Shown here piece by piece: positions 1 to 64,000 of a stretch of DNA of 64,000 nt (positions are counted from its first letter, which is position 1; every line of letters begins with the position of its first letter). The notes under the pieces were generated by a model, which ran no database searches, was not told where the DNA came from, and saw nothing but the letters and a program-made list of their open reading frames with translations. The DNA is from Chiloscyllium plagiosum (Eukaryota). The stretch lies in contig NC_057735.1 of the NCBI RefSeq assembly GCF_004010195.1, positions 11,080,065 through 11,144,064 on the forward strand, in the 5' to 3' direction. A program made the position numbers and the translations under genes.

Positions 1-963
1 TGCCCTCTCTTAGCTCTCCTAATCTCTTTCTTCAGGTCCCTTCTGGCTATCCTGTATCCCTCCACTGCTCTGTCTGAATCCTGTTTCCTCAACCTTATGT
101 AAGCCTCCTTTTTCCTCTTTACCAGACATTCAACCTCTCTCGTCAACCAAGGCTCCCTCACACGACCATTTCTTTCCTGCCTGGTAGGTACATACATATC
201 ATGGACACGTCGTATCTGCTCTTTGTACAAGTTCCACATTTCCACCACATCCTTCCCTGACAACGTATGCTCCCAACGTATGCTCCTCAAATCCTGCCTT
301 ACAGCATCGTAATTTCCCTTCCCCCAATTATAAAATCTACCTTGTTGTGCGCACCTATCTCTCTCCATAACCAAGGTGAAAGTCACAGAATTGTGGTCAC
401 CATCACCAAAATGTTCACCCATTAACAAGCCCATCACTTGTCCCGGTTCATTATCGAGTACCAAATCCAATATGGCCTCCCCTCTGGTTGGACAATCTAC
501 ATACTGCGTTAGAAAAGCTTCCTGGACACACTGCACAAACACCGCCCCATCCAATCTACTTGATCTAAAGAGCTTCCAATCAATATTTGGGAAGTTGAAA
601 TCGCCCATGACTACTATCCTGTGGCTTCTGCACCTTTCCAAAATCTGTTTCCCCATCTGTTTCTCCACATCTCTGCTGCTATTGGGGGGCCTATAGTAAA
701 CACCCAACAAGGTTACTGCACCTTTCCTATTTCTGACTTCAGCCCATACTACCTCCAGAGGCAGATCCCCCTCAAACTTCCTTTTACCATTTCTAATTAG
801 CAATGCCACCCCCCCTCCTTTTTTCCCACCCTCCCTAATCTTACTGAAACACCTGTAACCAGGAACCTCCAACAGCCATTCCTGTCCCACATCTATCCAC
901 GTTTCCGTGATGGCCACAACATCGTAGTCCCAGGTACCGATCCACGCCTTAAGTTCACCCACC
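1..963 (-). mobile_element. CR1-clade LINE (HER1-like) ORF2 fragment, APE endonuclease region
   Basis: Minus strand reads ...ELKAWIGTWDYDVVAITETWIDVGQEWLLEVPGYRCF..GGGVALLIR, typical CR1 endonuclease N-terminus; ORF 376-696(+) is its antisense. Confidence 0.85.
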
Positions 964-1435
964 TATAGTTGTGTTCCAGTGAAACCTCGCTGAATATAAA
1001 TAATGGGGCCTATGGGAAAAGTGGGGTTAGGGCAGACAGGCAAAAAATACCACTCAAGGTTGCTCAAAAATCACCCAAACATCTAAGGCAAAGTACAGCA
1101 CAGCCTGAATGAAAGTTGAAATCATATATATTAATGAGACAAAAGTAAATTTAACACAGTACATTTAAAAATATAAGAAAGCTGCTCTCTGTGCAGTCCC
1201 TCTCACAGAAAGCTGCTCTGTCAGCAGCTGATATCAGCACATGTGCAGGACAGTGCGGAGACTTTAGCGCGGACATCGCTGTATGTGCAGAACGAAGCAT
1301 GCAAACCCATCCCTGCTGGAAATGTGTGAGTGACAAAGGAGGCAAGCCTTCTTGAAAATACCATTCCCTAATTCTTCAGCAACGTTATAGTAAAATCGCG
1401 CTGCCAAAGAGCACATTATCCCAGAACTAACTATA
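964..1435. mobile_element. Possible degenerate TA-flanked DNA transposon/MITE remnant
   Basis: Imperfect inverted ends tatagttgtgttccag / ccagaactaactata. Confidence 0.35.
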
Positions 1436-2828
1436 TCCGAACTTAGGAGAACCCTAAATCAGGACAAATGCAATGATAATGATCATGTGTCAACATGGAA
1501 ATCAGAGCCAATATTTTCTCTCAGTAGCAGATCAAAGACTTTAACTGGTTCAGTGTTTGATTCGCAAATGGAAAGCTGTCAGAGAGAAACTTACAAAAAA
1601 TGAAATAAAATAAGACAATAAATTGGCAGATATTTGTTACAAGCTTTCTGGCCTTAAACACAGAGTTTAAATATGCTTTGTCTGGCTTCACTGTCACTGA
1701 AAAGGACATTTTAACTAAAAAAATCAGAAGGAGGTGGCAGTTTGTGTTTCTGGGATTCTGAAATCTAGAAATGCTGGGCAGCTGGATGTTGTGTCAGATT
1801 TACTGTCAACTTCAGTGTCCCGGAGCCGATGGCTTTAAGCTATAAGTCAGTTAGGTTTCTTGTTTCTACTGACTAAAATCCCATTCAACATTCGTCAGCC
1901 TGTTCTGTTGGAGTGAATGGGTGTGGAGTTACATTTCTCCTTTATCTCTGCGTCAAGGGAATAATCGAAACACATTGGTGACCAGACACATCCTTAGCAC
2001 AGTTCCTGGGAGAAGCTAACTAGAGTCTCTTTGTGGGCTACAATTTCTGCATATGTTCACCAGAGAGCGTGTAGTGTTTCAGTGATTGTTCTTCATGTTA
2101 GCTGAAGCAGTAATGCATACTTAATCTAAGTTGATCCTGATTAACTCACAAGAGTATCTTAGATGTAATGATATTCCTTGTTGTGTAATAGTCCAATCGG
2201 CTGTTTGATCAAATCAAACTGATATTCTCCTTAAGACAGTATGAGACTATTCTTCCCGAGTGATATCAATGGGCTTGAATAATATCAGCAAAGAGGTTGG
2301 TAGCAGAAAATCTCCTTAAAATGTCTCTGAGTGACCTATTACAGCACATCCCAGAGCCCCATCCCGCTCTCTCTGCACTGACAACATGTCCCAGACTGGA
2401 ACCTGATTCTTCCCCTTCAGGGGACTTGCTCAGGTCCGAGTGGTGCCTACTGCTGCTGAGGGACCAAAAGTCACATCCCCATTCACTTCCCTCTGTACTC
2501 AGTGTTAAATGACTGCAGGCAGCCATTGGGAATGGAGGTGTAAACTCTCACAATGTTTTAGCTGGTGGGGGGGACAAGGAGGATAAGAACGACAGCACTC
2601 CATTTTGTCAAATTTGATGTTTTTAGATCAGTCGTCTTGGCCACAAGGTTCCAATTCTTTTTACAAAGCATTGAGCAACCTGCCCCCCCCCCCCCCCCCC
2701 CCCCCAATGCAAAACCCTTTCACTGCCGCGGGGCATCAGGATACTGGCACTGTCATGTTCTCTCACAGATAAAACATTGATCTTACATCTCAATGGGGAA
2801 TAATCAATGATATCACTGAGAAATGTAC

Positions 2829-3137
2829 CATCAGATATTTGGAGCTCTACAGCAGATACTGAAATGAGGCCGAATTGGTCAATACCACAGCTGTACCATC
2901 CTGCATCTTCTGAGCGAAGATCCTCCATAGTAACAGAAAATTTATTTTGTGTCGTGTTATCTGTGATCGACATCCTTCCTCGTTGTCCATGATGTTCACT
3001 TGATTTTACTAAAACAGAGCACTGGTGCATCCAAAGTTTCACAGACCATTGTGACCATTGGTCATAGTGACAATCTATTGTGATCGCTCTTCCCAAAACT
3101 CCTGTTATTTTATTTTTCACCGGCACTACACCTGAAC
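2829..3137 (-). CDS. Gene C: second V-type Ig exon, CD300/pIgR-like (open, phase 1-1)
   Basis: ttttcag|GT TCA GGT...GRAITIDCHY...RMSITDNTTQNKFSVTMEDLRSEDAGWYSCG...ISD G|gtacat; 309 nt, no stops. Confidence 0.85.
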
Positions 3138-3529
3138 CTGAAAAGACAATGAATTCATCAGACAGAAAGTAGCTTCTCAATACAGTCAGATAATTTTAAT
3201 ATGAGTTACCACTGAGTACAGAGGAGTCCTTCCACTGCATCTACTCATGCAGTTTGTGATGAAATCCATCTAATCGTACCAGAGAGACCAGCATTGTCTG
3301 AGAAATGTAACTTCCAGTCTGCACTCATTTGCAAAGCTTTTTCACAGCAACATTCAATTCTGCTCAACAACAGGGTTTGTATAAAATAGCCTCAAGATGG
3401 GGTGTTTTGAAGTATTTTTAATTGGTCACTCAGCACAGTTTCAGGGTCACTGAAGAAGAGTTCAAAAAATTACAGACAGGGACTGAAGGTCACTGAATTT
3501 TGAAAAAGACAGAGAGTAGACTCCTTCAT

Positions 3530-4100
3530 CAAAGCACTGTTATTAGTAATGTAGTCTTACAGACAATGCAACAGAATTGCTTGGGTTCCGCAGAGGGGAC
3601 TATGAGGGAAGTTCAAGGGCAGTTGTATATGGCTAGGCTGTGTTGAATATGGCCATCAGTGATCTGGAGTCATTGTGATGGACCCAGTAGGCTGAGACCT
3701 TCATGGATAACACATGCAATGGTGTCACTACACTGTTGGTAGAGGGGGAACTGACAGAAAGGGAATGGGAGACCACCCAGACAGAGTGAAAACACGAGGC
3801 AGGGAATGCAGGAACACACTGAGCTGTCTTCCTTTCTCATAGATTTTCCCTTTTCCATGCAGCTGGGGGAGATGTGTTCTCAGGTGAATGCAGCGAAAGC
3901 CACATCCATGGTACCATGAGTGGCTCAGCTGCCTGTTTGTGGGGAGAGAGGGATTTAGACTCTTGAGGCCTTGGGTCCAATTCTGGAGAAGATGGAATCT
4001 GTACAAGCTGGATAGGTCATGAACCAGAAGAATCAGGACCAATACTCTCCAAGGGGCATTTGCTAGTTTTGTGGGGAGACGGTAAACGAGGGTGGCAGGG
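3530..4100 (+). mobile_element. Degenerate CR1 ORF1 (esterase-like) remnant
   Basis: 3950-4050 resembles the CR1 ORF1 C-terminal motif GFR..G.W.QFWRRWNLYKLD..H.N...TN.L with frameshifts. Confidence 0.5.
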
Positions 4101-4140
4101 TGTCATGATCATGGATCATAACCTCATGTCACCTATGGAT

Positions 4141-4500
4141 ATCATAGAATGAATCATAAAATCCCTACAGTGTGGAAACAGGCCATTTGGCCCAACCAGT
4201 CCATACTGACCATCCAAAGTGCAACCCACCCAGAACCATTCCCACACCCCTATTACACTACATTCCCCCTGACTAATCCACTCAACATACACATCCTTGA
4301 ACACTTTGGGCTGTTTAACATGGTCAGTTCACCTAACCTGCACATCTTTGGATTGTGGGAAGAAACCCAAACACCCTGAGGAAACCCATGCAGACACGGG
4401 GAGAATGTACAAACTCCAACAGTCAGTCCCCCGAAACTGGAATCACACCCAGGTCTCTGGTTCTGTGAGGCAGCAGTTCTAACCACTGAGCCACCATGAC
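4141..4500 (-). mobile_element. HE1-type tRNA-derived SINE
   Basis: rc begins ggtggctcagtggttagaactgctgcctcacag (A box), body ...tttgtacattctccccgtgtctgcatgggtttcc..., CR1-like 3' tail. Confidence 0.8.
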
Positions 4501-5244
4501 TCACATTTCCTATTTTTAAAGTATTTTTAACAAGTGCAGCTGTATTTCATTTAATCACTTATATATTGAACTTTACTTTCAATATTTGTTTTTAAAGACA
4601 ACTGATCAAGCCAAAATTACCGCAGATGTGAATTCAGTGGATATGTGGAGAGAGATGCTGGAAATTTGTGCAAAACAGTGTGTCACATAAACTTCAAAAG
4701 GATTGACATAAAGGGAGAAACACACAACAAGGTAAAATGTGTTCAGTCGGCGTGGTATGGGTTGGAAGACCGTTGTTCTGGTCTTTTATTTCAGCAATGT
4801 TGGACATTTTAATTCTCCATTTTCTGAGAGTTTGTAACTAAAGCAGCTGTACCTAGGTACCTTTGTACCGAAGATGTCACTGTAAGTGGTGACATATAAC
4901 CCTTTCACTGCACTCATTGAGTGTATGTAAAAATAAAGCTAATTCATTCCTTAAGCTAATTCACTCACTCATTCATTCCTTCATTCCTTGGAATTATCTC
5001 AGGGCTATGATCATGGTGGGAGAAATGTCAGCAATCTGGCTGAGAGATCATTTTCTTGGTTTCCCCCTTTCAGTTATACACATAGACAGGAGTTAAAAGT
5101 GAAATTCAATCCTGCTCTCTCTCTGTGTCAGTGGTCGGATCTCCTGATCTGTGGATAGTGTGATGTGAAGGTCACAGTTTGGTGAACAGCCATTAAATAT
5201 TCCCTGCATTGTGGGAAAAGAATGCGGTTATACTCTTTCTTATT

Positions 5245-5937
5245 TTTTGCAAGGTTTGTGAAGGTTTGTAGCTCAGGTTGAGGTTTAGGGTGTAGGATTG
5301 CTCACTGAGTTGTAGGTATGATATCCAGATGTTTCATTATCTGCCTAGGTAACATCATCAGTGGCGACCTCCAAGTGAAGCGAAACTGTTGTCTCCTGCT
5401 TTCTATTTATATGTTTGTCCTGGATGGGGTTCCTGGGGTTTGTGATGATGTCATTTCCTGTTCGTTTTCTACAAAATTCCATGCAAGCACTGCCAGAAAC
5501 ACTACGTAGGACAAACAGGAAGAAAGTTAGCCACCAGGATACACGAACACCAGCTAGCCACAAAAAGACGACCCTCTCTCCCTCGTAGCCCTACACACTG
5601 AGGCAAAAAAACCCACCATTTCGACTGGGACAACACATCTATCCTGGGACAGACTAAGCAAAGACATGCCAGAGAATTCCTAGAGGCCTGGCACTCCAAC
5701 CACAACGCCATAAACAAACACATAGATCTAGATACCATTTATCAACCCCTCAGAAAACGAACAGGAAATGACATCACCACAAACCCCAGGAAGCCCATCC
5801 AGGACAAACATATAAATAGAAAGCAGGAGGCAACAGCTTCGCTTCACTTGGAGGTCGCCACTGATGATGTTATCTAGCCAGGTAATGAAACGTCTGGATA
5901 TCAAACCTACAGCTCAGCGAGCAAACCTACACCCTAA
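5245..5937 (+). mobile_element. Penelope-like element, 5'-truncated, with inverted terminal copy and GIY-YIG endonuclease C-terminus
   Basis: From 5470: YKIPCKHCQKHYVGQTGRKLATRIHEH...HFDWDNTSILGQ...REFLEAWHS; ~5283-5470 is the inverted copy of ~5752-5938; TSD actctttcttatt at 5232-5244 and 5938-5950. Confidence 0.9.
5858..5897 (+). ncRNA. Minimal type I hammerhead ribozyme motif (PLE family 3)
   Basis: cca CTGATGA t GTTATC tagcca GGTAAT GAAAC GTC tgg: core boxes, stem I cca/tgg, stem II, palindromic ACGT stem III; inverted copy at ~5325-5364(-). Confidence 0.8.
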
Positions 5938-6397
5938 ACTCTTTCTTATTCCGAGTGCTGCCAGCCAGCATTTGTCAAAACAAACCTGACAAATGAATTT
6001 CAATTAACCTGCTCAACACCAAGAATCTCAATCAACTGCTCAGTGCTCCAAGTAACACCCACTGTCATGGCTGTAATGTTCTATTATCCACTCTTTATGA
6101 ACAACTCAGAGTCTCAACCTCTTTAAATAACTGTTATTATTTTCTTTAGACTCACTTCATACTCTCAATGGCTATAAATCAGTGTTATATTATTAATATT
6201 TCATTTGTTTAGTGAAGAGCAAACTCACTCAGTGTTAACTCAAGAAAGCCCAGTTAAATTGACTCCTCTTAGAACATAAACACATATGGTTTGGGAGAAA
6301 GGTAACCACAAAACAGAGAATACATTGTATTTTATTAATGCACAGATGAAATCAAAACAAACAAACTGCAGTTCTTGAAGCAGAAAGTATTATTTAC

Positions 6398-6718
6398 CTC
6401 GGCTCCCAATCTGTGCCATGAAACTGCAGTTCCTCTCTGATCTCTGGACGATTGCCACTTTCACCGTTTCACTGTATTTTTCTCCCTGAGTATTTGAGGC
6501 TATGCAGTAATATTGATGATATTGTTGTTTGATTAATTGACAATGTAGATCCAGTGTATTGCTTTCAGAAATCTTTGAACCTACAGATCGGGTCCTTTCG
6601 TACCATGTGTACTGAATGGGCAAGGATCCCTGGACAGATTCACAGGAGACAGAAACTAGGTTCTCAAAACACCAGATATTTGGTGTTAAAAATCTAATTA
6701 CAGGAACAGACACAGGTT
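6398..6718 (-). CDS. Gene C: C2-type Ig exon, FcR/PECAM-like (open, phase 1-1)
   Basis: cccacag|AA CCT GTG TCT...VSVSCESVQGSLPIQYTWY...YYCIASNTQG...GSR G|gtaaat; 321 nt. Confidence 0.88.
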
Positions 6719-6899
6719 CTGTGGGAAAGAAACAAATGATCAGATACTCACTGAGGATCGGAAAATCAAATAATCTGTAAATTTCAACATTTCTATCTTT
6801 TCATCCAAGTATTTTCTTGCTGGAATCTCCAACAGAGCCATGCCAATATCAACTTAATATTGCATTAATTGAGAGATTAACATACTGTAATTGATCCTC

Positions 6900-7960
6900 C
6901 AGAACACTTTAGAATATATTTAAGTGATCACTTGAAGTGCCAGACCATACAATGCTATAGGCAAAGTACTGGAACATGGGATCACGGTCGGTAGATGCTT
7001 CTTGACCAGCACGGACATGATGGGACAGAGGTTCTCTGCATCACGGTATTGTTCAATGAGGGAAGTAGACAGAGGGTGGGGAATTATAGACCAGTGTGCT
7101 TAGCCCATGTAATGGGGTAGATGCTTGAATATATTATCAAGGAAGGAATAGCAAGGCATCTCGAAATAAATTGTCCCATGGGTTCATGAAGGTCAGGTCG
7201 TGCTTCACAAATCTTTTGGAATCCTATGAAGACATTTCAATCAAGGTGGACAATGGGGACCCAGTGAATGTGGTGTACCTAGATTTCCACAAGGCCATTG
7301 ACAAAGTGCTGCACATGAGGCTGCTGAATAAGATAAGGATGCCTGGTGTTCGGGGTAGAGTATTAGTTTGGATCAAGGATTGGTTGACTGACAGGAAGCA
7401 AAGACTGGGGATAAATGAGTGCTATTCTGGCTGGCAATCAGTGACTAGTGGTGTGCCTCAAGGATCACAATTATTCCCAATTTATGTAGATGATGAGGAG
7501 TTGGGGACCACATGTACAGTGTCAAAACTTGCCAGTGATACGAAGATAAGTGGCAGAGCAAAGTGTTCAGAGGACTGTGAAACTTTGCAGAGGAACTTGA
7601 TACATTGAATCAGTGGGCAAAGATCTGGCAGATGGAATACAATGTTAGCCAATGTGAAGTCATACATTTTGGTAGGAAAAATAGATTATTACATGAACTG
7701 AGAAGGAACTTCTTCACCCAAAGGGTTGTTTGTCTATGGAATTCCTTGCCCAGGGAAGTAGTTGACGCTACTTCAGTAATTCCTTTTAAAGCTAAGGTAG
7801 ATACTTTTTTGAAAAATAAAGGAATTAAGGGATATGGTGAAAATGTGTGTAAGTGGAGCTGAATCCATGAAAAGACTAGCCATTATCTTATTGAGGGGCG
7901 GAGCAGGCTCGAAGGGCCAGACGGCCTATTCCTGCACTTTGTTCTTATGTTGTTGTTGTT
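6900..7960 (+). mobile_element. CR1 LINE RT fragment with 3' end
   Basis: HGFMKVRSCFTNLL..VVYLDFHKAIDKV..SGVPQGS; NFFTQRVV; 3' tail gaagggccagacggcctattcctg. Confidence 0.9.
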
Positions 7961-8015
7961 CTTAAAATTAGGAAAATTATGAATGAGAGAGGCACAAATT
8001 GGCTGAGCTGGATTG

Positions 8016-8226
8016 GAAGAAAGTGAGGACATGCTGATGTTGGAGATCAGAGTGGAAGAGTGTGGTGCTGGAAAAACACAGCTGGTCAGGCAGCATCCAA
8101 GGAGCAGGAGAATTGATGTTTCGGATATTATTCCTGATGAAGGGCTTATTGCTGAAATGTTGATTCTTCTGGTCCTCGGATGCTGCCTGACCGGCTGTGC
8201 TTTTCCAGCACCACACTCTCGACTCT
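8016..8226. mobile_element. PLE family-1 palindromic fragment with degenerate hammerhead
   Basis: Inverted arms ...gtggtgctggaaaaacacagctggtcaggcagcatcc / ggatgctgcctgaccggctgtgcttttccagcaccac; CTGATGAagggcttattgctGAAATGT at ~8134. Confidence 0.7.
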
Positions 8227-8239
8227 GCACTGGATTACA

Positions 8240-10280
8240 GAAGCACATTAAAAGGCAGGACAGGAGATAGTCAATGGAGAGTCTTTAAAGACTTATTTCA
8301 TGGCATACAGCAACAAAATATTCCACTCAAGAAAGATAAATCAAACGTGACTGATAAAAGAAAGTTAAGGATTTATAAGATTAAAACAATAGGCCTAAAA
8401 AGTGGCCAAAACCATCAGAAATCTGAGGATTGAAAGTTTTTTTAAGCAAGGAGGACCTTGAAACTGCAAAGGAGAAAAGAGAATACAAATGCAATCGAAC
8501 AAAGAAGACATAAAGTTGAAAGTTTCTGCAGCTGTGAAAAACAACTTTTAGCAAAGAGTCCATTAAAAGCAGAGTTAGGAGAGTTAGGAGAATGGGTGAC
8601 ATGTTGGCACAATAGTTAGTACTGCTGCCTCACAGGGACCTGGGTTCGATCCCAGACTTGGGCGACCGTCTGTGTGGAGTTTACGCAGTCTCCTTGTGTC
8701 TGTGTGTATTTTCTCTGGGTGCTCTGGTTTCTCACACAGATCTAAGATGTGCAGGTTAGGTGAATTGGCCATGCTAAATTGCCCATAGTGTTCAGGGACA
8801 TGTAGGTTAGGGGTATTAATCAGGGGTAAACGTCAAGTAATAGCCACAGGGGAATGGGTCTGGGTGGGTTACTCTTCAGATGGTCAGTGTAGACCTTTTG
8901 GGCCGAATGGCCTGTTTTCACACTGGTGGGATTCTATTCAATTCTATTAATTTAACGGACCAAATGGAGAAATGGCAGAGCAGATAAATGAGTAATTTGT
9001 GACAGTTTTTGTTTGGAAAATACAAAAAATCCAGTTGATTTACAAATCCAACTGACAAGTGAGAATGACGGGGTGAAGGAGATTAGTATTGGTAAGAAGG
9101 ATATACTGGAGAAATTAATGAAAGTTGGAAAATCCCCAAGAACTGATAGTCTGTATTCCAAAGTGTCGATAATGTGTTCATAGAGATAGACGATGCATTG
9201 GAGAAAGGAGAAAAATAGGAATTACTGATCCATCAGTTGTGAGAAAAATGCTAGACTGTTTCAAAAAAGAAAATAATAAATGGACACTTGGATAAAAATG
9301 AATTAATTCTGTGTAGTCAGTGTGGATTGGTGAATGGAAAATTATGTTTTACGAACTGTTGGAACTTTTTGAGAATGTTACTAACAAAGCTAAGTTAATG
9401 GATAGATTGCATTTGAAATTTGAGAAGGCCTTTCAGACGAACCTGAGAGGAGATTTGTTTGCAAAGTTGAAGCACAAGGTATTGGACATAATGTATTGAC
9501 ATGGATTGATGATTGGTGAACAGATAGAAAATAGAGAGTTGGAATAAATTGAGCTTTCTCACATTGGCAGGCTGTGACTAATGGGATTCCACAAGGATCA
9601 GTAATTGGGCCCCAGCGTTTTTCAATATATATCAATGATTTGGATGTGGAACAAAATGTAACATTCCCAACTTTGCAGATGACACAAGCAAACGAGGATT
9701 ATGTGTTGTTAGGAAGATGCAAAACATCTTCAGGAGGATTTGGATATGCTTAATGATTGAGCAGGATTTTTGGTCAATGGTCTATGATGTGGAGAAATGT
9801 GAGATTGTCCACTTTGGTAGCAAGAGCTGATGTGCAGTGTATTTTTCAAATGGTGAGATGTTGGAAAGTACAGATTTGCAAAGTCACTTGGATGCCCTTG
9901 TCCATATGATACTGACGGCTAACTTGCAGATGCAGCAAGTTATTTGGAAGGCTAATGGAATATTAACATTTAATACAAGCGGATTTGAGAACAGGAATTG
10001 AGAATTCTTGCTTCAGTTGTTGTGTAGGATCTTGGTTAGACCACACCTGAAATATTTTTTGCAGTTTTGATCACCTGATCTCAGAAAAGATAATACTGCC
10101 AGAGATGGCGTGCATCATAGGTTCACCAGACTTTAAGTTGTACATTTAAAGTAGAAGGTGATACATTTTCAATGATTAATGGGAGGAAGAATTAATGGTA
10201 TTGAAGTGTTCGATCAGCCATGATCGTAGTAAAGTGTGGGTCAGGCTCAATAGGATGAATGGCCTCCTACTGTTCCTATG
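8240..10280 (+). mobile_element. Old degenerate CR1 LINE ORF2 interrupted by a SINE
   Basis: gtgactaatgggattccacaaggatcagta...tttgcagatgacac (GIPQGS, FADD) with many stops. Confidence 0.75.
8600..8945 (+). mobile_element. HE1-type SINE
   Basis: actgctgcctcacagggacctgggttcgatccc (B box)...gatgtgcaggttaggtgaattggccatgctaaattgccc...ggattctatt tail. Confidence 0.8.
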
Positions 10281-10402
10281 TTCCCCCCAATAAGTATCAG
10301 CATTGCTGGGGCACCTTAGGATATTGGAGCGTTCGTGGTTCCTCCCTGATAAAACATTGATTAGACATTTCATTTGAGATTAATAATCAATGAGAAATGT
10401 AC

Positions 10403-10723
10403 CATCAGATACTTCAACCTTCACAGCACATAATTCATCAATAACTTGTCTACCAATACCACAGCTGTACCATCCTGCATCTTTGATGTGAAGATCCTCC
10501 ATGGTCACAACAAATACTCCTTGTGCTGTGTTATCTTTGATTGACATCCTCCCTCGCTGTCCACCTGGATCAGTTGTTCTCACCAAATATGAGCAATGGG
10601 CAGACCGACCAAGACACCAGTATTTCATGTTGGACTTGAACCATGTGTCATATCTACAATTTATTGTGATTGATCTTCCCACAGTTCCAGTTACTTTTTC
10701 GTTTGTCCACAAATTTGATGAAG
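10403..10723 (-). CDS. Gene C: first V-type Ig exon, CD300/pIgR-like (open, phase 1-1)
   Basis: ctccccag|CT TCA TCA AAT TTG TGG..; GRSITINCRY..KYWCLGRSAHC..RMSIKDN..DAGWYSCG; B-F Cys pair plus the C-C' Cx7C-type pair typical of CD300/pIgR/TREM. Confidence 0.92.
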
Positions 10724-12739
10724 CTGGGGAGACAACTTTTCAGAAATTGGAAGAAAAAATAAGTTCTTAATACAAATAAATATCACTTAATACGTTTTAT
10801 CTCTGTACAAACTGCACTATATCTGTGACATATACGTTAGGAAGTATAATCTGGAATGATAAAGCAGAAGTGGGACCTTCAGCCCTTGAGAAGGTCATGG
10901 CTGATCTGGTTGTGTTCTGAACTTCCCTTTCCTATTTATTCCTGATCGCCTTTGATTCCTGTAACTATATGGGCTGTAATCCTTTTGATTACTTAGAAAT
11001 AAAGTTGGGACAAAAATTTATGGTTACTTCTGTGGAGTTTAATTTTCTGACCATGCAATTTAAAAATCATTCATGCGCCTGCATAGACATTATCATAGTG
11101 GATCGTTTATCAAGACATGTTTGAAAAAATACAATTTGTGTAATTCAAATGAATTATGTTTCAAAAAAGTTGTCATTAAACTTTTGTTGTTATTGTTGTT
11201 ATTGTTACTATTATAACTATGTTGTTATTGTTACTATTACAATAAAAGAACATTAAATTAAGGTTTTTTAAAATTATTTTTGATATGAAATGATAATGGC
11301 TCTGAATGATATATTTTCATTCTTCTTCATGGGGAGCTATGATGAAAGGTATCTGTACATATACGGATGTAAACATAATGTATATGTATCATTTTTAACT
11401 GATTTAAAATTTTGGCATTTGGGTGTTGGTCACTCTTGTGACATAGTTATTGACAGGGTTATAAAAGACAACGTCAGAGTGATCTTTCCAGAACAATGAC
11501 CTAATCCACACCTGTCAGCGAGCAGAGAGGAGTCTGCATACCTTCTGGAGTGTTAATAGATTATTGTTGACGTTGTGGAGTTTACGACAGCGTGACTAAA
11601 TAGTGAATGGCTCTTGCTTGTTTTCAATTCAAATAATTATTGACTTACTTTCCCTCAGAAAAATACAGTAAGCTAAACCTTTTGAGACAGGATTTGGTGG
11701 AGACCTGACTGGGATCAGAAGCAAGTATATTTTCTCAACTTAATTGCATCAGTACAGTTACTCTAATGTCAAGACTTAATTTGAGAAATTTCCAAACCAA
11801 GGGTACATCAAACTTTGTTTTGTCTGACACCTATGAGAGCAGGAGTGTACTGGTTAATCAAATATTCCGGTTGATCATGAGATCCATATAATCAATGTAA
11901 AAACACACACTAAGAAATCGAAACATAATGCAGGAGTGACAATACAGCAAGCTTACGGTATTTGAGGTGTATAACTTTGTGTGGTCTATTCAGAGTGCTG
12001 TTTCATAGCAGATAGCTAAGCTTACTTTCTTTTATCCTTTTTGTTCTTTTGTGTAATAAATCTCGGTTTTATTGCTTGATGAAAGAACAAGATGCATTGG
12101 CCAGCTCCCAAATTAAGGATCATCACAGTTAACAAAAAGTTAAGATTGCCAGAAGACAAAAGATTTGAGAGAAATCACTGAATTCCAGATTTGTGATTTG
12201 GATTCTTGATCAGAAGAATTCAGGTCTCTTTGCCAATGTTTTTCACCCATGACATTTCTGCAGAACTATCTGTCTTGGCGATGGATTTTGTGAATTAATG
12301 TTTGTGTGTTTTGGGATTAACATTTAATGAACTCCTTCAGGGTCATCCCCTTAAAATTTTCCTTTCCAGGAGGAATGCATGTGTTCTGAGTATTCTGGAA
12401 TATCACTTTGACTGTCTGCAGCTGCTTCCGTACTGACCTATCTCCAGTTCCCTTCAGCTCTATCAGCTTTCAGGTCCACACAGTTGCCTTTTAAAATTGA
12501 AAATATTAGTCTTACACCCTCTCCTCTCGCTGTCAACCTGGATAAGATCTTGGAAGCTTCAGTTATAATATGTGATGAAAATTTATGTTAATAGTACATT
12601 GTCTTCATTCACAATGTGTCCATAAATGTCAGAGCCAATCATTTAATTTGGAGTGTGGCTGTACGTCTTACTGGATTGACAGTGCCTCAGTGTCAGCATG
12701 ATCGCCCCACAGGCAGTTTGCAAATCTCTCATCGTGATG

Positions 12740-12960
12740 AAGAACAATTAGCAATCCCTGGGTCAAATAGTCAACTTTAATCCCTCAACCAACAATTATA
12801 AAAACACAGATTACCCAGTTAACATCATATTTCTGTTTGTGCAATCTTGCAGTACACTCAGAAGCTGACAAACTTTAAACATTATAACAACGACAACTTG
12901 TAGAAATACTTGCCTGTAAAGTGCTTTGAGACCCCCTGTGGTTCTAATTGTCAATCTTTG
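12740..12960 (+). mobile_element. Deu-domain SINE remnant (SacSINE/AmnSINE-like)
   Basis: tccctcaaccaac...cagattacccagtt...ctgtttgtgcaatcttgcagtac...ctgtaaagtgctttgagac matches my recollection of the family consensus; not searched. Confidence 0.45.
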
Positions 12961-15129
12961 TTTTAAGCTACAACATCAAGTACATTTGAAGTTCCTCTCC
13001 AATTCATTCATCATCATGCAAACTTTTAAAATAATTTGAACCCGCTCAAAATCTTGAGTCCAATCTGGACTACAGCAGGATTTGGAATGGGAGGGGAAGA
13101 TGGTTCAAAGAGTTAAAGACATAGAAAGGAAGAGATTTGAAGTTTAACAAAGGATGTTTCAGAAATCTGGAGATTGATCAATGAGTTGGATCTCAAGGGG
13201 AGTAAACACAGGACTATTCACAAAATCACATGGGGATCAGTAAGAACGAAAGATAAAAGAAGTAATTCTCTGAATGGAGAGACTGTTTAGAAGAAAATTA
13301 TTGGGATTGCCAGCAATGGAGCTCTTTCTGGATAAGGACAGACTTTAGAAAATGGAAGGTGCCAGATAGAGCCAAGCTTCTCTGAGAGGGACAACATACA
13401 GAAAGTATTTTACTGGTGTTCCAAATCCCACATTCCCATTTCCCCCAGTATTCTTCAATTCTTGACTCACAAATATCTCTCCATCTTCATCAACTTCTGA
13501 GGCAGACAGTCCTCAAAAAAAAATTCTTCCCATCTCTGGATTAAAAAGGTGACCTTGAATTTTAAACCAGTGTCCCATCAGTGGACTCAACTAGGAGAGT
13601 AAACATAGTTTTCAAGATGTACTATCCCCAATGGCTTCCTTGATTGAAACATAACATCCTCACTTTTATATTCAGTTTCTCTCGTATTAAAGGACAGCAA
13701 TGTGTTAGCCTTCGTAATCACTTGTTGGTTCCTTCAGTCTAACTTCATGTGACTCATGCACTAGAACACTGAGATGGCTCTGCACCTTGGATTTCTGTTT
13801 TGGTCTAACTTCAAATACTATTCAGCTGTTCCCAGGAGTTTGAGTCAGCAACAGTGAAGGAACAGGGATACAGTTCCAAGGCATGGTATGTGGTCTTACC
13901 ATCAGTTTTGGAATTTGAACTTCACAATATTTCTGAGACATTAACTTCAGTTTTGGAGTTCAGAATTTTAAAATAGTTATCCATTCTTGTTGGATAAGTC
14001 AGTGAAAAGCTTTCGTTGAAATAAAATGAAAGTAAGAATCCCTTTGTGGCACCGACTTTATTCCAGTATTGGTCAGAAAGCAAGTATTTCTATTCCCTTT
14101 GTTGTATATCATTTGAAAATTGTTTATACTGTGCTGCTGTATGGCAGGTTTATAATCATTGCTGAATATTAGCTTGCTTTCATTTCAGATTCGTGATGAA
14201 TTTATTTTAGTTTGCAAAACTCAGAGACTGAAATGTCTTTGGTCAGTTCTGCTGTATCATCGCTGGGTTGAGAAGGAATTATGTTTTCGAGCTTCGACTG
14301 TAGTTTTTCAGAGCAGTCACTGAATAATTTATCTCAGCAGAATGGTAGATTGTAAACATTTCAAACCAGGTGATATTGGTTAGATATTTGTAGGGTATGA
14401 GCAAGTAAACATTTAAAACTGTCAGTTTTGTGAGTATTCATGTAAGATATTCACAGAGATCAGAGGAACTAAACTAGAAATAATCATTCGAGAGAGATGA
14501 AAGGACATCATTATTAGATATAGAGAGGTAATTTTTCTGGACTTGAATTGCTGTAAATTGATAGTGTTGGAAAATAGTTGAAAAATTGTTTTGCTGTGTG
14601 TTGTAAGATTCTTTGAAACTGTGTATCTGGATAATTTATGTGCTTTTAAATTTCATATTTTGTGTAAGAAACTTTTGTTCTTCTGTGTCTGGATATGAAA
14701 TGCAATCGGACTGTGGTCCCTCCTGTTCAGAGATGCTGTGACTCCGAGGTCATTAATTAATCCTGTCACATGGCACAATAACAAATACCAGCCTTCTGCT
14801 CAGTTCATGAATGGATTGCTGAAGAAACCATCCGAAAAACATTCCACAAAAGCCTCATCAGACAGATTAAAATCACTCCCAGTTATTGCCATCTCTTAAT
14901 CACATGCACCCAGAAATTTCTTCTTGCATTCTCCTTACATAACAGCTGCTGTTCAGAGATTTGTAAATCACTCCCACAAATGACCTCTTTACCCAAATTA
15001 TTCTTCATCCAACCTGATTCTACTCATGATCTCTCAAACCAGGTTTATCTCTAACAATTACACCATAGTTAGGCTGAAGTCTGTCTATCACCTTAGATTT
15101 GAATTTAGAAGTACATTTTTGTTATGATG

Positions 15130-16052
15130 ACAGATTTGGAAAGATTGGGCTTGTTTCTGTGGTACAAAGGAGCTTGAGAGAGGATATGGTTGAGATATAT
15201 AAAATTATGGGGGAATAGTTAGGGAAGACAGGAGGAAATGTTTCCCTTTGATGGAGTGTGCATTGACTGGGAGCATATGTTTAAAATAAGGGGCACGAGG
15301 ATGTCATGGTTGTCAAGAGGTTCATCATGGTAGACTGGTTAGCAAGATTAGACCTCAGGGAACACAGGAAGAACTAACCATTTGGATACAGAATTGGCTT
15401 AATGGTAGATGACAGAGGGTGGTGGTGAAGGGTTACTTTTCAGACTGGAGGTCTGTGACCAGTGGAGTGCCCCAAGGATCTATGCTGGGTCCACTGCTTT
15501 TCATCATTTATATAAATGACTTGGATGTGAACGTAGTAGGTATAGTTAGTAAGTTTGCAGATAACAACAAAATTGGAGGTGGAGTGGACAGTGAAGGTTA
15601 CCTCAGGGTACAATTGGAACATGATCAGTTGGGTCAATGGGCTGAAGAATGTTTTCCTCAGTGTGTCAGAGGCTGAAGAGTGACCTTATTGAAGTTTATA
15701 AAATCATGAGAGGCATGCATACGGTAAATAGATGAGGTCTTTTCCCTGTGGCAGTGGAGTCCAGAACTACAGAGCACAGGTTTAGGCTGAGAAGGTCAAA
15801 ATTTAAAAGGAACCTAAGGGTCACAGAGAAGATGGTGCATGTATGGAATGAGCTGTCAGGGAAAGTGGTGGGCGCTGGTACAATTACAACATTTAAAAGG
15901 CTCCTGTCCAGGTATATGAATAGGAAGAGTTCACATGGATAAGGGCAAAGTGCTGGCAAGTGGGACTAGATTAGGCTAGGATATCTAGTCGTCATGGACA
16001 AGTTGGACTGAAGGATCTGTTTCTGTTCTGTACATCTCTGTGACTCTATGAC
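15130..16052 (+). mobile_element. CR1 LINE fragments with 3' tail
   Basis: SGVPQGSMLGPLLFIIYINDLD..KFADNNKIGG; tail tctctgtgactctatgactc. Confidence 0.88.
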
Positions 16053-16747
16053 TCCATATGGGCCTTGTGTGGGCAAGAGGAGTTGAGGGAGATTAGCCAC
16101 AATGTTGTTCAGTGATGGAGCAACCTCAAAGGGCCCAAGATGCAATTTCTTCAGTTCTGCCATGAAGAGTCTCCAGTACAAATTTCACTGAAGCCAAAGT
16201 CATAACATTAATTTGGAGTGGATGCACTTGTTTAGAGCTAAAGAATGGAAGGAAAATGATACCTTATTGGTGGAGCACTGTGTATAAAATGTGTGTGATT
16301 GAGGAGCAGTGACATTGAAAGAGCCTCAATATTTCAGCAGCAGAACAGAAACAATTACAAACTCAGGGCATGGTCCCTTAGAGGCTTCATTACCACTACA
16401 GCCTTCAGTTTCTATTGGATAACAAATTGCAAGCAAAAGTTCGCTTTTAACAGATTAAATATGTTACTCTTGCATTTGTTATATGTTACTCACACCTGTT
16501 GTAAAAAACGAAGTAGGAACCTATGTTTGATATTCAACAAGATTAATGTGCATTAGTATACATTGGAAATATTTTTGAGATTGAATAGTATACACAAAGT
16601 AGGTATAAGACTTCATCCAAATGTTTCTCTTGAGTATTCTGTACCTGTATATGTCTCTGAGTATTTAACCATCGCAGCTGAATAGGATATATACTAGACC
16701 TAAGTCAAGACTGACAATCTGACTCACCAGTTCTGGCTGTTACTCAC

Positions 16748-16783
16748 TGGGCATTGAATGATGAATAAAATCAGACTCCACAT
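16748..16783 (-). CDS. Leader-like exon MWSLILFIIQCP (36 nt, out of phase with the gene C V exon)
   Basis: ATG TGG AGT CTG ATT TTA TTC ATC ATT CAA TGC CCA|gtgagt; homologous to the 37-nt family leader but 1 nt short. Confidence 0.6.
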
Positions 16784-17082
16784 TTTCCTTGTTAGCTGCA
16801 GATATTTTTGCCACAGAAAGCACAGCTCGATATCTGCCAGTTTGCTTCCTTGTAGAGAATTGTTACCAGAAGGGTGTTGCAGATGTAGTTACTGACATCA
16901 TGCAATATGCTAATCATCCTGAGATGTCTTAGAAACAAAGCTGAAAATATAAGTGTCTAATGCTGCTGAAAAAATAAATGTGTCAAGAATTAACAACTTA
17001 AGACAGTGCCTACTAACATTGGGAACACAGGACAAATGTGAGTGCGCACTCACTCAAGAAGGTGCATGCACACATTTCCACA

Positions 17083-17463
17083 CCCTGCACAGTGTTGTGT
17101 CATGTACAGTTCCAGACCCTGCACGGTGTTGTGTCATGTACAGTTCCAGTCCCTGCACAGTGTTGTGTCATGTACAGATCCAGACCCCACGGTGTTGTGT
17201 CATGTACAGTTCCAGACGCTGCACGGTGTTGTGTCATGTACAGGTCCAGTCCCTGCACAGTGTTGTGTCATGTACAGTTCCAGTCCCTGCACAGTGTTGT
17301 GTCATGTACAGTTCCACACCCTGCACAGTGTTGTGTCATGTACAGTTCCAGTCCCTGCACAGTGTTGTGTCATGTACAGTTCCACACCCTGCACAGTGTT
17401 GTATCATGTACAGTTCCAGTCCCTGTGGGCTGTTGTGTCATGTACAGTTCCAGACCATGCACA
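17083..17463. repeat. 34-bp minisatellite, about 11 copies
   Basis: Unit ccctgcacagtgttgtgtcatgtacagttccag(a/t) at 17083, 17117, 17151, ... Confidence 0.95.
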
Positions 17464-17464
17464 A

Positions 17465-17820
17465 AGCGATTCTGACTTTCACTAATTAGTCCTTCCCTCT
17501 CCAAATGCCTGTACATCCTGTCTGTCTGAATCCCCTTTAACAACTTATCCACAAGAGATGTTCGGATTATCAATCTGAAGGTCCCAGGCATTTCCCTGTG
17601 GCCTTTCTTAAGTAATTGTACAAGATTAGCCACACTCCAACCTCTCGGCACTCCACCCACAGCTGTCGCTGACACAAATATCTGCGCTAGAGGCCCTACA
17701 ATTTCCTTCCAGGCCTCCCAAATGTGCTTTTGAAACACTTCATAAGATCCTGGGGATTTATCTACCTTAATGTGTTTTAAGATGTTAGGAACCTCCTCTT
17801 CTGTAATGTGTATTCTCTTT
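17465..17820 (-). mobile_element. CR1 LINE fragment
   Basis: EIVGPLAQIF..VPRGWSVANLVQLLKKG (ORF 17370-17738). Confidence 0.75.
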
Positions 17821-18514
17821 CAGACCGTTGAAAGAGCCATGTAATAATCGATTGGGAAATGTAATTATCTGAGCTTGACGAGAAGAATTAAATTATATAG
17901 GAAACAGGGAGGAATATCAGTTACTGAAGGGTGCTCAGGAAAGTTTGCAAACGAGTATTCTGAGCAATAGATTGTATATCACAACACAACGTATAACAGA
18001 TTAAAGTTTACTTATGGGACTAAGTTGGGTGTGAGTGCACACTGTGAGGAAAAAAACAAAGGATCTGCAAAAAGACTTGGACAGTTACAGTGAGTGAATA
18101 ACAAGTTAAGAGTTACGCTGGGAATTTTAATTTTGATCGTGTCAAAACAGCTTGATTATAAATGAAGGCGAGGTGTCAATATTGAACAATAATTTTGTTG
18201 CAGTGCTACATTGAAATGTTAAGTTTGATGGAAATGAAAGAGCATAAGCAACTTGGTTAAAGTTCAAGACTGAAAGGAAAATGGTTTCTTAAAGAAAGAG
18301 AAAACTACATCACTTGTCTACTTGTGCAACTGAGCATCACAAAACGATATTTCATCAATTGTCCTGCAAAAAAATCACAAATTCAAGATTTTGTCACTGT
18401 GTGACAAGATCTTCCTTTCTGCCTTTACATGTCTACAAATATTTAAGTGTCTCTCCTGTTTAAATCAGACAGTGGACTTCAACAAACATTGATTGTCGTC
18501 AGATAGTCACTCAC

Positions 18515-18551
18515 CGGGAATGGAACAAATGAGGAGAATCAAGGTCCACAT
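18515..18551 (-). CDS. Intact leader exon MWTLILLICSIP (phase 1), candidate first exon for gene C
   Basis: ATG TGG ACC TTG ATT CTC CTC ATT TGT TCC ATT CCC G|gtgagt; paralogous to 40178-40217 and 58067-58090. Confidence 0.8.
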
Positions 18552-18654
18552 GGTTTTATTCACAAAGATCAGCTCAGTTCTTGATGTCAGTCCCTCAGCT
18601 CTTGTTTCTCACATTGAAGTAAGTGTGTACTGCAATATCTTCAACAACTTAATT

Positions 18655-18692
18655 GAGGAAGTGGACATAGGAAACCAGCTTCTGAAACCACA
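18655..18692. promoter_or_regulatory. Putative Ets/PU.1 + RUNX promoter module
   Basis: GAGGAAGT (18655) and AACCACA (18686) 105-140 bp upstream of the ATG; GGAA..ACCACA retained at 40332-40355 and 58198-58220. Confidence 0.45.
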
Positions 18693-19328
18693 CTCAACCA
18701 GATGGTGAGAACTGACCCTGAAGGAGCAGTTTCAAGTCAGTTATATTTAAAAGAAGAACTAAATTAACTTTCACTAAGTGAACAGAGAATTCTGAAATCA
18801 AGTTGGTGAAGAGTTCGGATGCTGAGGACAATGGTGATCAAAGCTCATTATTTATCCTGCATTAGAATTAGAATTAGGTTGAATTGTCATGTGTGCTCAA
18901 GTACAAGGGTCCAGTGGAAAGTGTACGATGTTGCCATGCACGGTGCCATCTTAGGGACAAAGTATATAGTTACAAATCTTAGGGGCTAAAATAGATTAGT
19001 TCAAAACATTGAGAAAAAAAGAAAAATTCTAAAAGTTCTACATGACAGTTCTTCATTGTATATGTTAGGGAAATAAAGAGATAAAGTTAAAAGATAGACA
19101 TTACAGTCCTTCTATAGCCTGCAGTCTCTCCATGCTGGGGGATTTCCACACGTGGTCTCTCTCTCCCCTCATACTGAGCTGACCCCAATCAGGCAAGAAA
19201 ACCTCTGACCATCATCTGTGACACGTTCCCTGCTCCAGGTCCCCCACCCACCACCAACTCCACTCTACTCCAGGCCCCCCAACCACCACCAACTCCACTC
19301 TGCTCCAGGCCCCCCACCCACCGCCCAC

Positions 19329-19790
19329 TGTGTGTGTGAGGGGGGAGAGAGTGAGAGTGTGTGTGTGAGGTAGAGAGAGTGAGTGTATGTGTGTATGAGT
19401 AGAGAGAGCAAGCGTGTGAGGGAGAGAGAGTGAGAGAGTGTGTATGAGGGAGAGAGAGTGAGAGTGTGTGTGTGAGGTAGAGAGAGTGAGTGTATGTGTG
19501 TATGAGGTAGAGAGAGCAAGAAAGTGTGTGAGGGAGAGAGAGTGAGAGAGTGTGTGNNNNNNNNNNNNNNNNNNNNNNNNNNNNNNNNNNNNNNNNNNNN
19601 NNNNNNNNNNNNNNNNNNNNNNNNNNNNNNNNNNNNNNNNNNNNNNNNNNNNGAGTTTGTGTGTATGTGTGAGGGGGAGAGAGTGAGAGTGTGTGTGTGT
19701 GAGAGCGCGAGAGAGTGCGAGAGTTTGTGTGTGAGGGGGAGAAAATGAAAGAGTGTGTGTGTGGGTGAGAGAGAGAGAGTGTGTGAGTAG
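19329..19790. repeat. Compound (GA)n/(GT)n microsatellite spanning an assembly gap (N 19557-19651)
   Basis: Direct reading. Confidence 0.95.
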
Positions 19791-19845
19791 GTGTGCCTGA
19801 GAGAGGGATAGGGAAAGCAAGTGAGAGGAGGGTTCTTAGCGGAAG

Positions 19846-20260
19846 ATGAGGGAACCCTCCAACCACACGGCATCAATAACTACTTCACCAGTTTCCTTAG
19901 CTCTCCTCCCTCCACCTCATCCCACACCAAATCCTCCACGATGGCACCGCCCTCTTGAACTGCCCTACCTGTCCACTTTCCTTCCCACCAACCGCTCCAC
20001 CCTCCCCTCCGACCTATCACTGTCACTCCCCACCTGCATCTATCTATCACCTTCCCAGTTACCCTCCCTGAACCCAGCCACCCTCCTATTTATCTCTCAG
20101 TACGCTTCCCCCACCCATCCCTCAGACCTCATTCCTAATGAAGGGCTTTTGCCTGAAACATCAACTCTCCTGCTCCTCAGATGCTGCCTGACCTGCTGTG
20201 CTTTTCCAGCGTCATACTTTTTGACTCTGACCTCCAGCATCTGCGGTCCTCACTTTTTCC
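19846..20260 (+). mobile_element. PLE family-1 3' end (paralogous copy at ~44790-45210)
   Basis: caaccacacggcatcaat..ttcaccagtttcc, pyrimidine-rich UTR, degenerate hammerhead cctaatgaagggcttttgcctgaaacatc, tail tgctgcctgacctgctgtgcttttccagc. Confidence 0.65.
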
Positions 20261-20469
20261 TGGAGCTGAAAGAGCACTTGAAGCTTGAATGAGCACTTAA
20301 GGGTCTCAGTTGGTGGTGGGCTGGTGTTGTTGGAGCTTGGACCTTCTGATGAGATCCAAATTCAATCAAGGGTGGAGAAGTGACTGGGTTAGGTACCCCA
20401 CCATACGAGCTAATAAAGGTCATTTGCTAACTCCAGGCCTACCACCTCTGGGCAGAGAAGATTGTGCCC

Positions 20470-20626
20470 AGAGGTTTCAGAGCACTGCCCCATCGTCAGG
20501 TGACTTCACCTGAAGGACCAACGCTCAGAAAGCTTGTGATCTCAATAAACCTGATGCACTATAACCTGGAGTCATGTGACTTCTGACTTTGTCCACCCCA
20601 GTCCAACTCTGGCACCTCGACATCAT
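20470..20626. mobile_element. PLE family-2 short palindromic fragment (paralog ~45430-45585)
   Basis: tttcagagcactgccccatcgtcaggtga / tcacctgaaggaccaacgctcagaaagcttgtg...actataacctgg. Confidence 0.55.
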
Positions 20627-22219
20627 GGCCCATAGGTTTGGGAGTGGAGCCTCTTACCTCAGCTACGATTGTGATGGGGAGAGTGTAGAGTTAATAAAAT
20701 CCTACGGCTCCACAAGCAGAACCAAAGGTATCAATATTTCATATAGTCACTAAAATGGTTCAGTTATTTCTATTTATCACAGTTATTATAAACAAAAGAG
20801 ATGTTCCTTTCATTTCTTTGACATACTCCAAAAATAATTTGTTTATTAAAACAAACCTATTTTAATCAATTGGCAGAACAGTGAGCAACTAAACCACATC
20901 CTCTTAATCTCAAACACAGATTCACACACAGAGAGGGGAAGACCACACAGCTCTGCAAAGGGTTTGTGGGTGGGATAAATTCAGACAACAGGATAAGGCT
21001 GAGGATTTCTCTTCAAGTTTGTTCAGATATTTAGACCATAAACACAATCTCTTTTAAAAGCTTCAGGTTGCCTACTTCCCAAAATTATTTCCTTTTCCAG
21101 TACACAGCTAAAAAAATAGTTTGTCTTGACCTTTAACATTATTCTAGCAATCACATGTTAAATCCCTCTTCAACCCAATATCCAACCAGATTCATTTCCC
21201 AATTGTTATAATCCAGAAACACTGTGGAATACCAGCTTTAATGTTGCTGTGATGCCAAGTGTGTAGGCTGACTATATCAGACAACACTGCAGGCCAGCAG
21301 TGAGCCAATCATGTTAACGAGCCCATACTGTAATCCCAGGGTGACATATCCAACATTAGACATGATGCTGCTGTTGAACAATATTGAACAATCCCACCTG
21401 TGCACAGAAACACACCGGAAACCAGTTTCAGATTATCCACTGGGCTTGCAGTGTGATTCATTTGTGCAGGCTAGAAAATATATATATTACTACTGAGGGC
21501 CCTGTTCTTTCCAGGAAAATGAATATGGCCGTACATCTCACCTCTTTAATTGAGGAGAGAATCATGCACTTTGCTAATCATTGCAGCCTTAACTAGTCAG
21601 AGCCTACTTGGCTGGTCTGAGTTGAATCAGTTAAGCTTGCTGGTTAACAGTTCCTACTGCATCTCCATGTCAACCATTATCCAAACAATTTGCACTCCCT
21701 TCTCATGCTGTTTATATTGATATTCCCTTTTGAAGTTTAGTTTCTTGTGGCTTAGTCCTGGTGAAAGTGGAACAAACACTTTAACTTTTGCGTCACTTTT
21801 TAACAATGTGCAAGTTCTGTATCACACAATCATTAGGATTCCATAGTGCCATGCTAGCATGTCAAGTTTGAGTTTTGAACTTAGCTCTGGGAATAGGGCT
21901 TCAACCTGGAATCTGTGACTCAGAGGTTAGAGTGAGGGGAAACAGGGAGATGGGGACTGATTGGGTTGCCAAACACCTTGGTAGTTAGACTTCTGTTCTT
22001 GTTATTTTATGTAAGTGACCCAGACTTGGGAATAAAAGATAAATTGATTCCATCTGCTGAGGAAACCAAACTGGATAGAGCATGGAATTGTTGGGATCAA
22101 ATCCTAAGGAGTTGGACAATGTAAATGTGCGGGCAGCTTACAACAGACAAAATTCAATACAACTGCACTGCAAAGTAAGAAGGTAAAATGAACAGTACAA
22201 ATATCTCATCATGGTTTTC

Positions 22220-22531
22220 CTAAAAATCAATATCAGCATAAACGTCCCCTCCAGATTCCTGAGGGGTGCTGCGTATTGGGGCTTTTTTATTCCCCTTTGG
22301 TGGCTGGTTTGGAAAGTTGAGGTCACTGTAAATGACACTGTCTGAGTTGTCACCTGTGTGCATTGCCAGCCCACCTCTCAGTGATGATGATTTCTTTTGA
22401 AACGCCAACACTGCAGATATGATTTCATCATTAATCAAGTTGCTTCCTCTCTCTCTCTGTCTTTCTGCTGTGTTCCTTTGAATGTGGTTTATGTTTGCAT
22501 ATACCAAGTTCTCTTCCACTGATGCTAATCC
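22220..22531 (-). CDS. Terminal cytoplasmic exon with ITIMs (LVYANI, VIYSDL, DVYADI)
   Basis: ttttag|GGA TTA GCA TCA GTG GAA GAG AAC TTG GTA TAT...GAT TTT TAG; open. Confidence 0.85.
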   Translation of the reverse strand, partial: GLASVEENLVYANINHIQRNTAERQRERGSNLINDEIISAVLAFQKKSSSLRGGLAMHTGDNSDSVIYSDLNFPNQPPKGNKKAPIRSTPQESGGDVYADIDF

Positions 22532-23305
22532 CTAAAATTGAAAAAAAAAGTGCTTTTCTTTCACTTGAATGGTGATTGGTGTTATTACGATTGGTGTTAA
22601 TCAATACAGTATATTAGAAGATATTATGAATTATTATTGTGTGCAGTACTGGTCCCTTCCTATCGGAGGAAGTTGTGAAACTTAAAAGGGTTCAGAAAAG
22701 AGTGACAAGGATGTTGCCAGGGCTGGAGGATTTGTGCTATAGGGAGAGGCTGAATAGGCTGGGGCATGGATGGGTTGGACTGAAGGATCTGTTTCTGTGC
22801 TGTACATTTCTATGACTCTATTTCCAGTGGAGCATAAGTAATGCATCTCAGTCCTAAAGTAATTCTCTTCCAGCCTCCTCTATCCATTTTCATCCAATCT
22901 CATCAACATATCTTGCTATTCATTTCACTCTCATGTGCTTATCCAGCTGCCCCTCTGAGTGGGTTTACAGTATTTGCCTCAAGGACCCCTAATGGCAATA
23001 AGTTCCACTTTCTGACAATCTTTGGATAACAAGGTTTCTCCTGAATTGCCCACTTCTTCTTTCTTCGGGACGAGTTGAGTCAAGTTACATTGTGAAATTT
23101 AAGAGATAATTTGATCAGCATGTGAAGAAAGAAGGAGTTGGAAGCGGGAATTGGAAAGGTTAGATGAAGAGCTGTGGAAGATGTCTTGCGTGGGCATAAG
23201 AGCCAGATGTCGCAGATGGATCAAATAGCTGATTTCTGTGCTGTAAATCCTATGTTCTGCAAATTTCTAAACAATACACAGCAAGTTAATATTTATTATC
23301 TTTAC

Positions 23306-23358
23306 CTGGTCATCATTAAGAATCTTAGCTCTTTGATGACACATGATGCAGAAGGTAC
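23306..23358 (-). CDS. Short cytoplasmic exon TFCIMCHQRAKILNDDQ
   Basis: tttcag|GT ACC TTC...GAC CAG|gtaaag; phase 1 to 0; paralog 49476-49528. Confidence 0.7.
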
Positions 23359-23806
23359 CTGAAACAATACAATACAATTGTTTAAGCGAATTTAACAGGA
23401 TGTTTATAACCTTCAAACTGAACATGTAGTGCAGTGTACATAATCATGTACTGAGCTACATTCATCACTATTGCATCCACGATTCCCAACATGAGTCTGA
23501 GGGGTGGAACGGATCTTGGGAAAGTATAGTTTGGGGCATGTCAAGTAAGTATGGGGTTGGTGGAAATTACTCCAAAATGAGACTATGCATTTATTCGTCA
23601 AACTTTTACTGAATACAAATTTCACTGGAATTAATGAGAAATCTCTCAATTAAATGAATTGTTCCAGGTGTTGAGGAATTCCCGAGTGGAACATTCAATT
23701 TTCCAGGCAATCCCTTCAGTGTCTGCTAGGATGGAGATTCTGCAGAGTTCCCACGTACAGCTCCTGACTTTACTGGAATATCAGCTATCTAGCCATTGGA
23801 AGATCC

Positions 23807-23981
23807 TACCTGCTAATGTAGTCAACTCAGCCACATTAGGGAGATTTAAACAATCCTTAGATAAGCACATGGATGTTTTTGGGATAGTGTAGGGGGGCGA
23901 GCTGAGAATAGTTCACAGGTCAGTGTAACATCAAGGGCCGAAGGGCCTGTTCTGCGCTGCATTGTTCTATGTTCTATGTTC
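23807..23981 (+). mobile_element. CR1 LINE 3' tail inserted where gene A carries its TM-exon region
   Basis: ttagataagcacatggatg...gaagggcctgttctgcgctgcattgttctatgttctatgttc; homology to gene A breaks at agatcc (23806 vs ~50677). Confidence 0.75.
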
Positions 23982-24540
23982 CATAATACAACAACAGCAT
24001 GGCACTCCCTCAGTACTGCACGTGAAACTCAGCATTGATAATGTGCCCATGTTTCTGAAGAGGAAGTGAACTCACAATCTCTGACATAGAAGCTGAATGT
24101 ACCACCACTGATCCTTTTTAAGATGTGGTACATTTCACTCGGTAAAAATGGAATAAAAGAACACTGGATGGTCACTGAAAATTAGCAACAACAGGTTTGA
24201 TAATGAACATTAGATTCCGATGATCTTCATTTACACAAACTGAGACAACAGACATGCAGATATAACCGCAAATAAAATGTATAAACTTTCAATGCTTTTC
24301 GAATCACAGAGTATTATCTGTATAAAAATAAATGAATAACATGTGCTGGAGACCTGAATGAAAAACAGAAGTTGCTGGAAAGGTATAATCAGACAGTATC
24401 TGGGGGTTGTTTTGGGTGTGGACAAGAATTGTGAAGAATTCTGCACTGAGCTATTTCTGCCCAAATGTGGACTAAATCACACTGCGTTTCCAATATTCTC
24501 CATTTCTGACTGACACTTAAGTGGCATTTTCTCTTCATCA

Positions 24541-24943
24541 GTTGTTGAAACTTTATTGCTGGAACAGCACAGCAGGTCAGGCAGCATCCAGGGAACAGGA
24601 GATTCGACGTTTCGGGCACAGGCCCTTCTTCAGGAATGAGCAGAGAGTGTTCAGCAGGAGAAGATACAAGGTAGGGAGGAGGGACTTGGAGGAGGGGCGT
24701 TGGAAATGTGATAGGAAATGTGATAGGTTTTCCACCTATCACATTTCCAACGCCCCTCCTCCAAGTCCCTCCTCCCTACCTTTTATCTTCTCCTGCTGAA
24801 CACTCTCTGCTCATTCCTGAAGAAGGGCCTGTGCCCGAAACGTCGAATCTCCTGTTCCCTGGATGCTGCCTGACCTGCTGTGCTGTTCCAGCAATAAAGT
24901 TTCAACTTTGATCTCCAGCATCTGCAGACCTCACTTTCTCCTC
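24541..24943. mobile_element. Young PLE family-1 palindromic insertion with two intact hammerhead motifs
   Basis: ~170-bp near-perfect inverted arms (24544-24714 / 24735-24906); TSD cattttctcttcatca 24525-24540 and 24944-24959; empty site at ~51522-51537. Confidence 0.9.
24813..24848 (+). ncRNA. Minimal hammerhead ribozyme motif (family 1); mirror copy 24602-24637(-)
   Basis: attc CTGAAGA a GGGC ctgt GCCC GAAAC GTC gaat: stem I attc/gaat, stem II GGGC/GCCC, ACGT palindrome. Confidence 0.82.
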
Positions 24944-25450
24944 CATTTTCTCTTCATCACCATTGTAACTTCAAAGAATTATTTCCTCAGTGTTTATATC
25001 ACACTGACAGTTCCGGCAGCTTATTTCCGACAGCTCAGGCTGATGAACTCAGGCTAAAGCCTAACGCTGCAAGCTACCTGCCCCAGTGCAGAGGTATCAC
25101 TTCAAACCTTCCTTTTCACCAGCAGGAATGACACTTTCCTGAAATGTCACTCAAGGTCACAGCAGCAAGGTACGTTTGGCAAGCAGGGGACATCACACAT
25201 GATGTAGTTTAATGGTGAAGTAATGAAGCTGAGCAATGCCATCTGAGGGCCAACAAAATAGAAACAATTATTTTCCATTTGTGCTTTTCAAAAACAATTG
25301 AACCTTTAATATGGAACTAACACAGGAGCCCAATATAAACTCAGAACCATTTTCATTTCCAAAATAACAAAAGACATCCCCTTGTTTGGCTAAAACTGTT
25401 AAAAAACATTGTTAATCTCGCACACAGAAACAAAACAGAGGATATCATAC

Positions 25451-25571
25451 TTTTCATGGGAATTCTTTCCTGGGGACTGGTTTTGACTGGTCGAGAAACT
25501 TCCAGTTATAATTGGGGAATGTGCAGTCCCTGGTGATGTTGTTGAAGAAACAGCACAAGTATATTGTTCAC
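25451..25571 (-). CDS. Ser/Thr-rich stalk exon, inhibitory type (GEQYTCAVSSTTSPG...NSHE)
   Basis: caacag|GT GAA CAA TAT ACT TGT...GAA AA|gtatga; open; paralog 52028-52148. Confidence 0.8.
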
Positions 25572-25756
25572 CTGTTGAAACAAGGGAATAATGTTCAGAT
25601 TAGTCTCCTTCTCACTTGTAGTTACCCAAGGGAACCTCATGGACAAGTGGAACCTCATTACTTGGGGAAAAGCCCTTTTGATATCATGGAGTTTTGCATC
25701 AATTCCCCTTCCCTGGTAACAATGACACCTGTAAGTGGGCTAATTCTGCTGAAAAT

Positions 25757-27337
25757 GTTAGAGTCATAGTCAGCACGGAAATAGACCCTTTGGTTCAGCA
25801 TGTCAGTGCCAAACATGTTTCTCAAAATATACTAGTCCCATTTATCTGCGTTTGGCCCATGTCTCTCTAAACATTTCTTATTCATGCACCTATTCAAATG
25901 CCTTTTAAATACTGTAACTGTACCTTCATCTACCATGTCGTCTGGCATTTCACTCCACATTGTCATTCACTAAATCATTTGTGTATGAACATAGGAGCTA
26001 CAGTTAGTAATTATATGTTGCAGGTGACAACAAAATTGCAACTTTACTGTACAACAAAGAACGTTAGCTCTGAGTACAATGGGATCTTGATCAGATGGGC
26101 CAATGGGCGAAGGATTGGCAGATGAAGTTTAATGTGAAGTGCTGCATTTTGGAAAGGCAAATCAGAGCAGGACTGATCCACTTAATGGGAAGGTCTGGGG
26201 GAGTATTGATGAACAAAGAAACCTTGGAGTGCAGGTTCATATCTCCTTGAAAGTAGAGTTGCAGATAGATAGGACCGTAAGAAGGTGTTTACTATGCTTT
26301 CCTTTATTGGTCAGAGCTTTAAGTATAGGAGCTGGGAGGTCATGTTGCGACTGTACAGGACATTGGTTAGGCCACTTTGGGAATACTGTGTGCAATTCTC
26401 GTCTCCTTCCTAAGGATATTGTGAAACTTGGAAAGCTTCAGAAATTTCCAAGGGTGTTGCCGGGGTTCTATCGGAAGGATATTGCAAAACTTGAAAGGGT
26501 TCACAAAAGATTTCCAAGAATTTTCCCAGGGTTGGAGGATTTGAGCTATAGGGAGAGGCTGAATAGGCTGGGATATTTTCCCTGGAGCATCGGAAGCTGA
26601 GGGGTGAACTTAAAGAGATTTATAAAATCATGAGGGGCATGGATAGGATAAATAGACAAAGTCTTTTCCCTAGGGTGGAGGAGTTCAGCACTAGAGGGTA
26701 TAGGTTTAGGGTGAGAGGGGAAAGATACAAAAGGGACCTGAGGGGTGACATTTTCACACTGAGGGTGGAGCGTGTATGGAATGAGCAGCCAGAGGAAGTG
26801 GTAGAGTCTGGTACAATTATAATGTTCAAGAATGATCAGGATGGGTATATGAATAGGAAGGGTTTGGAGAGATATGGGTTGGATACTGGCAGGTGGGACT
26901 AGATTAGGTTGGGATATCTAGTCAGCAAGCATGTGTTGGACCGAAGGGTCTGTTTCTGTGCTGTACATCTCTATGTCTCTATGTCTCTACATGAGCCACT
27001 CTCTGTGTGAAAATGTTGCCCTTCTGGCCCCTTTTACACTTTTCTTCTCTCACCTTAAAAATATGCCCCCTCACTTTGAACTCTCCCAGCCTAGTGAGAA
27101 AACCCTTTGCTAGTCACCTTATCTATGCCTCTCATAACTTTATAAACCTCGATAAAGTCACCCCTCAACCTCCTACCTCCAGTGGAAAAACTCCCAGTTT
27201 ATCCTTATCAATCAAACCTCTAGTCACGGCAACATTTTCATAAAACCTCTTCAATTTCATAATAACTTGCTGAAAGCAGCGGGACTAGAAGTGTACATTG
27301 TTTCCAACAGTGGCCTCACCATCATTCTGAACAGCTC
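25757..27337. mobile_element. Minus-strand CR1 3' part with a plus-strand CR1 (~25961-26990) nested inside
   Basis: Outer element colinear with 52340-52880; inner element LHFGKANQ..LSYRERLNRLG with tail tctctatgtctctatgtctct. Confidence 0.8.
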
Positions 27338-27754
27338 AGATAGAGATATAGATGTGTATAAGTTTGAAGATTCAAGGGCAGCTAGAATGATGTTGGAATG
27401 ATTGAGTGTGGAGTTAACATCATGAATGAGAGCTCTGTTGGACTGGGAGATGGAGGAGTCAGTGGCTAAGGAAAGGTGATTGCAGCAGGATAAAGACAAT
27501 GGCTTCTATCTTCAGAATTGTCAGGTGTAATTTTATTGAAGTTGTGAAAATGCCCAGACAAGCACAATCACAGCAGGTAGGTATGTCAGAGACAGTCCTT
27601 AAACTGGATCAATGGGGATGGAGGCATCAACCATCACTATCAATCCCGAGCCGTATGTCTAGCTGTCTCCTTGGAGAGGTGAACAACTGTCATTCAGACT
27701 CAGGCTCAGCACTCACTGTCTGCTGGATATGAGCCACTGGCAAGAAGATTCAGG

Positions 27755-28270
27755 ATGTGGAGGGGCTGCTGTTGGACTGGGGTGGACAAAGCTGAAACTC
27801 ACACAACACCAGGTTATAGTCCTTCAGATTTATTTTAAAATACAAGCTTTCAGAGCACTACTCCTTTGTCAGGAAGCCAGTGGGGCAGGATACATAGGAC
27901 AAGATCAAAGTATCAAACAACGGATGCAATGTGTTAGAGAAACCTAGATTGCTGTGAAGTCTGTAATCACGTAGAATGGGGATGCAGGTTTTGATTGATT
28001 AATATGTAAATCCCAGAATTTCTCTCAAATTCCTGTTTCGATGTATCTTAAGGTTGTATCAATAAATAGAAAAAGTGATAAACTCAGACAATGCATTACA
28101 GGTATGAGGTTAGATTCTGTGTCCAACTTGGAGTCAGACTGGTTTTATTTTGAAATTAGGAATTTGTAAAATATCACATTGTCTGACTGCCTATAGAGTG
28201 TGTGCTTTTTAAACAAAATGGAAAGTATCTACAACCACAAATTTGCAAATGCAGTTCACCCCATAGATTT
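27755..28270 (-). mobile_element. PLE family-2 terminal fragment (paralog ~44090-44750)
   Basis: cacacaacaccaggttatagtcc..tacaagctttcagagcactactcctttgtcagg (degenerate hammerhead on minus strand). Confidence 0.6.
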
Positions 28271-28466
28271 CTGTGTGCGTGCATGTGTGTGTGTGAAAAT
28301 TCTGGGGAAATGTAGTCCATGTCATAACTCCATTAGAATGTCCTAAGTGTGCATCCTCATCCAAGTGTCATCAGCACCACCAAGGAGCCTTGCACATTGC
28401 AGACTATCTCCTCACAGATTGACAATTCAATGTATGACCATTGTAACTGAGAATTGCTGTCTTCCA

Positions 28467-28602
28467 TTCCTGAAGAAGGGCTCATGCCTGAAACATCGAT
28501 TCTCCTGCTCCTTGGATGCTGCCTGACCTGCTGTGCTTTTCCAGCAACACATTTCCAGATCTGATCTCCAGCATCTGCAGTCTTCACTTTCTCCTGGAAG
28601 AC
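28467..28602 (+). mobile_element. PLE family-1 short insertion beginning at the hammerhead
   Basis: ttcCTGAAGAagggctcatgcctGAAACatc...; candidate TSD gtcttcca 28459-28466 / 28603-28610. Confidence 0.7.
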
Positions 28603-29339
28603 GTCTTCCACTCATAGCCATGCAGTGCATTACAGAAATAGCAAACCCAAGTGGCACTTTAAAATGAGCTTTTCTGATTACGTTCGCCTCGTTAATGGGA
28701 CACCGAGGGTGAACAGTGTTGTTGTCAATGATTGCTTAAGGCCATCAATTATAATGTTTATTTCTGGACAATGAGTGACCTGTTGTTGAAGTGTAATTTG
28801 ATGCCAGTGGTAGGACTGAATCAGTGGATGCATGGTGGATGCAATTGTCCCGAATAGGTTTCAAATTCATAGAATTTTATTCCAACACCCTTCCCATCTA
28901 AAATATGAATAAATGACTCCACCCCGACTCTGCAATTGTCTGTCAATCATTTTACACAGTTATTGTACAGCAACCTGGTCAGAATTGGTGAAATGTCAAC
29001 TGTGTGTTTTTGTGACAAAAACAGAAAGTGCTGGGGAAACACAGCAGGCCTGGCAGTTTCTGTAGAGAGAAAGCAGAATTACTGTTTTCGGTCCATTGAC
29101 CATTCTTCAGAAACATTAGTAGCTTCGATAAGGTGCTCCATACGCTGCAGACGCAGGAAGTTGGGTGTTTGTGTGAATTAACAGCAGACTCTACCTGTGA
29201 TGCAGAATGCTCCTTCTTCCTCTCTTTATTGTTGCTGTCCCTGTGGATCCAATTGTTTTTTGCCATCTCACCATTTCTGTTCATTCTCTCTCGATAGACT
29301 TGATGTTCCTAATTTCCCATCAGAGCCATGTCTTTGAGA

Positions 29340-30325
29340 ATTAGATGTGATCTGTATGGACTTCAGTAAGGCGTTCGACAAGGTTCCCCATGGGAGACTG
29401 ATTAGCAAGGTTAGGCCTCATGGAATACAGGGAGAACTAGCCATTTGGATACAGAACTGGCTCAAAGGTAGAAGACAGAGGGTGGTGATGAAGGGTTGTT
29501 TTTCAGACTGGAGGCCTGTGACCAGTGGCGTGCTACAAGGATTGGTGCCGGGTCCTCTACTTTTCGTCATTTAATAAATGATTTGGATGCGAGCATAAGA
29601 GGTACAGTTAGTAAGTTTGCAGATGACACCAGAATTGCAGGTGTAGTGGACAGAGAAGAGGGTCACCTCAGATTACAACAGGATCTGGACCAGATGGGCC
29701 AATGGGCTGAGAAGTGGCAGATGGAGTTTAATTCAGATAAATGCGAGATGCTGCATTTTGGGAAAGCAAATCTTAGCAGGACTTATACACTTAATGGTAA
29801 GGTCCTAGAGATTGTTGATGAACAATGAGACCTTGGAGTGTTGGTTCATAGCTCCTTGAAAGTGGAGTTGCAGGTGGATGGGATAGTGAAGAAGGCGTTT
29901 GGTATGCTTTCCTTTATTGGTCAGAGTATTGAGTATAGGAGTTGGGAGGTCGTGTTGCGTTACAAAATTATGAGGGGCATGGATAGGATAAATAGGCAAA
30001 GTCTTTTCCCTGGGGTTGGGCAGTTTAGACCTAGAGGGCATAGGTTTAGGGTGAGAGGGAAAGATATAAAAGAGACGTAAGGGGCAACTTTTTCACGCAG
30101 AGGGTGGTACGTGTATGGAATGAGCTGCCAGAGGAAGTGGTGGAGGCTGGTACAATTGTAACATTTAAGAGGCATTTGGATGGGTATATGAATAGGAAGG
30201 GTTTGGAGGGATATGGGCCGGGCGCAGGCAGGTGGGACTAGATTGGGTTGGGATATCTGGTCGGCATGGACGGGTTGGACCGAAGGGTCTGTTTCCTTGC
30301 TGGACATCTCTATGACTCTATGACT
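29340..30325 (+). mobile_element. CR1 LINE RT 3' fragment (relatively young, internally deleted)
   Basis: MDFSKAFDKVPHGRL..KFADDTRIAG..; tail tctctatgactctatgact. Confidence 0.92.
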
Positions 30326-31298
30326 GTAATTACAAAGTCTTTATTGGTCCTAACCCTCCCCATGTGAAGGACAAAGTGACAGTGACCTGGGAATATGAGA
30401 GCCCCAGAAAGGGGGACTTGATGCTGTATTTCATCTTTAGATCAGACTCAGCTTACTTTGTTAAAATGTTTATTAAAGTCTGCATGGGAGCTGTAAGTAC
30501 CAATAAATGCTGAATACATCAAATCATTCAAATAGCAACAAATGTATTTTATTATTTAAACAGATAACAAGGTTCCATCCAATGAGACTATTACACACTA
30601 CCTCACTTGTCTCTCTACCCAACAGCATTTACATTGTCTTCATTCCAGATTAGGACACATGACTATATTATCCAATGAGACTTAAAAAAGGGCATGGACA
30701 GGGTGAACAGCCAAGGTCATTTTCCTTTCTGGGGGTGTCCAGAACTAGAGGGCATAGGTTGAAGGTGAGAGAGAAAAGATTTCAAAATGTCCTGAGGAGT
30801 AACTTTTTCACATAGAGGGTGGGTGTGTGTATGAAATGAGCTGCCAGAGGAAGTGGTGGATGCTGGTACAATGACAGCATTTAACAGCATGAGGTCATCA
30901 TGGAGAGAGATGAGGCAGGACCAGAGTAGGCCATTCAGTCCCTCGAGGCTCATTCAGCATTCATCTGGATCAGAGCAGATCTTCTACCTGAATACCATTT
31001 TTCTTGCACTCCAACCTCCCCCCCACCCATGTCCCTCCCTATCTTTATTACCCAGAACATTATTGATCTCTGTTTTGAATATACTCAATGCTGGAGCCCC
31101 CAGAGCTCTCTGGGGCAGAGAATTCCAACAAACCATCACCCTCTGAGTGAAGAAATTCCTGCTCATCTCAGTCACAAATGGTCAACCCATTCTTCTCAAA
31201 TTGTGTCTCCTGCTTCGAAACCCCTCCACCCAGGGCCACCTCATTGATGGGGAACTTAGAGTGCTCAAAATCATTCGTGTAAAGGCCATGATGCTCAC

Positions 31299-31389
31299 CT
31301 AATGTTTTCGTGTAAACATTGTGACTGAAACAGAACAAATCACCAGGAGAGTGAAGAGTACCCAGCGTATCACATCCCAGACAACGCAA
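31299..31389 (-). CDS. Gene B: activating-type TM exon SCVVWDVIRWVLFTLLVICSVSVTMFTRKH*
   Basis: Polypyrimidine acceptor ttcttctgttttacacag|T TGC GTT GTC TGG GAT GTG ATA CGC TGG..; phase 2 matches the stalk donor; TM Arg; stop followed by gtgagc; not in the ORF track. Confidence 0.85.
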
Positions 31390-32283
31390 CTGTGTAAAAC
31401 AGAAGAAATACAAAATCATTTGAAGGAAACAAGACTGCTTGATGTTTCAGACAGTTATCCCCTATTCACACTGCAGTATATTGTAGCAAAATAAAGCAGC
31501 ACAGCTCAGGGAGTTATGTGGGAAACTTAAATTACAGTTTAATTTATGAATGACCTGAACAATATATAAAGCCAAATGTAGCACGTTTCAGTAGCATATC
31601 CTGTCATGCTCAGCATCTTGTTATCAATGAGGATTATTAGATGTGGATGGATATTTACAGGAGCACTGCAGTCTGGTGTAATATTCCAGTGGGTGAGAAG
31701 TCTCTTCAGTCAGTGAGGAACTCAGAATATCATCATCCCACACTGCTCCTGCACCTTCTAACAGGCAAGGCTTAACCAGCTGGAACCAGACAGACTCCCA
31801 CCCGCTCAGTTTGGGAATAATGTTTAACATGAGTGACCGGAGGAGGAGATGGTGATAGAGAATGTAATGTCCCTGGCAGTGATACTCCAGAAGCCATGGT
31901 GCAAGAAAATCTGTTGCTTCTTTGAAACATACAACACCATGAACTCAGATGAATAATGAAGCATTTAATCTGGGACGTGGCAGGCAGAAAATTGGTTCTT
32001 CCCATTATGAATTTCCAATAACAGAAATAGCAACATTGTAAATGTTACAATGCGGAAATTGAACCCTTGCTAATTAAAACTGAAGTTAAAATACTCAGAA
32101 AAGCTTGCCTTCAGCTCACCAGTAAGGAAGTGAACATAATAACAATCGTATGAAATGAATGACCATTTACATTCTGATAAATTATTATCTAAAATTGAAA
32201 TGTATTGTAAGCCGTTATGTGAAATCACTTATTCTGACTTGGACTCAATATTCGTGGAAATATCAACAATGAAATTGCTCTAC

Positions 32284-32500
32284 CTTTTCCTGACAGACTT
32301 GGGTCCTGCCGATGTTCCTGTTGCTGTTGGTGATATTGTTGGTGAAGTTGTTGGTGATATTGTTGGTGAAGTTGTTGGTGAAGTTGTTGGTGATATTGTT
32401 GGTGATATTGTTGGTGATATTGTTGGTGAAGCTGTTGATGATATTGTTGTGGATGTTGTTGATGATTTTGTTGAGGATTTGTCACAAGTATATTCCCTTC
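32284..32500 (-). CDS. Gene B: mucin stalk exon GREYTCDKSST..(SPT[I/T])n..GPKSVRK with 12-bp tandem repeat
   Basis: ctcaatag|GA AGG GAA TAT ACT TGT...AAA AG|gtagag; 217 nt, phase 1 to 2, open. Confidence 0.85.
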
Positions 32501-33461
32501 CTATTGAGACATAAGGTAATATTCAGCTACATCGGAGTCTCAGTTACAGACAACCAAGAGAGCACTCTTCACCAATGGAACCTCAGGACTTGTTGTGAAT
32601 AATGGATTTTGTTGAATTCATTTCACAATAACTCTCCCTGCCTGGAGAGATGTGGTAGTGACCGAGTTTGCATGTAGTTTGTATTTTGTTCCCCGCCCGG
32701 ACATTGATGCTACTGTATTCTTATTAAAGCATTTGAAAGCCTGAGGTTGGGTGGAACTATATTACTAAGATCACCTTTCTCATCCTTGTCAAACATAAAA
32801 GAAAGTTCCAGCCAATAAGCTGGTCACTGCCCCCGCTGGACAATGCAGCCCCTACTCTGTCCTGTGATACCCTGTGGTTGTTGGGTGAGCTTCCACTGTG
32901 ATTTTTGCCTCCACTATGGTATTTAGACCCAATGATGTAGTCTTTATGTTATCTCCTGTCACATGAAAACAAGGCGTGGATGTTGTCATACTGACAAATC
33001 AACAGAATATTTATACCAGCGTCCAGCCTAAACATATCTCATAGTCACAGACACTTAGGGGTCTGGGCTGAAACTGATGTATTCAGTTACATGCAGTGAC
33101 ACCCAACCATTAACATGTCATGCCTGATGTGACCCTGACTAAGATGGAATCTGACACCATTGTCTCCTCAGGTCACATACTACAATGCAGTGATGATTTT
33201 ATCTATTAAAGGTATAACACACACAAGCTGTGAAATGTAATACAAATCTGGAGCACAGCATTTATGCATTTTCTGGAGCTTTATTACAATTTTGTCTCCT
33301 TTCAAAAATAAATTAACACCTTGTTAAAGATTGTTCAAATATCAAAGAGATTTAATGTGATGAGGTGCAGTTATTTGTAAGTTTGGCAGAAACTTAACCA
33401 ATGAGCAGTTTGAATAAACATTGAATAAGTGTGTCAGCCTCAGTGTTTGTAGAAAACTTAC

Positions 33462-33785
33462 CGATGCTGCTGATTTATGTCATGGAACTACAGCCCCTCT
33501 CTGCTACACTGAGAACTGAGACATGAACAGTTTCACTGTATTTTTCTCCCTGAGTATTTGAGGCTGTGCAGTACTATTGATTATCTTGCTGTTTGAAGGA
33601 TTGCTATTGTGGTTCCAGTTTGTTGGTGCCAGAGATCATTGAATCTTGAGATGGGGTTTCCTCAGACCGTGTGTAGTGAATGAGGAGGGATCCCTGGGCA
33701 GACTCACAGGAGACAGTCATTGAAGCCCCTGACCATGAGATATTTGGTTGTGATTAAAACTGAAGTCGAGGCACAGAGATGGCTT
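33462..33785 (-). pseudogene. Gene B: second C2-type Ig pseudo-exon
   Basis: Homologous to 36635-36958 but acceptor cccacag changed to cccaaaa and four in-frame stops; 5' part duplicated at 33859-33995. Confidence 0.8.
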
Positions 33786-34045
33786 TTTTGGGAAATAAAC
33801 ATTTGTTACAAAGCTAACTGTAATTGAAAAGCCAACTGTTCTAGCAATAAAGTTTCAACAGACTCGCAGGAGACAGTCATTGAAGCCCCAGACCATGAGA
33901 TATTTGGTTGTGATTAAAACTGAAGTCGAGGCACAGAGATGGCTTTTTTGGGAAATAAACATTTGTTACAAAGCTAACTGTAATTGAAAAGCCAAAAACC
34001 CCCAAGACTTTGCCCTTCACTATCCCATTTAGTGCCATAGCCTCA

Positions 34046-35630
34046 TATGGCACAGAAATAGTCCCTTCGATTTAATACATCCGCGCTGAACAAATTTCTC
34101 AAAATAAACCAGTCCCACTTATCGAGTCATAGACTTATAGAGATGTACAGCGTGGAAACAGACCCTTCGGTCCAACCCGTCCATGCCGACCAGATATCCC
34201 AACCCAATCTAGTCCCACCTGCCAGCACCCACTTGCCTGTGTTTGGTGCATATCCCTCCAAATCTTTCTTATTTATGTACTGATCCAAATTTCTTTTTAA
34301 TGTTGCAACTGCCCCTTCATCTCCCATGCCCTCTGGCATTTCATTCTACATATAAAACACCCTCTGTGTGAAAATGTTGCCCCTCAGGTTCCTTTCATAT
34401 TTTCTCCTCTCACCATGAAAACGTGACCCCTCACTTTGAACTCTCCCAGCCAAGTGAAAGAAATCTTTGCTAAACACCTTATCTCGTGATTTTATATAAA
34501 CCTCTATAAAGTCACCTCTCAACCTCCTCCGCTTCAGTGGAAAAAGTCCCAGCCTATCATTATCACTCAAACCCTCCAGTCACAGCAACATCTTAGTCGA
34601 TCTTTTCTGAAACCTCTTCAATTTAATAATAACCTTCCTGAAGCAGGGCGACCAGAACTGTACACATTAAACCAAAAGTGACCTCACCATCATTCTGTAC
34701 AAGCTCATCGTGATGTTCCAACTCCGACTGTCTATGGTCTGAGCAATGATGGTAAGCATTCTAAATACCTTGTTAACCACCCTCTCTACCTGTGATGCAA
34801 ATTTCAAAGATCCCCTGGGTCTCTGTGTTCAACAGCACTACCCAGGGCCCTACTTTTAATTGTATAAGTCCTGTCCTGTTTTGTTTTACCAAAAGGCTAT
34901 ACCTCACATTGAACAAATTAAACTCCATCTGCCAATCCTCAACACACTGACCCAATTGATCAAGATCCCTTTGTAATCACAGATAATCTTTGTCACTGTC
35001 AACAATACCACCAACTGTGGTGTCATCCATAAACTTATGAACCAAGCCTTCTAAATTGTCATTCAAATCATTTATATAAATTACACAATCCCTGCAGAAC
35101 ACCACTGGTCACAGGCCTCCAATCCAAGAAAATGACCCTCCATCAGGTTTGGACAGCATGATTTCCCACACACTATCCCTAATCAGTTCTTGCCTCTCCG
35201 AATGCATGTAAATCCTATCTCTCAGAATACCCTCCAACAACCTACCCAGAACAGATATCGGACTCACATCTCTTTCATTCCCAGGCTTCTCCTGACAAAA
35301 TTTCTTACATAAAGGCACAACATTAGCCACCCTCCAGTTCTTCGGCACCGCACCCGTGGCTGTGGATAATACAAATATCCCCACTCAGGGCACCCCAAAT
35401 TCCTTCCGCAACCTCCTATAGCGTCGTGGGAGACACCTGGTCAGATCCTGGTGATTTATTCACCTTGATGTTATTTTCGACCTCCAGCACTTCCTCTTCT
35501 ACAATGAGACTGCTTTCATGACATCACTATTTATGTCCCTGAGTTCCCTAGCCTCTATGTCTTTCTCCCTGGTAAAACCTCCTGCAAAATAATTGTTTAG
35601 TATCACTCCCATCTCTTCTGGATCCACACA
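34046..35630 (-). mobile_element. CR1 LINE in the post-C2 intron, orthologous in position to 52340-53990
   Basis: VPKNWRVANVVPLCKK..; colinear similarity with the gene A intron LINE. Confidence 0.8.
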
Positions 35631-36634
35631 AAGATGATTCCTCTTACTTTTTTTCCTGAATCTGAGAGTTGGTGTGTTACATTGGGGTTTATTAAAGGGT
35701 TTGGGCTGGTAACTACAACCCAGATATCCCACTTATTTAAAACCACGGGTTTCACATGGAGCTGTCCCTTGCTGATATTGGCAGTGGTCACTTCCATCCT
35801 CTTGAGATGGCTTTCTGACCTTGCAGGAATAATGTGAAACTTCATCCACAAACATCTTAACCACCAGTGATCATCCATCAACATAACCGTAAGGAGCCAT
35901 GAGGCAGACAGATGAGGTTCCCCATCTCCAAGCAGTACTCCGAAAACATGGCTTGAGTGTGTTTTAAGTTCATCATTTCTGCAGCAAATAAACTGTTAAT
36001 TCTCTATCTTTTAGTGTTCCATGGCCAGCTTTCTAATTACCTCAACCTCATCGACACTGTCTCACCTGCCACAGCACAGCATTACTTCTCTCTGCTGGAC
36101 TGTGGGATCCAGCTGAATTTTAACCCCGAAGGGGAACTGGAACCCCCAACATGCTGCCATCAGAAGTGAGAGTGCAGCCACATGAGCTGCTGCTGATAGT
36201 TCCAAATACAGTTCCCGGGTGTCACTTCGACTTGATGCTGACTTGCTTCTTCTCTGACGCTCAAACAGATCATATCAGGAAATGGCTGCATGCAGTATTT
36301 ACAGATATTTCATTGTACAACTGATCTCCACTCTATCCCCAGTCTCGGCCCAAAATCTGGACACAACAGTCACGGACTGAATTTAAAATTCCATCTGTTA
36401 GAAAATGTAAATTCTCCATCAATCACACGCCATTTTAATATGCAGGGATTGTTGGAGTTGTTACAATGTTTCTCCATGCTGTGGGTCAGAGTTTTTGTAC
36501 CTGCTCATTTTCCAAGTTCAATCCAAACCCATTGGCTTTGTTCAGAACTGACAATGAAACAAATGGAGTGCATTTTATCAATTACAGTTTTCCAGAGTGA
36601 GGTGATAAGTAAACATTGTTTGCATCACACTTAC

Positions 36635-36958
36635 TGATGCTGTTGGTCTGTATCCTATAACTGCAGTTCTTCTCTCTTACATTGTTGACTGAGACATGAA
36701 CAATTTCACTGGATTTTGTTCCCTGAGTATTTGAGGCTGTGCAGTAATATTGATGATGTTGCCATGTGAAGGATTGACAATATAGATCCAGTTTATTGGT
36801 GTCAGAGATCTTTGAATCTTTAGATGGGGTCTTCTCAGACCATGTGTAATGAATGGGGAGGGATCCCTGGGAAGACTCACAGGAGACTGTCACTGAACCC
36901 CCTGAACATGAGACATTTGGTTGGGATAAATATCGAAGCCCAGGAACAGAGACGGCTT
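36635..36958 (-). CDS. Gene B: C2-type Ig exon (open, phase 1-1)
   Basis: cccacag|AA GCC GTC TCT...VTVSCESSQGSLPIHYTW..YYCTASNTQG..NSI A|gtaagt; 324 nt. Confidence 0.88.
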
Positions 36959-37096
36959 CTGTGGGAAAGAAACAATTATTGAGAGATCGAATAAACAAAT
37001 ACCCTTCATCGCTTTGTCACCCTCTTTCTTCCGTGATAAAATACTGATCACACAAATCAACAAAGGATAATTTAAGAAAATCACTGAAACATTTAC

Positions 37097-37404
37097 CTTC
37101 AGAGATGTGCAGGTTTACATTAGACATGCGGTCACAGTAAATACCAGGAATCTCAATCCCACAGCTGTACCATCCGGCATCTTCCTATAGAAGATTCTTT
37201 ATTGTGACAAGAAATATTCCCTGTGTTTTGTTATCAGTGATTGATATTCTCCCATTTGGCCAATTTGTCAGTGCTATAACATTACATGAACAAGTCCATC
37301 CGTGACACCAATATTTCATGTTTGGCTGCTACCACCTTCTAGGTAGTGACAAGATATTGTGATAAATTCCTGTAATGTGTTTGTCTGTCCAAAAGCACCT
37401 GAAA
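37097..37404 (-). pseudogene. Gene B: V-type Ig pseudo-exon
   Basis: KYWCHGWTCSC..GRISITDN..DAGWYSCG recognisable, but deletions/frameshifts near the 5' end and in-frame TAG (CTT CTA TAG GAA GAT); splice sites retained. Confidence 0.85.
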
Positions 37405-38344
37405 CTGAGGAGACAATATTTCAGAAATTTAACTGGAAAGAAATGTTTAATAAACACAGATGCATTTAAAGCAACTGCATTCCATCTGGTATATGATGAA
37501 GGTAATTATTCATATAAACTGTTATCAGAGCCTCAGGGTGTTCTAAATTCCCTGGGAATGATTGAAACAGTTGGGATATTTTCTTACCCCACTGGTCGAG
37601 CTTTGGGATAATCTTGAAATTGGGTTTGTGCTGCCCGCTGTGGGCTCTAACTCCACCGTGTGTGACATCATTGAAATGTTGCCCCCCCGGAGAGCAGCCT
37701 GAGTGACAGGCCTGGGTTGGAGTCGGCTGGGGATCAGTGTGAAGGAGGGCACAGGTGCTGAAGGGTCCTTACTCCGACCAGAGAAGGAGGCTTTCATCCA
37801 GGGAGGAGAGAGGGGGGGATGTGTGTGTGGACTCATGGTGGGATCAGGGGCTGAATTTTCAGGGCTCAAGGGGCTGATACAACAAGTGATCCAGGAAGAT
37901 TTGGAGAGGCCTCAAGTGGGAAAGGAAGAGAACTGAAGTTCAGCAAGGGATGGTTCATGAGGGGAGAGAGAGATCAATGTGCAGGATCTAGAGGGCAGTA
38001 AAGGCAGGATTAATTGTAATTACACATTGTTGTCATTGTATGGATAGTAAAATAGTTTACAGATTGTTCTGGATGAGAAGCTTCATGAGAAAATGTTTAC
38101 ATTGCTGCCACATTGTGTCCCGGTGTGGAAGAGGAGCAGCCTGTTGATGACTGGATCGACTTTACTTTAATAACTTTCAGAAAAGAGACGGGGAGCAAAA
38201 TACATGAACGTTTAAATGTGATGAAGGGGAGGAAAAAGAGACCTCATTGGAAGAAGGAAGCCTTAAAAAGAAAGGGGATTGCCAAACAGAGAGATGCACA
38301 ATTCAGGTTTCTGTCCATGAGGTATTCTGCATGAAATTGGTGGG

Positions 38345-38922
38345 TGATGCCATGGAGGATTACCAGGAGACGTGGTGAGTTCTTCAAGCAGATGATCTTT
38401 TATTTGCAAACAAAAGCCGTGACAACCAGAAAGTGAATTCATGATTGCCCCGCACCGCGGGGTCTGTTATTTTTTATACCTTTTAGTTATCATGCTTTCT
38501 TCGAGTTTATCAGCATGTCCAATTGTGTTGGTCAGGGCTATCTTTCTGCAGTTATGCAACAAACCAATGATGTTCGTTCATGTTATGTCTCTACTTCTGC
38601 CACTATGGTTTTTTTCTACTTCAAGCTTATTCTTACTTTACTATATTGTGATTAGATATTTACTATTACATCTGCTACAATGGTCTTCAGCCCTAGGTTG
38701 ACCCTATTACATCATGCGAACATTTACTTGTATGTCATGTGCTTTTATTAACCTGATTATGCTGCAGTTGGTACCTAACCTAATTATACTGCCGAACTAA
38801 CATAATGATACTGCCATTGTTCTATACCTGATTGATGGAGTATTCCACAGATCCTTGTAACATTCCACCAGTCCTCATGTTTAACCCTTCACATGCCTTT
38901 ATGCTCTTTATTTTCCATAGCG
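38345..38922 (-). mobile_element. Possible solo LTR in gene B intron 1
   Basis: ~580 bp absent from paralogous intron (~56880); begins TG, imperfect inverted ends, AATAAA on minus strand at ~38399-38404. Confidence 0.4.
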
Positions 38923-39740
38923 AAAGCAAAAAACATCTTGCAGGAACATTTCATGGATTTGAATTCAACGAGTTGTAGCCGAGAGTAATGCGATAATGGG
39001 AATTTTAATCTTAGGTGTTTCAAAGTTTCTTGATCCTAAATGGAGAGATTGTAATGATGAACAATAAGTTTATTGCAGTGTTATGTTGTAATGTGTAAAT
39101 CAAAGGGAGTGAAAGAGATTAAGCAACTTGATTCATGTTAGACTGGAAGGAAGAAGGATTTTTTCTGTGAAGAGAAATATAAACCAACCATCTACTTTTG
39201 TGACTGAGCCTCACAAAACAATATTTAATGAGCTGCACTTCAAAAAGAAAAGAAATAAAAGCAAATTCAAGATGGTGTTTTTTTAGAATTTGTTACCACT
39301 CCAGTTTTCATTATGTACTGAACATGTAAAACTTTGGGCAAATTAAAATGATTATGCTGCTTTTTTCACTTTAAAGAAATATTTTTTGGTCCTTTTTTTA
39401 TTTCACTCATAATTAATAATGCCACTCTAAAGTAATTGAGAACTATGTCGTATGGGATTATAATATGTTCAAGAGAAGATATGGCATTTTGTGATGTTGT
39501 TCAGGTATTTTTATATTTGTTCCTTTAAACCTCAACGACTTCCATATTTAGAGACACGTGAGGCAGACAAAGTACATGCTGTGTCTGTTTTCTGCAGCTT
39601 GTCACTTGCCTGAAGCCAGTTGCTGTAATGTGAGGGGTGTCACTCTGCATTGGACAAGGCTGATCTGGAATCTTACCCAGTCCTGCTCCCTATCATGGAC
39701 ATTTTGGAAGGATTTGCAGATTGATCATGAACCTTATTTC

Positions 39741-39950
39741 AGGAGGTGCCAGTGTTGGACTGAGTTGGATAACGTTAAAAATAATGCAGCAGCAGGTTAT
39801 AGTCCAAAAGGTTTCATTAGAATTACTAGCTTTTGGAGCACTGTTCCTTCATCAGGTAGCTATCTAACAAAGGAGCAGTGCTCCTAAAGCTAGTCCTTCC
39901 AAATAAACATGCTGGATTATAACCTGGTGTTGTGTGATCTCTAACTTTGA
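39741..39950. mobile_element. PLE family-2 palindromic mini-insertion
   Basis: ggttatagtcc..ctagcttttggagcactgttccttcatcaggt / aaggagcagtgctcctaaagctag..ttataacctggtgttgtgtgat; absent at paralog ~57845. Confidence 0.7.
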
Positions 39951-40177
39951 AACTGTTGGGCTTTGTCGGAATACACATTCCTTTGTAAAATGTGCTGGAG
40001 TGTGAATTGAACTCTGAGCATTTGTCACAACAATAACAATGTTACCCACTGTGTCACACAATCTTCCTTTGGCCCTTTACATACTTCCAGATATTTAAAC
40101 AACTTAACTGTAAACACCAGACCATAAACTTTATCAAACATTGATTATCTGAATATATAACTCATATGGTCATTCAC

Positions 40178-40217
40178 CAGGAATGGAACAGATGAGGAGA
40201 ATCAAAGTCCACATCAT
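40178..40217 (-). CDS. Gene B leader exon MMWTLILLICSIP (intact, phase 1)
   Basis: ATG ATG TGG ACT TTG ATT CTC CTC ATC TGT TCC ATT CCT G|gtgaat. Confidence 0.85.
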
Positions 40218-41724
40218 TTTATTCACAAAGACCAGTTCAAGTCTTGATGTCAGTCTCTCAGCTCTTGTTTCTCACATTGTGATAAGTGTGTAATGCAATG
40301 TCTACAAGAAGTTACACACGGAAGAGGATAAAGGAAGCCAGCTACTGAAACCACAGTGAGCCAGAGGTTGAAATTTTATCCTGGACATTTTTTTTTCCTG
40401 TCAGTTATGTTTAACAGAAGAACTAAATTATTTTTCATTGAAAGAATAGAAAATTCTGAAATCAAGACAGTTAAAGGATTCGGTGGTGAAGATCAGGTTG
40501 ACCCAAGCTCAGTAGTTATAGTGAAATCTCAGCTGAATGACAAATGGTTCGTTCTCTCATGTTAGAACATTTCAACAAACAGTGTTTGACAAATATGGAT
40601 TTGTTTTGCAAAAAATAATCATGGAGCTAAAATAGAATTTTTTAGAATATTTTGTTTGTTTGCAGAATCTGCCTCCTGTTCATGCTGAATAATTCTTCTG
40701 TCAGCATCTGAACTCTGGGGTGTACAGGAGAAGGACACCCTCTGCTCCATTTCCACAAGATCCAAGTAAACAAGCAATGGGGCCAATTTCAGGCAGAAAA
40801 ACAAACTCAACAACGGAGAGAAAATTCAGGGGGAAGTGAGCTGTGATGGAGTGACTGGGAGTGAGCTTCAGCCCCTGAATGACATGGACACTGTAGAATC
40901 AGTTGGAAAAATAGGACCAGATTGAAAAATTAGATTCTGTGATGAAATAGTGAAGACAGCAGTTATTAACAAAGTGAAGAATATCTGATCTAATTGTCAG
41001 GGATCCTGTAAAGTGACTTGCTCAGTGTCAAAGCCATACCCTGGTAGACGGTCACTCAGCAGTTTTTAAAAGGCTGTTCTTCTGAGACAAATAATTGCAG
41101 GACCTGCAGCTGCCACAAATCCCCTCCCCCATTCGGATGGATGTCTCATTTGCTCTGGAATGGTGCAGTGATCCACCCACAACATGGACATGAGTCTGTC
41201 CCAGGAGATTTCCTTCCCAGAGATTGTGATCAAAGGGGTGGGTCTGAAAACTCTCAGTACAGCCATGAATGACCCAGAGTGCGCCAACCACAATATCCTG
41301 TTGATTAACACTGACGTGGGCTCTAAGAAGACTGTCCCCACACTGCCTTTCCAGAAAGCCTCTCCACTGAACATTTCTATCAGTGGCTGTGCAAACATGG
41401 CTGCAGACATATTCAGATGACATATGACATCCTGCTCAGGACATCTGTCCACTGCTTGTTCAATCCACATCCAACAATGTCCTTCAAATGGACCAGGGCC
41501 CACAACATTAGCCTTCAGTAAGTCCTGTCCCAGGGCAGCTCTCTCTCCAATTTGCAGACAAAAGTAACTAACACTGAGTCTCATTGTACCTCCAGGGCTA
41601 TCTATCACACATCCCCCTTGATAATATTCACACTTTTGTCTTCCAGTGTCAAATGACAATGAACATCAAACCATGCAACAAGTGTGGAAGCTTGTTTTTT
41701 ACACCTCAACTTCTCAAAAGAGGA

Positions 41725-42207
41725 CAGCACATTGGTTCAGTGGTTAACACTGCTGCCTCACAGCCCCAGTGACCTGGGTTCAGTTAAAACCTTGGGTGAC
41801 TGCGTGCAGTTTGCACGTTCTTCCTGTGTCTGTGTGTGTTTCCTCCAGGTGCTTCAGTTTCCTCTCACTGTCTAAATATCTTTTGCTGTAAATTCTGTAT
41901 CCTATGATCCTACTCCTCTATGTACCTGACAAAGGAGCAGCACTCCGAAAGCGTGCACTTCCAGATTAAACTGTTGGACTGTAACCTGATGTTGTGTGAT
42001 TTTTAACTTTAAATATGTGCAGGTTCGGTTGGGTGGTCGTGCTAAATTGCCCATTGTGTTCAGGGATGTACAGGCTCAGTGGGTCAGCCATGGGAAATGT
42101 GTGGCTATGGGAACAGAGTGGGGTTCTGGGTCTAGTGGGATGTTCTTCAGCTGGCTGGTGCAGACTAGATGGGCCAAATGGCTTCTTTCTGCACTGTAGG
42201 GATTCTA
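41725..42207 (+). mobile_element. HE1-type SINE with a PLE family-2 fragment nested at ~41875-42012
   Basis: cagtggttaacactgctgcctcacag...; nested cctgacaaaggagcagcactccgaaagc. Confidence 0.7.
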
Positions 42208-43897
42208 TAATTCTCAGTTACATTCCTCATTGACCAGGAACCTGTTTAATGGAATGAGCCCAAACTGAATGTGTGTTCATTTACAATGAGCCATTCACAT
42301 GCAGCATGCTGCAGACAGAAACATTTTTAGAAATAAAGTAGTTTTGGGAGGAAAACTATTTTACCAGATTTAAATTTTCATTGGATAAAATTTTTAAATG
42401 ATTCAGTTCTATTGAAGTTAATTTGGATTGCGATGTTTGGGATAAAAGTTCAAATTGTTTCAGAATGATAGGTGGATTTGCAGCTTTCTAAAAGCAGTGA
42501 GCTGAGAAGGACATTTATTTGTTTCAACGCCTTGCCTTGTTTGTGTGTTTGTGAATATGGCAAGTTACACTAATATAGCACCTTCAACGATGTAAAGCTG
42601 GAGCAGAGATATAGGTGAGTGTAAGTTGATGTATGATGGTAGATTCAAGGCCAGCTGGAATGATGTTGGAATAGTTCAGTGTGGAGCTTACAACATCGTG
42701 GATGAGAGCTCTGTTGGACAGGGAGATGGAGGAGTCCGTGGCTAAGGAAAGGTGATTGCAGCGGGATAAAGACAATGGCTTCAATCTTCAGAATTGTCAG
42801 CTGTAATTTTATTGAAGCTGTGAAATTGCAGAGGAGAAAGTGAGGTCTGCAGATGCTGGAGATCAAAGTTGAAACTTTATTGCTGGAACAGCACAGCAGG
42901 TCAGGCAGCATCCAGGGAACAGGAGATTCGACGTTTCGGGCACAGGCCCTTCTTCAGGAATGAGCAGAGAGTGTTCAGCAGGAGAAGATGGAAAATGAAG
43001 TGTTGTTCTTTGAACTTGCGTTAAGGAACACTGCAACAGATCTGGGACAGAAATGTTGGTGTAGGAACACAGTGGTGTGTTGAAGTGGAGGCAGTGGGAA
43101 ACTCTGGGTCATGTTTTACAGACAGAGTGTAGGTGTTCAGCAAAGCGGTCATCAAATCTGTGTTTCATCTCCCCCGATATACAGGAGACCACATTCTGAG
43201 CAGTGAATGAAATAAATGAGTTGAGAGAAGTGCAGGTAAGCTGCTGCTTCACCTGGAAGGTGTTAATTCTCAGTTACATTCCTCATTGACCAGGAACCTG
43301 TTTGAGGTTTTAATGGAATGGGCCCAAACTGAATATGTGTTCATTTACAATGAACCATTCACACACAGCTTGCTGCAGACAGAAACATTTTTAGAAATAA
43401 AGCAATTTTGGGAGGAAAACTATTTTACCAGATTTAAATTTTCATTGGATAAAATTTTAAAATGATTCAGTTCTATTGAAGTTAATTTGGATTGCGATGT
43501 TTGGGATAAAAGTTCAAATTGTTTTAGAATGATAGGTGGATTTGCAGCTTTCTAAAAGCAGTGAGCTGAGAAGCACGTTTATTTGTTTCAACGCCTTGCC
43601 TTGTTTATGTGTTTGCGAATATGGCAAGTTACACTAATATAGCACCTTCAAAGATGTAAAGCTGGAGCAGAGATATAGATGAGTGTAAGTTGATGCATGG
43701 TGGAAGATTCAAGGCCAGCTGGAATGATGTTGGAATAGTTCAGTGTGGAGCTCACAACATCATGGATGAGAGCTCTGTTGGACAGGGAGATGGAGGAGTC
43801 CATGGCTAAGGAAAGGTGATTGCAGCGGGATAAAGACAATGGCTTCAATCTTCAGAATTGTCAGCTGTAATTTTATTGAAGCTGTGAAATTGCAGAG
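42208..43897. repeat. ~625-bp direct duplication (42208-42833 / 43264-43897) flanking PLE fragments
   Basis: Direct reading; spacer holds family-1 terminus with intact hammerhead (42926-42961, minus) and a GIY-YIG fragment. Confidence 0.85.
42970..43262 (-). mobile_element. Penelope-like GIY-YIG endonuclease fragment (frameshifted)
   Basis: rc: FQVKQQLTCTS..IYFIHCSECGLLYIG..KHRFDDRFAEHLHSV. Confidence 0.75.
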
Positions 43898-44136
43898 ACA
43901 AGCACAATCACAGCAGGTAGGTCAGAGGCAGTCCTTAAACTGGATCAATGGGGATGGAGGCATCAACCATCACTATCAATCCCGAGCCGTATGTCTAGCT
44001 GTCTCCTTGGAGAGGTGAACAACTGTCATTTAGACTCAGGCTCAGCACTCAGTGTCTGCTGGATATGAGCCACTGGCAAGAAGATTCAGGATGTGGAGCG
44101 CTGCTGTTGGACCTGGGTGGACAAAGTTGGAAACCA

Positions 44137-44228
44137 TTCCTCAAGAAGGACTCATGCCCGAAACGTCGATTCTCCTGCTCCTTGGATGCTGCCTGACCTG
44201 CTGCGCTTTTCCAGCAATACATTTTCAG
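44137..44228 (+). mobile_element. PLE family-1 92-bp insertion nested in a family-2 element
   Basis: TSD caaagttggaaacca 44122-44136 / 44229-44243; empty paralog site ~27787. Confidence 0.8.
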
Positions 44229-47182
44229 CAAAGTTGGAAACCACACAACACCAGGTTATAGTCCAACAGGTTTATTTGAAAATACAAGCTTTTGGAACAC
44301 TGCTCCTTTGCCAGGTAGCCGGTGGGGCAGGATACATGGGACACAGGATTTATAATGTATTAGAAAATCCTAGATAGCAGTTAAGTCTTTAATCACATCG
44401 AATGGAGATGCAGGTTTCAATTGATTAATATTTAAATCCCAGAATCTCTTTCAAGTCCCTGCCCCAATACATCTTAAGGTTTTATCAGAAAATAACAAAA
44501 AAAGTGACATCTCATCCAGAAAATGTGTTAGAGATATGAGGTTACAGTCTGTCTGTGTTCCAACCTGGAGTCAGATTAGTTTTATTTCAAAGTAGGAATT
44601 TATAAAATGTAACATTGACTGACTGCCTCCAGATTGAGTGCTTTTTGAACAAAATACAATATATCTGCCAATACAAATCTGCAAACGCAAATTCACTCCA
44701 TCGATTTATGTTTGTGTGCACGCACGCACGCGCGTATGTGTGTATGTGTGTGTACCTGTGTGAAAGAGTGACGGGAGGGTTGATAGCGAAAGATGAGCGA
44801 CTCTCCAACCACACGGCATCAATTATCACTTCACCAGTTTCCTCATCTCTGCTTCCTCCACCTCATCCCAGATCAAATCCTCCAACCCGGCACTGCCCTT
44901 TTGAACTGTCCTACTTGTCCATCTTCCTTCCCACCTATCTGCTCCACCCTCCCCGCCATCCTATCACCATCACCACCCACCTGCATCTACCTATCACCTT
45001 CTGAACTACCCTCCCTCAGCTCCAGCCCCAGCCCCACGCTTCTATTTATCTCTCAACACACCTCTGCCCTGCCCCTTCATTCCTGATGAAAGGCTTCTGC
45101 CTAAAACTTCAACTCTCCTGCTCCTCAGATGCTGCCTAACCTGTTGTGCTTTTCCAGCACCACACTTTACAAGTCTGATTTCCAGCATCTGCAGTCTTCA
45201 CTTTCTCCTGGAGCTGAAAGAGCACTTGAAGCTTGAATGAGCACTTAAGGGTCTCAGTTAGTGGTAGGCTGGTGTTTTAAGATTAGATTAGATTCTCTGG
45301 TGTTGTTGAAGCTTGGACTTTCCTGCCAAGATCCAAATTTAATCAAGGATGGAGAAGAGGCTGGATTAGCTGCCCCACCATCCGAGCTAATAAAGCTTAC
45401 TTGCCAACTCCAGAGAAGATTGTGCCCAGAGGTTTCAGAGCACTGCCCCATCATCAGGTGACTTCACCTGAAGGACCAACGCTCAGAAAGCTTGTGATCT
45501 CAATAAACCTGATGCACTATAACCTGGAGTCGTGTGACTTCTGACTTTGTCCACCCCAGTCCAACACTGGCACCTCGACATCATGGCCCATAGGTTTGGG
45601 AGTGGAGCCTCTTACCTCAGCTACGATTCTGATGGGGAGAGTGTAGAGTTAATAAAATCCCACGGCTCCACAAGCAGAACCAAAGGTATCAATATTTCAT
45701 ATAGTCACTAAAATGGTTCAGTTTTTTCTATTTTTTACAGTTATTATAAACAAAAGAGATGTTCCTTTCATTTCTTTGATGTATTCCAAAAATAATTTGT
45801 TTATTAAAACAACCCATTTTTAAATCAATTGGCAGAACAGTGAGCAACCAAACTACATCCTCTTAATCTCAAACACAGATTCACACACAGAGAGGGGAAG
45901 ACCACACAGCTCTGCAAAGGGTTTGTGGGTGGGATAAATTCAGACAACAGGATAAGGCAGAGGATTTCTCTTCAAGTTAGTTCAGACATTTAGGCCAGAA
46001 ACACAATCTCTTTTAAAAGCTTCAGGTTGCCTACTTCCCAAAATTATTTGTTGTTCCAGTACATGGCAAAAAAAACACTTTGCTTTGACCTTTGACACTT
46101 TTCCAGCAATCACATGTTAAATACCTCTTCAACCCAATAATGTCCAACCAATTCCATTTCCCAATTGTTGTAATCCAGAAACACTGTGGAATACCAGCTT
46201 TAATGTTGCTGTGATGCCAAGGGTGTAGGCTGACTATATCAGACAACACTGCAGGCCAGCAGTGAGCCAATCATGTTAACGAGCCCATACTGTAATCCCA
46301 GGGTGACATATCCAACATTAGACATGATGCTGCTGTTGAACAATATTGAACAATCCCACCTGTGCACAGAAACACACCAGAAACCAGTTTCAGATTATCT
46401 ACTGGGCTTGCAGTATGATTCATTTGTGCAGGCTAGAAATTACATATATTACTACTGAGGGCTCTGTTCTTTCCAGGAAAATGAATATGTCCGTACATCT
46501 CACCTCTTTAATTGAGGAGAGAATCATGCACTTTGCTAATCATTGCAGCCTGAACCAATCAGAGCTTACTTGGCTGGTCTGAGTTTAATCAGTTAAGCTT
46601 GCTGGTTAACAGTTCCTGCTGCATCTCCATGCCAACCATTATCCAAACAATTTGCACTCCCTTCTCATGCTGTTTATATTGATATTTCCTTTTGAAGTTT
46701 AGTTTCTTGTGGCTTAGTCCTGATGAGAATGGAACAACACCCTTAACTTTTGCATCTCTTTTTAACAATGTGCAAGTTCTGTATCACACAATCATTAGGG
46801 TCCCATAGTGCCATGCTAGCACGTCAAGTTTGATTTTTGAACTTAGCTCTGGGAATGAGGCTCCAACCTGGAATCTGTGACTCAGAGGTTAGAGTGAGGG
46901 GAACCAGGAAGATGGGGACTGATTGGGTTGACAAACACCTTGATATTTGGAAAACTGTTCTTGCTATTTTTATGCAAATGATCCGGACTTGGGAATTAAA
47001 GGTAAATTGATTCCATTTGCTGAGGAAACCAAACTGGAAAGAGCATGGAATTGTTGGGAACAAATCCTAAGGAGTTGGACAAAGTAAATGTGTGGGCAGC
47101 TTACAACAGGCAAAATTAAATACAACTGCATTGTAAAGTAAGAAGGAAAAATGAACAGTATTAATATCTCATCATGGTTTTC

Positions 47183-47494
47183 CTAAAAAGCAATATCAGC
47201 ATAAAAGTCCCTTCCAGATTCCTGAGGGGTGTTGTGTATTGGGGCTTTTTTATTCCCCTTTGGTGGTTGGTTTGGAAAGCTGAGCTCACTGTAGGTGACA
47301 CTGTCTGAGTTGTCACCTGCGTGCATTGCCAGCCCACCTCTCAGTGATGAAGATTTCTTTTGAAATGCCAACACTGCAGATATGATTTCATCATTAATCA
47401 AGTTGCTTCCTCTCTCTCTCTGTCTTTCTGCTGTGTTCCCTTGAATGTGGTTTATGTTTGCATATACCAAGTTCTCTTCCATTGATGCTAACCC
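47183..47494 (-). CDS. Gene A terminal exon with ITIMs (LVYANI, VTYSEL, DFYADI)
   Basis: ORF 47183-47482 plus acceptor ttttag|GGG TTA GCA; open. Confidence 0.85.
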   Translation of the reverse strand, partial: GLASMEENLVYANINHIQGNTAERQRERGSNLINDEIISAVLAFQKKSSSLRGGLAMHAGDNSDSVTYSELSFPNQPPKGNKKAPIHNTPQESGRDFYADIAF

Positions 47495-47879
47495 CTAAAA
47501 TTGAAAAAAAATGTATTTTTCATTCACTCAAAGGTGATTTGTTTTATTATGATGAAAGAGCAATTTCTTGATTATTATTAATCAATATACAGTGATAGAA
47601 GATATTATAAATTATTTCCAGTGTAGAATAGGCAATGCAACCCACAGCTATGTCATCAACATATCTTGCTATTCATTTCACCCTCATGTGCTTACCAGCT
47701 GCCCCTCTGAATGGATTAGACTATTTGCCTAATGGACTCCTCATGGCAGTAAGCTCCACATTCTGACTCTCTTCAGATAAGATTTCTTCTGAATTCTCTG
47801 CTTCTTCATTCCTAGGGAGGGGTTCTGTCAAGTTGCATTGTGAACTTTAAGAGTGAATTTGATCAGCATGTGAAGAAAG

Positions 47880-49289
47880 ATAAAAATCACACAACACCAG
47901 GTTATAGTCCAACAGGTTTATTTGGAAGCACTAGCTTTCGGAGCGCTGCTCCTTCCTCAGGTGGTTGTGAAGCAGGACCATAAGACACAGAATTTGTAGC
48001 AAAAGGTGACAGTGTCATGCAACTGAAATGATATATTGAACAAACCTAGATTACAGTGGAACCTCAATTATCCGAATGAGATGGGCGGACAGTATTTTGT
48101 TTGGATAATTGATTATTCAGAGAATCAATTTGATCTTAAACAAGGGAAGCCATACTGATCTAACACTGTGCTCTACTGGAGAATTTGTTTCAATCTATAA
48201 TTTTGACGAGTTGCTATTTAAACAAACTAATCTTTGCATTCTGCAATTTGCAGGTTAAAGTGAGAACAACTAAACCCTTATCATCACATAAATATATGAA
48301 ATCCCAGCATTAAATAAGGTCCCGAACAGCTTCTCCAATCATAAATGCATTTGTCAGTGTCCTCGGAACTCAGTGTCGTGATAGAAAGACAGAATCTCTG
48401 CTTCACTCATGCGTTTACTTTCTCCATCATTTTTCTCACGATCAGCCTGGCAAAGTGATGGGAATAAAGCACTTACTTTTGCAAAGGGCTGTGTAACTAA
48501 CCCTGAGGTAAATAAAAAACAGTCGCTGTTAGTTGAGGTGCTTGTGTTTCTTTGTTTTTGCCAACATTTTCTCATGTTCTTTTGTACAGGAAATCTGAAT
48601 ACACTTACCTGTAATGTTTTTAAAGGACCTTGAGATCTTGTTTGGATAATCCGAAATTTGGATAATTGATATCCGGATAATCGAGGTTCTAATGTATTGT
48701 AATGCCTTTCATCTTTCAGAATGGGTTGCAGGTTTCATTAATATGTAAAGCCCAGAATTTCTTTGAAATCATTCTCAAGATAACTTAAGGTTTTATGAAA
48801 AAAGGTAACATCTCAGCTCAGACAATGCATTAAATGTATGAGCTTAGAGTCTGTCTGTATCCCAGTCTTGAGTCAGACTGGTTCTATTTCCAAAGTAAAA
48901 TTTACAAAATATTACATGGATTAGCTGCCTGCATTGACTGCCTGCAGATTGTACATTTTTTTGAGCAAAATAGAACCTTAAGTTATCTTCAGAATGTGAC
49001 TTAAAAGAAGTTCTGGGATTTACATACTAATGTACTGAAATCTGCAACCCATTCTAAAAGAAGAAAAACTTAACAACAATCTAGGTTTGTTCAATATATC
49101 ATTTCAGCTGCATGACTCTGTAATTATTTGTTATAAATTATTTGTCTTATGGTCCTGCTTCACAACCGTCTGATAAATGAGCAGCACTTTGAAAGTTAGT
49201 GCCTCCAAATAAACCTGTTGGACTATAACCTGGTGTCATGTGATTTTTAACTTTGTTCAGCCCAGCCCAACACCGGCATCTCCACACCT
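47880..49289. mobile_element. PLE family-2 inverted-repeat insertion with intact hammerhead (47929-47963, minus)
   Basis: TSD tgtgaagaaag 47869-47879 / 49290-49300; empty site ~23121-23131; rc cac CTGAGGA a GGAGC agc GCTCC GAAAGCTA gtg. Confidence 0.85.
48054..48694. mobile_element. Tigger/pogo-like MITE nested in the PLE
   Basis: ta|cagtggaacctcaattatccg ... cggataatcgaggttctaatg|ta; TIRs and TA duplication. Confidence 0.8.
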
Positions 49290-49997
49290 TGTGAAGAAAG
49301 CAGGAGTTGGAAGCTGGAATTGGAAAGGTCAGATGAAGAGGCTTGGGAGAGTCTTGTGTGGGGCATAAGAGCCAGCATGCAATAGATGGACAAAATAACT
49401 AATTTCTGTGCTGTGAATCCTATGTTCCGCAAATTTCTAAACAATATTCAGCAAGTTAATATTTATTATCCTTACCTGGTCATCATTAACACTCTTAACT
49501 CTCTGATTACACATGATGTAGAATGTACCTGAAACATTACATTGCAATTGTTCAATCAACTTTAACAGGAATACTAAATGTTTAAAATCTTCAAACTGAA
49601 CATGTATTGAAGTGTACATAATCATATACTGAACTACATCACCATCACATCCATTATTCCCATCATGAGTCTGAGGTGTGGAAGGAGTCTTAGGAAGATA
49701 TAGTTTGGAACTTATGAAGGAAATATGGGGTTAGATGAATCAGAAATTAGACCACACATTTATTCATCAAACTTTTACAGAATAATGATTTTATCAGAAA
49801 TCTCTCATTCTTGTAGCACAGAGGTAGTGTTCCCACTCCCTAAACCAGCAACCCAGGTTCATGTCCTACCTGCTCCAGAGATGTTTAATAATCTCGTTGA
49901 TTATGAAAGTATCCATGAAGTCATGGGGAAGGGCACAAAGTTAATATGATGCAGGAACATAATAGTAGAGGAAGGAGAATAAGCATTATTTCTTCAG

Positions 49998-50522
49998 AGG
50001 GCGTAACGGTGGCTCAGTGGTTAGCACTGCTGTCTCATAGCACCAGGGACCTGATTCAATTCCAGCTTCAGGTGAATGTCTGTGTGGAGTTTGCACATTC
50101 TTCCCGTGTCTATATGGGTTTCCTACGAGTGCTCCAGTTTCCTCTCAAAGTCCAAAGATGTGCAGGTCAGGTGAAATTGGCCATGATAATTTGTCCATAG
50201 TGTAGGGGAATGGGTCTGGGTGGGTTACTCTTTGGAGGGTCAGTGTGGACTTCTTGGGCCGAAAGGCCTGTTTCCGTATTGTCGGTAATCTAATCTGATA
50301 TAATTTTCCTCCAGGTGCTCCGGTTTCTCTCCACAGTCCAAAGATGTGCAGGTCATGTGAATTGGCCATGCTAAATTGCCCGTAGTGTTCAGGGGTGTGT
50401 AGGTTAGATGCACTGGTCAGGGATAAATGTAGGATAATGGGTCAGGGTGGGTTACTCTTCAGAGCGTCGGTGTCGACTTATTGGGCTGAATGGCCTGTTG
50501 CCACACTGTACAGATTCTATGA
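49998..50522 (+). mobile_element. HE1-type SINE followed by a partial second copy
   Basis: ggtggctcagtggttagcactgctgtctcatagcaccagggacc...; repeated gtccaaagatgtgcaggtca. Confidence 0.8.
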
Positions 50523-50754
50523 TAAATGAATGGTCCCAGGTTTGAGGAATTGCCAAGTGGAACATTCAGTTTTCAGGGCAATCCCTTCAGCGTCTGCTAG
50601 GATGGAGATTCTGTAGAGTTCCCACATGCAGCTCCTGACTGTACTGGAATATCAGATGTCTAGCCATTAGAAGATCCAACCCTGATATTCTCTTTATTTT
50701 CAACTATAAGCTGTTGAGATGCAATGGAATAATTGAAGAGAAATAAAAACTCAC

Positions 50755-50842
50755 ACTTGTTGATTTGTCTCAGGTACAAAAGTAGAGTACACCAAAAACA
50801 ACCAGAATGGCCCCCAGTACACCGACCACAACGTAAACCAGA
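50755..50842 (-). CDS. Gene A neutral TM exon NLVYVVVGVLGAILVVFGV.. (frameshifted near 3' end)
   Basis: atcccag|T CTG GTT TAC GTT GTG GTC GGT..; 88 nt where 89 are needed to reach cyt1 in phase. Confidence 0.8.
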
Positions 50843-52339
50843 CTGGGATATTGAGAATAGAAAAGGGACAGTTTTAGTTCATAATCGATCCTTGGTTATT
50901 TGATGCAAGAACTACATTAAGAAAGACTTTCATGATCTCAGGACATCCAAAAGCAATGCAGGAAGTGAAATACTTGTATCAAATGTTGTATTGGCAAACA
51001 TGGTATTCAATTTGCACAGAGTATGCTTCCACAAATAATAATTAGGAATTAAGGGTTTGCCCGAAACATTGATTTTCCTACACTTCGGATGTTGCCTGAC
51101 CTGCTGTGCTTTTCCAGCACCACTCTAATCTTGACTCTGATCTCCAGCATCTGCAGTATCTAACTCCGCCTTGTCAATAACTGAATAACAACCGAAGAGC
51201 TGACCTATGATCACTTTCGCCTACTTCATTTACACAAACTTATGCAGCAAAAATGCAGATATGACCGCAAATAGAATTTATAAACTTTCAATGCATTTTG
51301 AATCAGGGTATTATCTGTTTAAAAACAAATGAATAACATGTGCTGGAGACCTGAATGAAAAACAGAAGTTGCTGGAAAGGTATAATCAGACAGTATCTGG
51401 GGGTTGCTTCGGATGTGGACTAGAATTGTGAAGAATTCTGCACTGAACTATTTCTGCCCAAATGTGGACTAAATCACACTGCGTTTCCAATATTCTCCAT
51501 TTCTGACTGACACTTAAGTGGCACTTTCTCTTCATCACCATTGTAACTTCAAAGAATTATTTCCTCAGTGTTTATATCACACTTACAGTTCCTGCAGCTT
51601 ATTTCCGACAGCTCAGGCTGATGAACTCAGGCTAAAGCCTAATGCTGCAAGCTATCTGTCCCTGTGCAGAGGTATCACTTCAAACCTTCCTTTTCACCAG
51701 CAGGAATGACACTATCCTGAAACGTCACTCAAGATCACAGCAGCAAGGTACGTTTGGCAAGCAGGGGACATCACACATGATGTAGTTTAATGGTGAAGTA
51801 ATGAAGCTGAGCAATGCCATCTGAGGGCCAACAAAATAGAAACAATTATTTTCCATTTGTGCTTTTCAAAAACAATTGAACCTTTAATATGGAACTAACA
51901 CAGGAGCCCAATATAAACCCAGCACCATTTTCATTTCCAAAATAACAAAACCTTTCACTTATGTGGCTAAAACTGTTAAAAAAAATTGTTCATCTCGCAC
52001 ATGGAATCAAAACAAATAATATCATACTTTTCATGGGAATTCTTTCCTGGGGACTGGTTTTGACTGGTCGAGAAATTTCCACTTGTAATTGTGGAATGTG
52101 TAGTTCCTGGTGATGTTGTTGACGAAACAGCACAAGTATATTGTTCACCTGTTAAAACAAGGGAATGATGTTCAGATTCATCTCCCTTTCTCTTGTTGTT
52201 ACCCAAGAGAACTTTATGAACAAATGGAACCTCATTACTTGGGGAAAAGCCTATTTGCTAGCATGGAGTTTTGCATTATTGTCCCTTCCCTGGTAACAAT
52301 GACACATATAAGTGGGCTAATTCTACTGAAAATGTTAGA

Positions 52340-53990
52340 GTGATAGTCAGTGCGGAAATAGATCCTTTGGTTCAAATTATCAAACAAGTTTCCCAAAATA
52401 AACTAGTTCCACTTGTCTGCCTTTGGCCCATATCCCTCTAAACCTTTACTATTCATGTATCTATCCAACTGTCATTTAAATGCTGTAACTGTACCTCCAT
52501 CTACCAGATTCTCTGGCAGCTCATTCCACATATGAGCCACACTCGGGAGGGGGGGTGGGTGGGTTGTTGCACCTCAGGTCCATTTATCATTTTTCTCCTC
52601 TTTCATTACACTTATGCCCCCTCACTTAGAACTCTCCATTTGCTCTGCTATTCATCTAATTTATACACCTCATGATTTTCTAAACCTCGATAAAGTCACC
52701 TCCCAACCTCCTCCGCTCCAGTGAAAAAAGTCCCAGCCTATCCTTATCACTCAAACCCTGCAGTCACAGCAACATCTTAGCAGATCTTTTCTGAAATCTC
52801 TTCAGTTTAATAATATCCTTCCTAAAGCAGGGTGACTAGAACTGTACACACGAAACCAAAAGTGGCCTCATCATCATTCTGTACAAGTGCAACATGATGT
52901 TCCAACTCTGACAGTCAATGATCTGAGCAACGATGGTAAACATGTGAAATACCTTCTTACCACCCTGTCTACCTGTGATGCAAATTTCAAAGATCCTCTG
53001 AGTTTCTCTGTTCGCTAGCACAATCCAGGGCCCAACTTATAATTGTATAAGCCCTGTCCTTGTTCATTTTACCAAAAGGCTATAGCTCTCATTGATATAA
53101 ATTAAACTCCATCTGCCAATCCCCAGCCCATTGGCTCAACTGATCAAGATCCCTTTGTAATCATAGATAACCTATATCACTGTCAACAATACCACCAATT
53201 TTGGTGCCATCCATGAACTTACTAACAATGTCTTCTAATTTCTCATTCAAATTATTTGTATAAATTACACTGATCCCTGCAGAACACCACTGATCACAGG
53301 CCTCCAATCCAAACAAATGACCCTCCATCACCACCCTCTGTCTCCTGTCATCAAGCTAATTTTGATTCAATTGGCAAGCTCACCTTGAATCCCATCCCTA
53401 ACTCTACGTATCAGTCCAATGTGGAACCTTGTTATAATCCATATAAACAACACCTAATGCTCTGCCCTCATCATTTTTTTGGCTAAAAAAAATCAGTCAA
53501 GTTTGTAATACACAATTTCACACACCCTAATCAGTTTGTGGCTCTCCGTATGTATGTAAATTCTCAAAATCCCCTCCAATAACTTACCCACCACTGATGT
53601 CAGACTCAAAGATCTATAATTCCTTTACTTCTCCATACAGCCTTTCCTGAATGAAGGGACAACATTAGCTCCAGTCATCCGGCACCTCACACGTGATTGT
53701 GGATGACACAAATAGCTCACCTCGGGGCCCCATAATTTCTTCCCTAATTTCCCACATTGCCCTGGGAGACATTTGATTGGGTCCTAGAAATTAATCCATT
53801 GTTATATATTTTAAGACTTTCAGCACTTCTTCTTCGATAATGTGGACTGTTTTCATGACATCAAAGTTTATTTCCCTGAGTTCCCCAACCTTCCTGTCTT
53901 TTTCCACAGTAAAATGTTCAAAATATTTGTTTACTTTCTGTCCTATCTACTGTGGTTCCACACAAAGATGCTCTTGGCTACTTTATTTCC
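52340..53990 (-). mobile_element. Degenerate CR1 LINE in gene A C2-stalk intron
   Basis: aaactccatctgccaatccccagcccattgg.. (rc QWA..WQMEFN); SWNIMLHLYRMMMRPLL. Confidence 0.8.
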
Positions 53991-56900
53991 TGAATCTGAG
54001 AGCTGATGTGTTACATCTCGATTTGTTAAAGGCTTTGGGCTGGTAACTAACACCAGATATCCTACGTGTTTAAAACCACAGGTTTCACATGGAGCTGTCA
54101 CTTACTGATACAGGCAGGGGTTACTTATATCCTGTAAGCTTGCAGGAATAATGGGAAACTTATCCACAGGCACATACCCACCATCTCCTGAACCGTATGT
54201 AGCCATGAGGCAGAAAGATGAGGTTCCCCATCTCTGAGGAGTACTCAGCCAACACGGCTTGGGTGTGTTTTAAATGAATTACTTTGGCAACAATTAACCT
54301 GTTAATTCATTATCTTTTAATCTTTAATGGCCAGCTTTTGTTGCCCATTCCTAATTACCCCTGACTGAGTGACTTTCTAAACCTTTTGAAGAGGGCAGTT
54401 AGGAACAAACTGGAGGCCCATGTAGAGCAGACCTGGAAAGGCTAGAGATTTCCTTCCCTAAAGGACATTAATGAATCAGATGGGTTTTGGTACATCACAG
54501 GATCTGAGGAGATGGAAACAAACAGTTGGAATGCAACAATATCTCAAACTTAAATTGCAGCAGCCAATAGCATTGAAATAATTCTATCAAAAATCTGATT
54601 GTTTTTAGTAACATTGATTGAGGAATGAATGCTTGCTCGAACACCAGGAGAACCTCTATTCTGTAAATAGTTTACATATGGTGCCATTCCTAAAGGGGGA
54701 ACAGGTTCTCAGTTTCTCACCTCATCGATACTGTCTCACCTGCCACAGCACAGCATTACTTCTCTCTGCTGGGCAGTGGGATCCAGCCGAATCTTAACCC
54801 CGAAGGGGAACTGGAACCCCCAACATGCTGCCATCAGAAGTGAGAGTGCAGCCACATGAGCTGCTGCTGATAGTTCCAAATACAGTTCCCGGGTGTCACT
54901 TCGACTTGATGCTGACTTGCTTCTTCTCTGACAGCTCAAACAGATCATATCAGGAAATGGCTGCAGGCAAGAGTATTGGTTTAAATCAGAACTGACAATG
55001 AAACAAGTGGAGTGCATTTTATAACTTACAGTTTTGCAGAATGAGATGTTAAACATGTGCATCACACTTACCGATGCAATTGGCATTTATTTTATAACTG
55101 CAGTTCTTCTTTGTTACATTATTGACTGAGACATGAACAATTTCACTGGGTTTTGTTCCCTGAGTATTTGAGGTTGTGCAGTAATATTGATGATGTTGCC
55201 GTGTGAAAGATTGACAATGTAGATCCAGTTTATTGGTGTCAGAGATCTTTGAATCTTGAGATGGGGTCTTCTCAGACCATGTGTAGTGAATGGGGACAGA
55301 TCCCTGGGCAGACTCACAGGAGACTGTCATTGAGCCCCCAGAACATGAGACAGTAAGTGGGGATAAATATCGAAGTCCGAACATGAGACAGTAAGTGGGG
55401 ATAAATATCGAAGTCCAGGAGCAGAGGTAGCTTCTGTGGGGAAGAAACAATTATTGAGAGATCAAAGATCAAATATCCTTCAATACTTGGCCAGTTTTCT
55501 TCCTGGATAAAACACTGATCAGATATATCAGCTGAGAGTAATTTAAAAAAGTCACTGAAACATTTACCATCAGAGATGTGCAGCTCTACATTAAACATTG
55601 GGTCAAGGCCAGGAGTCTCAATCCCACAGCTGTCTGTACCATCCTGCATCTCCCCATTGAAGGTTCGTGATTGTGACAAGAAATATTCCTTGTGTTTTGT
55701 TATCAGTGATTGATATTCTCCCATTTGGCCAATTTGTCATTGCTATAACCTTACACTGACGAGTCCATCCTTGACACCGATATTTCATGTTTGATTGGTA
55801 CTGCTGCGCTTCGGAGTGACAAGATATTGTGATTGCTCTTCCCAAAATTCCCGTTATGTGTTTCTCTGTCCATAAAGCATCTGAAACTGAGGAGACAATA
55901 TTTCAGAAATTTGACTGGAAAAAACTCCTTAATACATTTTAATCAGCTACATTGCATCTAGCTCATGGTGAAGTTAATCCCTTATCACAGCGTCAGGCTG
56001 TTCCAAATTCCCAGGGAATGATTGAAACAGTTGGGATATTTTCTTTCCCCACTGGTCGAGCTTTGGGACAATCTTGAAATTGGGTTTGTGCTGCCCGCAG
56101 TGGGCTCTAACTCCAACGTGTGTGACATCATCGAAATGTTTCCCCCCCCGGAGAGCAGCCTGAGTGACAGGCCTGGATTGGAGTTGGCTGGGGATCAGTG
56201 TGAAGGAGGGCACAGATGCTGATTGGTCCTTACTGTGACTGGAGGAGAAGGGACTGTGTGTAGACTTATGGTGGGCTCAGGGGCTACATTTCCAAGGCTC
56301 ATGGGGCAGATACAACAGGTGACCCAGGAGGATGATGGGAGACCTGATGTGGGAGAAGAAGAGAATTGAAGTTCAGCAAGGGATGGTTCACGATGGGAGA
56401 GAGACATCAATGTGGAGGATCTTGAGGGCAGTAAAGGCAGGATGGTTTGTAATCACACATTGTTGTCAGTGTGAGGAGAGAAAAATAACAGAATTATTTA
56501 CTGATTTTGCTGAGTGTTGCTTAATGAGAAAATATTTAAATTGCTGCCACATTGTGTCCCGGTGGGGAAGAGGAGCAGCCTGTTGATGACGGGGTAAATT
56601 TACTTCAATAAATAGCAGACTAACAGGCTTGTTGGGAGAACCGCCCTTTGTGTGGGGAAGAATTTTCAAGCAAAATGACAAAAAGGGTTTTCAACCTCAG
56701 TGAAGAGGTGGAGAAGAGAGAAGAAAGGGAGGAAGATACATGAATGATGAAAGGTGATGAAAGCCAGGAAACAGAGACCTTATTGGATAAAGGAAGCTTT
56801 GAAAGAAAGAGAATTGTGAAAACAGAGGGATGCACACTTCAGGTTTCTATCTGTGAAGTATTCTGCATGAAGTTGGTGGGTCAGAGCCACAACATGTTTC

Positions 56901-57072
56901 AGGAAGGTTTCATGTAACAGAATTCATTGCGTTGTAGCTTAGAGTCAATGCAACATGGGAATTTTAATCTTGAGTGTTTCAAAATCATTAGTGGAGAGAT
57001 TGCAATGATGAACAATACTTTTATTGCAGTGTTACATTGTAACATGTAAACCAATGGGATTGAAAGATAGTA

Positions 57073-57280
57073 GCTGGAACAGAGCAGCAGGTCAGGCAGC
57101 ATCCAGGTAACAGGAGAATTGACGTTTCGGGCATAAGCCCTTCTTCAGGGGATTCCTGAAGAAGGGCTTATGCCCGAAACGTCGATTCTCCTGTTCCCCG
57201 GATGCTGCCTGACCTGCTGCGCTGTTCCAGCAACACATTTTAAGCTCTGATCTCGAGCATCTGCAGACCTCACCTTCTCC
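57073..57280. mobile_element. PLE family-1 mini-palindrome with back-to-back hammerheads
   Basis: gacgtttcgggcataagcccttcttcagg gga ttcctgaagaagggcttatgcccgaaacgtc; TSD attgaaagatagta 57059-57072 / 57281-57294; empty site ~39110. Confidence 0.88.
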
Positions 57281-59727
57281 ATTGAAAGATAGTAAACAAC
57301 TTGATTCAAGTTAGACTGAAAGGAAAAAAAGCTTTTTTATGCAAAGAGAAGTGTAAAACGTCCATCTGCTTTTGTGACTGAGCCTCACAGATGTATACTT
57401 AATGAACTGGATTTCTAAACTAAAATAACAGAAATAAAAGCAAACTCAAGATGTTTTGTTTGAGGCCTTATTTCCACCCTAGTTTTAGTGGCTACTGAAC
57501 ATTGAAAATTTTGGACAAATTAAGGTAATTATGATGCTTTATTTTTGATTTAAAATCAACATTATTTATCCTTTTTATTTAATGAATAATTAATGCTACT
57601 CTGAAGTATTTGGGAACTCTGCCACCTGGGATGATAATATGTTCGGGAGCGGCAGTACATTTTGTAATGTTGTTCAGGTATGCATGGGACAGACAAAGCA
57701 AATGCTGTGTCTGTTTTCTGCAGCTTATCACTTGCCTGAGTTGTTGCAATGTGAAGGGTGGCAACCTGCATTGAATAAACATGACTTGGAATCTCACCCA
57801 GTCCTGCTCCCTACCCTGGGTATGTTGGAAGGTTGATAATGAACCTGTTTGGTTTTGTGAGAATACACATTCCTTTGCAAAAGTGCTGAATGAGAATCAA
57901 ACTCTCAGCATTTGACACGGCAATAACAATGTTACCCATTGTGTCACAAGCTCTGCCTTTATCCCTTTATACATCTTCAGCAATTTAAACATTTCCACTG
58001 CATAAACCACACACTGGACTTCAAGAAACATTGGTTTCTAAATATACAACTCAGATGATCACTCACCAGGAATGGAACAAAAGTCTACATTGATTTATTC
58101 ACAAAGTTCATGATGTCAGTCTCTCAGCTCTGTTCCTCACTTTGAAATAAGTGTGGACTGCAATGTCTACAAGACGTTAAATGAGTAAGAGGATATCGGA
58201 AACCAGCTTCTGAGACCACAGTGAGCCAGAGAGTGGAATTTAACCCTAAAGACATTTTTCTTCGATCAGTTATACTCAACAGAAGAACTAACTTCATATT
58301 CATTGAAACAATAGAAAATTCTGAAATCAAGACAGTTAATGCATTAGGTGCAGAGGTAATGTTGACCCAAGCTTAGTATTTATAGTGAAATCCCAGGTGA
58401 ATGATTACTGGCTTATTCTCTCATGTTCTTAAATTTCAACAATAATTTTTGGCAAATATAGATTTCTTTTCCAAAAATTAATCATGCAGCTAAAAAAGAA
58501 CTGTTTTGAATATTTTGTCTGTTTGCAGAATCTGCCTCCTGTTAGCGTTGAATAATTATTGTGTCAGGATCTGAACTTCTAGATATGCAGGAGAAGGACA
58601 CCCTCTGCTCCATTTCCACTAGATCCAAGGAAACAAGACATGGGGCCGATTTCAGGCAAAGAAAGGAACTCAACAACAGAGAAAAAATTCAGGGGGAAGT
58701 GAGCTGTGATTGAGTAACTGGGAGTGAACTTCAATTCCAAGGTGAGGATCCCTCTGGTGAACCGACTGACATGGGGCTTTGTATTCACCAGGACATGGTT
58801 GATGATGAGTGAGTCTGGTGAACCATGCTGGGTTTCACCTTTGAGAAGATCAAAGGGACTGACACGCTTCATCAACCGTGCTCATCCCCAGCCCCAATGC
58901 TGAAGGCAGTGCCCCCACCTTAACCTTTAATATGGAAGGAGAGTCACTGGAGTCATTACCCAGAGACTGAACCAACGAGGACCATCGCAATGCTCTGTCT
59001 GGGAAACAGAAACAATACGTTGGGTAAACTCCTGGAGAACACTTGGAAACATTTGGGAGTTAATATCCCAATGGGGATGAAACCCCTCTGCTGTCAGGTC
59101 ACCAGTGTCTGAGGGTCAGAAACAGAGAGCAGAGATCCCCCAGCCCCTGAATGACATGGACACTGTAGAATCAGTTGGAAAAATAGACCAGATTGAAAAA
59201 TATGATTCTGTGATGAAACAGTGATGGCAGCAGTTATTAACAAAGTGAAGAATATCTGATCTAATTGTCAGGGGTCCTGTAAAGTGACTTGTTCAGTGTC
59301 AAAGCCATATCCTGGTAGACGGGCACTCAGCAGTTTTTAAAAGACCGTTCTTCTGAGACAAACAATTGCAGGACCTGGAGCTGCCACAAATCCCCTCCCC
59401 CATTCGGATGGATGTCCCATTTGCTCTGGAATGGTGCAGTGATCCACCCACAACATGGACATGAGCCTGTCCCAGGAGGTTTCCTTCCCAGAGATTGTGA
59501 TCAATGGGCTGGGTCTGAAAATTCTCAATACAGCCTTGAATGACCCAGAGTGCACCACCCACAATATCCTGTTTATTAACACTTACTCTCATTGTACATC
59601 CATGGGTATTTATCACACATTCTCCTTGATAATATTTGCATTTTTCTTATAGTGCCAAATGACAATGAACATCAAAACATGCAACAAGTGTGGAAACGTA
59701 TTTTTTACACCTCAACTTCTCAAAATG

Positions 59728-60060
59728 GACAGCACAGTGGCTCTGTGGTTAACACTGCTGCCTCACAGCCCCAGTTCCCTGGGTTCGTTTCAAACCTTGG
59801 GTGACTGCGTCAATTTTACTCATTTTTCGTCTGTCTGTGTGGGTTTCCTCAAGTTGCTAAAGTTTTTTTCCCACTGTCTACCAATATGCAGGTGAGGTGG
59901 AATGGTCATGCTGAATTGCCCATTGTGTCTCGGGATGTGCAGTGTCAGTGGGTTAGCCATGGGAAATGTGTGGCTATGGGAACAGAGTGGGGTTCTGGGT
60001 CTAGTGGGAAGTTCTTCAGAAGGGGCCAAATGACCTCCTTCTGCACTGTAGGGATTCTAG
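59728..60060 (+). mobile_element. HE1-type SINE (paralog of 41725 and 63765 copies)
   Basis: gtggttaacactgctgcctcacagcccc...gggattctag. Confidence 0.7.
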
Positions 60061-60594
60061 AATTCTCAGTTACATTCCTCATTGACCAGGAACCTGTTGA
60101 GGGTTTAATGGAATGGACCCAAACTGAATGTGTGTTCATTTACAATGAGCCATTCACATGCACCATGCTGCAGATAGAAACATTTTTAGAAATAAAGTAA
60201 TTTTGGGGGGAAAATTATTTTACCAGATTTAAATTTTAATTTGATAAAATTTTTAAATTATTCAATTCCTTTGAAGTTAACTTGAATTATAAGATGTGTG
60301 ATAGAAATTCAAATTATTCCAGAATGATAGGTGGATTTGCAGCTTTCTAAACACAGTGAGCTGAGAAGTACATTCACTTCTTTCAAAACCTTGTCATTAG
60401 TGTGTTATTGAATATGGCAAGTTGGATTCATATAGCATCTACAAAAATGTAAAACTGGAGGAGAGATATAGATGAGTGTAAGTTGGAAGATTCAATGCCA
60501 GCTGGAATGATGTTGGAATGATTGAGCATGAAGCTAACAACATCATGAATGAGTTGATGTGCGTATGGGTGTGAGAGAAAGAGTGTGTACATAA

Positions 60595-60935
60595 TAGAAC
60601 ACAGAATATAGAACGTTACAGCACACTAAGTGCTCTTCAGTCCTCGATTTTGTGCTGACCTGCGAAAATAATCTGATGCCCATCTAATCTACACCGTTCC
60701 ATTATTATCAGTGTGTATGTCCAATGCCCATTTAAATGCCCTTAATGTCGACGAGTCTACTACTGTTACAGGCAGGCCCTTCCACATCCCTTCTACTCTC
60801 TGACTGAAGAAACTACCTCTATATTTGTCGCAAATCTATCACCCCTCAATTTAAAGCTATGTCCCCTCGTGTTAGCCATCACCATCCGAGGAAAAAGGCT
60901 CTCACTGTCCACCCTATTTAAAGCTCTGATTATCG
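60595..60935 (-). mobile_element. CR1 LINE 3' end
   Basis: agaacacagaatatagaac tail; inverted relative to 63130-63445. Confidence 0.75.
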
Positions 60936-61229
60936 TATTGGAGCACTAGTCAGGGTGTAGAATTCTGGCGGTGAGTCAATGTAATAGACATCTCCCTCCC
61001 AATGACAAAGTTCATGAACTTTTTGAAGGCTTTTGGAAGAGTTTGTTAATGTCCCCCGTTATAACACTTGGTGATATATTCCTTGACTCCTGAGTTATTT
61101 GTCACACAGTTCCAGGACTATCTGGAATGTTCCGTGGTGTAGAAACGTTAGCTCCAGTTTACAGCAGTTTAAATGATAACTCTTTTTCTGGTCCTTTGCA
61201 ATGTGCCCTGTAGATTAATTGACAAAGCT

Positions 61230-63445
61230 TCTCTCAGTTTTTGCCTGTCCTAGGGAGAGGTATATACCACAGGGTCAGAGTTATAGCAGGGGGCAAGTCA
61301 ATTACAATGTGATTAGACAAGATTGAAGATACATAGGATGGGGAAGGAAACTTCAAGGGATGGGCACAATTGAAATGCGTAGCTTATTCAAGGAACAGCT
61401 ACTGTGGATCTTTGATAAGTATGTACCTGTCAGGCAGGGAGGAAGTTGTTGAGCGCAGGAGCCGTGGTTTACTAAGAAAGTTGAATATCTTGTCAAGACG
61501 AAGATGAAGGCATATGTTAGGATGAGATGTGATGGCTCAGTTAGGGCGATTGAGAGTGTCAGGGTAGCTAGGAAATACCTAAAGTCAGAGATAAGAAGAG
61601 CCAGGTGGGGACATGAGAAGTTGTTGACGTATAGGATCAAGGAAAACCCTTAGGCTATCTACTGCTATATCAGGAATAAAAGAACAACTGGAGCGAGATG
61701 AGGGTGAATCAAGGCTAGTAGGAGAAATTGGTGCGTGGAGTCAGTTGAGAGAGGAAAAGCACTAAATGATTACTTTTCATCAGTATTCACATTAGATAAA
61801 GACAATGTTGTTGAGGAGAATACTGAGATACAGGCTGTTAGACTGGATGGGATTGAGGTTCACAAGGAGGGGGTGTTAGCAATTCTGGAAAGTGTAAGAA
61901 TAGATGCGTCCTGGGCCAGATGGAATTTATCCGTGGATTCTCTGGGAAGCTGGGGAGGAGATTGCTGACCCTTTGGCTTTGATCTTTATGTCACCATTAT
62001 CTCCAGGAATTGTACTTGAAGACTGGAGGATAGCAAATGCTGTTCCATTGTGCAAAAAGGGAGTAGAGACCACCCTGGTAATTATAGACCAGTGAGCCTT
62101 ACTTCGGTTGTTGGTACAGTGTTGGAAAAGGTTATAAGAGCTAGGATCCATAATCATCTAGAAGTGAATAAGGTGATTAGGGATAGTCAACACCAACACA
62201 GTTTGTGAAGGGTAGGTCATGCCTCACAAACCTGATTGAGTTCTTTCAAGAGGTGACAAAACAGGTGGATGAGGGTAAAACAGTTGATGTGGTGTATATG
62301 GATTTCAGTAAGGCATTCGAGAAGGCTCCTCACGGTAAGCCTTTGCACAAAATACAGAGGCATGGGATTGATGGGGATTTAATGGTTTGGGTCAGAAATT
62401 GGCAAGCTGAAAGAAGACTGAGGGTGGTGATTGTTGGGAAATATCCATCCTGGAGTTCAGTTACCAGTGGTGTACCACAAGGATCTGTTTTGAGTCCACT
62501 GGTGTTTGTCATCTTTATAAATGACTTGGATGAGGGCATAGAAGGATGGGTTAGTAAATTTGTGAATGACACTGAGTTTGTTGGCATTGTGGATAGTGAC
62601 GAAGGATATTGTATGCTACAGAGGGACATAGATAAGCTGCAGAGCTGGGCTGAAAGGTGGCAAATGGAGTTTAATGTGGATAAGTGGGAGGTGATTCACT
62701 TTGGAAGGCGTAATAGGAATACAGAGTACTGGGCTAATGGATAGTTTCTTATTAATGTAGATGAGCAGAGAGATCTCAGTGTCCATGTACATAGCTCCTT
62801 GAAAGTTGCCACATTGGTCGATAGGATTGTTAAGAAGTCATACGGTGTGTTAACGTTTATTGGTAGAGGGACTGAGTTTCAGAACCATGAGATCATGCTG
62901 CAGCTGTGCAAAACTCTGGTGCGGCAGCACTTGGACTATTACGCATAATTCTGGTCTCCACTTTATAGGAAGGATGTGGAAGATTTCAGAGGAGATTTAC
63001 TTAGATGTTGACTGGTATAGAGGGAAGGTGTTATGAGGAAATGCTGAGGGACTTGACTGTTTTCGTTCGAGAGAAGAAGGTTGAGAGGTGAATTGATTGA
63101 GACATATAAGATATTCAGAGGGTGAGACAGAGTGGACAGTGAGTGCCTTTTTCCTCGGATGGTGATTGCTAGCATGAGGGGACATAGCTTTAAATTGAGG
63201 GGTGATAGATATAGGACAGATGTCAGTGGTAGTTTCTTTACTCAGAGTGGTAGGGACGTGGAATGCATTGACTGCAACAGTAGATTCACCAACTTTAAGT
63301 GCATTCAAATGGTCATTGGATAGGCATATGGAAGAGAATGAAATAGTGTAGGTTAGATGGGGTTCAGATTGGTTTCACAGGTCAGCGAAACATCGAGGGC
63401 TGAAGGGCCTGTACTGCGCTGTAATGTTCTATGTTCTATGTTCCT
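61230..63445 (+). mobile_element. CR1 LINE ORF2 (RT) with 3' tail, frameshifted
   Basis: KGRSCLTNLIEFF..VYMDFSKAF..SGVPQGSVLSPLVFVIFINDLD; tail gttctatgttctatgttc. Confidence 0.93.
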
Positions 63446-63764
63446 CTTTGAAATTTGTAAACTACATCACATTCAGACAGGACCCGTATAAATCTGTCCA
63501 CTCTTTGTTCCATCCACATCAAACAATGTCCTTCAAATGGACCAGGACCAGGACCCACAACATTAGGCTCCTGTCCCAGGGCAGTTCTCTCTCCAATTTA
63601 CAGACAAAAGTAACTAACACTGAATGTCATTGGACATCCATGGGTATCACACATCCTCCTTGTTAATATTAACACTTTTTTCTTTTAGTGTCAAAGGACA
63701 ATAAACATCAAATCACGTAACAACTGTGAAAACGTGTTTTTTATACCTCACCTTCTCAAAAATG

Positions 63765-64000
63765 GACAGCACAGTGTCCCAGTGTTTAGCACAGCTATGT
63801 CACAGCCACCGTGACCTGGGTTCAGTTCAAACCTTGGGTGACTGTCTGTGTGCAGTTTGCACGTTCTCTCTGAGTCAGTGTGGGTATTCTCCAGGTGCTA
63901 CAGTTTTCTCCCAATGTCTAACAATGGTTAGGTTAGGCCATGCTACATTGCCCATAATGCCCAGGGATGTACAGGCCAGGTAGATTAGCCATGGGAAATG
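63765..64000 (+). mobile_element. HE1-type SINE, truncated by window edge
   Basis: gacctgggttcagttcaaaccttgggtgactgtctgtgtgcagtttgcacgttct. Confidence 0.65.

Follow-up and report, generated by a model that had tools for sequence, protein, structure and literature searches.

The short SINE-like repeats that crowd this locus of the shark Chiloscyllium plagiosum carry hammerhead ribozyme motifs, which raises the question of what they are: termini of Penelope-like elements (PLEs), as a preliminary description had proposed, or a mobile family of their own. The stretch that was analysed (the window) is 64,000 nucleotides long; protein relatives point to an elasmobranch host. All seven hammerhead motifs that had been listed were found where they were placed, minus-strand copies being given by their lowest coordinate. 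A strict descriptor of the minimal hammerhead (CUGANGA, stem II of at least 4 bp, GAAA-NN-UH and stem I of at least 3 bp) gave six matches in the window versus a mean of 0.01 per shuffle (100 shuffles, maximum 1). In 447,598 unselected bases (~448 kb) it gave 14 matches, versus 0 in each of 10 shuffles. Exactly one additional base follows A9 on its 3' side in all of these 14 matches, as it does in 147 of the 148 hammerhead contexts in all DNA sampled. This single base between A9 and 10.1 occurs together with a loopless palindromic 15.2-16.2. The 14 strict matches confirm both the base added to the core and the palindrome (ACGT or AGCT) that forms a stem III without a loop; neither is new, since the consensus of Cervera and De la Pena 2014 (PMC4209133) already contains them. 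By their core (CUGANGA and GAAA-NN-UH) and by stems I and II, the motifs belong to the minimal type I hammerheads of PLEs, a kind described in 2014, extra base included. An Rfam scan of the window resulted in 27 weak matches, all below the gathering score and none to a hammerhead family; the microRNA matches among them correspond to the head-to-head hairpin.

The window contains about 27 arms (13 of family 1, 11 of family 2, 2 of family 3 and 1 of a fourth family), so that some 20 copies, and not roughly ten, are degenerate or cut. The three families described before are indeed distinct and hammerhead-bearing, but the fourth, with stem I AGUU/AACU and stem II GGGUC/GACCC, had been overlooked. 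The family-1 pattern ending in gaat applies to three of the five copies for which it was given; the copy at 57152 (plus) reads gatt, which places a U.U in stem I, and in the copy at 57117 (minus) some of the 5' strand is missing where the inversion joins. The features are collected in Table 1.

Table 1. Repeats, hammerheads and related features of the window (positions count from its first base).
Feature	Position	Strand	Seen in	Remarks
Family-3 (Poseidon-type) insertion	5232..5950	.		13-bp target duplication 5232-5244 / 5938-5950
Family-3 insertion: inverted terminal repeat with tail	5245-5470	minus
Family-3 insertion: 5'-truncated endonuclease end and 3' repeat	5470-5937	plus
GIY-YIG endonuclease remnant	5470..5769	+	translation	One stop codon; same strand as hammerhead; Pfam GIY-YIG E 0.0019, 18.9 bits, under the 22.6 cut-off
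TATAAA box	5811..5816	+	sequence	30 nt 5' of G5841, where short family-3 copies tend to start (pile-up counted by eye)
Family-3 minimal hammerhead	5858..5897	+		Stem II of 7 bp with a closing G.U; palindrome ACGU; 5867-5869 (A9, extra U, G10.1) read AUG
Second family-3 hammerhead, inverted arm	5325..5364	-		Palindrome decayed to ACAU
Young head-to-head family-1 insertion	24541..24943	.		16-bp target duplication 24525-24540 / 24944-24959; plus arm has tail, minus arm stops at short end; empty paralogous site near 51522-51537
Family-1 minimal hammerhead	24813..24848	+		AUUC/GAAU, extra A, GGGC/GCCC, ACGU; A24813 is +1, where short family-1 copies pile up; predicted cut after C24844
Family-1 hammerhead, inverted arm	24602..24637	-
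Solo young family-1 copy	42831..42989	-		Hammerhead at 42926-42961; paralogous segment near 43886 lacks the copy
Head-to-head family-1b pair	57073..57280	.		14-bp target duplication; U.U mismatch in stem I; arms (57152-57187 plus, 57117-57149 minus) meet at hammerhead 5' edge
Family-2 minimal hammerhead	47929..47963	-		CAC/GUG, extra A, GGAGC/GCUCC, AGCU palindrome, CUA cut triplet; in Neptune-type repeat extending to about 47876
Short family-1b unit from +1 edge	44136..44229	+		Core mutated; 15-bp target duplication; landed inside an old family-2 copy
Short family-1 unit, +1 edge to long end	28466..28594	+		CpG-decayed
Decayed copy of fourth, older family	29015..29112	-		Homologous to family 1
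Old head-to-head family-1 pair	8018..8215	.
Other decayed arms	20131, 20472-20618, 27751-27877, 39743-39949, 41924-42010, 44229-44354, 45079, 45430-45576, 49162-49256, 51058

The coding sequences next to the repeats answer the first half of the question. Families 1 and 2 are located behind Neptune-type endonucleases (EN) and family 3 behind a Poseidon-type endonuclease. In 17 of 30 endonuclease-selected loci the family-1 repeat lies ~210 nt 3' of the GIY-YIG domain on the same strand; most of the other loci run into N gaps. The endonuclease is immediately upstream of the family-3 repeat in 24 of 30 loci, as well as in the window, and upstream of the family-2 repeat in 2 of 30. Both reverse transcriptase (RT) and EN were recovered for family 1 (loci L059, L167, L168 and L170-L172); L059 has the RT (YIDD), a CX4CxxC linker and GIY-YIG. 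For families 2 and 3 the recovered part is the EN end. A single ORF with RT and C-terminal GIY-YIG, both of them recovered in family 1, is thus located upstream of the repeat on the same strand, and the copies show the tail, the adjacent inverted copy and the target duplication of EN+ PLEs. The Neptune linker (CX2-5CxxC before the endonuclease) is present in families 1 and 2 as CNRRRCNTC and CHGRRCKTC; by this linker, which Nematis shares as well, both are assigned to the Neptune type. The Cys linker is absent in five long copies of family 3, as expected for Poseidon, and in 26 of 30 copies the frame that begins with the A9-U-G10.1 AUG of this family has no stop before the short end; its junction with the remainder of the ORF did not appear in these copies. 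Family 4, which is homologous to family 1, is an older, Neptune-related family. A full-length element with both a 5' and a 3' terminal repeat did not occur in 18 chosen loci (0/8 and 0/10), many of which run into N stretches. On the sequence evidence, each family's repeat is the 3' terminal repeat (pLTR) of a PLE and carries a hammerhead; the endonuclease links of families 1, 2 and 3 uphold the earlier proposal of hammerhead-bearing PLE termini from distinct families.

The repeats are also very abundant, as had been stated. Counted by sequence patterns, the family-1 core alone has 109,250 matches in the genome versus 3 for a control, a figure for the pattern only, with stem pairing not scored. 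This is not a record motif count, since the available text of Li et al. 2026 (bioRxiv 10.64898/2026.07.22.740005) gives 126,247 type I motifs for the axolotl, in a genome about eight times larger.

The second half of the question concerns the short copies, and here the positions at which they end are informative. The 5' edge was analysed in 100 young family-1 copies that are interrupted close to the motif, a pattern-filtered set made up of the first ones on a single contig; these copies fall in 77 regions, so that paired arms are not independent. Sixty breaks are located at -1..+5 of the first stem I base, 25 of them at +1, and six at -20..-2. No copy starts at the hammerhead cut site (0/100 at +33), which rules out copies beginning there, and two break at +34. 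In the unselected sample 8 of 24 break at 0..+4. The 3' ends fall at +91..101 or +126..131 in 100 of 100 copies, and two preferred 3' ends, ~36 nt apart, exist in each family. Arms are part of head-to-head pairs in 37/75, 19/33 and 6/7 cases.

A TATA or TATA-like box is located about 30 nt (29-32) upstream of the sharp 5' edge in all four families alike. TATAAA occurs at -32 or -30 in 16 of 22 family-2 copies, at -29 or -27 in 4 of 8 family-4 copies and 30 nt 5' of the edge in 20 of 22 family-3 copies; family 1 has TTTTAT, a TATA-like but non-canonical box, at -32 in 42 of 67. In families 1 and 4 stem I begins at the edge itself; in family 2 the edge precedes stem I by ~5 nt and in family 3 by ~17 nt. 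For family 3 the edge was counted by eye (~31/100), and short copies are a minority in this family (290 broken versus 2,805 intact matches). The repeat thus consists of the box, ~30 nt, the edge, a hammerhead within the next 60 nt and the two 3' ends. A possible downstream promoter element that overlaps the palindrome matched too weakly to be retained.

Because the 5' ends pile up at the edge, with none at the cut site, and because the TATA box lies 29-32 nt upstream, the short units are likely strong-stop cDNAs. The edge would then be the transcription start. The element protein would nick the target and begin cDNA synthesis at an internal position of the RNA, +95 or +131, as has been shown in vitro for the anole element, and would copy through the uncut hammerhead up to the 5' end of the RNA. 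The short cDNA could be joined to the target via microhomology; alternatively it could fold into a head-to-head pair or jump to another template site, giving longer or tandem copies. Once inserted, the motifs would decay neutrally, chiefly at CpG. This scheme is consistent with Frangieh et al. 2024 (PMC11167929), which reports that internal RT starts match the tail, that cuts in the 5' part of the template shorten the product and that RNA left uncut serves as the main substrate. The short SINE-like copies are likely by-products of autonomous PLEs and not their own mobile family. That hammerhead-bearing PLE pLTRs, with short copies as likely strong-stop by-products, are the best explanation overall we consider probable; its strong-stop half on its own, in which the RNA starts at the edge and the RT runs to the 5' end of this RNA, we favour with some reserve. 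Several observations count against this explanation: run X19 (see below) showed no RNA 5' end, the family-1 box is not a canonical one, short copies are the smaller class in family 3, the 18 loci yielded no element complete with a 5' repeat, and stem I pairs weakly in its context (probability 0.13-0.2) and has a mismatch in most copies of family 1.

The same pile-up might have arisen otherwise, if the short units were ordinary 5'-truncated PLE ends and the structure of the RNA or cDNA, rather than an RNA start, stopped the copying, either by RT pausing or because the new end, GAAT, folds back onto stem I. This would fit the coincidence of the edge with the start of stem I in families 1 and 4, a second small break peak at +14 and the inverted junctions in which 60 of the 100 broken arms lie, many of them where the sequence is palindromic or microhomologous; PLEs are known for 5' truncation and for inversion. 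However, solo family-1 copies share the edge (23/37, p 6e-13 versus uniform), and those with target duplications, which 23 of 37 have, show it as well. Moreover, the edges of families 2 and 3 are off stem I and yet 30 nt from TATAAA, and the breaks form a cliff with a downstream tail and not a spread. We regard ordinary truncation as distinctly unlikely.

The preliminary description had suggested that the repeats may be mobilised non-autonomously. The short units would then be a true SINE- or retrozyme-like family, with transcripts that are processed by the hammerhead and copied in trans by PLE proteins. They do have fixed ends and a very high copy number, and pLTR-derived retrozymes have been reported in vertebrates, including one chondrichthyan. 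In addition, head-to-tail units of 194-224 nt with a hammerhead in each occur (L031, L032, L183, L184), at 14 of 100 places among those listed, as judged by eye. The tandem junctions, however, differ between loci, as template jumps at insertion would give. Short copies have no private changes relative to the endonuclease-linked 3' repeats and stand beside long copies in each subfamily. They also lack the TATA box and, in ~98% of young family-1 ends (315 versus 17,507 matches), the sequence behind the RT starts, which the anole protein needs according to the available part of Frangieh 2024 (PMC11167929). For most copies, solo or head-to-head as they are, the identity to EN-linked repeats by subfamily leaves non-autonomous mobilisation unsupported, and as a general account it appears to us very doubtful. 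The small class of 194-224-nt tandem units alone looks retrozyme-like.

Whether the hammerhead cuts in these elements is a separate matter. Between families 1 and 4 both sides change in two of the four stem I pairs and in one stem II pair, in a comparison of 10 hand-picked copies that is in effect one lineage contrast. Family-3 variants have CCA/UGG or UCA/UGA in the stem (few copies). Within family 1 no compensatory stem changes were found, and its non-CpG variation is mostly at N7, loop II and 1.3. The covariation check proposed for stems I and II, made among the families of this one genome, was thus positive between families 1 and 4 (3 pairs) and negative within family 1. Selection on the hammerhead fold in master lineages, as the paired changes suggest, is counted in favour of the overall explanation given above.

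The motif might also be kept as a protein-binding or promoter structure with no RNA cutting in these elements. The genomic pile at the cut site is absent. RNA run X19 yielded 802 reads from both strands, 88% of which extend into unlike flanks, a coverage that resembles read-through, with no site where many molecules begin or end and no pile of RNA ends at the cut site, in a library that is unfit to prove absence; run X20 yielded no reads. Stem I is mismatched in the most abundant subfamilies: in most family-1 copies it is only 2 bp plus a mismatch, and position 1.3 is paired in only 3 of 41 copies of the unselected sample. According to the literature 8 of 9 Xenopus dimers failed to cut in vitro, and insertion in vitro was unchanged by hammerhead mutants in the available part of Frangieh 2024 (PMC11167929). 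Yet all four families, unrelated or diverged as they are, retain every catalytic position while the stems change in pairs, and the same source describes that the anole motif cuts with protein help, with C3G/G8C rescue. Taken together, a motif that never cuts seems unlikely to us; by analogy with other species, cutting would need either a dimer or the help of the element's protein. The no-cutting reading is about catalysis only and is compatible with strong-stop copies.

A role of cutting in cDNA transfer is a conjecture. In an LTR-like replication, the hammerhead could be the repeated 'R' region: the RNA would begin at the hammerhead 5' edge, an RT start ~95 or 131 nt downstream would make the strong-stop cDNA, and cutting in the 3'-repeat hammerhead (or circle ligation) would let this cDNA carry on into the 3' terminus of the RNA and rebuild the pLTR. 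Failed transfers, inserted as such, would give several hundred thousand ribozyme-headed stubs in the shark genome. We consider this scheme possible but doubtful. In any case the boundary statistics bear on why EN+ PLEs keep a hammerhead and how the terminal repeat is rebuilt, because thousands of near-identical copies mark three points of the template, namely the 5' edge and two RT start sites, and leave the cut site unmarked.

These data add a cartilaginous fish, at unusually high density, to the hosts of a motif described in 2014. The less ordinary part is that many copies start ~30 bases behind a TATA-type box, at the likely start of the element RNA. A search, with subscription papers, Repbase, Dfam and some supplements outside its scope, found no paper on shark PLE hammerheads or strong-stop PLE copies. 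With the PLE hammerheads of Cervera and De la Pena 2014 (PMC4209133), which are linked to Neptune, Poseidon and Xena elements, the motifs share the type I fold, the loopless stem III with palindromic 15.2-16.2, the single base between A9 and 10.1 (consensus CUGANGAH) and the arrangement of most copies as solo or close opposite-strand pairs. Cartilaginous fish were not found there in the supplement and a part of Fig. S3. That paper gives 4,000 motifs for coelacanth and 9,000 for Xenopus, compared with 109,250 by one pattern here, in which stem pairing is not scored; in most family-3 copies stem II is closed by G.U. The non-LTR retrozymes (Cervera and De la Pena 2020, PMC7229834; Li et al. 2026), as far as their available text goes, are pLTR-derived with a hammerhead per unit, like the rare 194-224-nt tandems here, whereas nearly all copies in the shark are solo or head-to-head with a minimal motif.

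The available parts of Craig et al. 2021 (PMC8557442) and Arkhipova et al. 2013 (PMC3846280) show that EN+ PLEs share the order of RT and C-terminal GIY-YIG, the 5' truncation, the adjacent inverted copy and the 30-40-bp tail, and have the CX2-5CxxC linker in Neptune and none in Poseidon, as here. They note a putative TATA plus Inr in a rotifer pLTR, report truncation of variable extent and propose that the element primes itself on an antisense template; in these parts the 5' ends are not tied to a promoter motif. The closest comparison is with PAc, the Poseidon element of Anolis carolinensis (Frangieh et al. 2024, PMC11167929). A transcription start map or a genomic 5'-end pile-up was not found in the accessible part of that paper, and in the shark the family-1 RT starts are in the 5' leader, ahead of the likely ORF start at +167. 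The anole template as printed there carries an AT-rich box roughly 45 nt ahead of the core, from which an edge some 15 nt ahead of the core would be expected. In both systems there are no RNA reads ending at the cut site, and uncut RNA is or would be the template. PAc and the shark families also share the two 3' ends that define the tail; in PAc, as in family 3, A9 together with the extra U and G10.1 makes up the start codon.

All seven hammerhead motifs of the preliminary description were found where it placed them. A strict descriptor gave 6 matches in the window versus 0.01 per shuffle, and 14 in an unselected sample of 447,598 bases (ten blocks of 40 kb together with the window) versus none in ten shuffles. 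Two of the described family-1 copies (57152+ and 57117-) break its 3-bp stem I rule. The window holds about 27 arms (single repeat copies) in total, and a fourth, older family was located at 29015-29112; no Rfam hammerhead family was matched. The extra core base was real, one base following A9 in 14/14 strict matches, but it is not a novelty: Cervera and De la Pena (PMC4209133) name a base between 9 and 10.1, together with the palindrome, as features and give the consensus CUGANGAH.

The first lead to the nature of family 1 was a GIY-YIG domain adjoining a tandem of the hammerhead motif. The repeat lies ~210 nt behind such a domain, on the same strand, in 17 of 30 loci, most of the remaining loci ending in N gaps. 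One locus, L059, encodes reverse transcriptase (RT), a CX4CxxC linker and endonuclease in a single frame (Pfam RVT_1, E 2.5e-6; GIY-YIG, E 3e-4; both slightly below the curated cut-offs), with its initial 50 residues being part of another repeat. Family 2 has a second endonuclease with linker, 30% identical to that of family 1, which is found ~560 nt upstream of the repeat in 2/30 loci and inverted in a third. A linkerless endonuclease lies immediately upstream of family 3 in 24/30 loci and also of the window copy, where it is enclosed by a 13-bp target duplication. Because the linker is present in families 1 and 2 and absent in family 3, the rule given in Craig 2021 (PMC8557442) makes the former Neptune-type and the latter Poseidon-type Penelope-like elements (PLEs), an assignment by linker rather than by tree. 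Families 1-3 each end at two alternative 3' positions, separated by 35-40 nt, and head-to-head pairs account for roughly half of their arms or more, which is the known tail and inversion pattern of PLEs. Together with the upstream endonucleases, this bears out the proposal of distinct hammerhead-bearing PLE families; host and families are new, while the kind of motif was already known. Among named sequences, carpet sharks and rays supply the nearest relatives of the element protein. The duplicated segment near 51522 lacks the pair at 24541-24943, and this pair is thus a recent insertion. In family 2 a (CA)n-rich stretch separates endonuclease and TATA box in the long 3' region (L086:925-1500, another locus of this genome, and window 44316-44800).

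Genome-wide, 11,629 matches to the young family-1 33-mer (exact or near-exact pattern) were found, and 109,250 to the family-1 core geometry, versus 3 for a reversed control (pairing was not demanded by the pattern). The patterns for families 2, 3 and 4 gave 1,629, 2,805 and 159 matches. BLAST on 448 kb of unselected sequence detected 75, 33 and 7 arms of families 1, 2 and 3, which implies, as a rough estimate, a genome total of several hundred thousand arms. The elements sit in a cluster of immunoglobulin-domain exons that has been duplicated in tandem and may resemble CD300/pIgR-like receptors; the segments at 19.8-26 kb and 44.8-52.5 kb are ~90% alike.

Other features of the window
Feature	Positions	Strand	Remarks
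Ig-superfamily exons	2623-3195, 6390-6800, 10308-10774, 33441-33807, 36582-37253, 55049-55936	minus	V-set E 3e-10; C17orf99-type Ig domain
Decayed LINE pieces	1-962, 7129-7608, 26133-27338, 62187-62868		endonuclease-like frame; RT E 1e-17 at 62187
Tandem array, 34-nt unit	17072-17463
Tandem array, 12-nt unit	32325-32480

Many of the short copies share a 5' edge. A pattern for young family-1 copies broken ≤57 nt before a fixed anchor had 7,793 matches, the first 100 of which (77 regions) were measured. Sixty start at -1 to +5, 25 of them at +1, the first base of stem I; six start at -20 to -2, three being tandem junctions. No copy among the 100 starts at +33, the position directly behind the predicted cut, and two start at +34. 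Among solo copies 23/37 start at -1 to +5 (p 6e-13 versus uniform), and 23/37 carry target duplications of 6-16 nt; in the unselected sample 8/24 start at 0 to +4. The sequence shared before C3 in family 2 is just 4-9 nt in 13/30 copies, three of which were on inspection long copies with different or deleted upstream sequence; inspection by eye gives the same picture. Of 21 family-4 copies, five share at least 36 nt upstream and 15 at most 8, with a pattern that masked later starts. Long copies outnumber short ones in family 3, where by eye ~31 of 100 broken copies start between -5 and +3 relative to the A in TTCACTT, including 16 that start at -5 or -4. Four of 100 listed places on one contig (C1) have their break precisely at the 15.1/15.2 junction, within the palindrome and 4 nt before the cut site; the 100 measured family-1 copies contain a single break of this kind, so the four may be due to chance.

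Frangieh 2024 (PMC11167929) shows that RT begins within the RNA at tail sites, that 5' template cuts yield shorter products, that uncut RNA is the main substrate and that cutting is assisted by protein. This behaviour and the 5' edge make a strong-stop product the simplest reading of the short copies: RT would start at +95 or +131 and run off the template at +1. The positions and counts are observed; from them we infer that the cap lies at +1, that the templates had not been cut, and in which order the steps took place. For longer copies a tandem RNA made by read-through, a circle or a jump would be needed. The sequence behind the long end has 315 matches versus 17,507 ends, and in 10/10 such loci it stops within a short stretch, in most of them through a jump that returns to the repeat, often close to +1, and yields tandems of 194-224 nt. 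Such head-to-tail units, each with an intact hammerhead, were seen at L032:6940-7800, L031:2297-2934, L183 and L184. They arose when RT jumped from the ORF start to the vicinity of +1, and offer naturally occurring substrates with which dimer cleavage could be tested. The suggested non-autonomous mobilisation fits this small tandem class at most. The significance of the results rests on the boundary evidence and the tests that it makes possible.

RNA run X19 had 802 matching reads, on both strands, 88% of which continue into unlike flanks (the runs' species may differ from that of the window); no reads matched in X20. Depth in X19 rises in a step at +1, which is also seen in contigs of X15, and no site has many molecule starts or ends. 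This coverage looks like host read-through, uninformative on start or cut.

No stem II covariation was found within family 1. Its non-CpG variation is concentrated at N7 (46%), in loop II (up to 44%) and at 1.3; of 41 copies, 28 have an intact catalytic core, 7 have G12 struck by CpG decay and 38 lack the 2.3-1.3 pair. Families 1 and 4, which have homologous sequence behind the motif, have diverged with changes on both sides of two base pairs in stem I and of one in stem II (ten hand-picked copies, a single lineage contrast). The hammerhead is the minimum-energy fold of the isolated family-1 motif and lies 1.0 (family 2) and 3.0 kcal/mol (family 3) above the minimum; stem I is predicted to be weak within a 260-nt context, and the 4-bp palindrome duplex amounts to just -1.7 to -2.5 kcal/mol. 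These results agree with selection on active masters, with neutral decay of their copies and with a requirement for a partner or protein. Stem I is fully paired in the youngest family-1 subfamily (24813-24848), while older, more numerous ones (57152-57187) have U.U or U.C at 2.3-1.3, which makes the two a ready-made comparison for activity tests.

The extra base of family 3 supplies the U of an AUG (A9-U-G10.1; window 5867-5869), and in 26 of 30 copies (L137-L166) no stop interrupts the frame of this AUG before the short end. This AUG within the hammerhead is likely a start codon, and cutting would take it away as well as the cap; an anole element is laid out likewise. The hammerhead core of family 2 contains a short AUG frame. 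In the family-1 leader at L045:2025-2278 an AUG frame spanning both RT start sites lies upstream of the likely ORF start at +167 (MPSLKKLSAS...).

An initiator of consensus YYANWYY and a TATA box near -30 are textbook values. The edge sequences TCATTCC (family 1) and TCAGTTC (family 4) both fit this initiator. In copies retaining the upstream part, TATAAA is located at -32 or -30 in 16/22 (family 2), at -29 or -27 in 4/8 (family 4) and 30 nt before the peak of starts in 20/22 (family 3), and TTTTAT at -32 in 42/67 (family 1). The promoter of Drosophila Penelope has no TATA box and contains an intron; a putative TATA box and initiator are described for a rotifer PLE terminal repeat by Arkhipova et al. 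2013 (PMC3846280).

What the first reader, a model, noticed from the sequence alone, without database searches (positions are those of the whole stretch)
22220..58090. Paired activating/inhibitory V-C2 receptor system in a cartilaginous fish
Seen: genes A and B share closely similar leader, V and C2 exons and introns (C2: ..PIHYTWSEKTPSKDSKISDTNKLDLYCQSF vs ..PIHYTWSEKTPSQDSKISDTNKLDLHCQSF), yet A ends in a neutral TM plus a multi-ITIM tail and B ends in an Arg-bearing TM plus RKH*. Known: similar ectodomains with opposite signalling define paired receptors (CD300, LILR, KIR); CD300/pIgR-like V domains with additional Ig modules characterise skate MDIRs. Inference: a shark paired-receptor family combining a CD300-like V with an FcR/PECAM-like C2; the copies here are mostly decaying.
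Basis: partly seen in the sequence, partly recalled or inferred. Interest (0 to 1): 0.8.

Follow-up and report, generated by a model that had tools for sequence, protein, structure and literature searches.

The report
Shark MDIR paired immune-receptor cluster
These are two broken copies inside a large bamboo-shark cluster of antibody-like surface receptors belonging to the skate "MDIR" family, in which near-identical outer parts are attached either to a tail that likely switches immune cells off or to a membrane anchor that likely switches them on, with intact copies of both kinds lying next door.

Summary
On the minus strand, gene A (leader-V-C2-stalk-neutral TM-ITIM tail) and gene B (leader-V-C2-stalk-Arg TM-RKH*) are present. 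A is dead in four exons; B has a dead V exon. The family is not new: the C2 exon is 63-64% identical to skate MDIR3 (ITIM tail) and MDIR5 (the same Arg TM), so this is the shark MDIR cluster, annotated only as 'CMRF35-like' or 'uncharacterized'. The 300-kb cluster holds 13 Arg-TM exons, 5 ITIM tails and four complete open genes (two of each type). A and B are not each other's partners. Ectodomains do not sort by signalling type, either in this genome (AU p=0.0025) or across 22 species (22 label changes in 80 rows), which points to repeated swapping. Not found in my literature searches: V-C2 relatives in six bony vertebrates, five with the Arg TM; a position beside RBBP5 on the IL10-bearing chromosome rather than with CD300-region markers; and CD3-zeta as the only zeta/gamma adaptor found. 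Expression, signalling and ligand are untested.

The parts
58067..58090 (-). Gene A leader exon, broken (stop at codon 2, 13-nt deletion)
55568..55888 (-). Gene A V exon (CD300/pIgR-like), 4-nt insertion frameshift
55072..55433 (-). Gene A C2 exon, about 38-nt tandem duplication frameshift
54719..54969 (-). 250-bp intronic island in A, 96-100% identical among 7 paralogues of both types
52409..53330 (.). Old LINE remnant (CR1-type, label recalled) at which inhibitory and activating genes stop being homologous; copy in A
52028..52148 (-). Gene A Ser/Thr-rich stalk exon, open
50755..50842 (-). Gene A neutral TM exon, 1-nt deletion frameshift
49476..49528 (-). Gene A first cytoplasmic exon, open
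47183..47494 (-). Gene A ITIM tail exon (LVYANI, VTYSEL, FYADI), open
40178..40217 (-). Gene B leader exon, open
37097..37404 (-). Gene B V exon, broken (deletions, stops)
36635..36958 (-). Gene B C2 exon, open; 63-64% identical to skate MDIR3/MDIR5
36045..36294 (-). 250-bp intronic island in B
34229..35145 (.). Shared LINE remnant, copy in B
33461..33995 (-). Dead second C2 exon of B (lost acceptor, stops, partial duplication); same dead exon in 4 other activating copies
32284..32500 (-). Gene B mucin-like stalk exon, open
31299..31389 (-). Gene B Arg-bearing TM exon ending RKH*
25451..25571 (-). Remnant A2 stalk exon (inhibitory type)
23306..23358 (-). Remnant A2 first cytoplasmic exon; no TM exon upstream
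22220..22531 (-). Remnant A2 ITIM tail exon, open, 95% identical to A's
18515..18551 (-).
10403..10723 (-). Gene C first V exon
6398..6718 (-). Gene C first C2 exon
2829..3137 (-). Gene C second V exon; second C2, stalk, TM and ITIM tail lie 2.3-13.3 kb beyond the window's left edge

Best explanation
The window holds two broken copies, one headless remnant and the start of one intact gene of the shark MDIR cluster, a family of V-C2 receptors that likely works as a paired system, with ITIM-tailed members predicted to dampen leukocytes and Arg-TM members predicted to activate them through an ITAM adaptor. Shown: the single-V genes share one 5' unit (promoter, leader, V, C2, intron as far as an old LINE remnant), followed by one of two 3' modules. 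Ectodomains group by lineage and by neighbour, not by module. Inferred: the ITIMs recruit SHP-type phosphatases. The Arg near the outer end of the TM pairs with the Asp of a zeta/FcR-gamma-type dimer, likely CD3-zeta, the only such gene found here. The V domain binds the ligand. Unequal crossover and gene conversion keep moving ectodomains between the two modules, so activating copies track the specificity of inhibitory ones, and many copies die. This is the usual pathogen-decoy model of paired receptors (recalled).
For: Named MDIR5 (ABC86800.1) has V-C2-V-C2 and the TM WKVGRWLLF with a short tail. MDIR3 (ABC86797.1) has V-V-C2-V-C2 and three ITIM-like motifs. Both match B's C2 at 63-64%. Spliced models D and E (activating) and F and C (inhibitory) are open with canonical junctions. 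E equals XP_043572422.1 and F equals XP_043572421.1 letter for letter. Of 13 Arg-type TM exons, 10 keep Arg in an open TM. Homology between the two types ends at the shared LINE. DNA tree of 12 V-C2 units: starred clades mix the types (A with H; D and E with F), and inhibitory monophyly is rejected, p-AU 0.0025. Protein tree of 80 membrane-proximal C2 domains (35 Arg, 45 ITIM): 22 label changes, at least 15 forced by starred branches, shuffled mean 26.3. The V model superposes on CD300lf (Z 18.9, 1.3 A). One zeta/gamma TM exon was found, with the CD3-zeta chain as best match. A published cd247 probe matches across its exon junction (compared by eye).
Against: No RNA reads were laid, so no transcript was seen directly. 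Apart from the named MDIR records, the supporting proteins are automated gene models, and several fuse neighbouring genes, so type labels rest on the last C2 before each TM. The genes are not among the marker genes in a bamboo-shark single-cell table (marker list only). Pooled dN/dS is below 1 (V 0.62, 95% 0.41-0.99; C2 0.50, 0.29-0.89), so there is no domain-wide positive selection. The cross-species tree has only 107 columns and an unsettled bootstrap. The assembly has 17 gaps in the 414 kb annotated, so some copies may be collapsed or misjoined. Short-exon searches can miss an FcR-gamma gene.
Confidence: 0.8

Rival explanations
1. The family is real but only the inhibitory forms signal. The Arg-TM forms are tail-less decoys or adhesion molecules (or yield secreted V-C2 forms) that compete for ligand without an adaptor.
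For: No FcR-gamma or DAP10 was found over cut-off, and Akula et al. report no FcR-gamma in sharks (PMC4016189, section 13). An NCBI isoform of gene E skips the stalk and stops just after C2 (P0108).
Against: The Arg-Trp TM motif is kept in 36 of 102 chondrichthyan proteins and in five of six bony-vertebrate relatives. A charged TM residue with a short tail is the standard mark of adaptor-coupled receptors (PMC3031540, Introduction). CD3-zeta is present.
Confidence: 0.12
2. The mixing of types in the trees comes from assembly or annotation error (collapsed repeats, misjoined scaffolds, fused gene models) and not from real exchange between genes.
For: Many gaps in the cluster, fused NCBI models, and a 250-bp island at 98.5% mean identity in otherwise 82% introns.
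Against: The pattern repeats in independent assemblies of sharks, rays and skates, and in the named MDIR3/MDIR5 pair. Genes D, E and F lie in gap-free stretches.
Confidence: 0.05
3. These are chiefly immunoglobulin (Fc) receptors, the shark stand-ins for pIgR/FcmuR/FCRL, with paired signalling as a secondary feature.
For: V is pIgR/CD300-like and C2's best solved relative is FCRL5. The cluster lies on the contig with IL10, CNTN2 and RBBP5, the human PIGR/FCMR neighbourhood (recalled). No shark pIgR or FCRL has been reported (PMC4016189).
Against: V fits CD300lf better than pIgR domain 1 (Z 18.9 vs 16.0). The per-domain FCRL5 score is weak (27.9 bits). Fast turnover and loop variation suit a shifting ligand rather than a constant Fc (inference). 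IL10 is 6 Mb away and its match is weak (E 7e-5).
Confidence: 0.15

Closest known systems
Modular domain immune-type receptors (MDIR) of clearnose skate: MDIR3 ABC86797.1, MDIR5 ABC86800.1; elephant-shark 'MDIR2' AFK11143.1
   Same: Same V and C2 modules (C2 63-64%; V-C2 53% over 216 aa to MDIR5), same leader type, same Arg-Trp TM in MDIR5, same ITIM tail layout in MDIR3.
   Different: Most shark copies here have one V-C2 unit (MDIR3/5 have two or more). The activating tail is cut to RKH* (about 17 more residues in most other species). A dead second C2 sits in the activating copies. Different species.
NCBI models XP_043572421.1 (LOC122563080, 'uncharacterized') and XP_043572422.1 ('CMRF35-like molecule 8') of Chiloscyllium plagiosum
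   Same: Identical to my spliced models of cluster genes F and E.
   Different: Not labelled MDIR or paired. Genes A, A2 and B are other, broken copies.
Mammalian CD300 family
   Same: V fold with the extra cysteine pair (Z 18.9, rmsd 1.3 A to CD300lf); mixed activating and inhibitory cluster.
   Different: CD300s have a single V and no C2 (PMC3031540). Markers of the human CD300 region (NHERF-type, APOH-type; positions recalled) map to other contigs.
LILR/PIR, FcalphaRI, GPVI, NKp46 (Arg-TM receptors; recalled)
   Same: Arg near the outer end of the TM, short tail, ITIM counterparts.
   Different: C2-only ectodomains, use FcR-gamma, other locus.
FCRL5 / FCRL family
   Same: Best solved relative of the C2 domain (E 1e-25 summed over repeats).
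   Different: No V domain. The MDIR C2 has extra cysteines and an appended hairpin in the model (residues 217-230).

Membership tests
MDIR | Ig modules homologous to named MDIR proteins | tested here: met
   C2 63-64% to MDIR5/MDIR3; V-C2 53% over the whole 216-aa query; V domains nest with MDIR3/5 D1 among elasmobranch V-C2 rows
MDIR | Modular V (CD300/pIgR/TREM-like) plus C2/I-type domains in varying number | tested here: met
   V-C2 in A, B, D, E, F, G; V-C2-V-C2 in C
MDIR | Multigene family with activating and inhibitory forms (as stated in PMC3031540) | tested here: met
   13 Arg-type TM exons and 5 ITIM tails in about 300 kb
MDIR | Same locus as the skate genes; the original paper's own criteria | not testable with these tools
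   No skate genome is held; Cannon et al. 2006 is not held
Paired receptors (functional class) | Near-identical ectodomains joined to opposite signalling modules | tested here: met
   V-C2 units of the two types 83-92% identical at DNA level and intermixed in trees
Paired receptors (functional class) | Opposite signalling and shared ligand on co-expressing cells | not testable with these tools
   Motifs only; no transcript, adaptor or ligand data obtained
CD300 | V domain with a second disulfide | tested here: met
   Four V cysteines in the open V exons of D, E, F, g3 and G; superposition on CD300lf
CD300 | Single V ectodomain | tested here: not met
   C2 exon present in the A/B-type genes; V-only genes occur further along the locus
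CD300 | Synteny with the human 17q24-25 region | tested here: not met
   EBP50_C hits on C24 and C21, Sushi_2 on C24; the cluster is on C26. Two markers only; human positions recalled
pIgR / FcmuR / FcalphamuR | V-only ectodomain | tested here: not met
   Alternating V-C2
pIgR / FcmuR / FcalphamuR | Binding of polymeric Ig | not testable with these tools
   Needs a binding assay
FCRL | C2-only ectodomain of FCRL-type domains | tested here: not met
   N-terminal V present; C2 only weakly FCRL5-like per domain

The most novel reading that the evidence does not exclude
The V-C2 receptor with an Arg-Trp membrane anchor is a jawed-vertebrate-wide lineage older than the shark/bony-fish split: still present in gar, paddlefish, arapaima, coelacanth, newt and caecilian, and expanded into swapping paired clusters in elasmobranchs. 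In sharks it signals through CD3-zeta because FcR-gamma is absent. Sitting on the PIGR/IL10-type chromosome, it is a living form of the ancestor of the pIgR/CD300/FcmuR V receptors and a candidate for the missing shark antibody receptor.
Probability: 0.2. Interest if true: 0.75.

Novelty: new member of a known kind. Interest (0 to 1): 0.42.

Why it matters
MDIRs were named in 2006 from skate. In the searchable literature I found only one relevant paper that mentions them, and no description of a shark cluster. This locus gives the genomic anatomy: one 5' unit, two 3' modules, a shared LINE at the junction, and ectodomains that follow lineage while both signalling modules are shared by sharks and rays. 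That makes it among the oldest paired-receptor systems that can be mapped. It also yields directly testable points: which adaptor an Arg-TM receptor uses in an animal where FcR-gamma has not been found, and whether these receptors bind shark antibodies. The two genes in the finding are themselves dead or crippled copies, and intact neighbours are already in public gene models.

Tried and rejected
(1) The idea that B is an A-type gene with an inserted Arg-TM cassette, giving alternative 3' ends: rejected, because the other activating genes have B's layout and A2 lacks its own TM exon. (2) A CD300/PECAM1-region (17q) origin suggested by the domain mix: two markers map elsewhere. (3) Run search: no RNA holder listed on record. 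No reads were laid, so expression stays open. (4) Complex prediction of gene E's TM with human FcR-gamma: no verdict, score 0.02. (5) First fold (16 sequences) left C2 unfolded; the second (37 sequences) gave pLDDT 84. Fold-search rows were dominated by the V domain and C2 was not searched alone. (6) Rfam on the 250-bp island: 0 hits. (7) A TMEM81-like neighbour (label recalled) got no PDB or Pfam support and is not counted. (8) ITAM and DAP10 family searches: one marginal hit each. (9) My first Arg-TM pattern matched nothing and was redone. The first V-tree/HMM separation of bony relatives was circular and was redone with a chondrichthyan-only profile. (10) Cannon 2006 and Cannon 2010 are not held. 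(11) Earlier scan findings: three look-ups empty; the fourth listed 8 of 9 notes, none on this locus.
Full report
Observation. The window is G000:C26:11,080,065-11,144,064. All genes of the finding are on the minus strand. Gene A runs leader 58090, V 55888, C2 55433, stalk 52148, neutral TM 50842, a 53-nt cytoplasmic exon 49528 and an ITIM tail 47494-47183. Gene B runs leader 40217, V 37404, C2 36958, a dead second C2 near 33790, a mucin stalk 32500 and the Arg TM exon 31389-31299. A is broken in leader, V, C2 and TM. B is broken only in V and the second C2; its leader, C2, stalk and TM would still be in frame if V were skipped (222 aa; no transcript seen). The tail at 22531-22220 belongs to a remnant, A2, that has stalk, cytoplasmic exon and tail but no TM exon or ectodomain. 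With five further exons left of the window it forms an open 606-aa V-C2-V-C2 inhibitory receptor (it spans two assembly gaps).

Domains. The V exon's nearest single-domain solved relatives are CD300 proteins, then pIgR and TREM2. An AlphaFold model of an intact paralogue (pLDDT 84) puts V on CD300lf at Z 18.9 and 1.3 A. The C2 exon's best solved relative is FCRL5, weakly per domain. In the model C2 carries an appended two-strand hairpin, and its cysteines are conserved across the alignment. PECAM did not appear among the 60 rows shown.

The cluster. A genome search with B's C2 gave 26 matches: 20 in C26:10.99-11.27 Mb, 4 at 7.46-7.55 Mb and 2 on small contigs. Annotating 414 kb gave 13 Arg-type TM exons, 5 ITIM tails and 13 V exons inside the V-C2 cluster. 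Of the TM exons, 10 keep Arg in an open helix; of the V exons, 7 are open. Spliced models with canonical junctions and no internal stop exist for activating D (285 aa) and E (299 aa) and inhibitory F (414 aa) and C. G is open, but its leader was not found beside a 9.8-kb gap. E and F are identical to XP_043572422.1 and XP_043572421.1 of Chiloscyllium plagiosum, which gives the species. From 11.31 to 11.57 Mb the locus continues with V-only genes, again with both Arg-Trp TMs and ITIM tails.

Identity of the family. The C2 search returned 102 proteins, all named chondrichthyan records. Among them are skate MDIR5 (63%) and MDIR3 (64%). MDIR5 ends in WKVGRWLLF and a short tail, the same TM as B; MDIR3 ends in a neutral TM and three ITIM-like motifs, like A. 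MDIR3's accession is one of those listed for skate MDIRs in PMC3031540 (passages and Introduction read), which calls them multigenic activating/inhibitory receptors resembling CD300, TREM, FCAR and pIgR. The founding paper could not be read. Ten literature searches were run; none listed a description of a shark MDIR cluster. The library lacks most subscription journals, so this is weak evidence of absence.

How the two types relate. The single-V genes are homologous from promoter through V and C2 into intron 3, as far as an old LINE remnant (34229-35145 in B, 52409-53330 in A). Beyond it, inhibitory genes share one module and activating genes another, the latter starting with a C2 exon that is dead in 5 of 5 copies examined and shares a stop. 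A's 5' unit is 92% identical over 3.3 kb to the activating-type copy H just right of the window, against about 80% to B. In a DNA tree of 12 V-intron-C2 units (3 inhibitory, 6 activating, 3 unlabelled), starred clades join A with H and F with D and E, and holding the inhibitory ones together is rejected (p-AU 0.0025). Across species I took the last C2 before each TM from the 102 proteins: 80 rows, 35 Arg and 45 ITIM. Proteins without a recognisable TM, or without a full C2 next to it, were dropped. Rows group by lineage, with 22 label changes, at least 15 forced by starred branches and a shuffled mean of 26.3; about 30 of 500 shuffles were as low. Both types occur in 14 of the 22 species, counting the skate pair. 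The alignment is short, the bootstrap had not settled, and some models fuse neighbours. Both 3' modules are thus shared by sharks and rays while ectodomains are lineage-specific, which implies repeated exchange (inference). Pooled dN/dS is 0.62 for V (6 copies) and 0.50 for C2 (8 copies); the most variable V columns fall in a few short stretches, after the first cysteine and near the end of the domain. This shows constraint, not domain-wide positive selection.

Mechanism. Inferred from motifs and established knowledge: ITIM members recruit phosphatases; Arg-TM members with a three-residue tail need an ITAM adaptor (PMC3031540, Introduction). An Arg at the outer end of the helix is the arrangement of FcR-gamma-coupled receptors (recalled). 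Two searches found a single zeta/gamma-family TM exon in this assembly. It matches CD3-zeta best, and a published cd247 probe spans its junction. Akula et al. 2014 (PMC4016189, passages and section 13 read) found no FcR-gamma, pIgR or FCRL in sharks. CD3-zeta is therefore the likely partner, although a short gene can be missed. The ligand is not known; I favour a self or microbial surface ligand under decoy pressure over constant Ig Fc.

Expression. No reads were laid. Indirect only: NCBI lists several isoforms for E, one skipping the stalk, which usually implies RNA support (general knowledge). In PMC11372145 I saw passages, part 1 of the supplement archive and term searches in it. The archive is cut in storage, but the shark marker sheet lies within the held part. 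It has no entry under the LOC numbers or names tried. Later supplementary sheets were not held and may bear on expression.

Wider context. Left neighbours are RBBP5 and a contactin closest to CNTN2. Right neighbours are an AHCY-like gene closest to AHCYL1 and a GST. An IL10-family exon lies 6 Mb away on the same contig (weak match), while NHERF-type and APOH-type markers are on other contigs. By recalled human positions this is the 1q32/1p13-type chromosome that carries PIGR and FCMR, not the CD300 region. A search of 1.84 billion representatives (381 hits, best 150 listed) turned up six bony-vertebrate proteins: paddlefish, coelacanth, caecilian, newt, gar and arapaima. They have V, the hairpin-extended C2 and, in five of six species, the Arg-Trp TM. 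Against a chondrichthyan-only profile they score 75-84 bits over nearly the full length; the next unrelated C2 scores 51. Their V domains form a starred clade whose joining to the chondrichthyan V-C2 clade is only weakly supported (78/89). Orthology is likely but not shown. Only ITIM forms were seen in the elephant shark among the proteins retrieved.

Verdict. A real feature, correctly read, but of a known family: broken shark members of the MDIR paired-receptor cluster, with intact members beside them already in gene models under generic names. The added value lies in the cluster's anatomy, the ectodomain swapping, the bony-vertebrate relatives and the adaptor question. Interest 0.42.

Noticed in passing
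window 36045-36294 and 54719-54969; five more copies in the cluster: A 250-bp intronic island is 96-100% identical (mean 98.5%) among 7 paralogues of both types, against 82% for the intron just upstream. Of 9 genome matches, 8 are in the cluster. It has AG and GT at its ends and no Rfam hit. Recent conversion tract, constrained element or assembly effect; unexplained.
   Followed up: partly
window 2829-18551 and G000:C26:11066784-11077774: Intact V-C2-V-C2 inhibitory gene C, with similar models in epaulette, brown-banded bamboo, zebra and whale sharks.
   Followed up: yes
G000:C26:11.31-11.57 Mb (L032, L040-L068, L081): A run of V-only CD300-like genes with both Arg-Trp TMs and ITIM tails directly after the V-C2 cluster.
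   Followed up: partly
G000:C26:7.45-7.57 Mb (L069-L078): Second, small MDIR cluster 3.5 Mb away, with an Arg-TM gene and a neutral-TM gene sharing near-identical V exons, plus a broken C-type copy.
   Followed up: partly
window 31299-31302: The stop of RKH* sits right before a GT donor-like site. Most other species continue about 17 residues further, so the tail was likely cut by a point change at the exon end in bamboo and epaulette sharks.
   Followed up: partly
L095 (G000:C12:49.77 Mb): The only zeta/FcR-gamma-family TM exon found in the assembly is cd247; no FCER1G was detected.
   Followed up: partly
P0216, P0233, P0234, P0235/P0268, P0245, P0254: Unnamed V-C2 receptors of paddlefish, coelacanth, caecilian, newt, gar and arapaima that look like bony-vertebrate MDIRs.
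   Followed up: partly
window 17072-17463: Tandem repeat of about 34 bp in gene C's first intron.
   Followed up: no
window 19557-19652: Assembly gap inside a simple-repeat tract between remnant A2 and gene C.
   Followed up: no
L029-L030 (G000:C26:11.293-11.296 Mb): Fragments that look like retroviral-type pol/integrase between the V-C2 and V-only clusters (seen by eye).
   Followed up: no
window 3-962 (minus strand): 320-codon open frame that looks like a LINE endonuclease region (label recalled).
   Followed up: no
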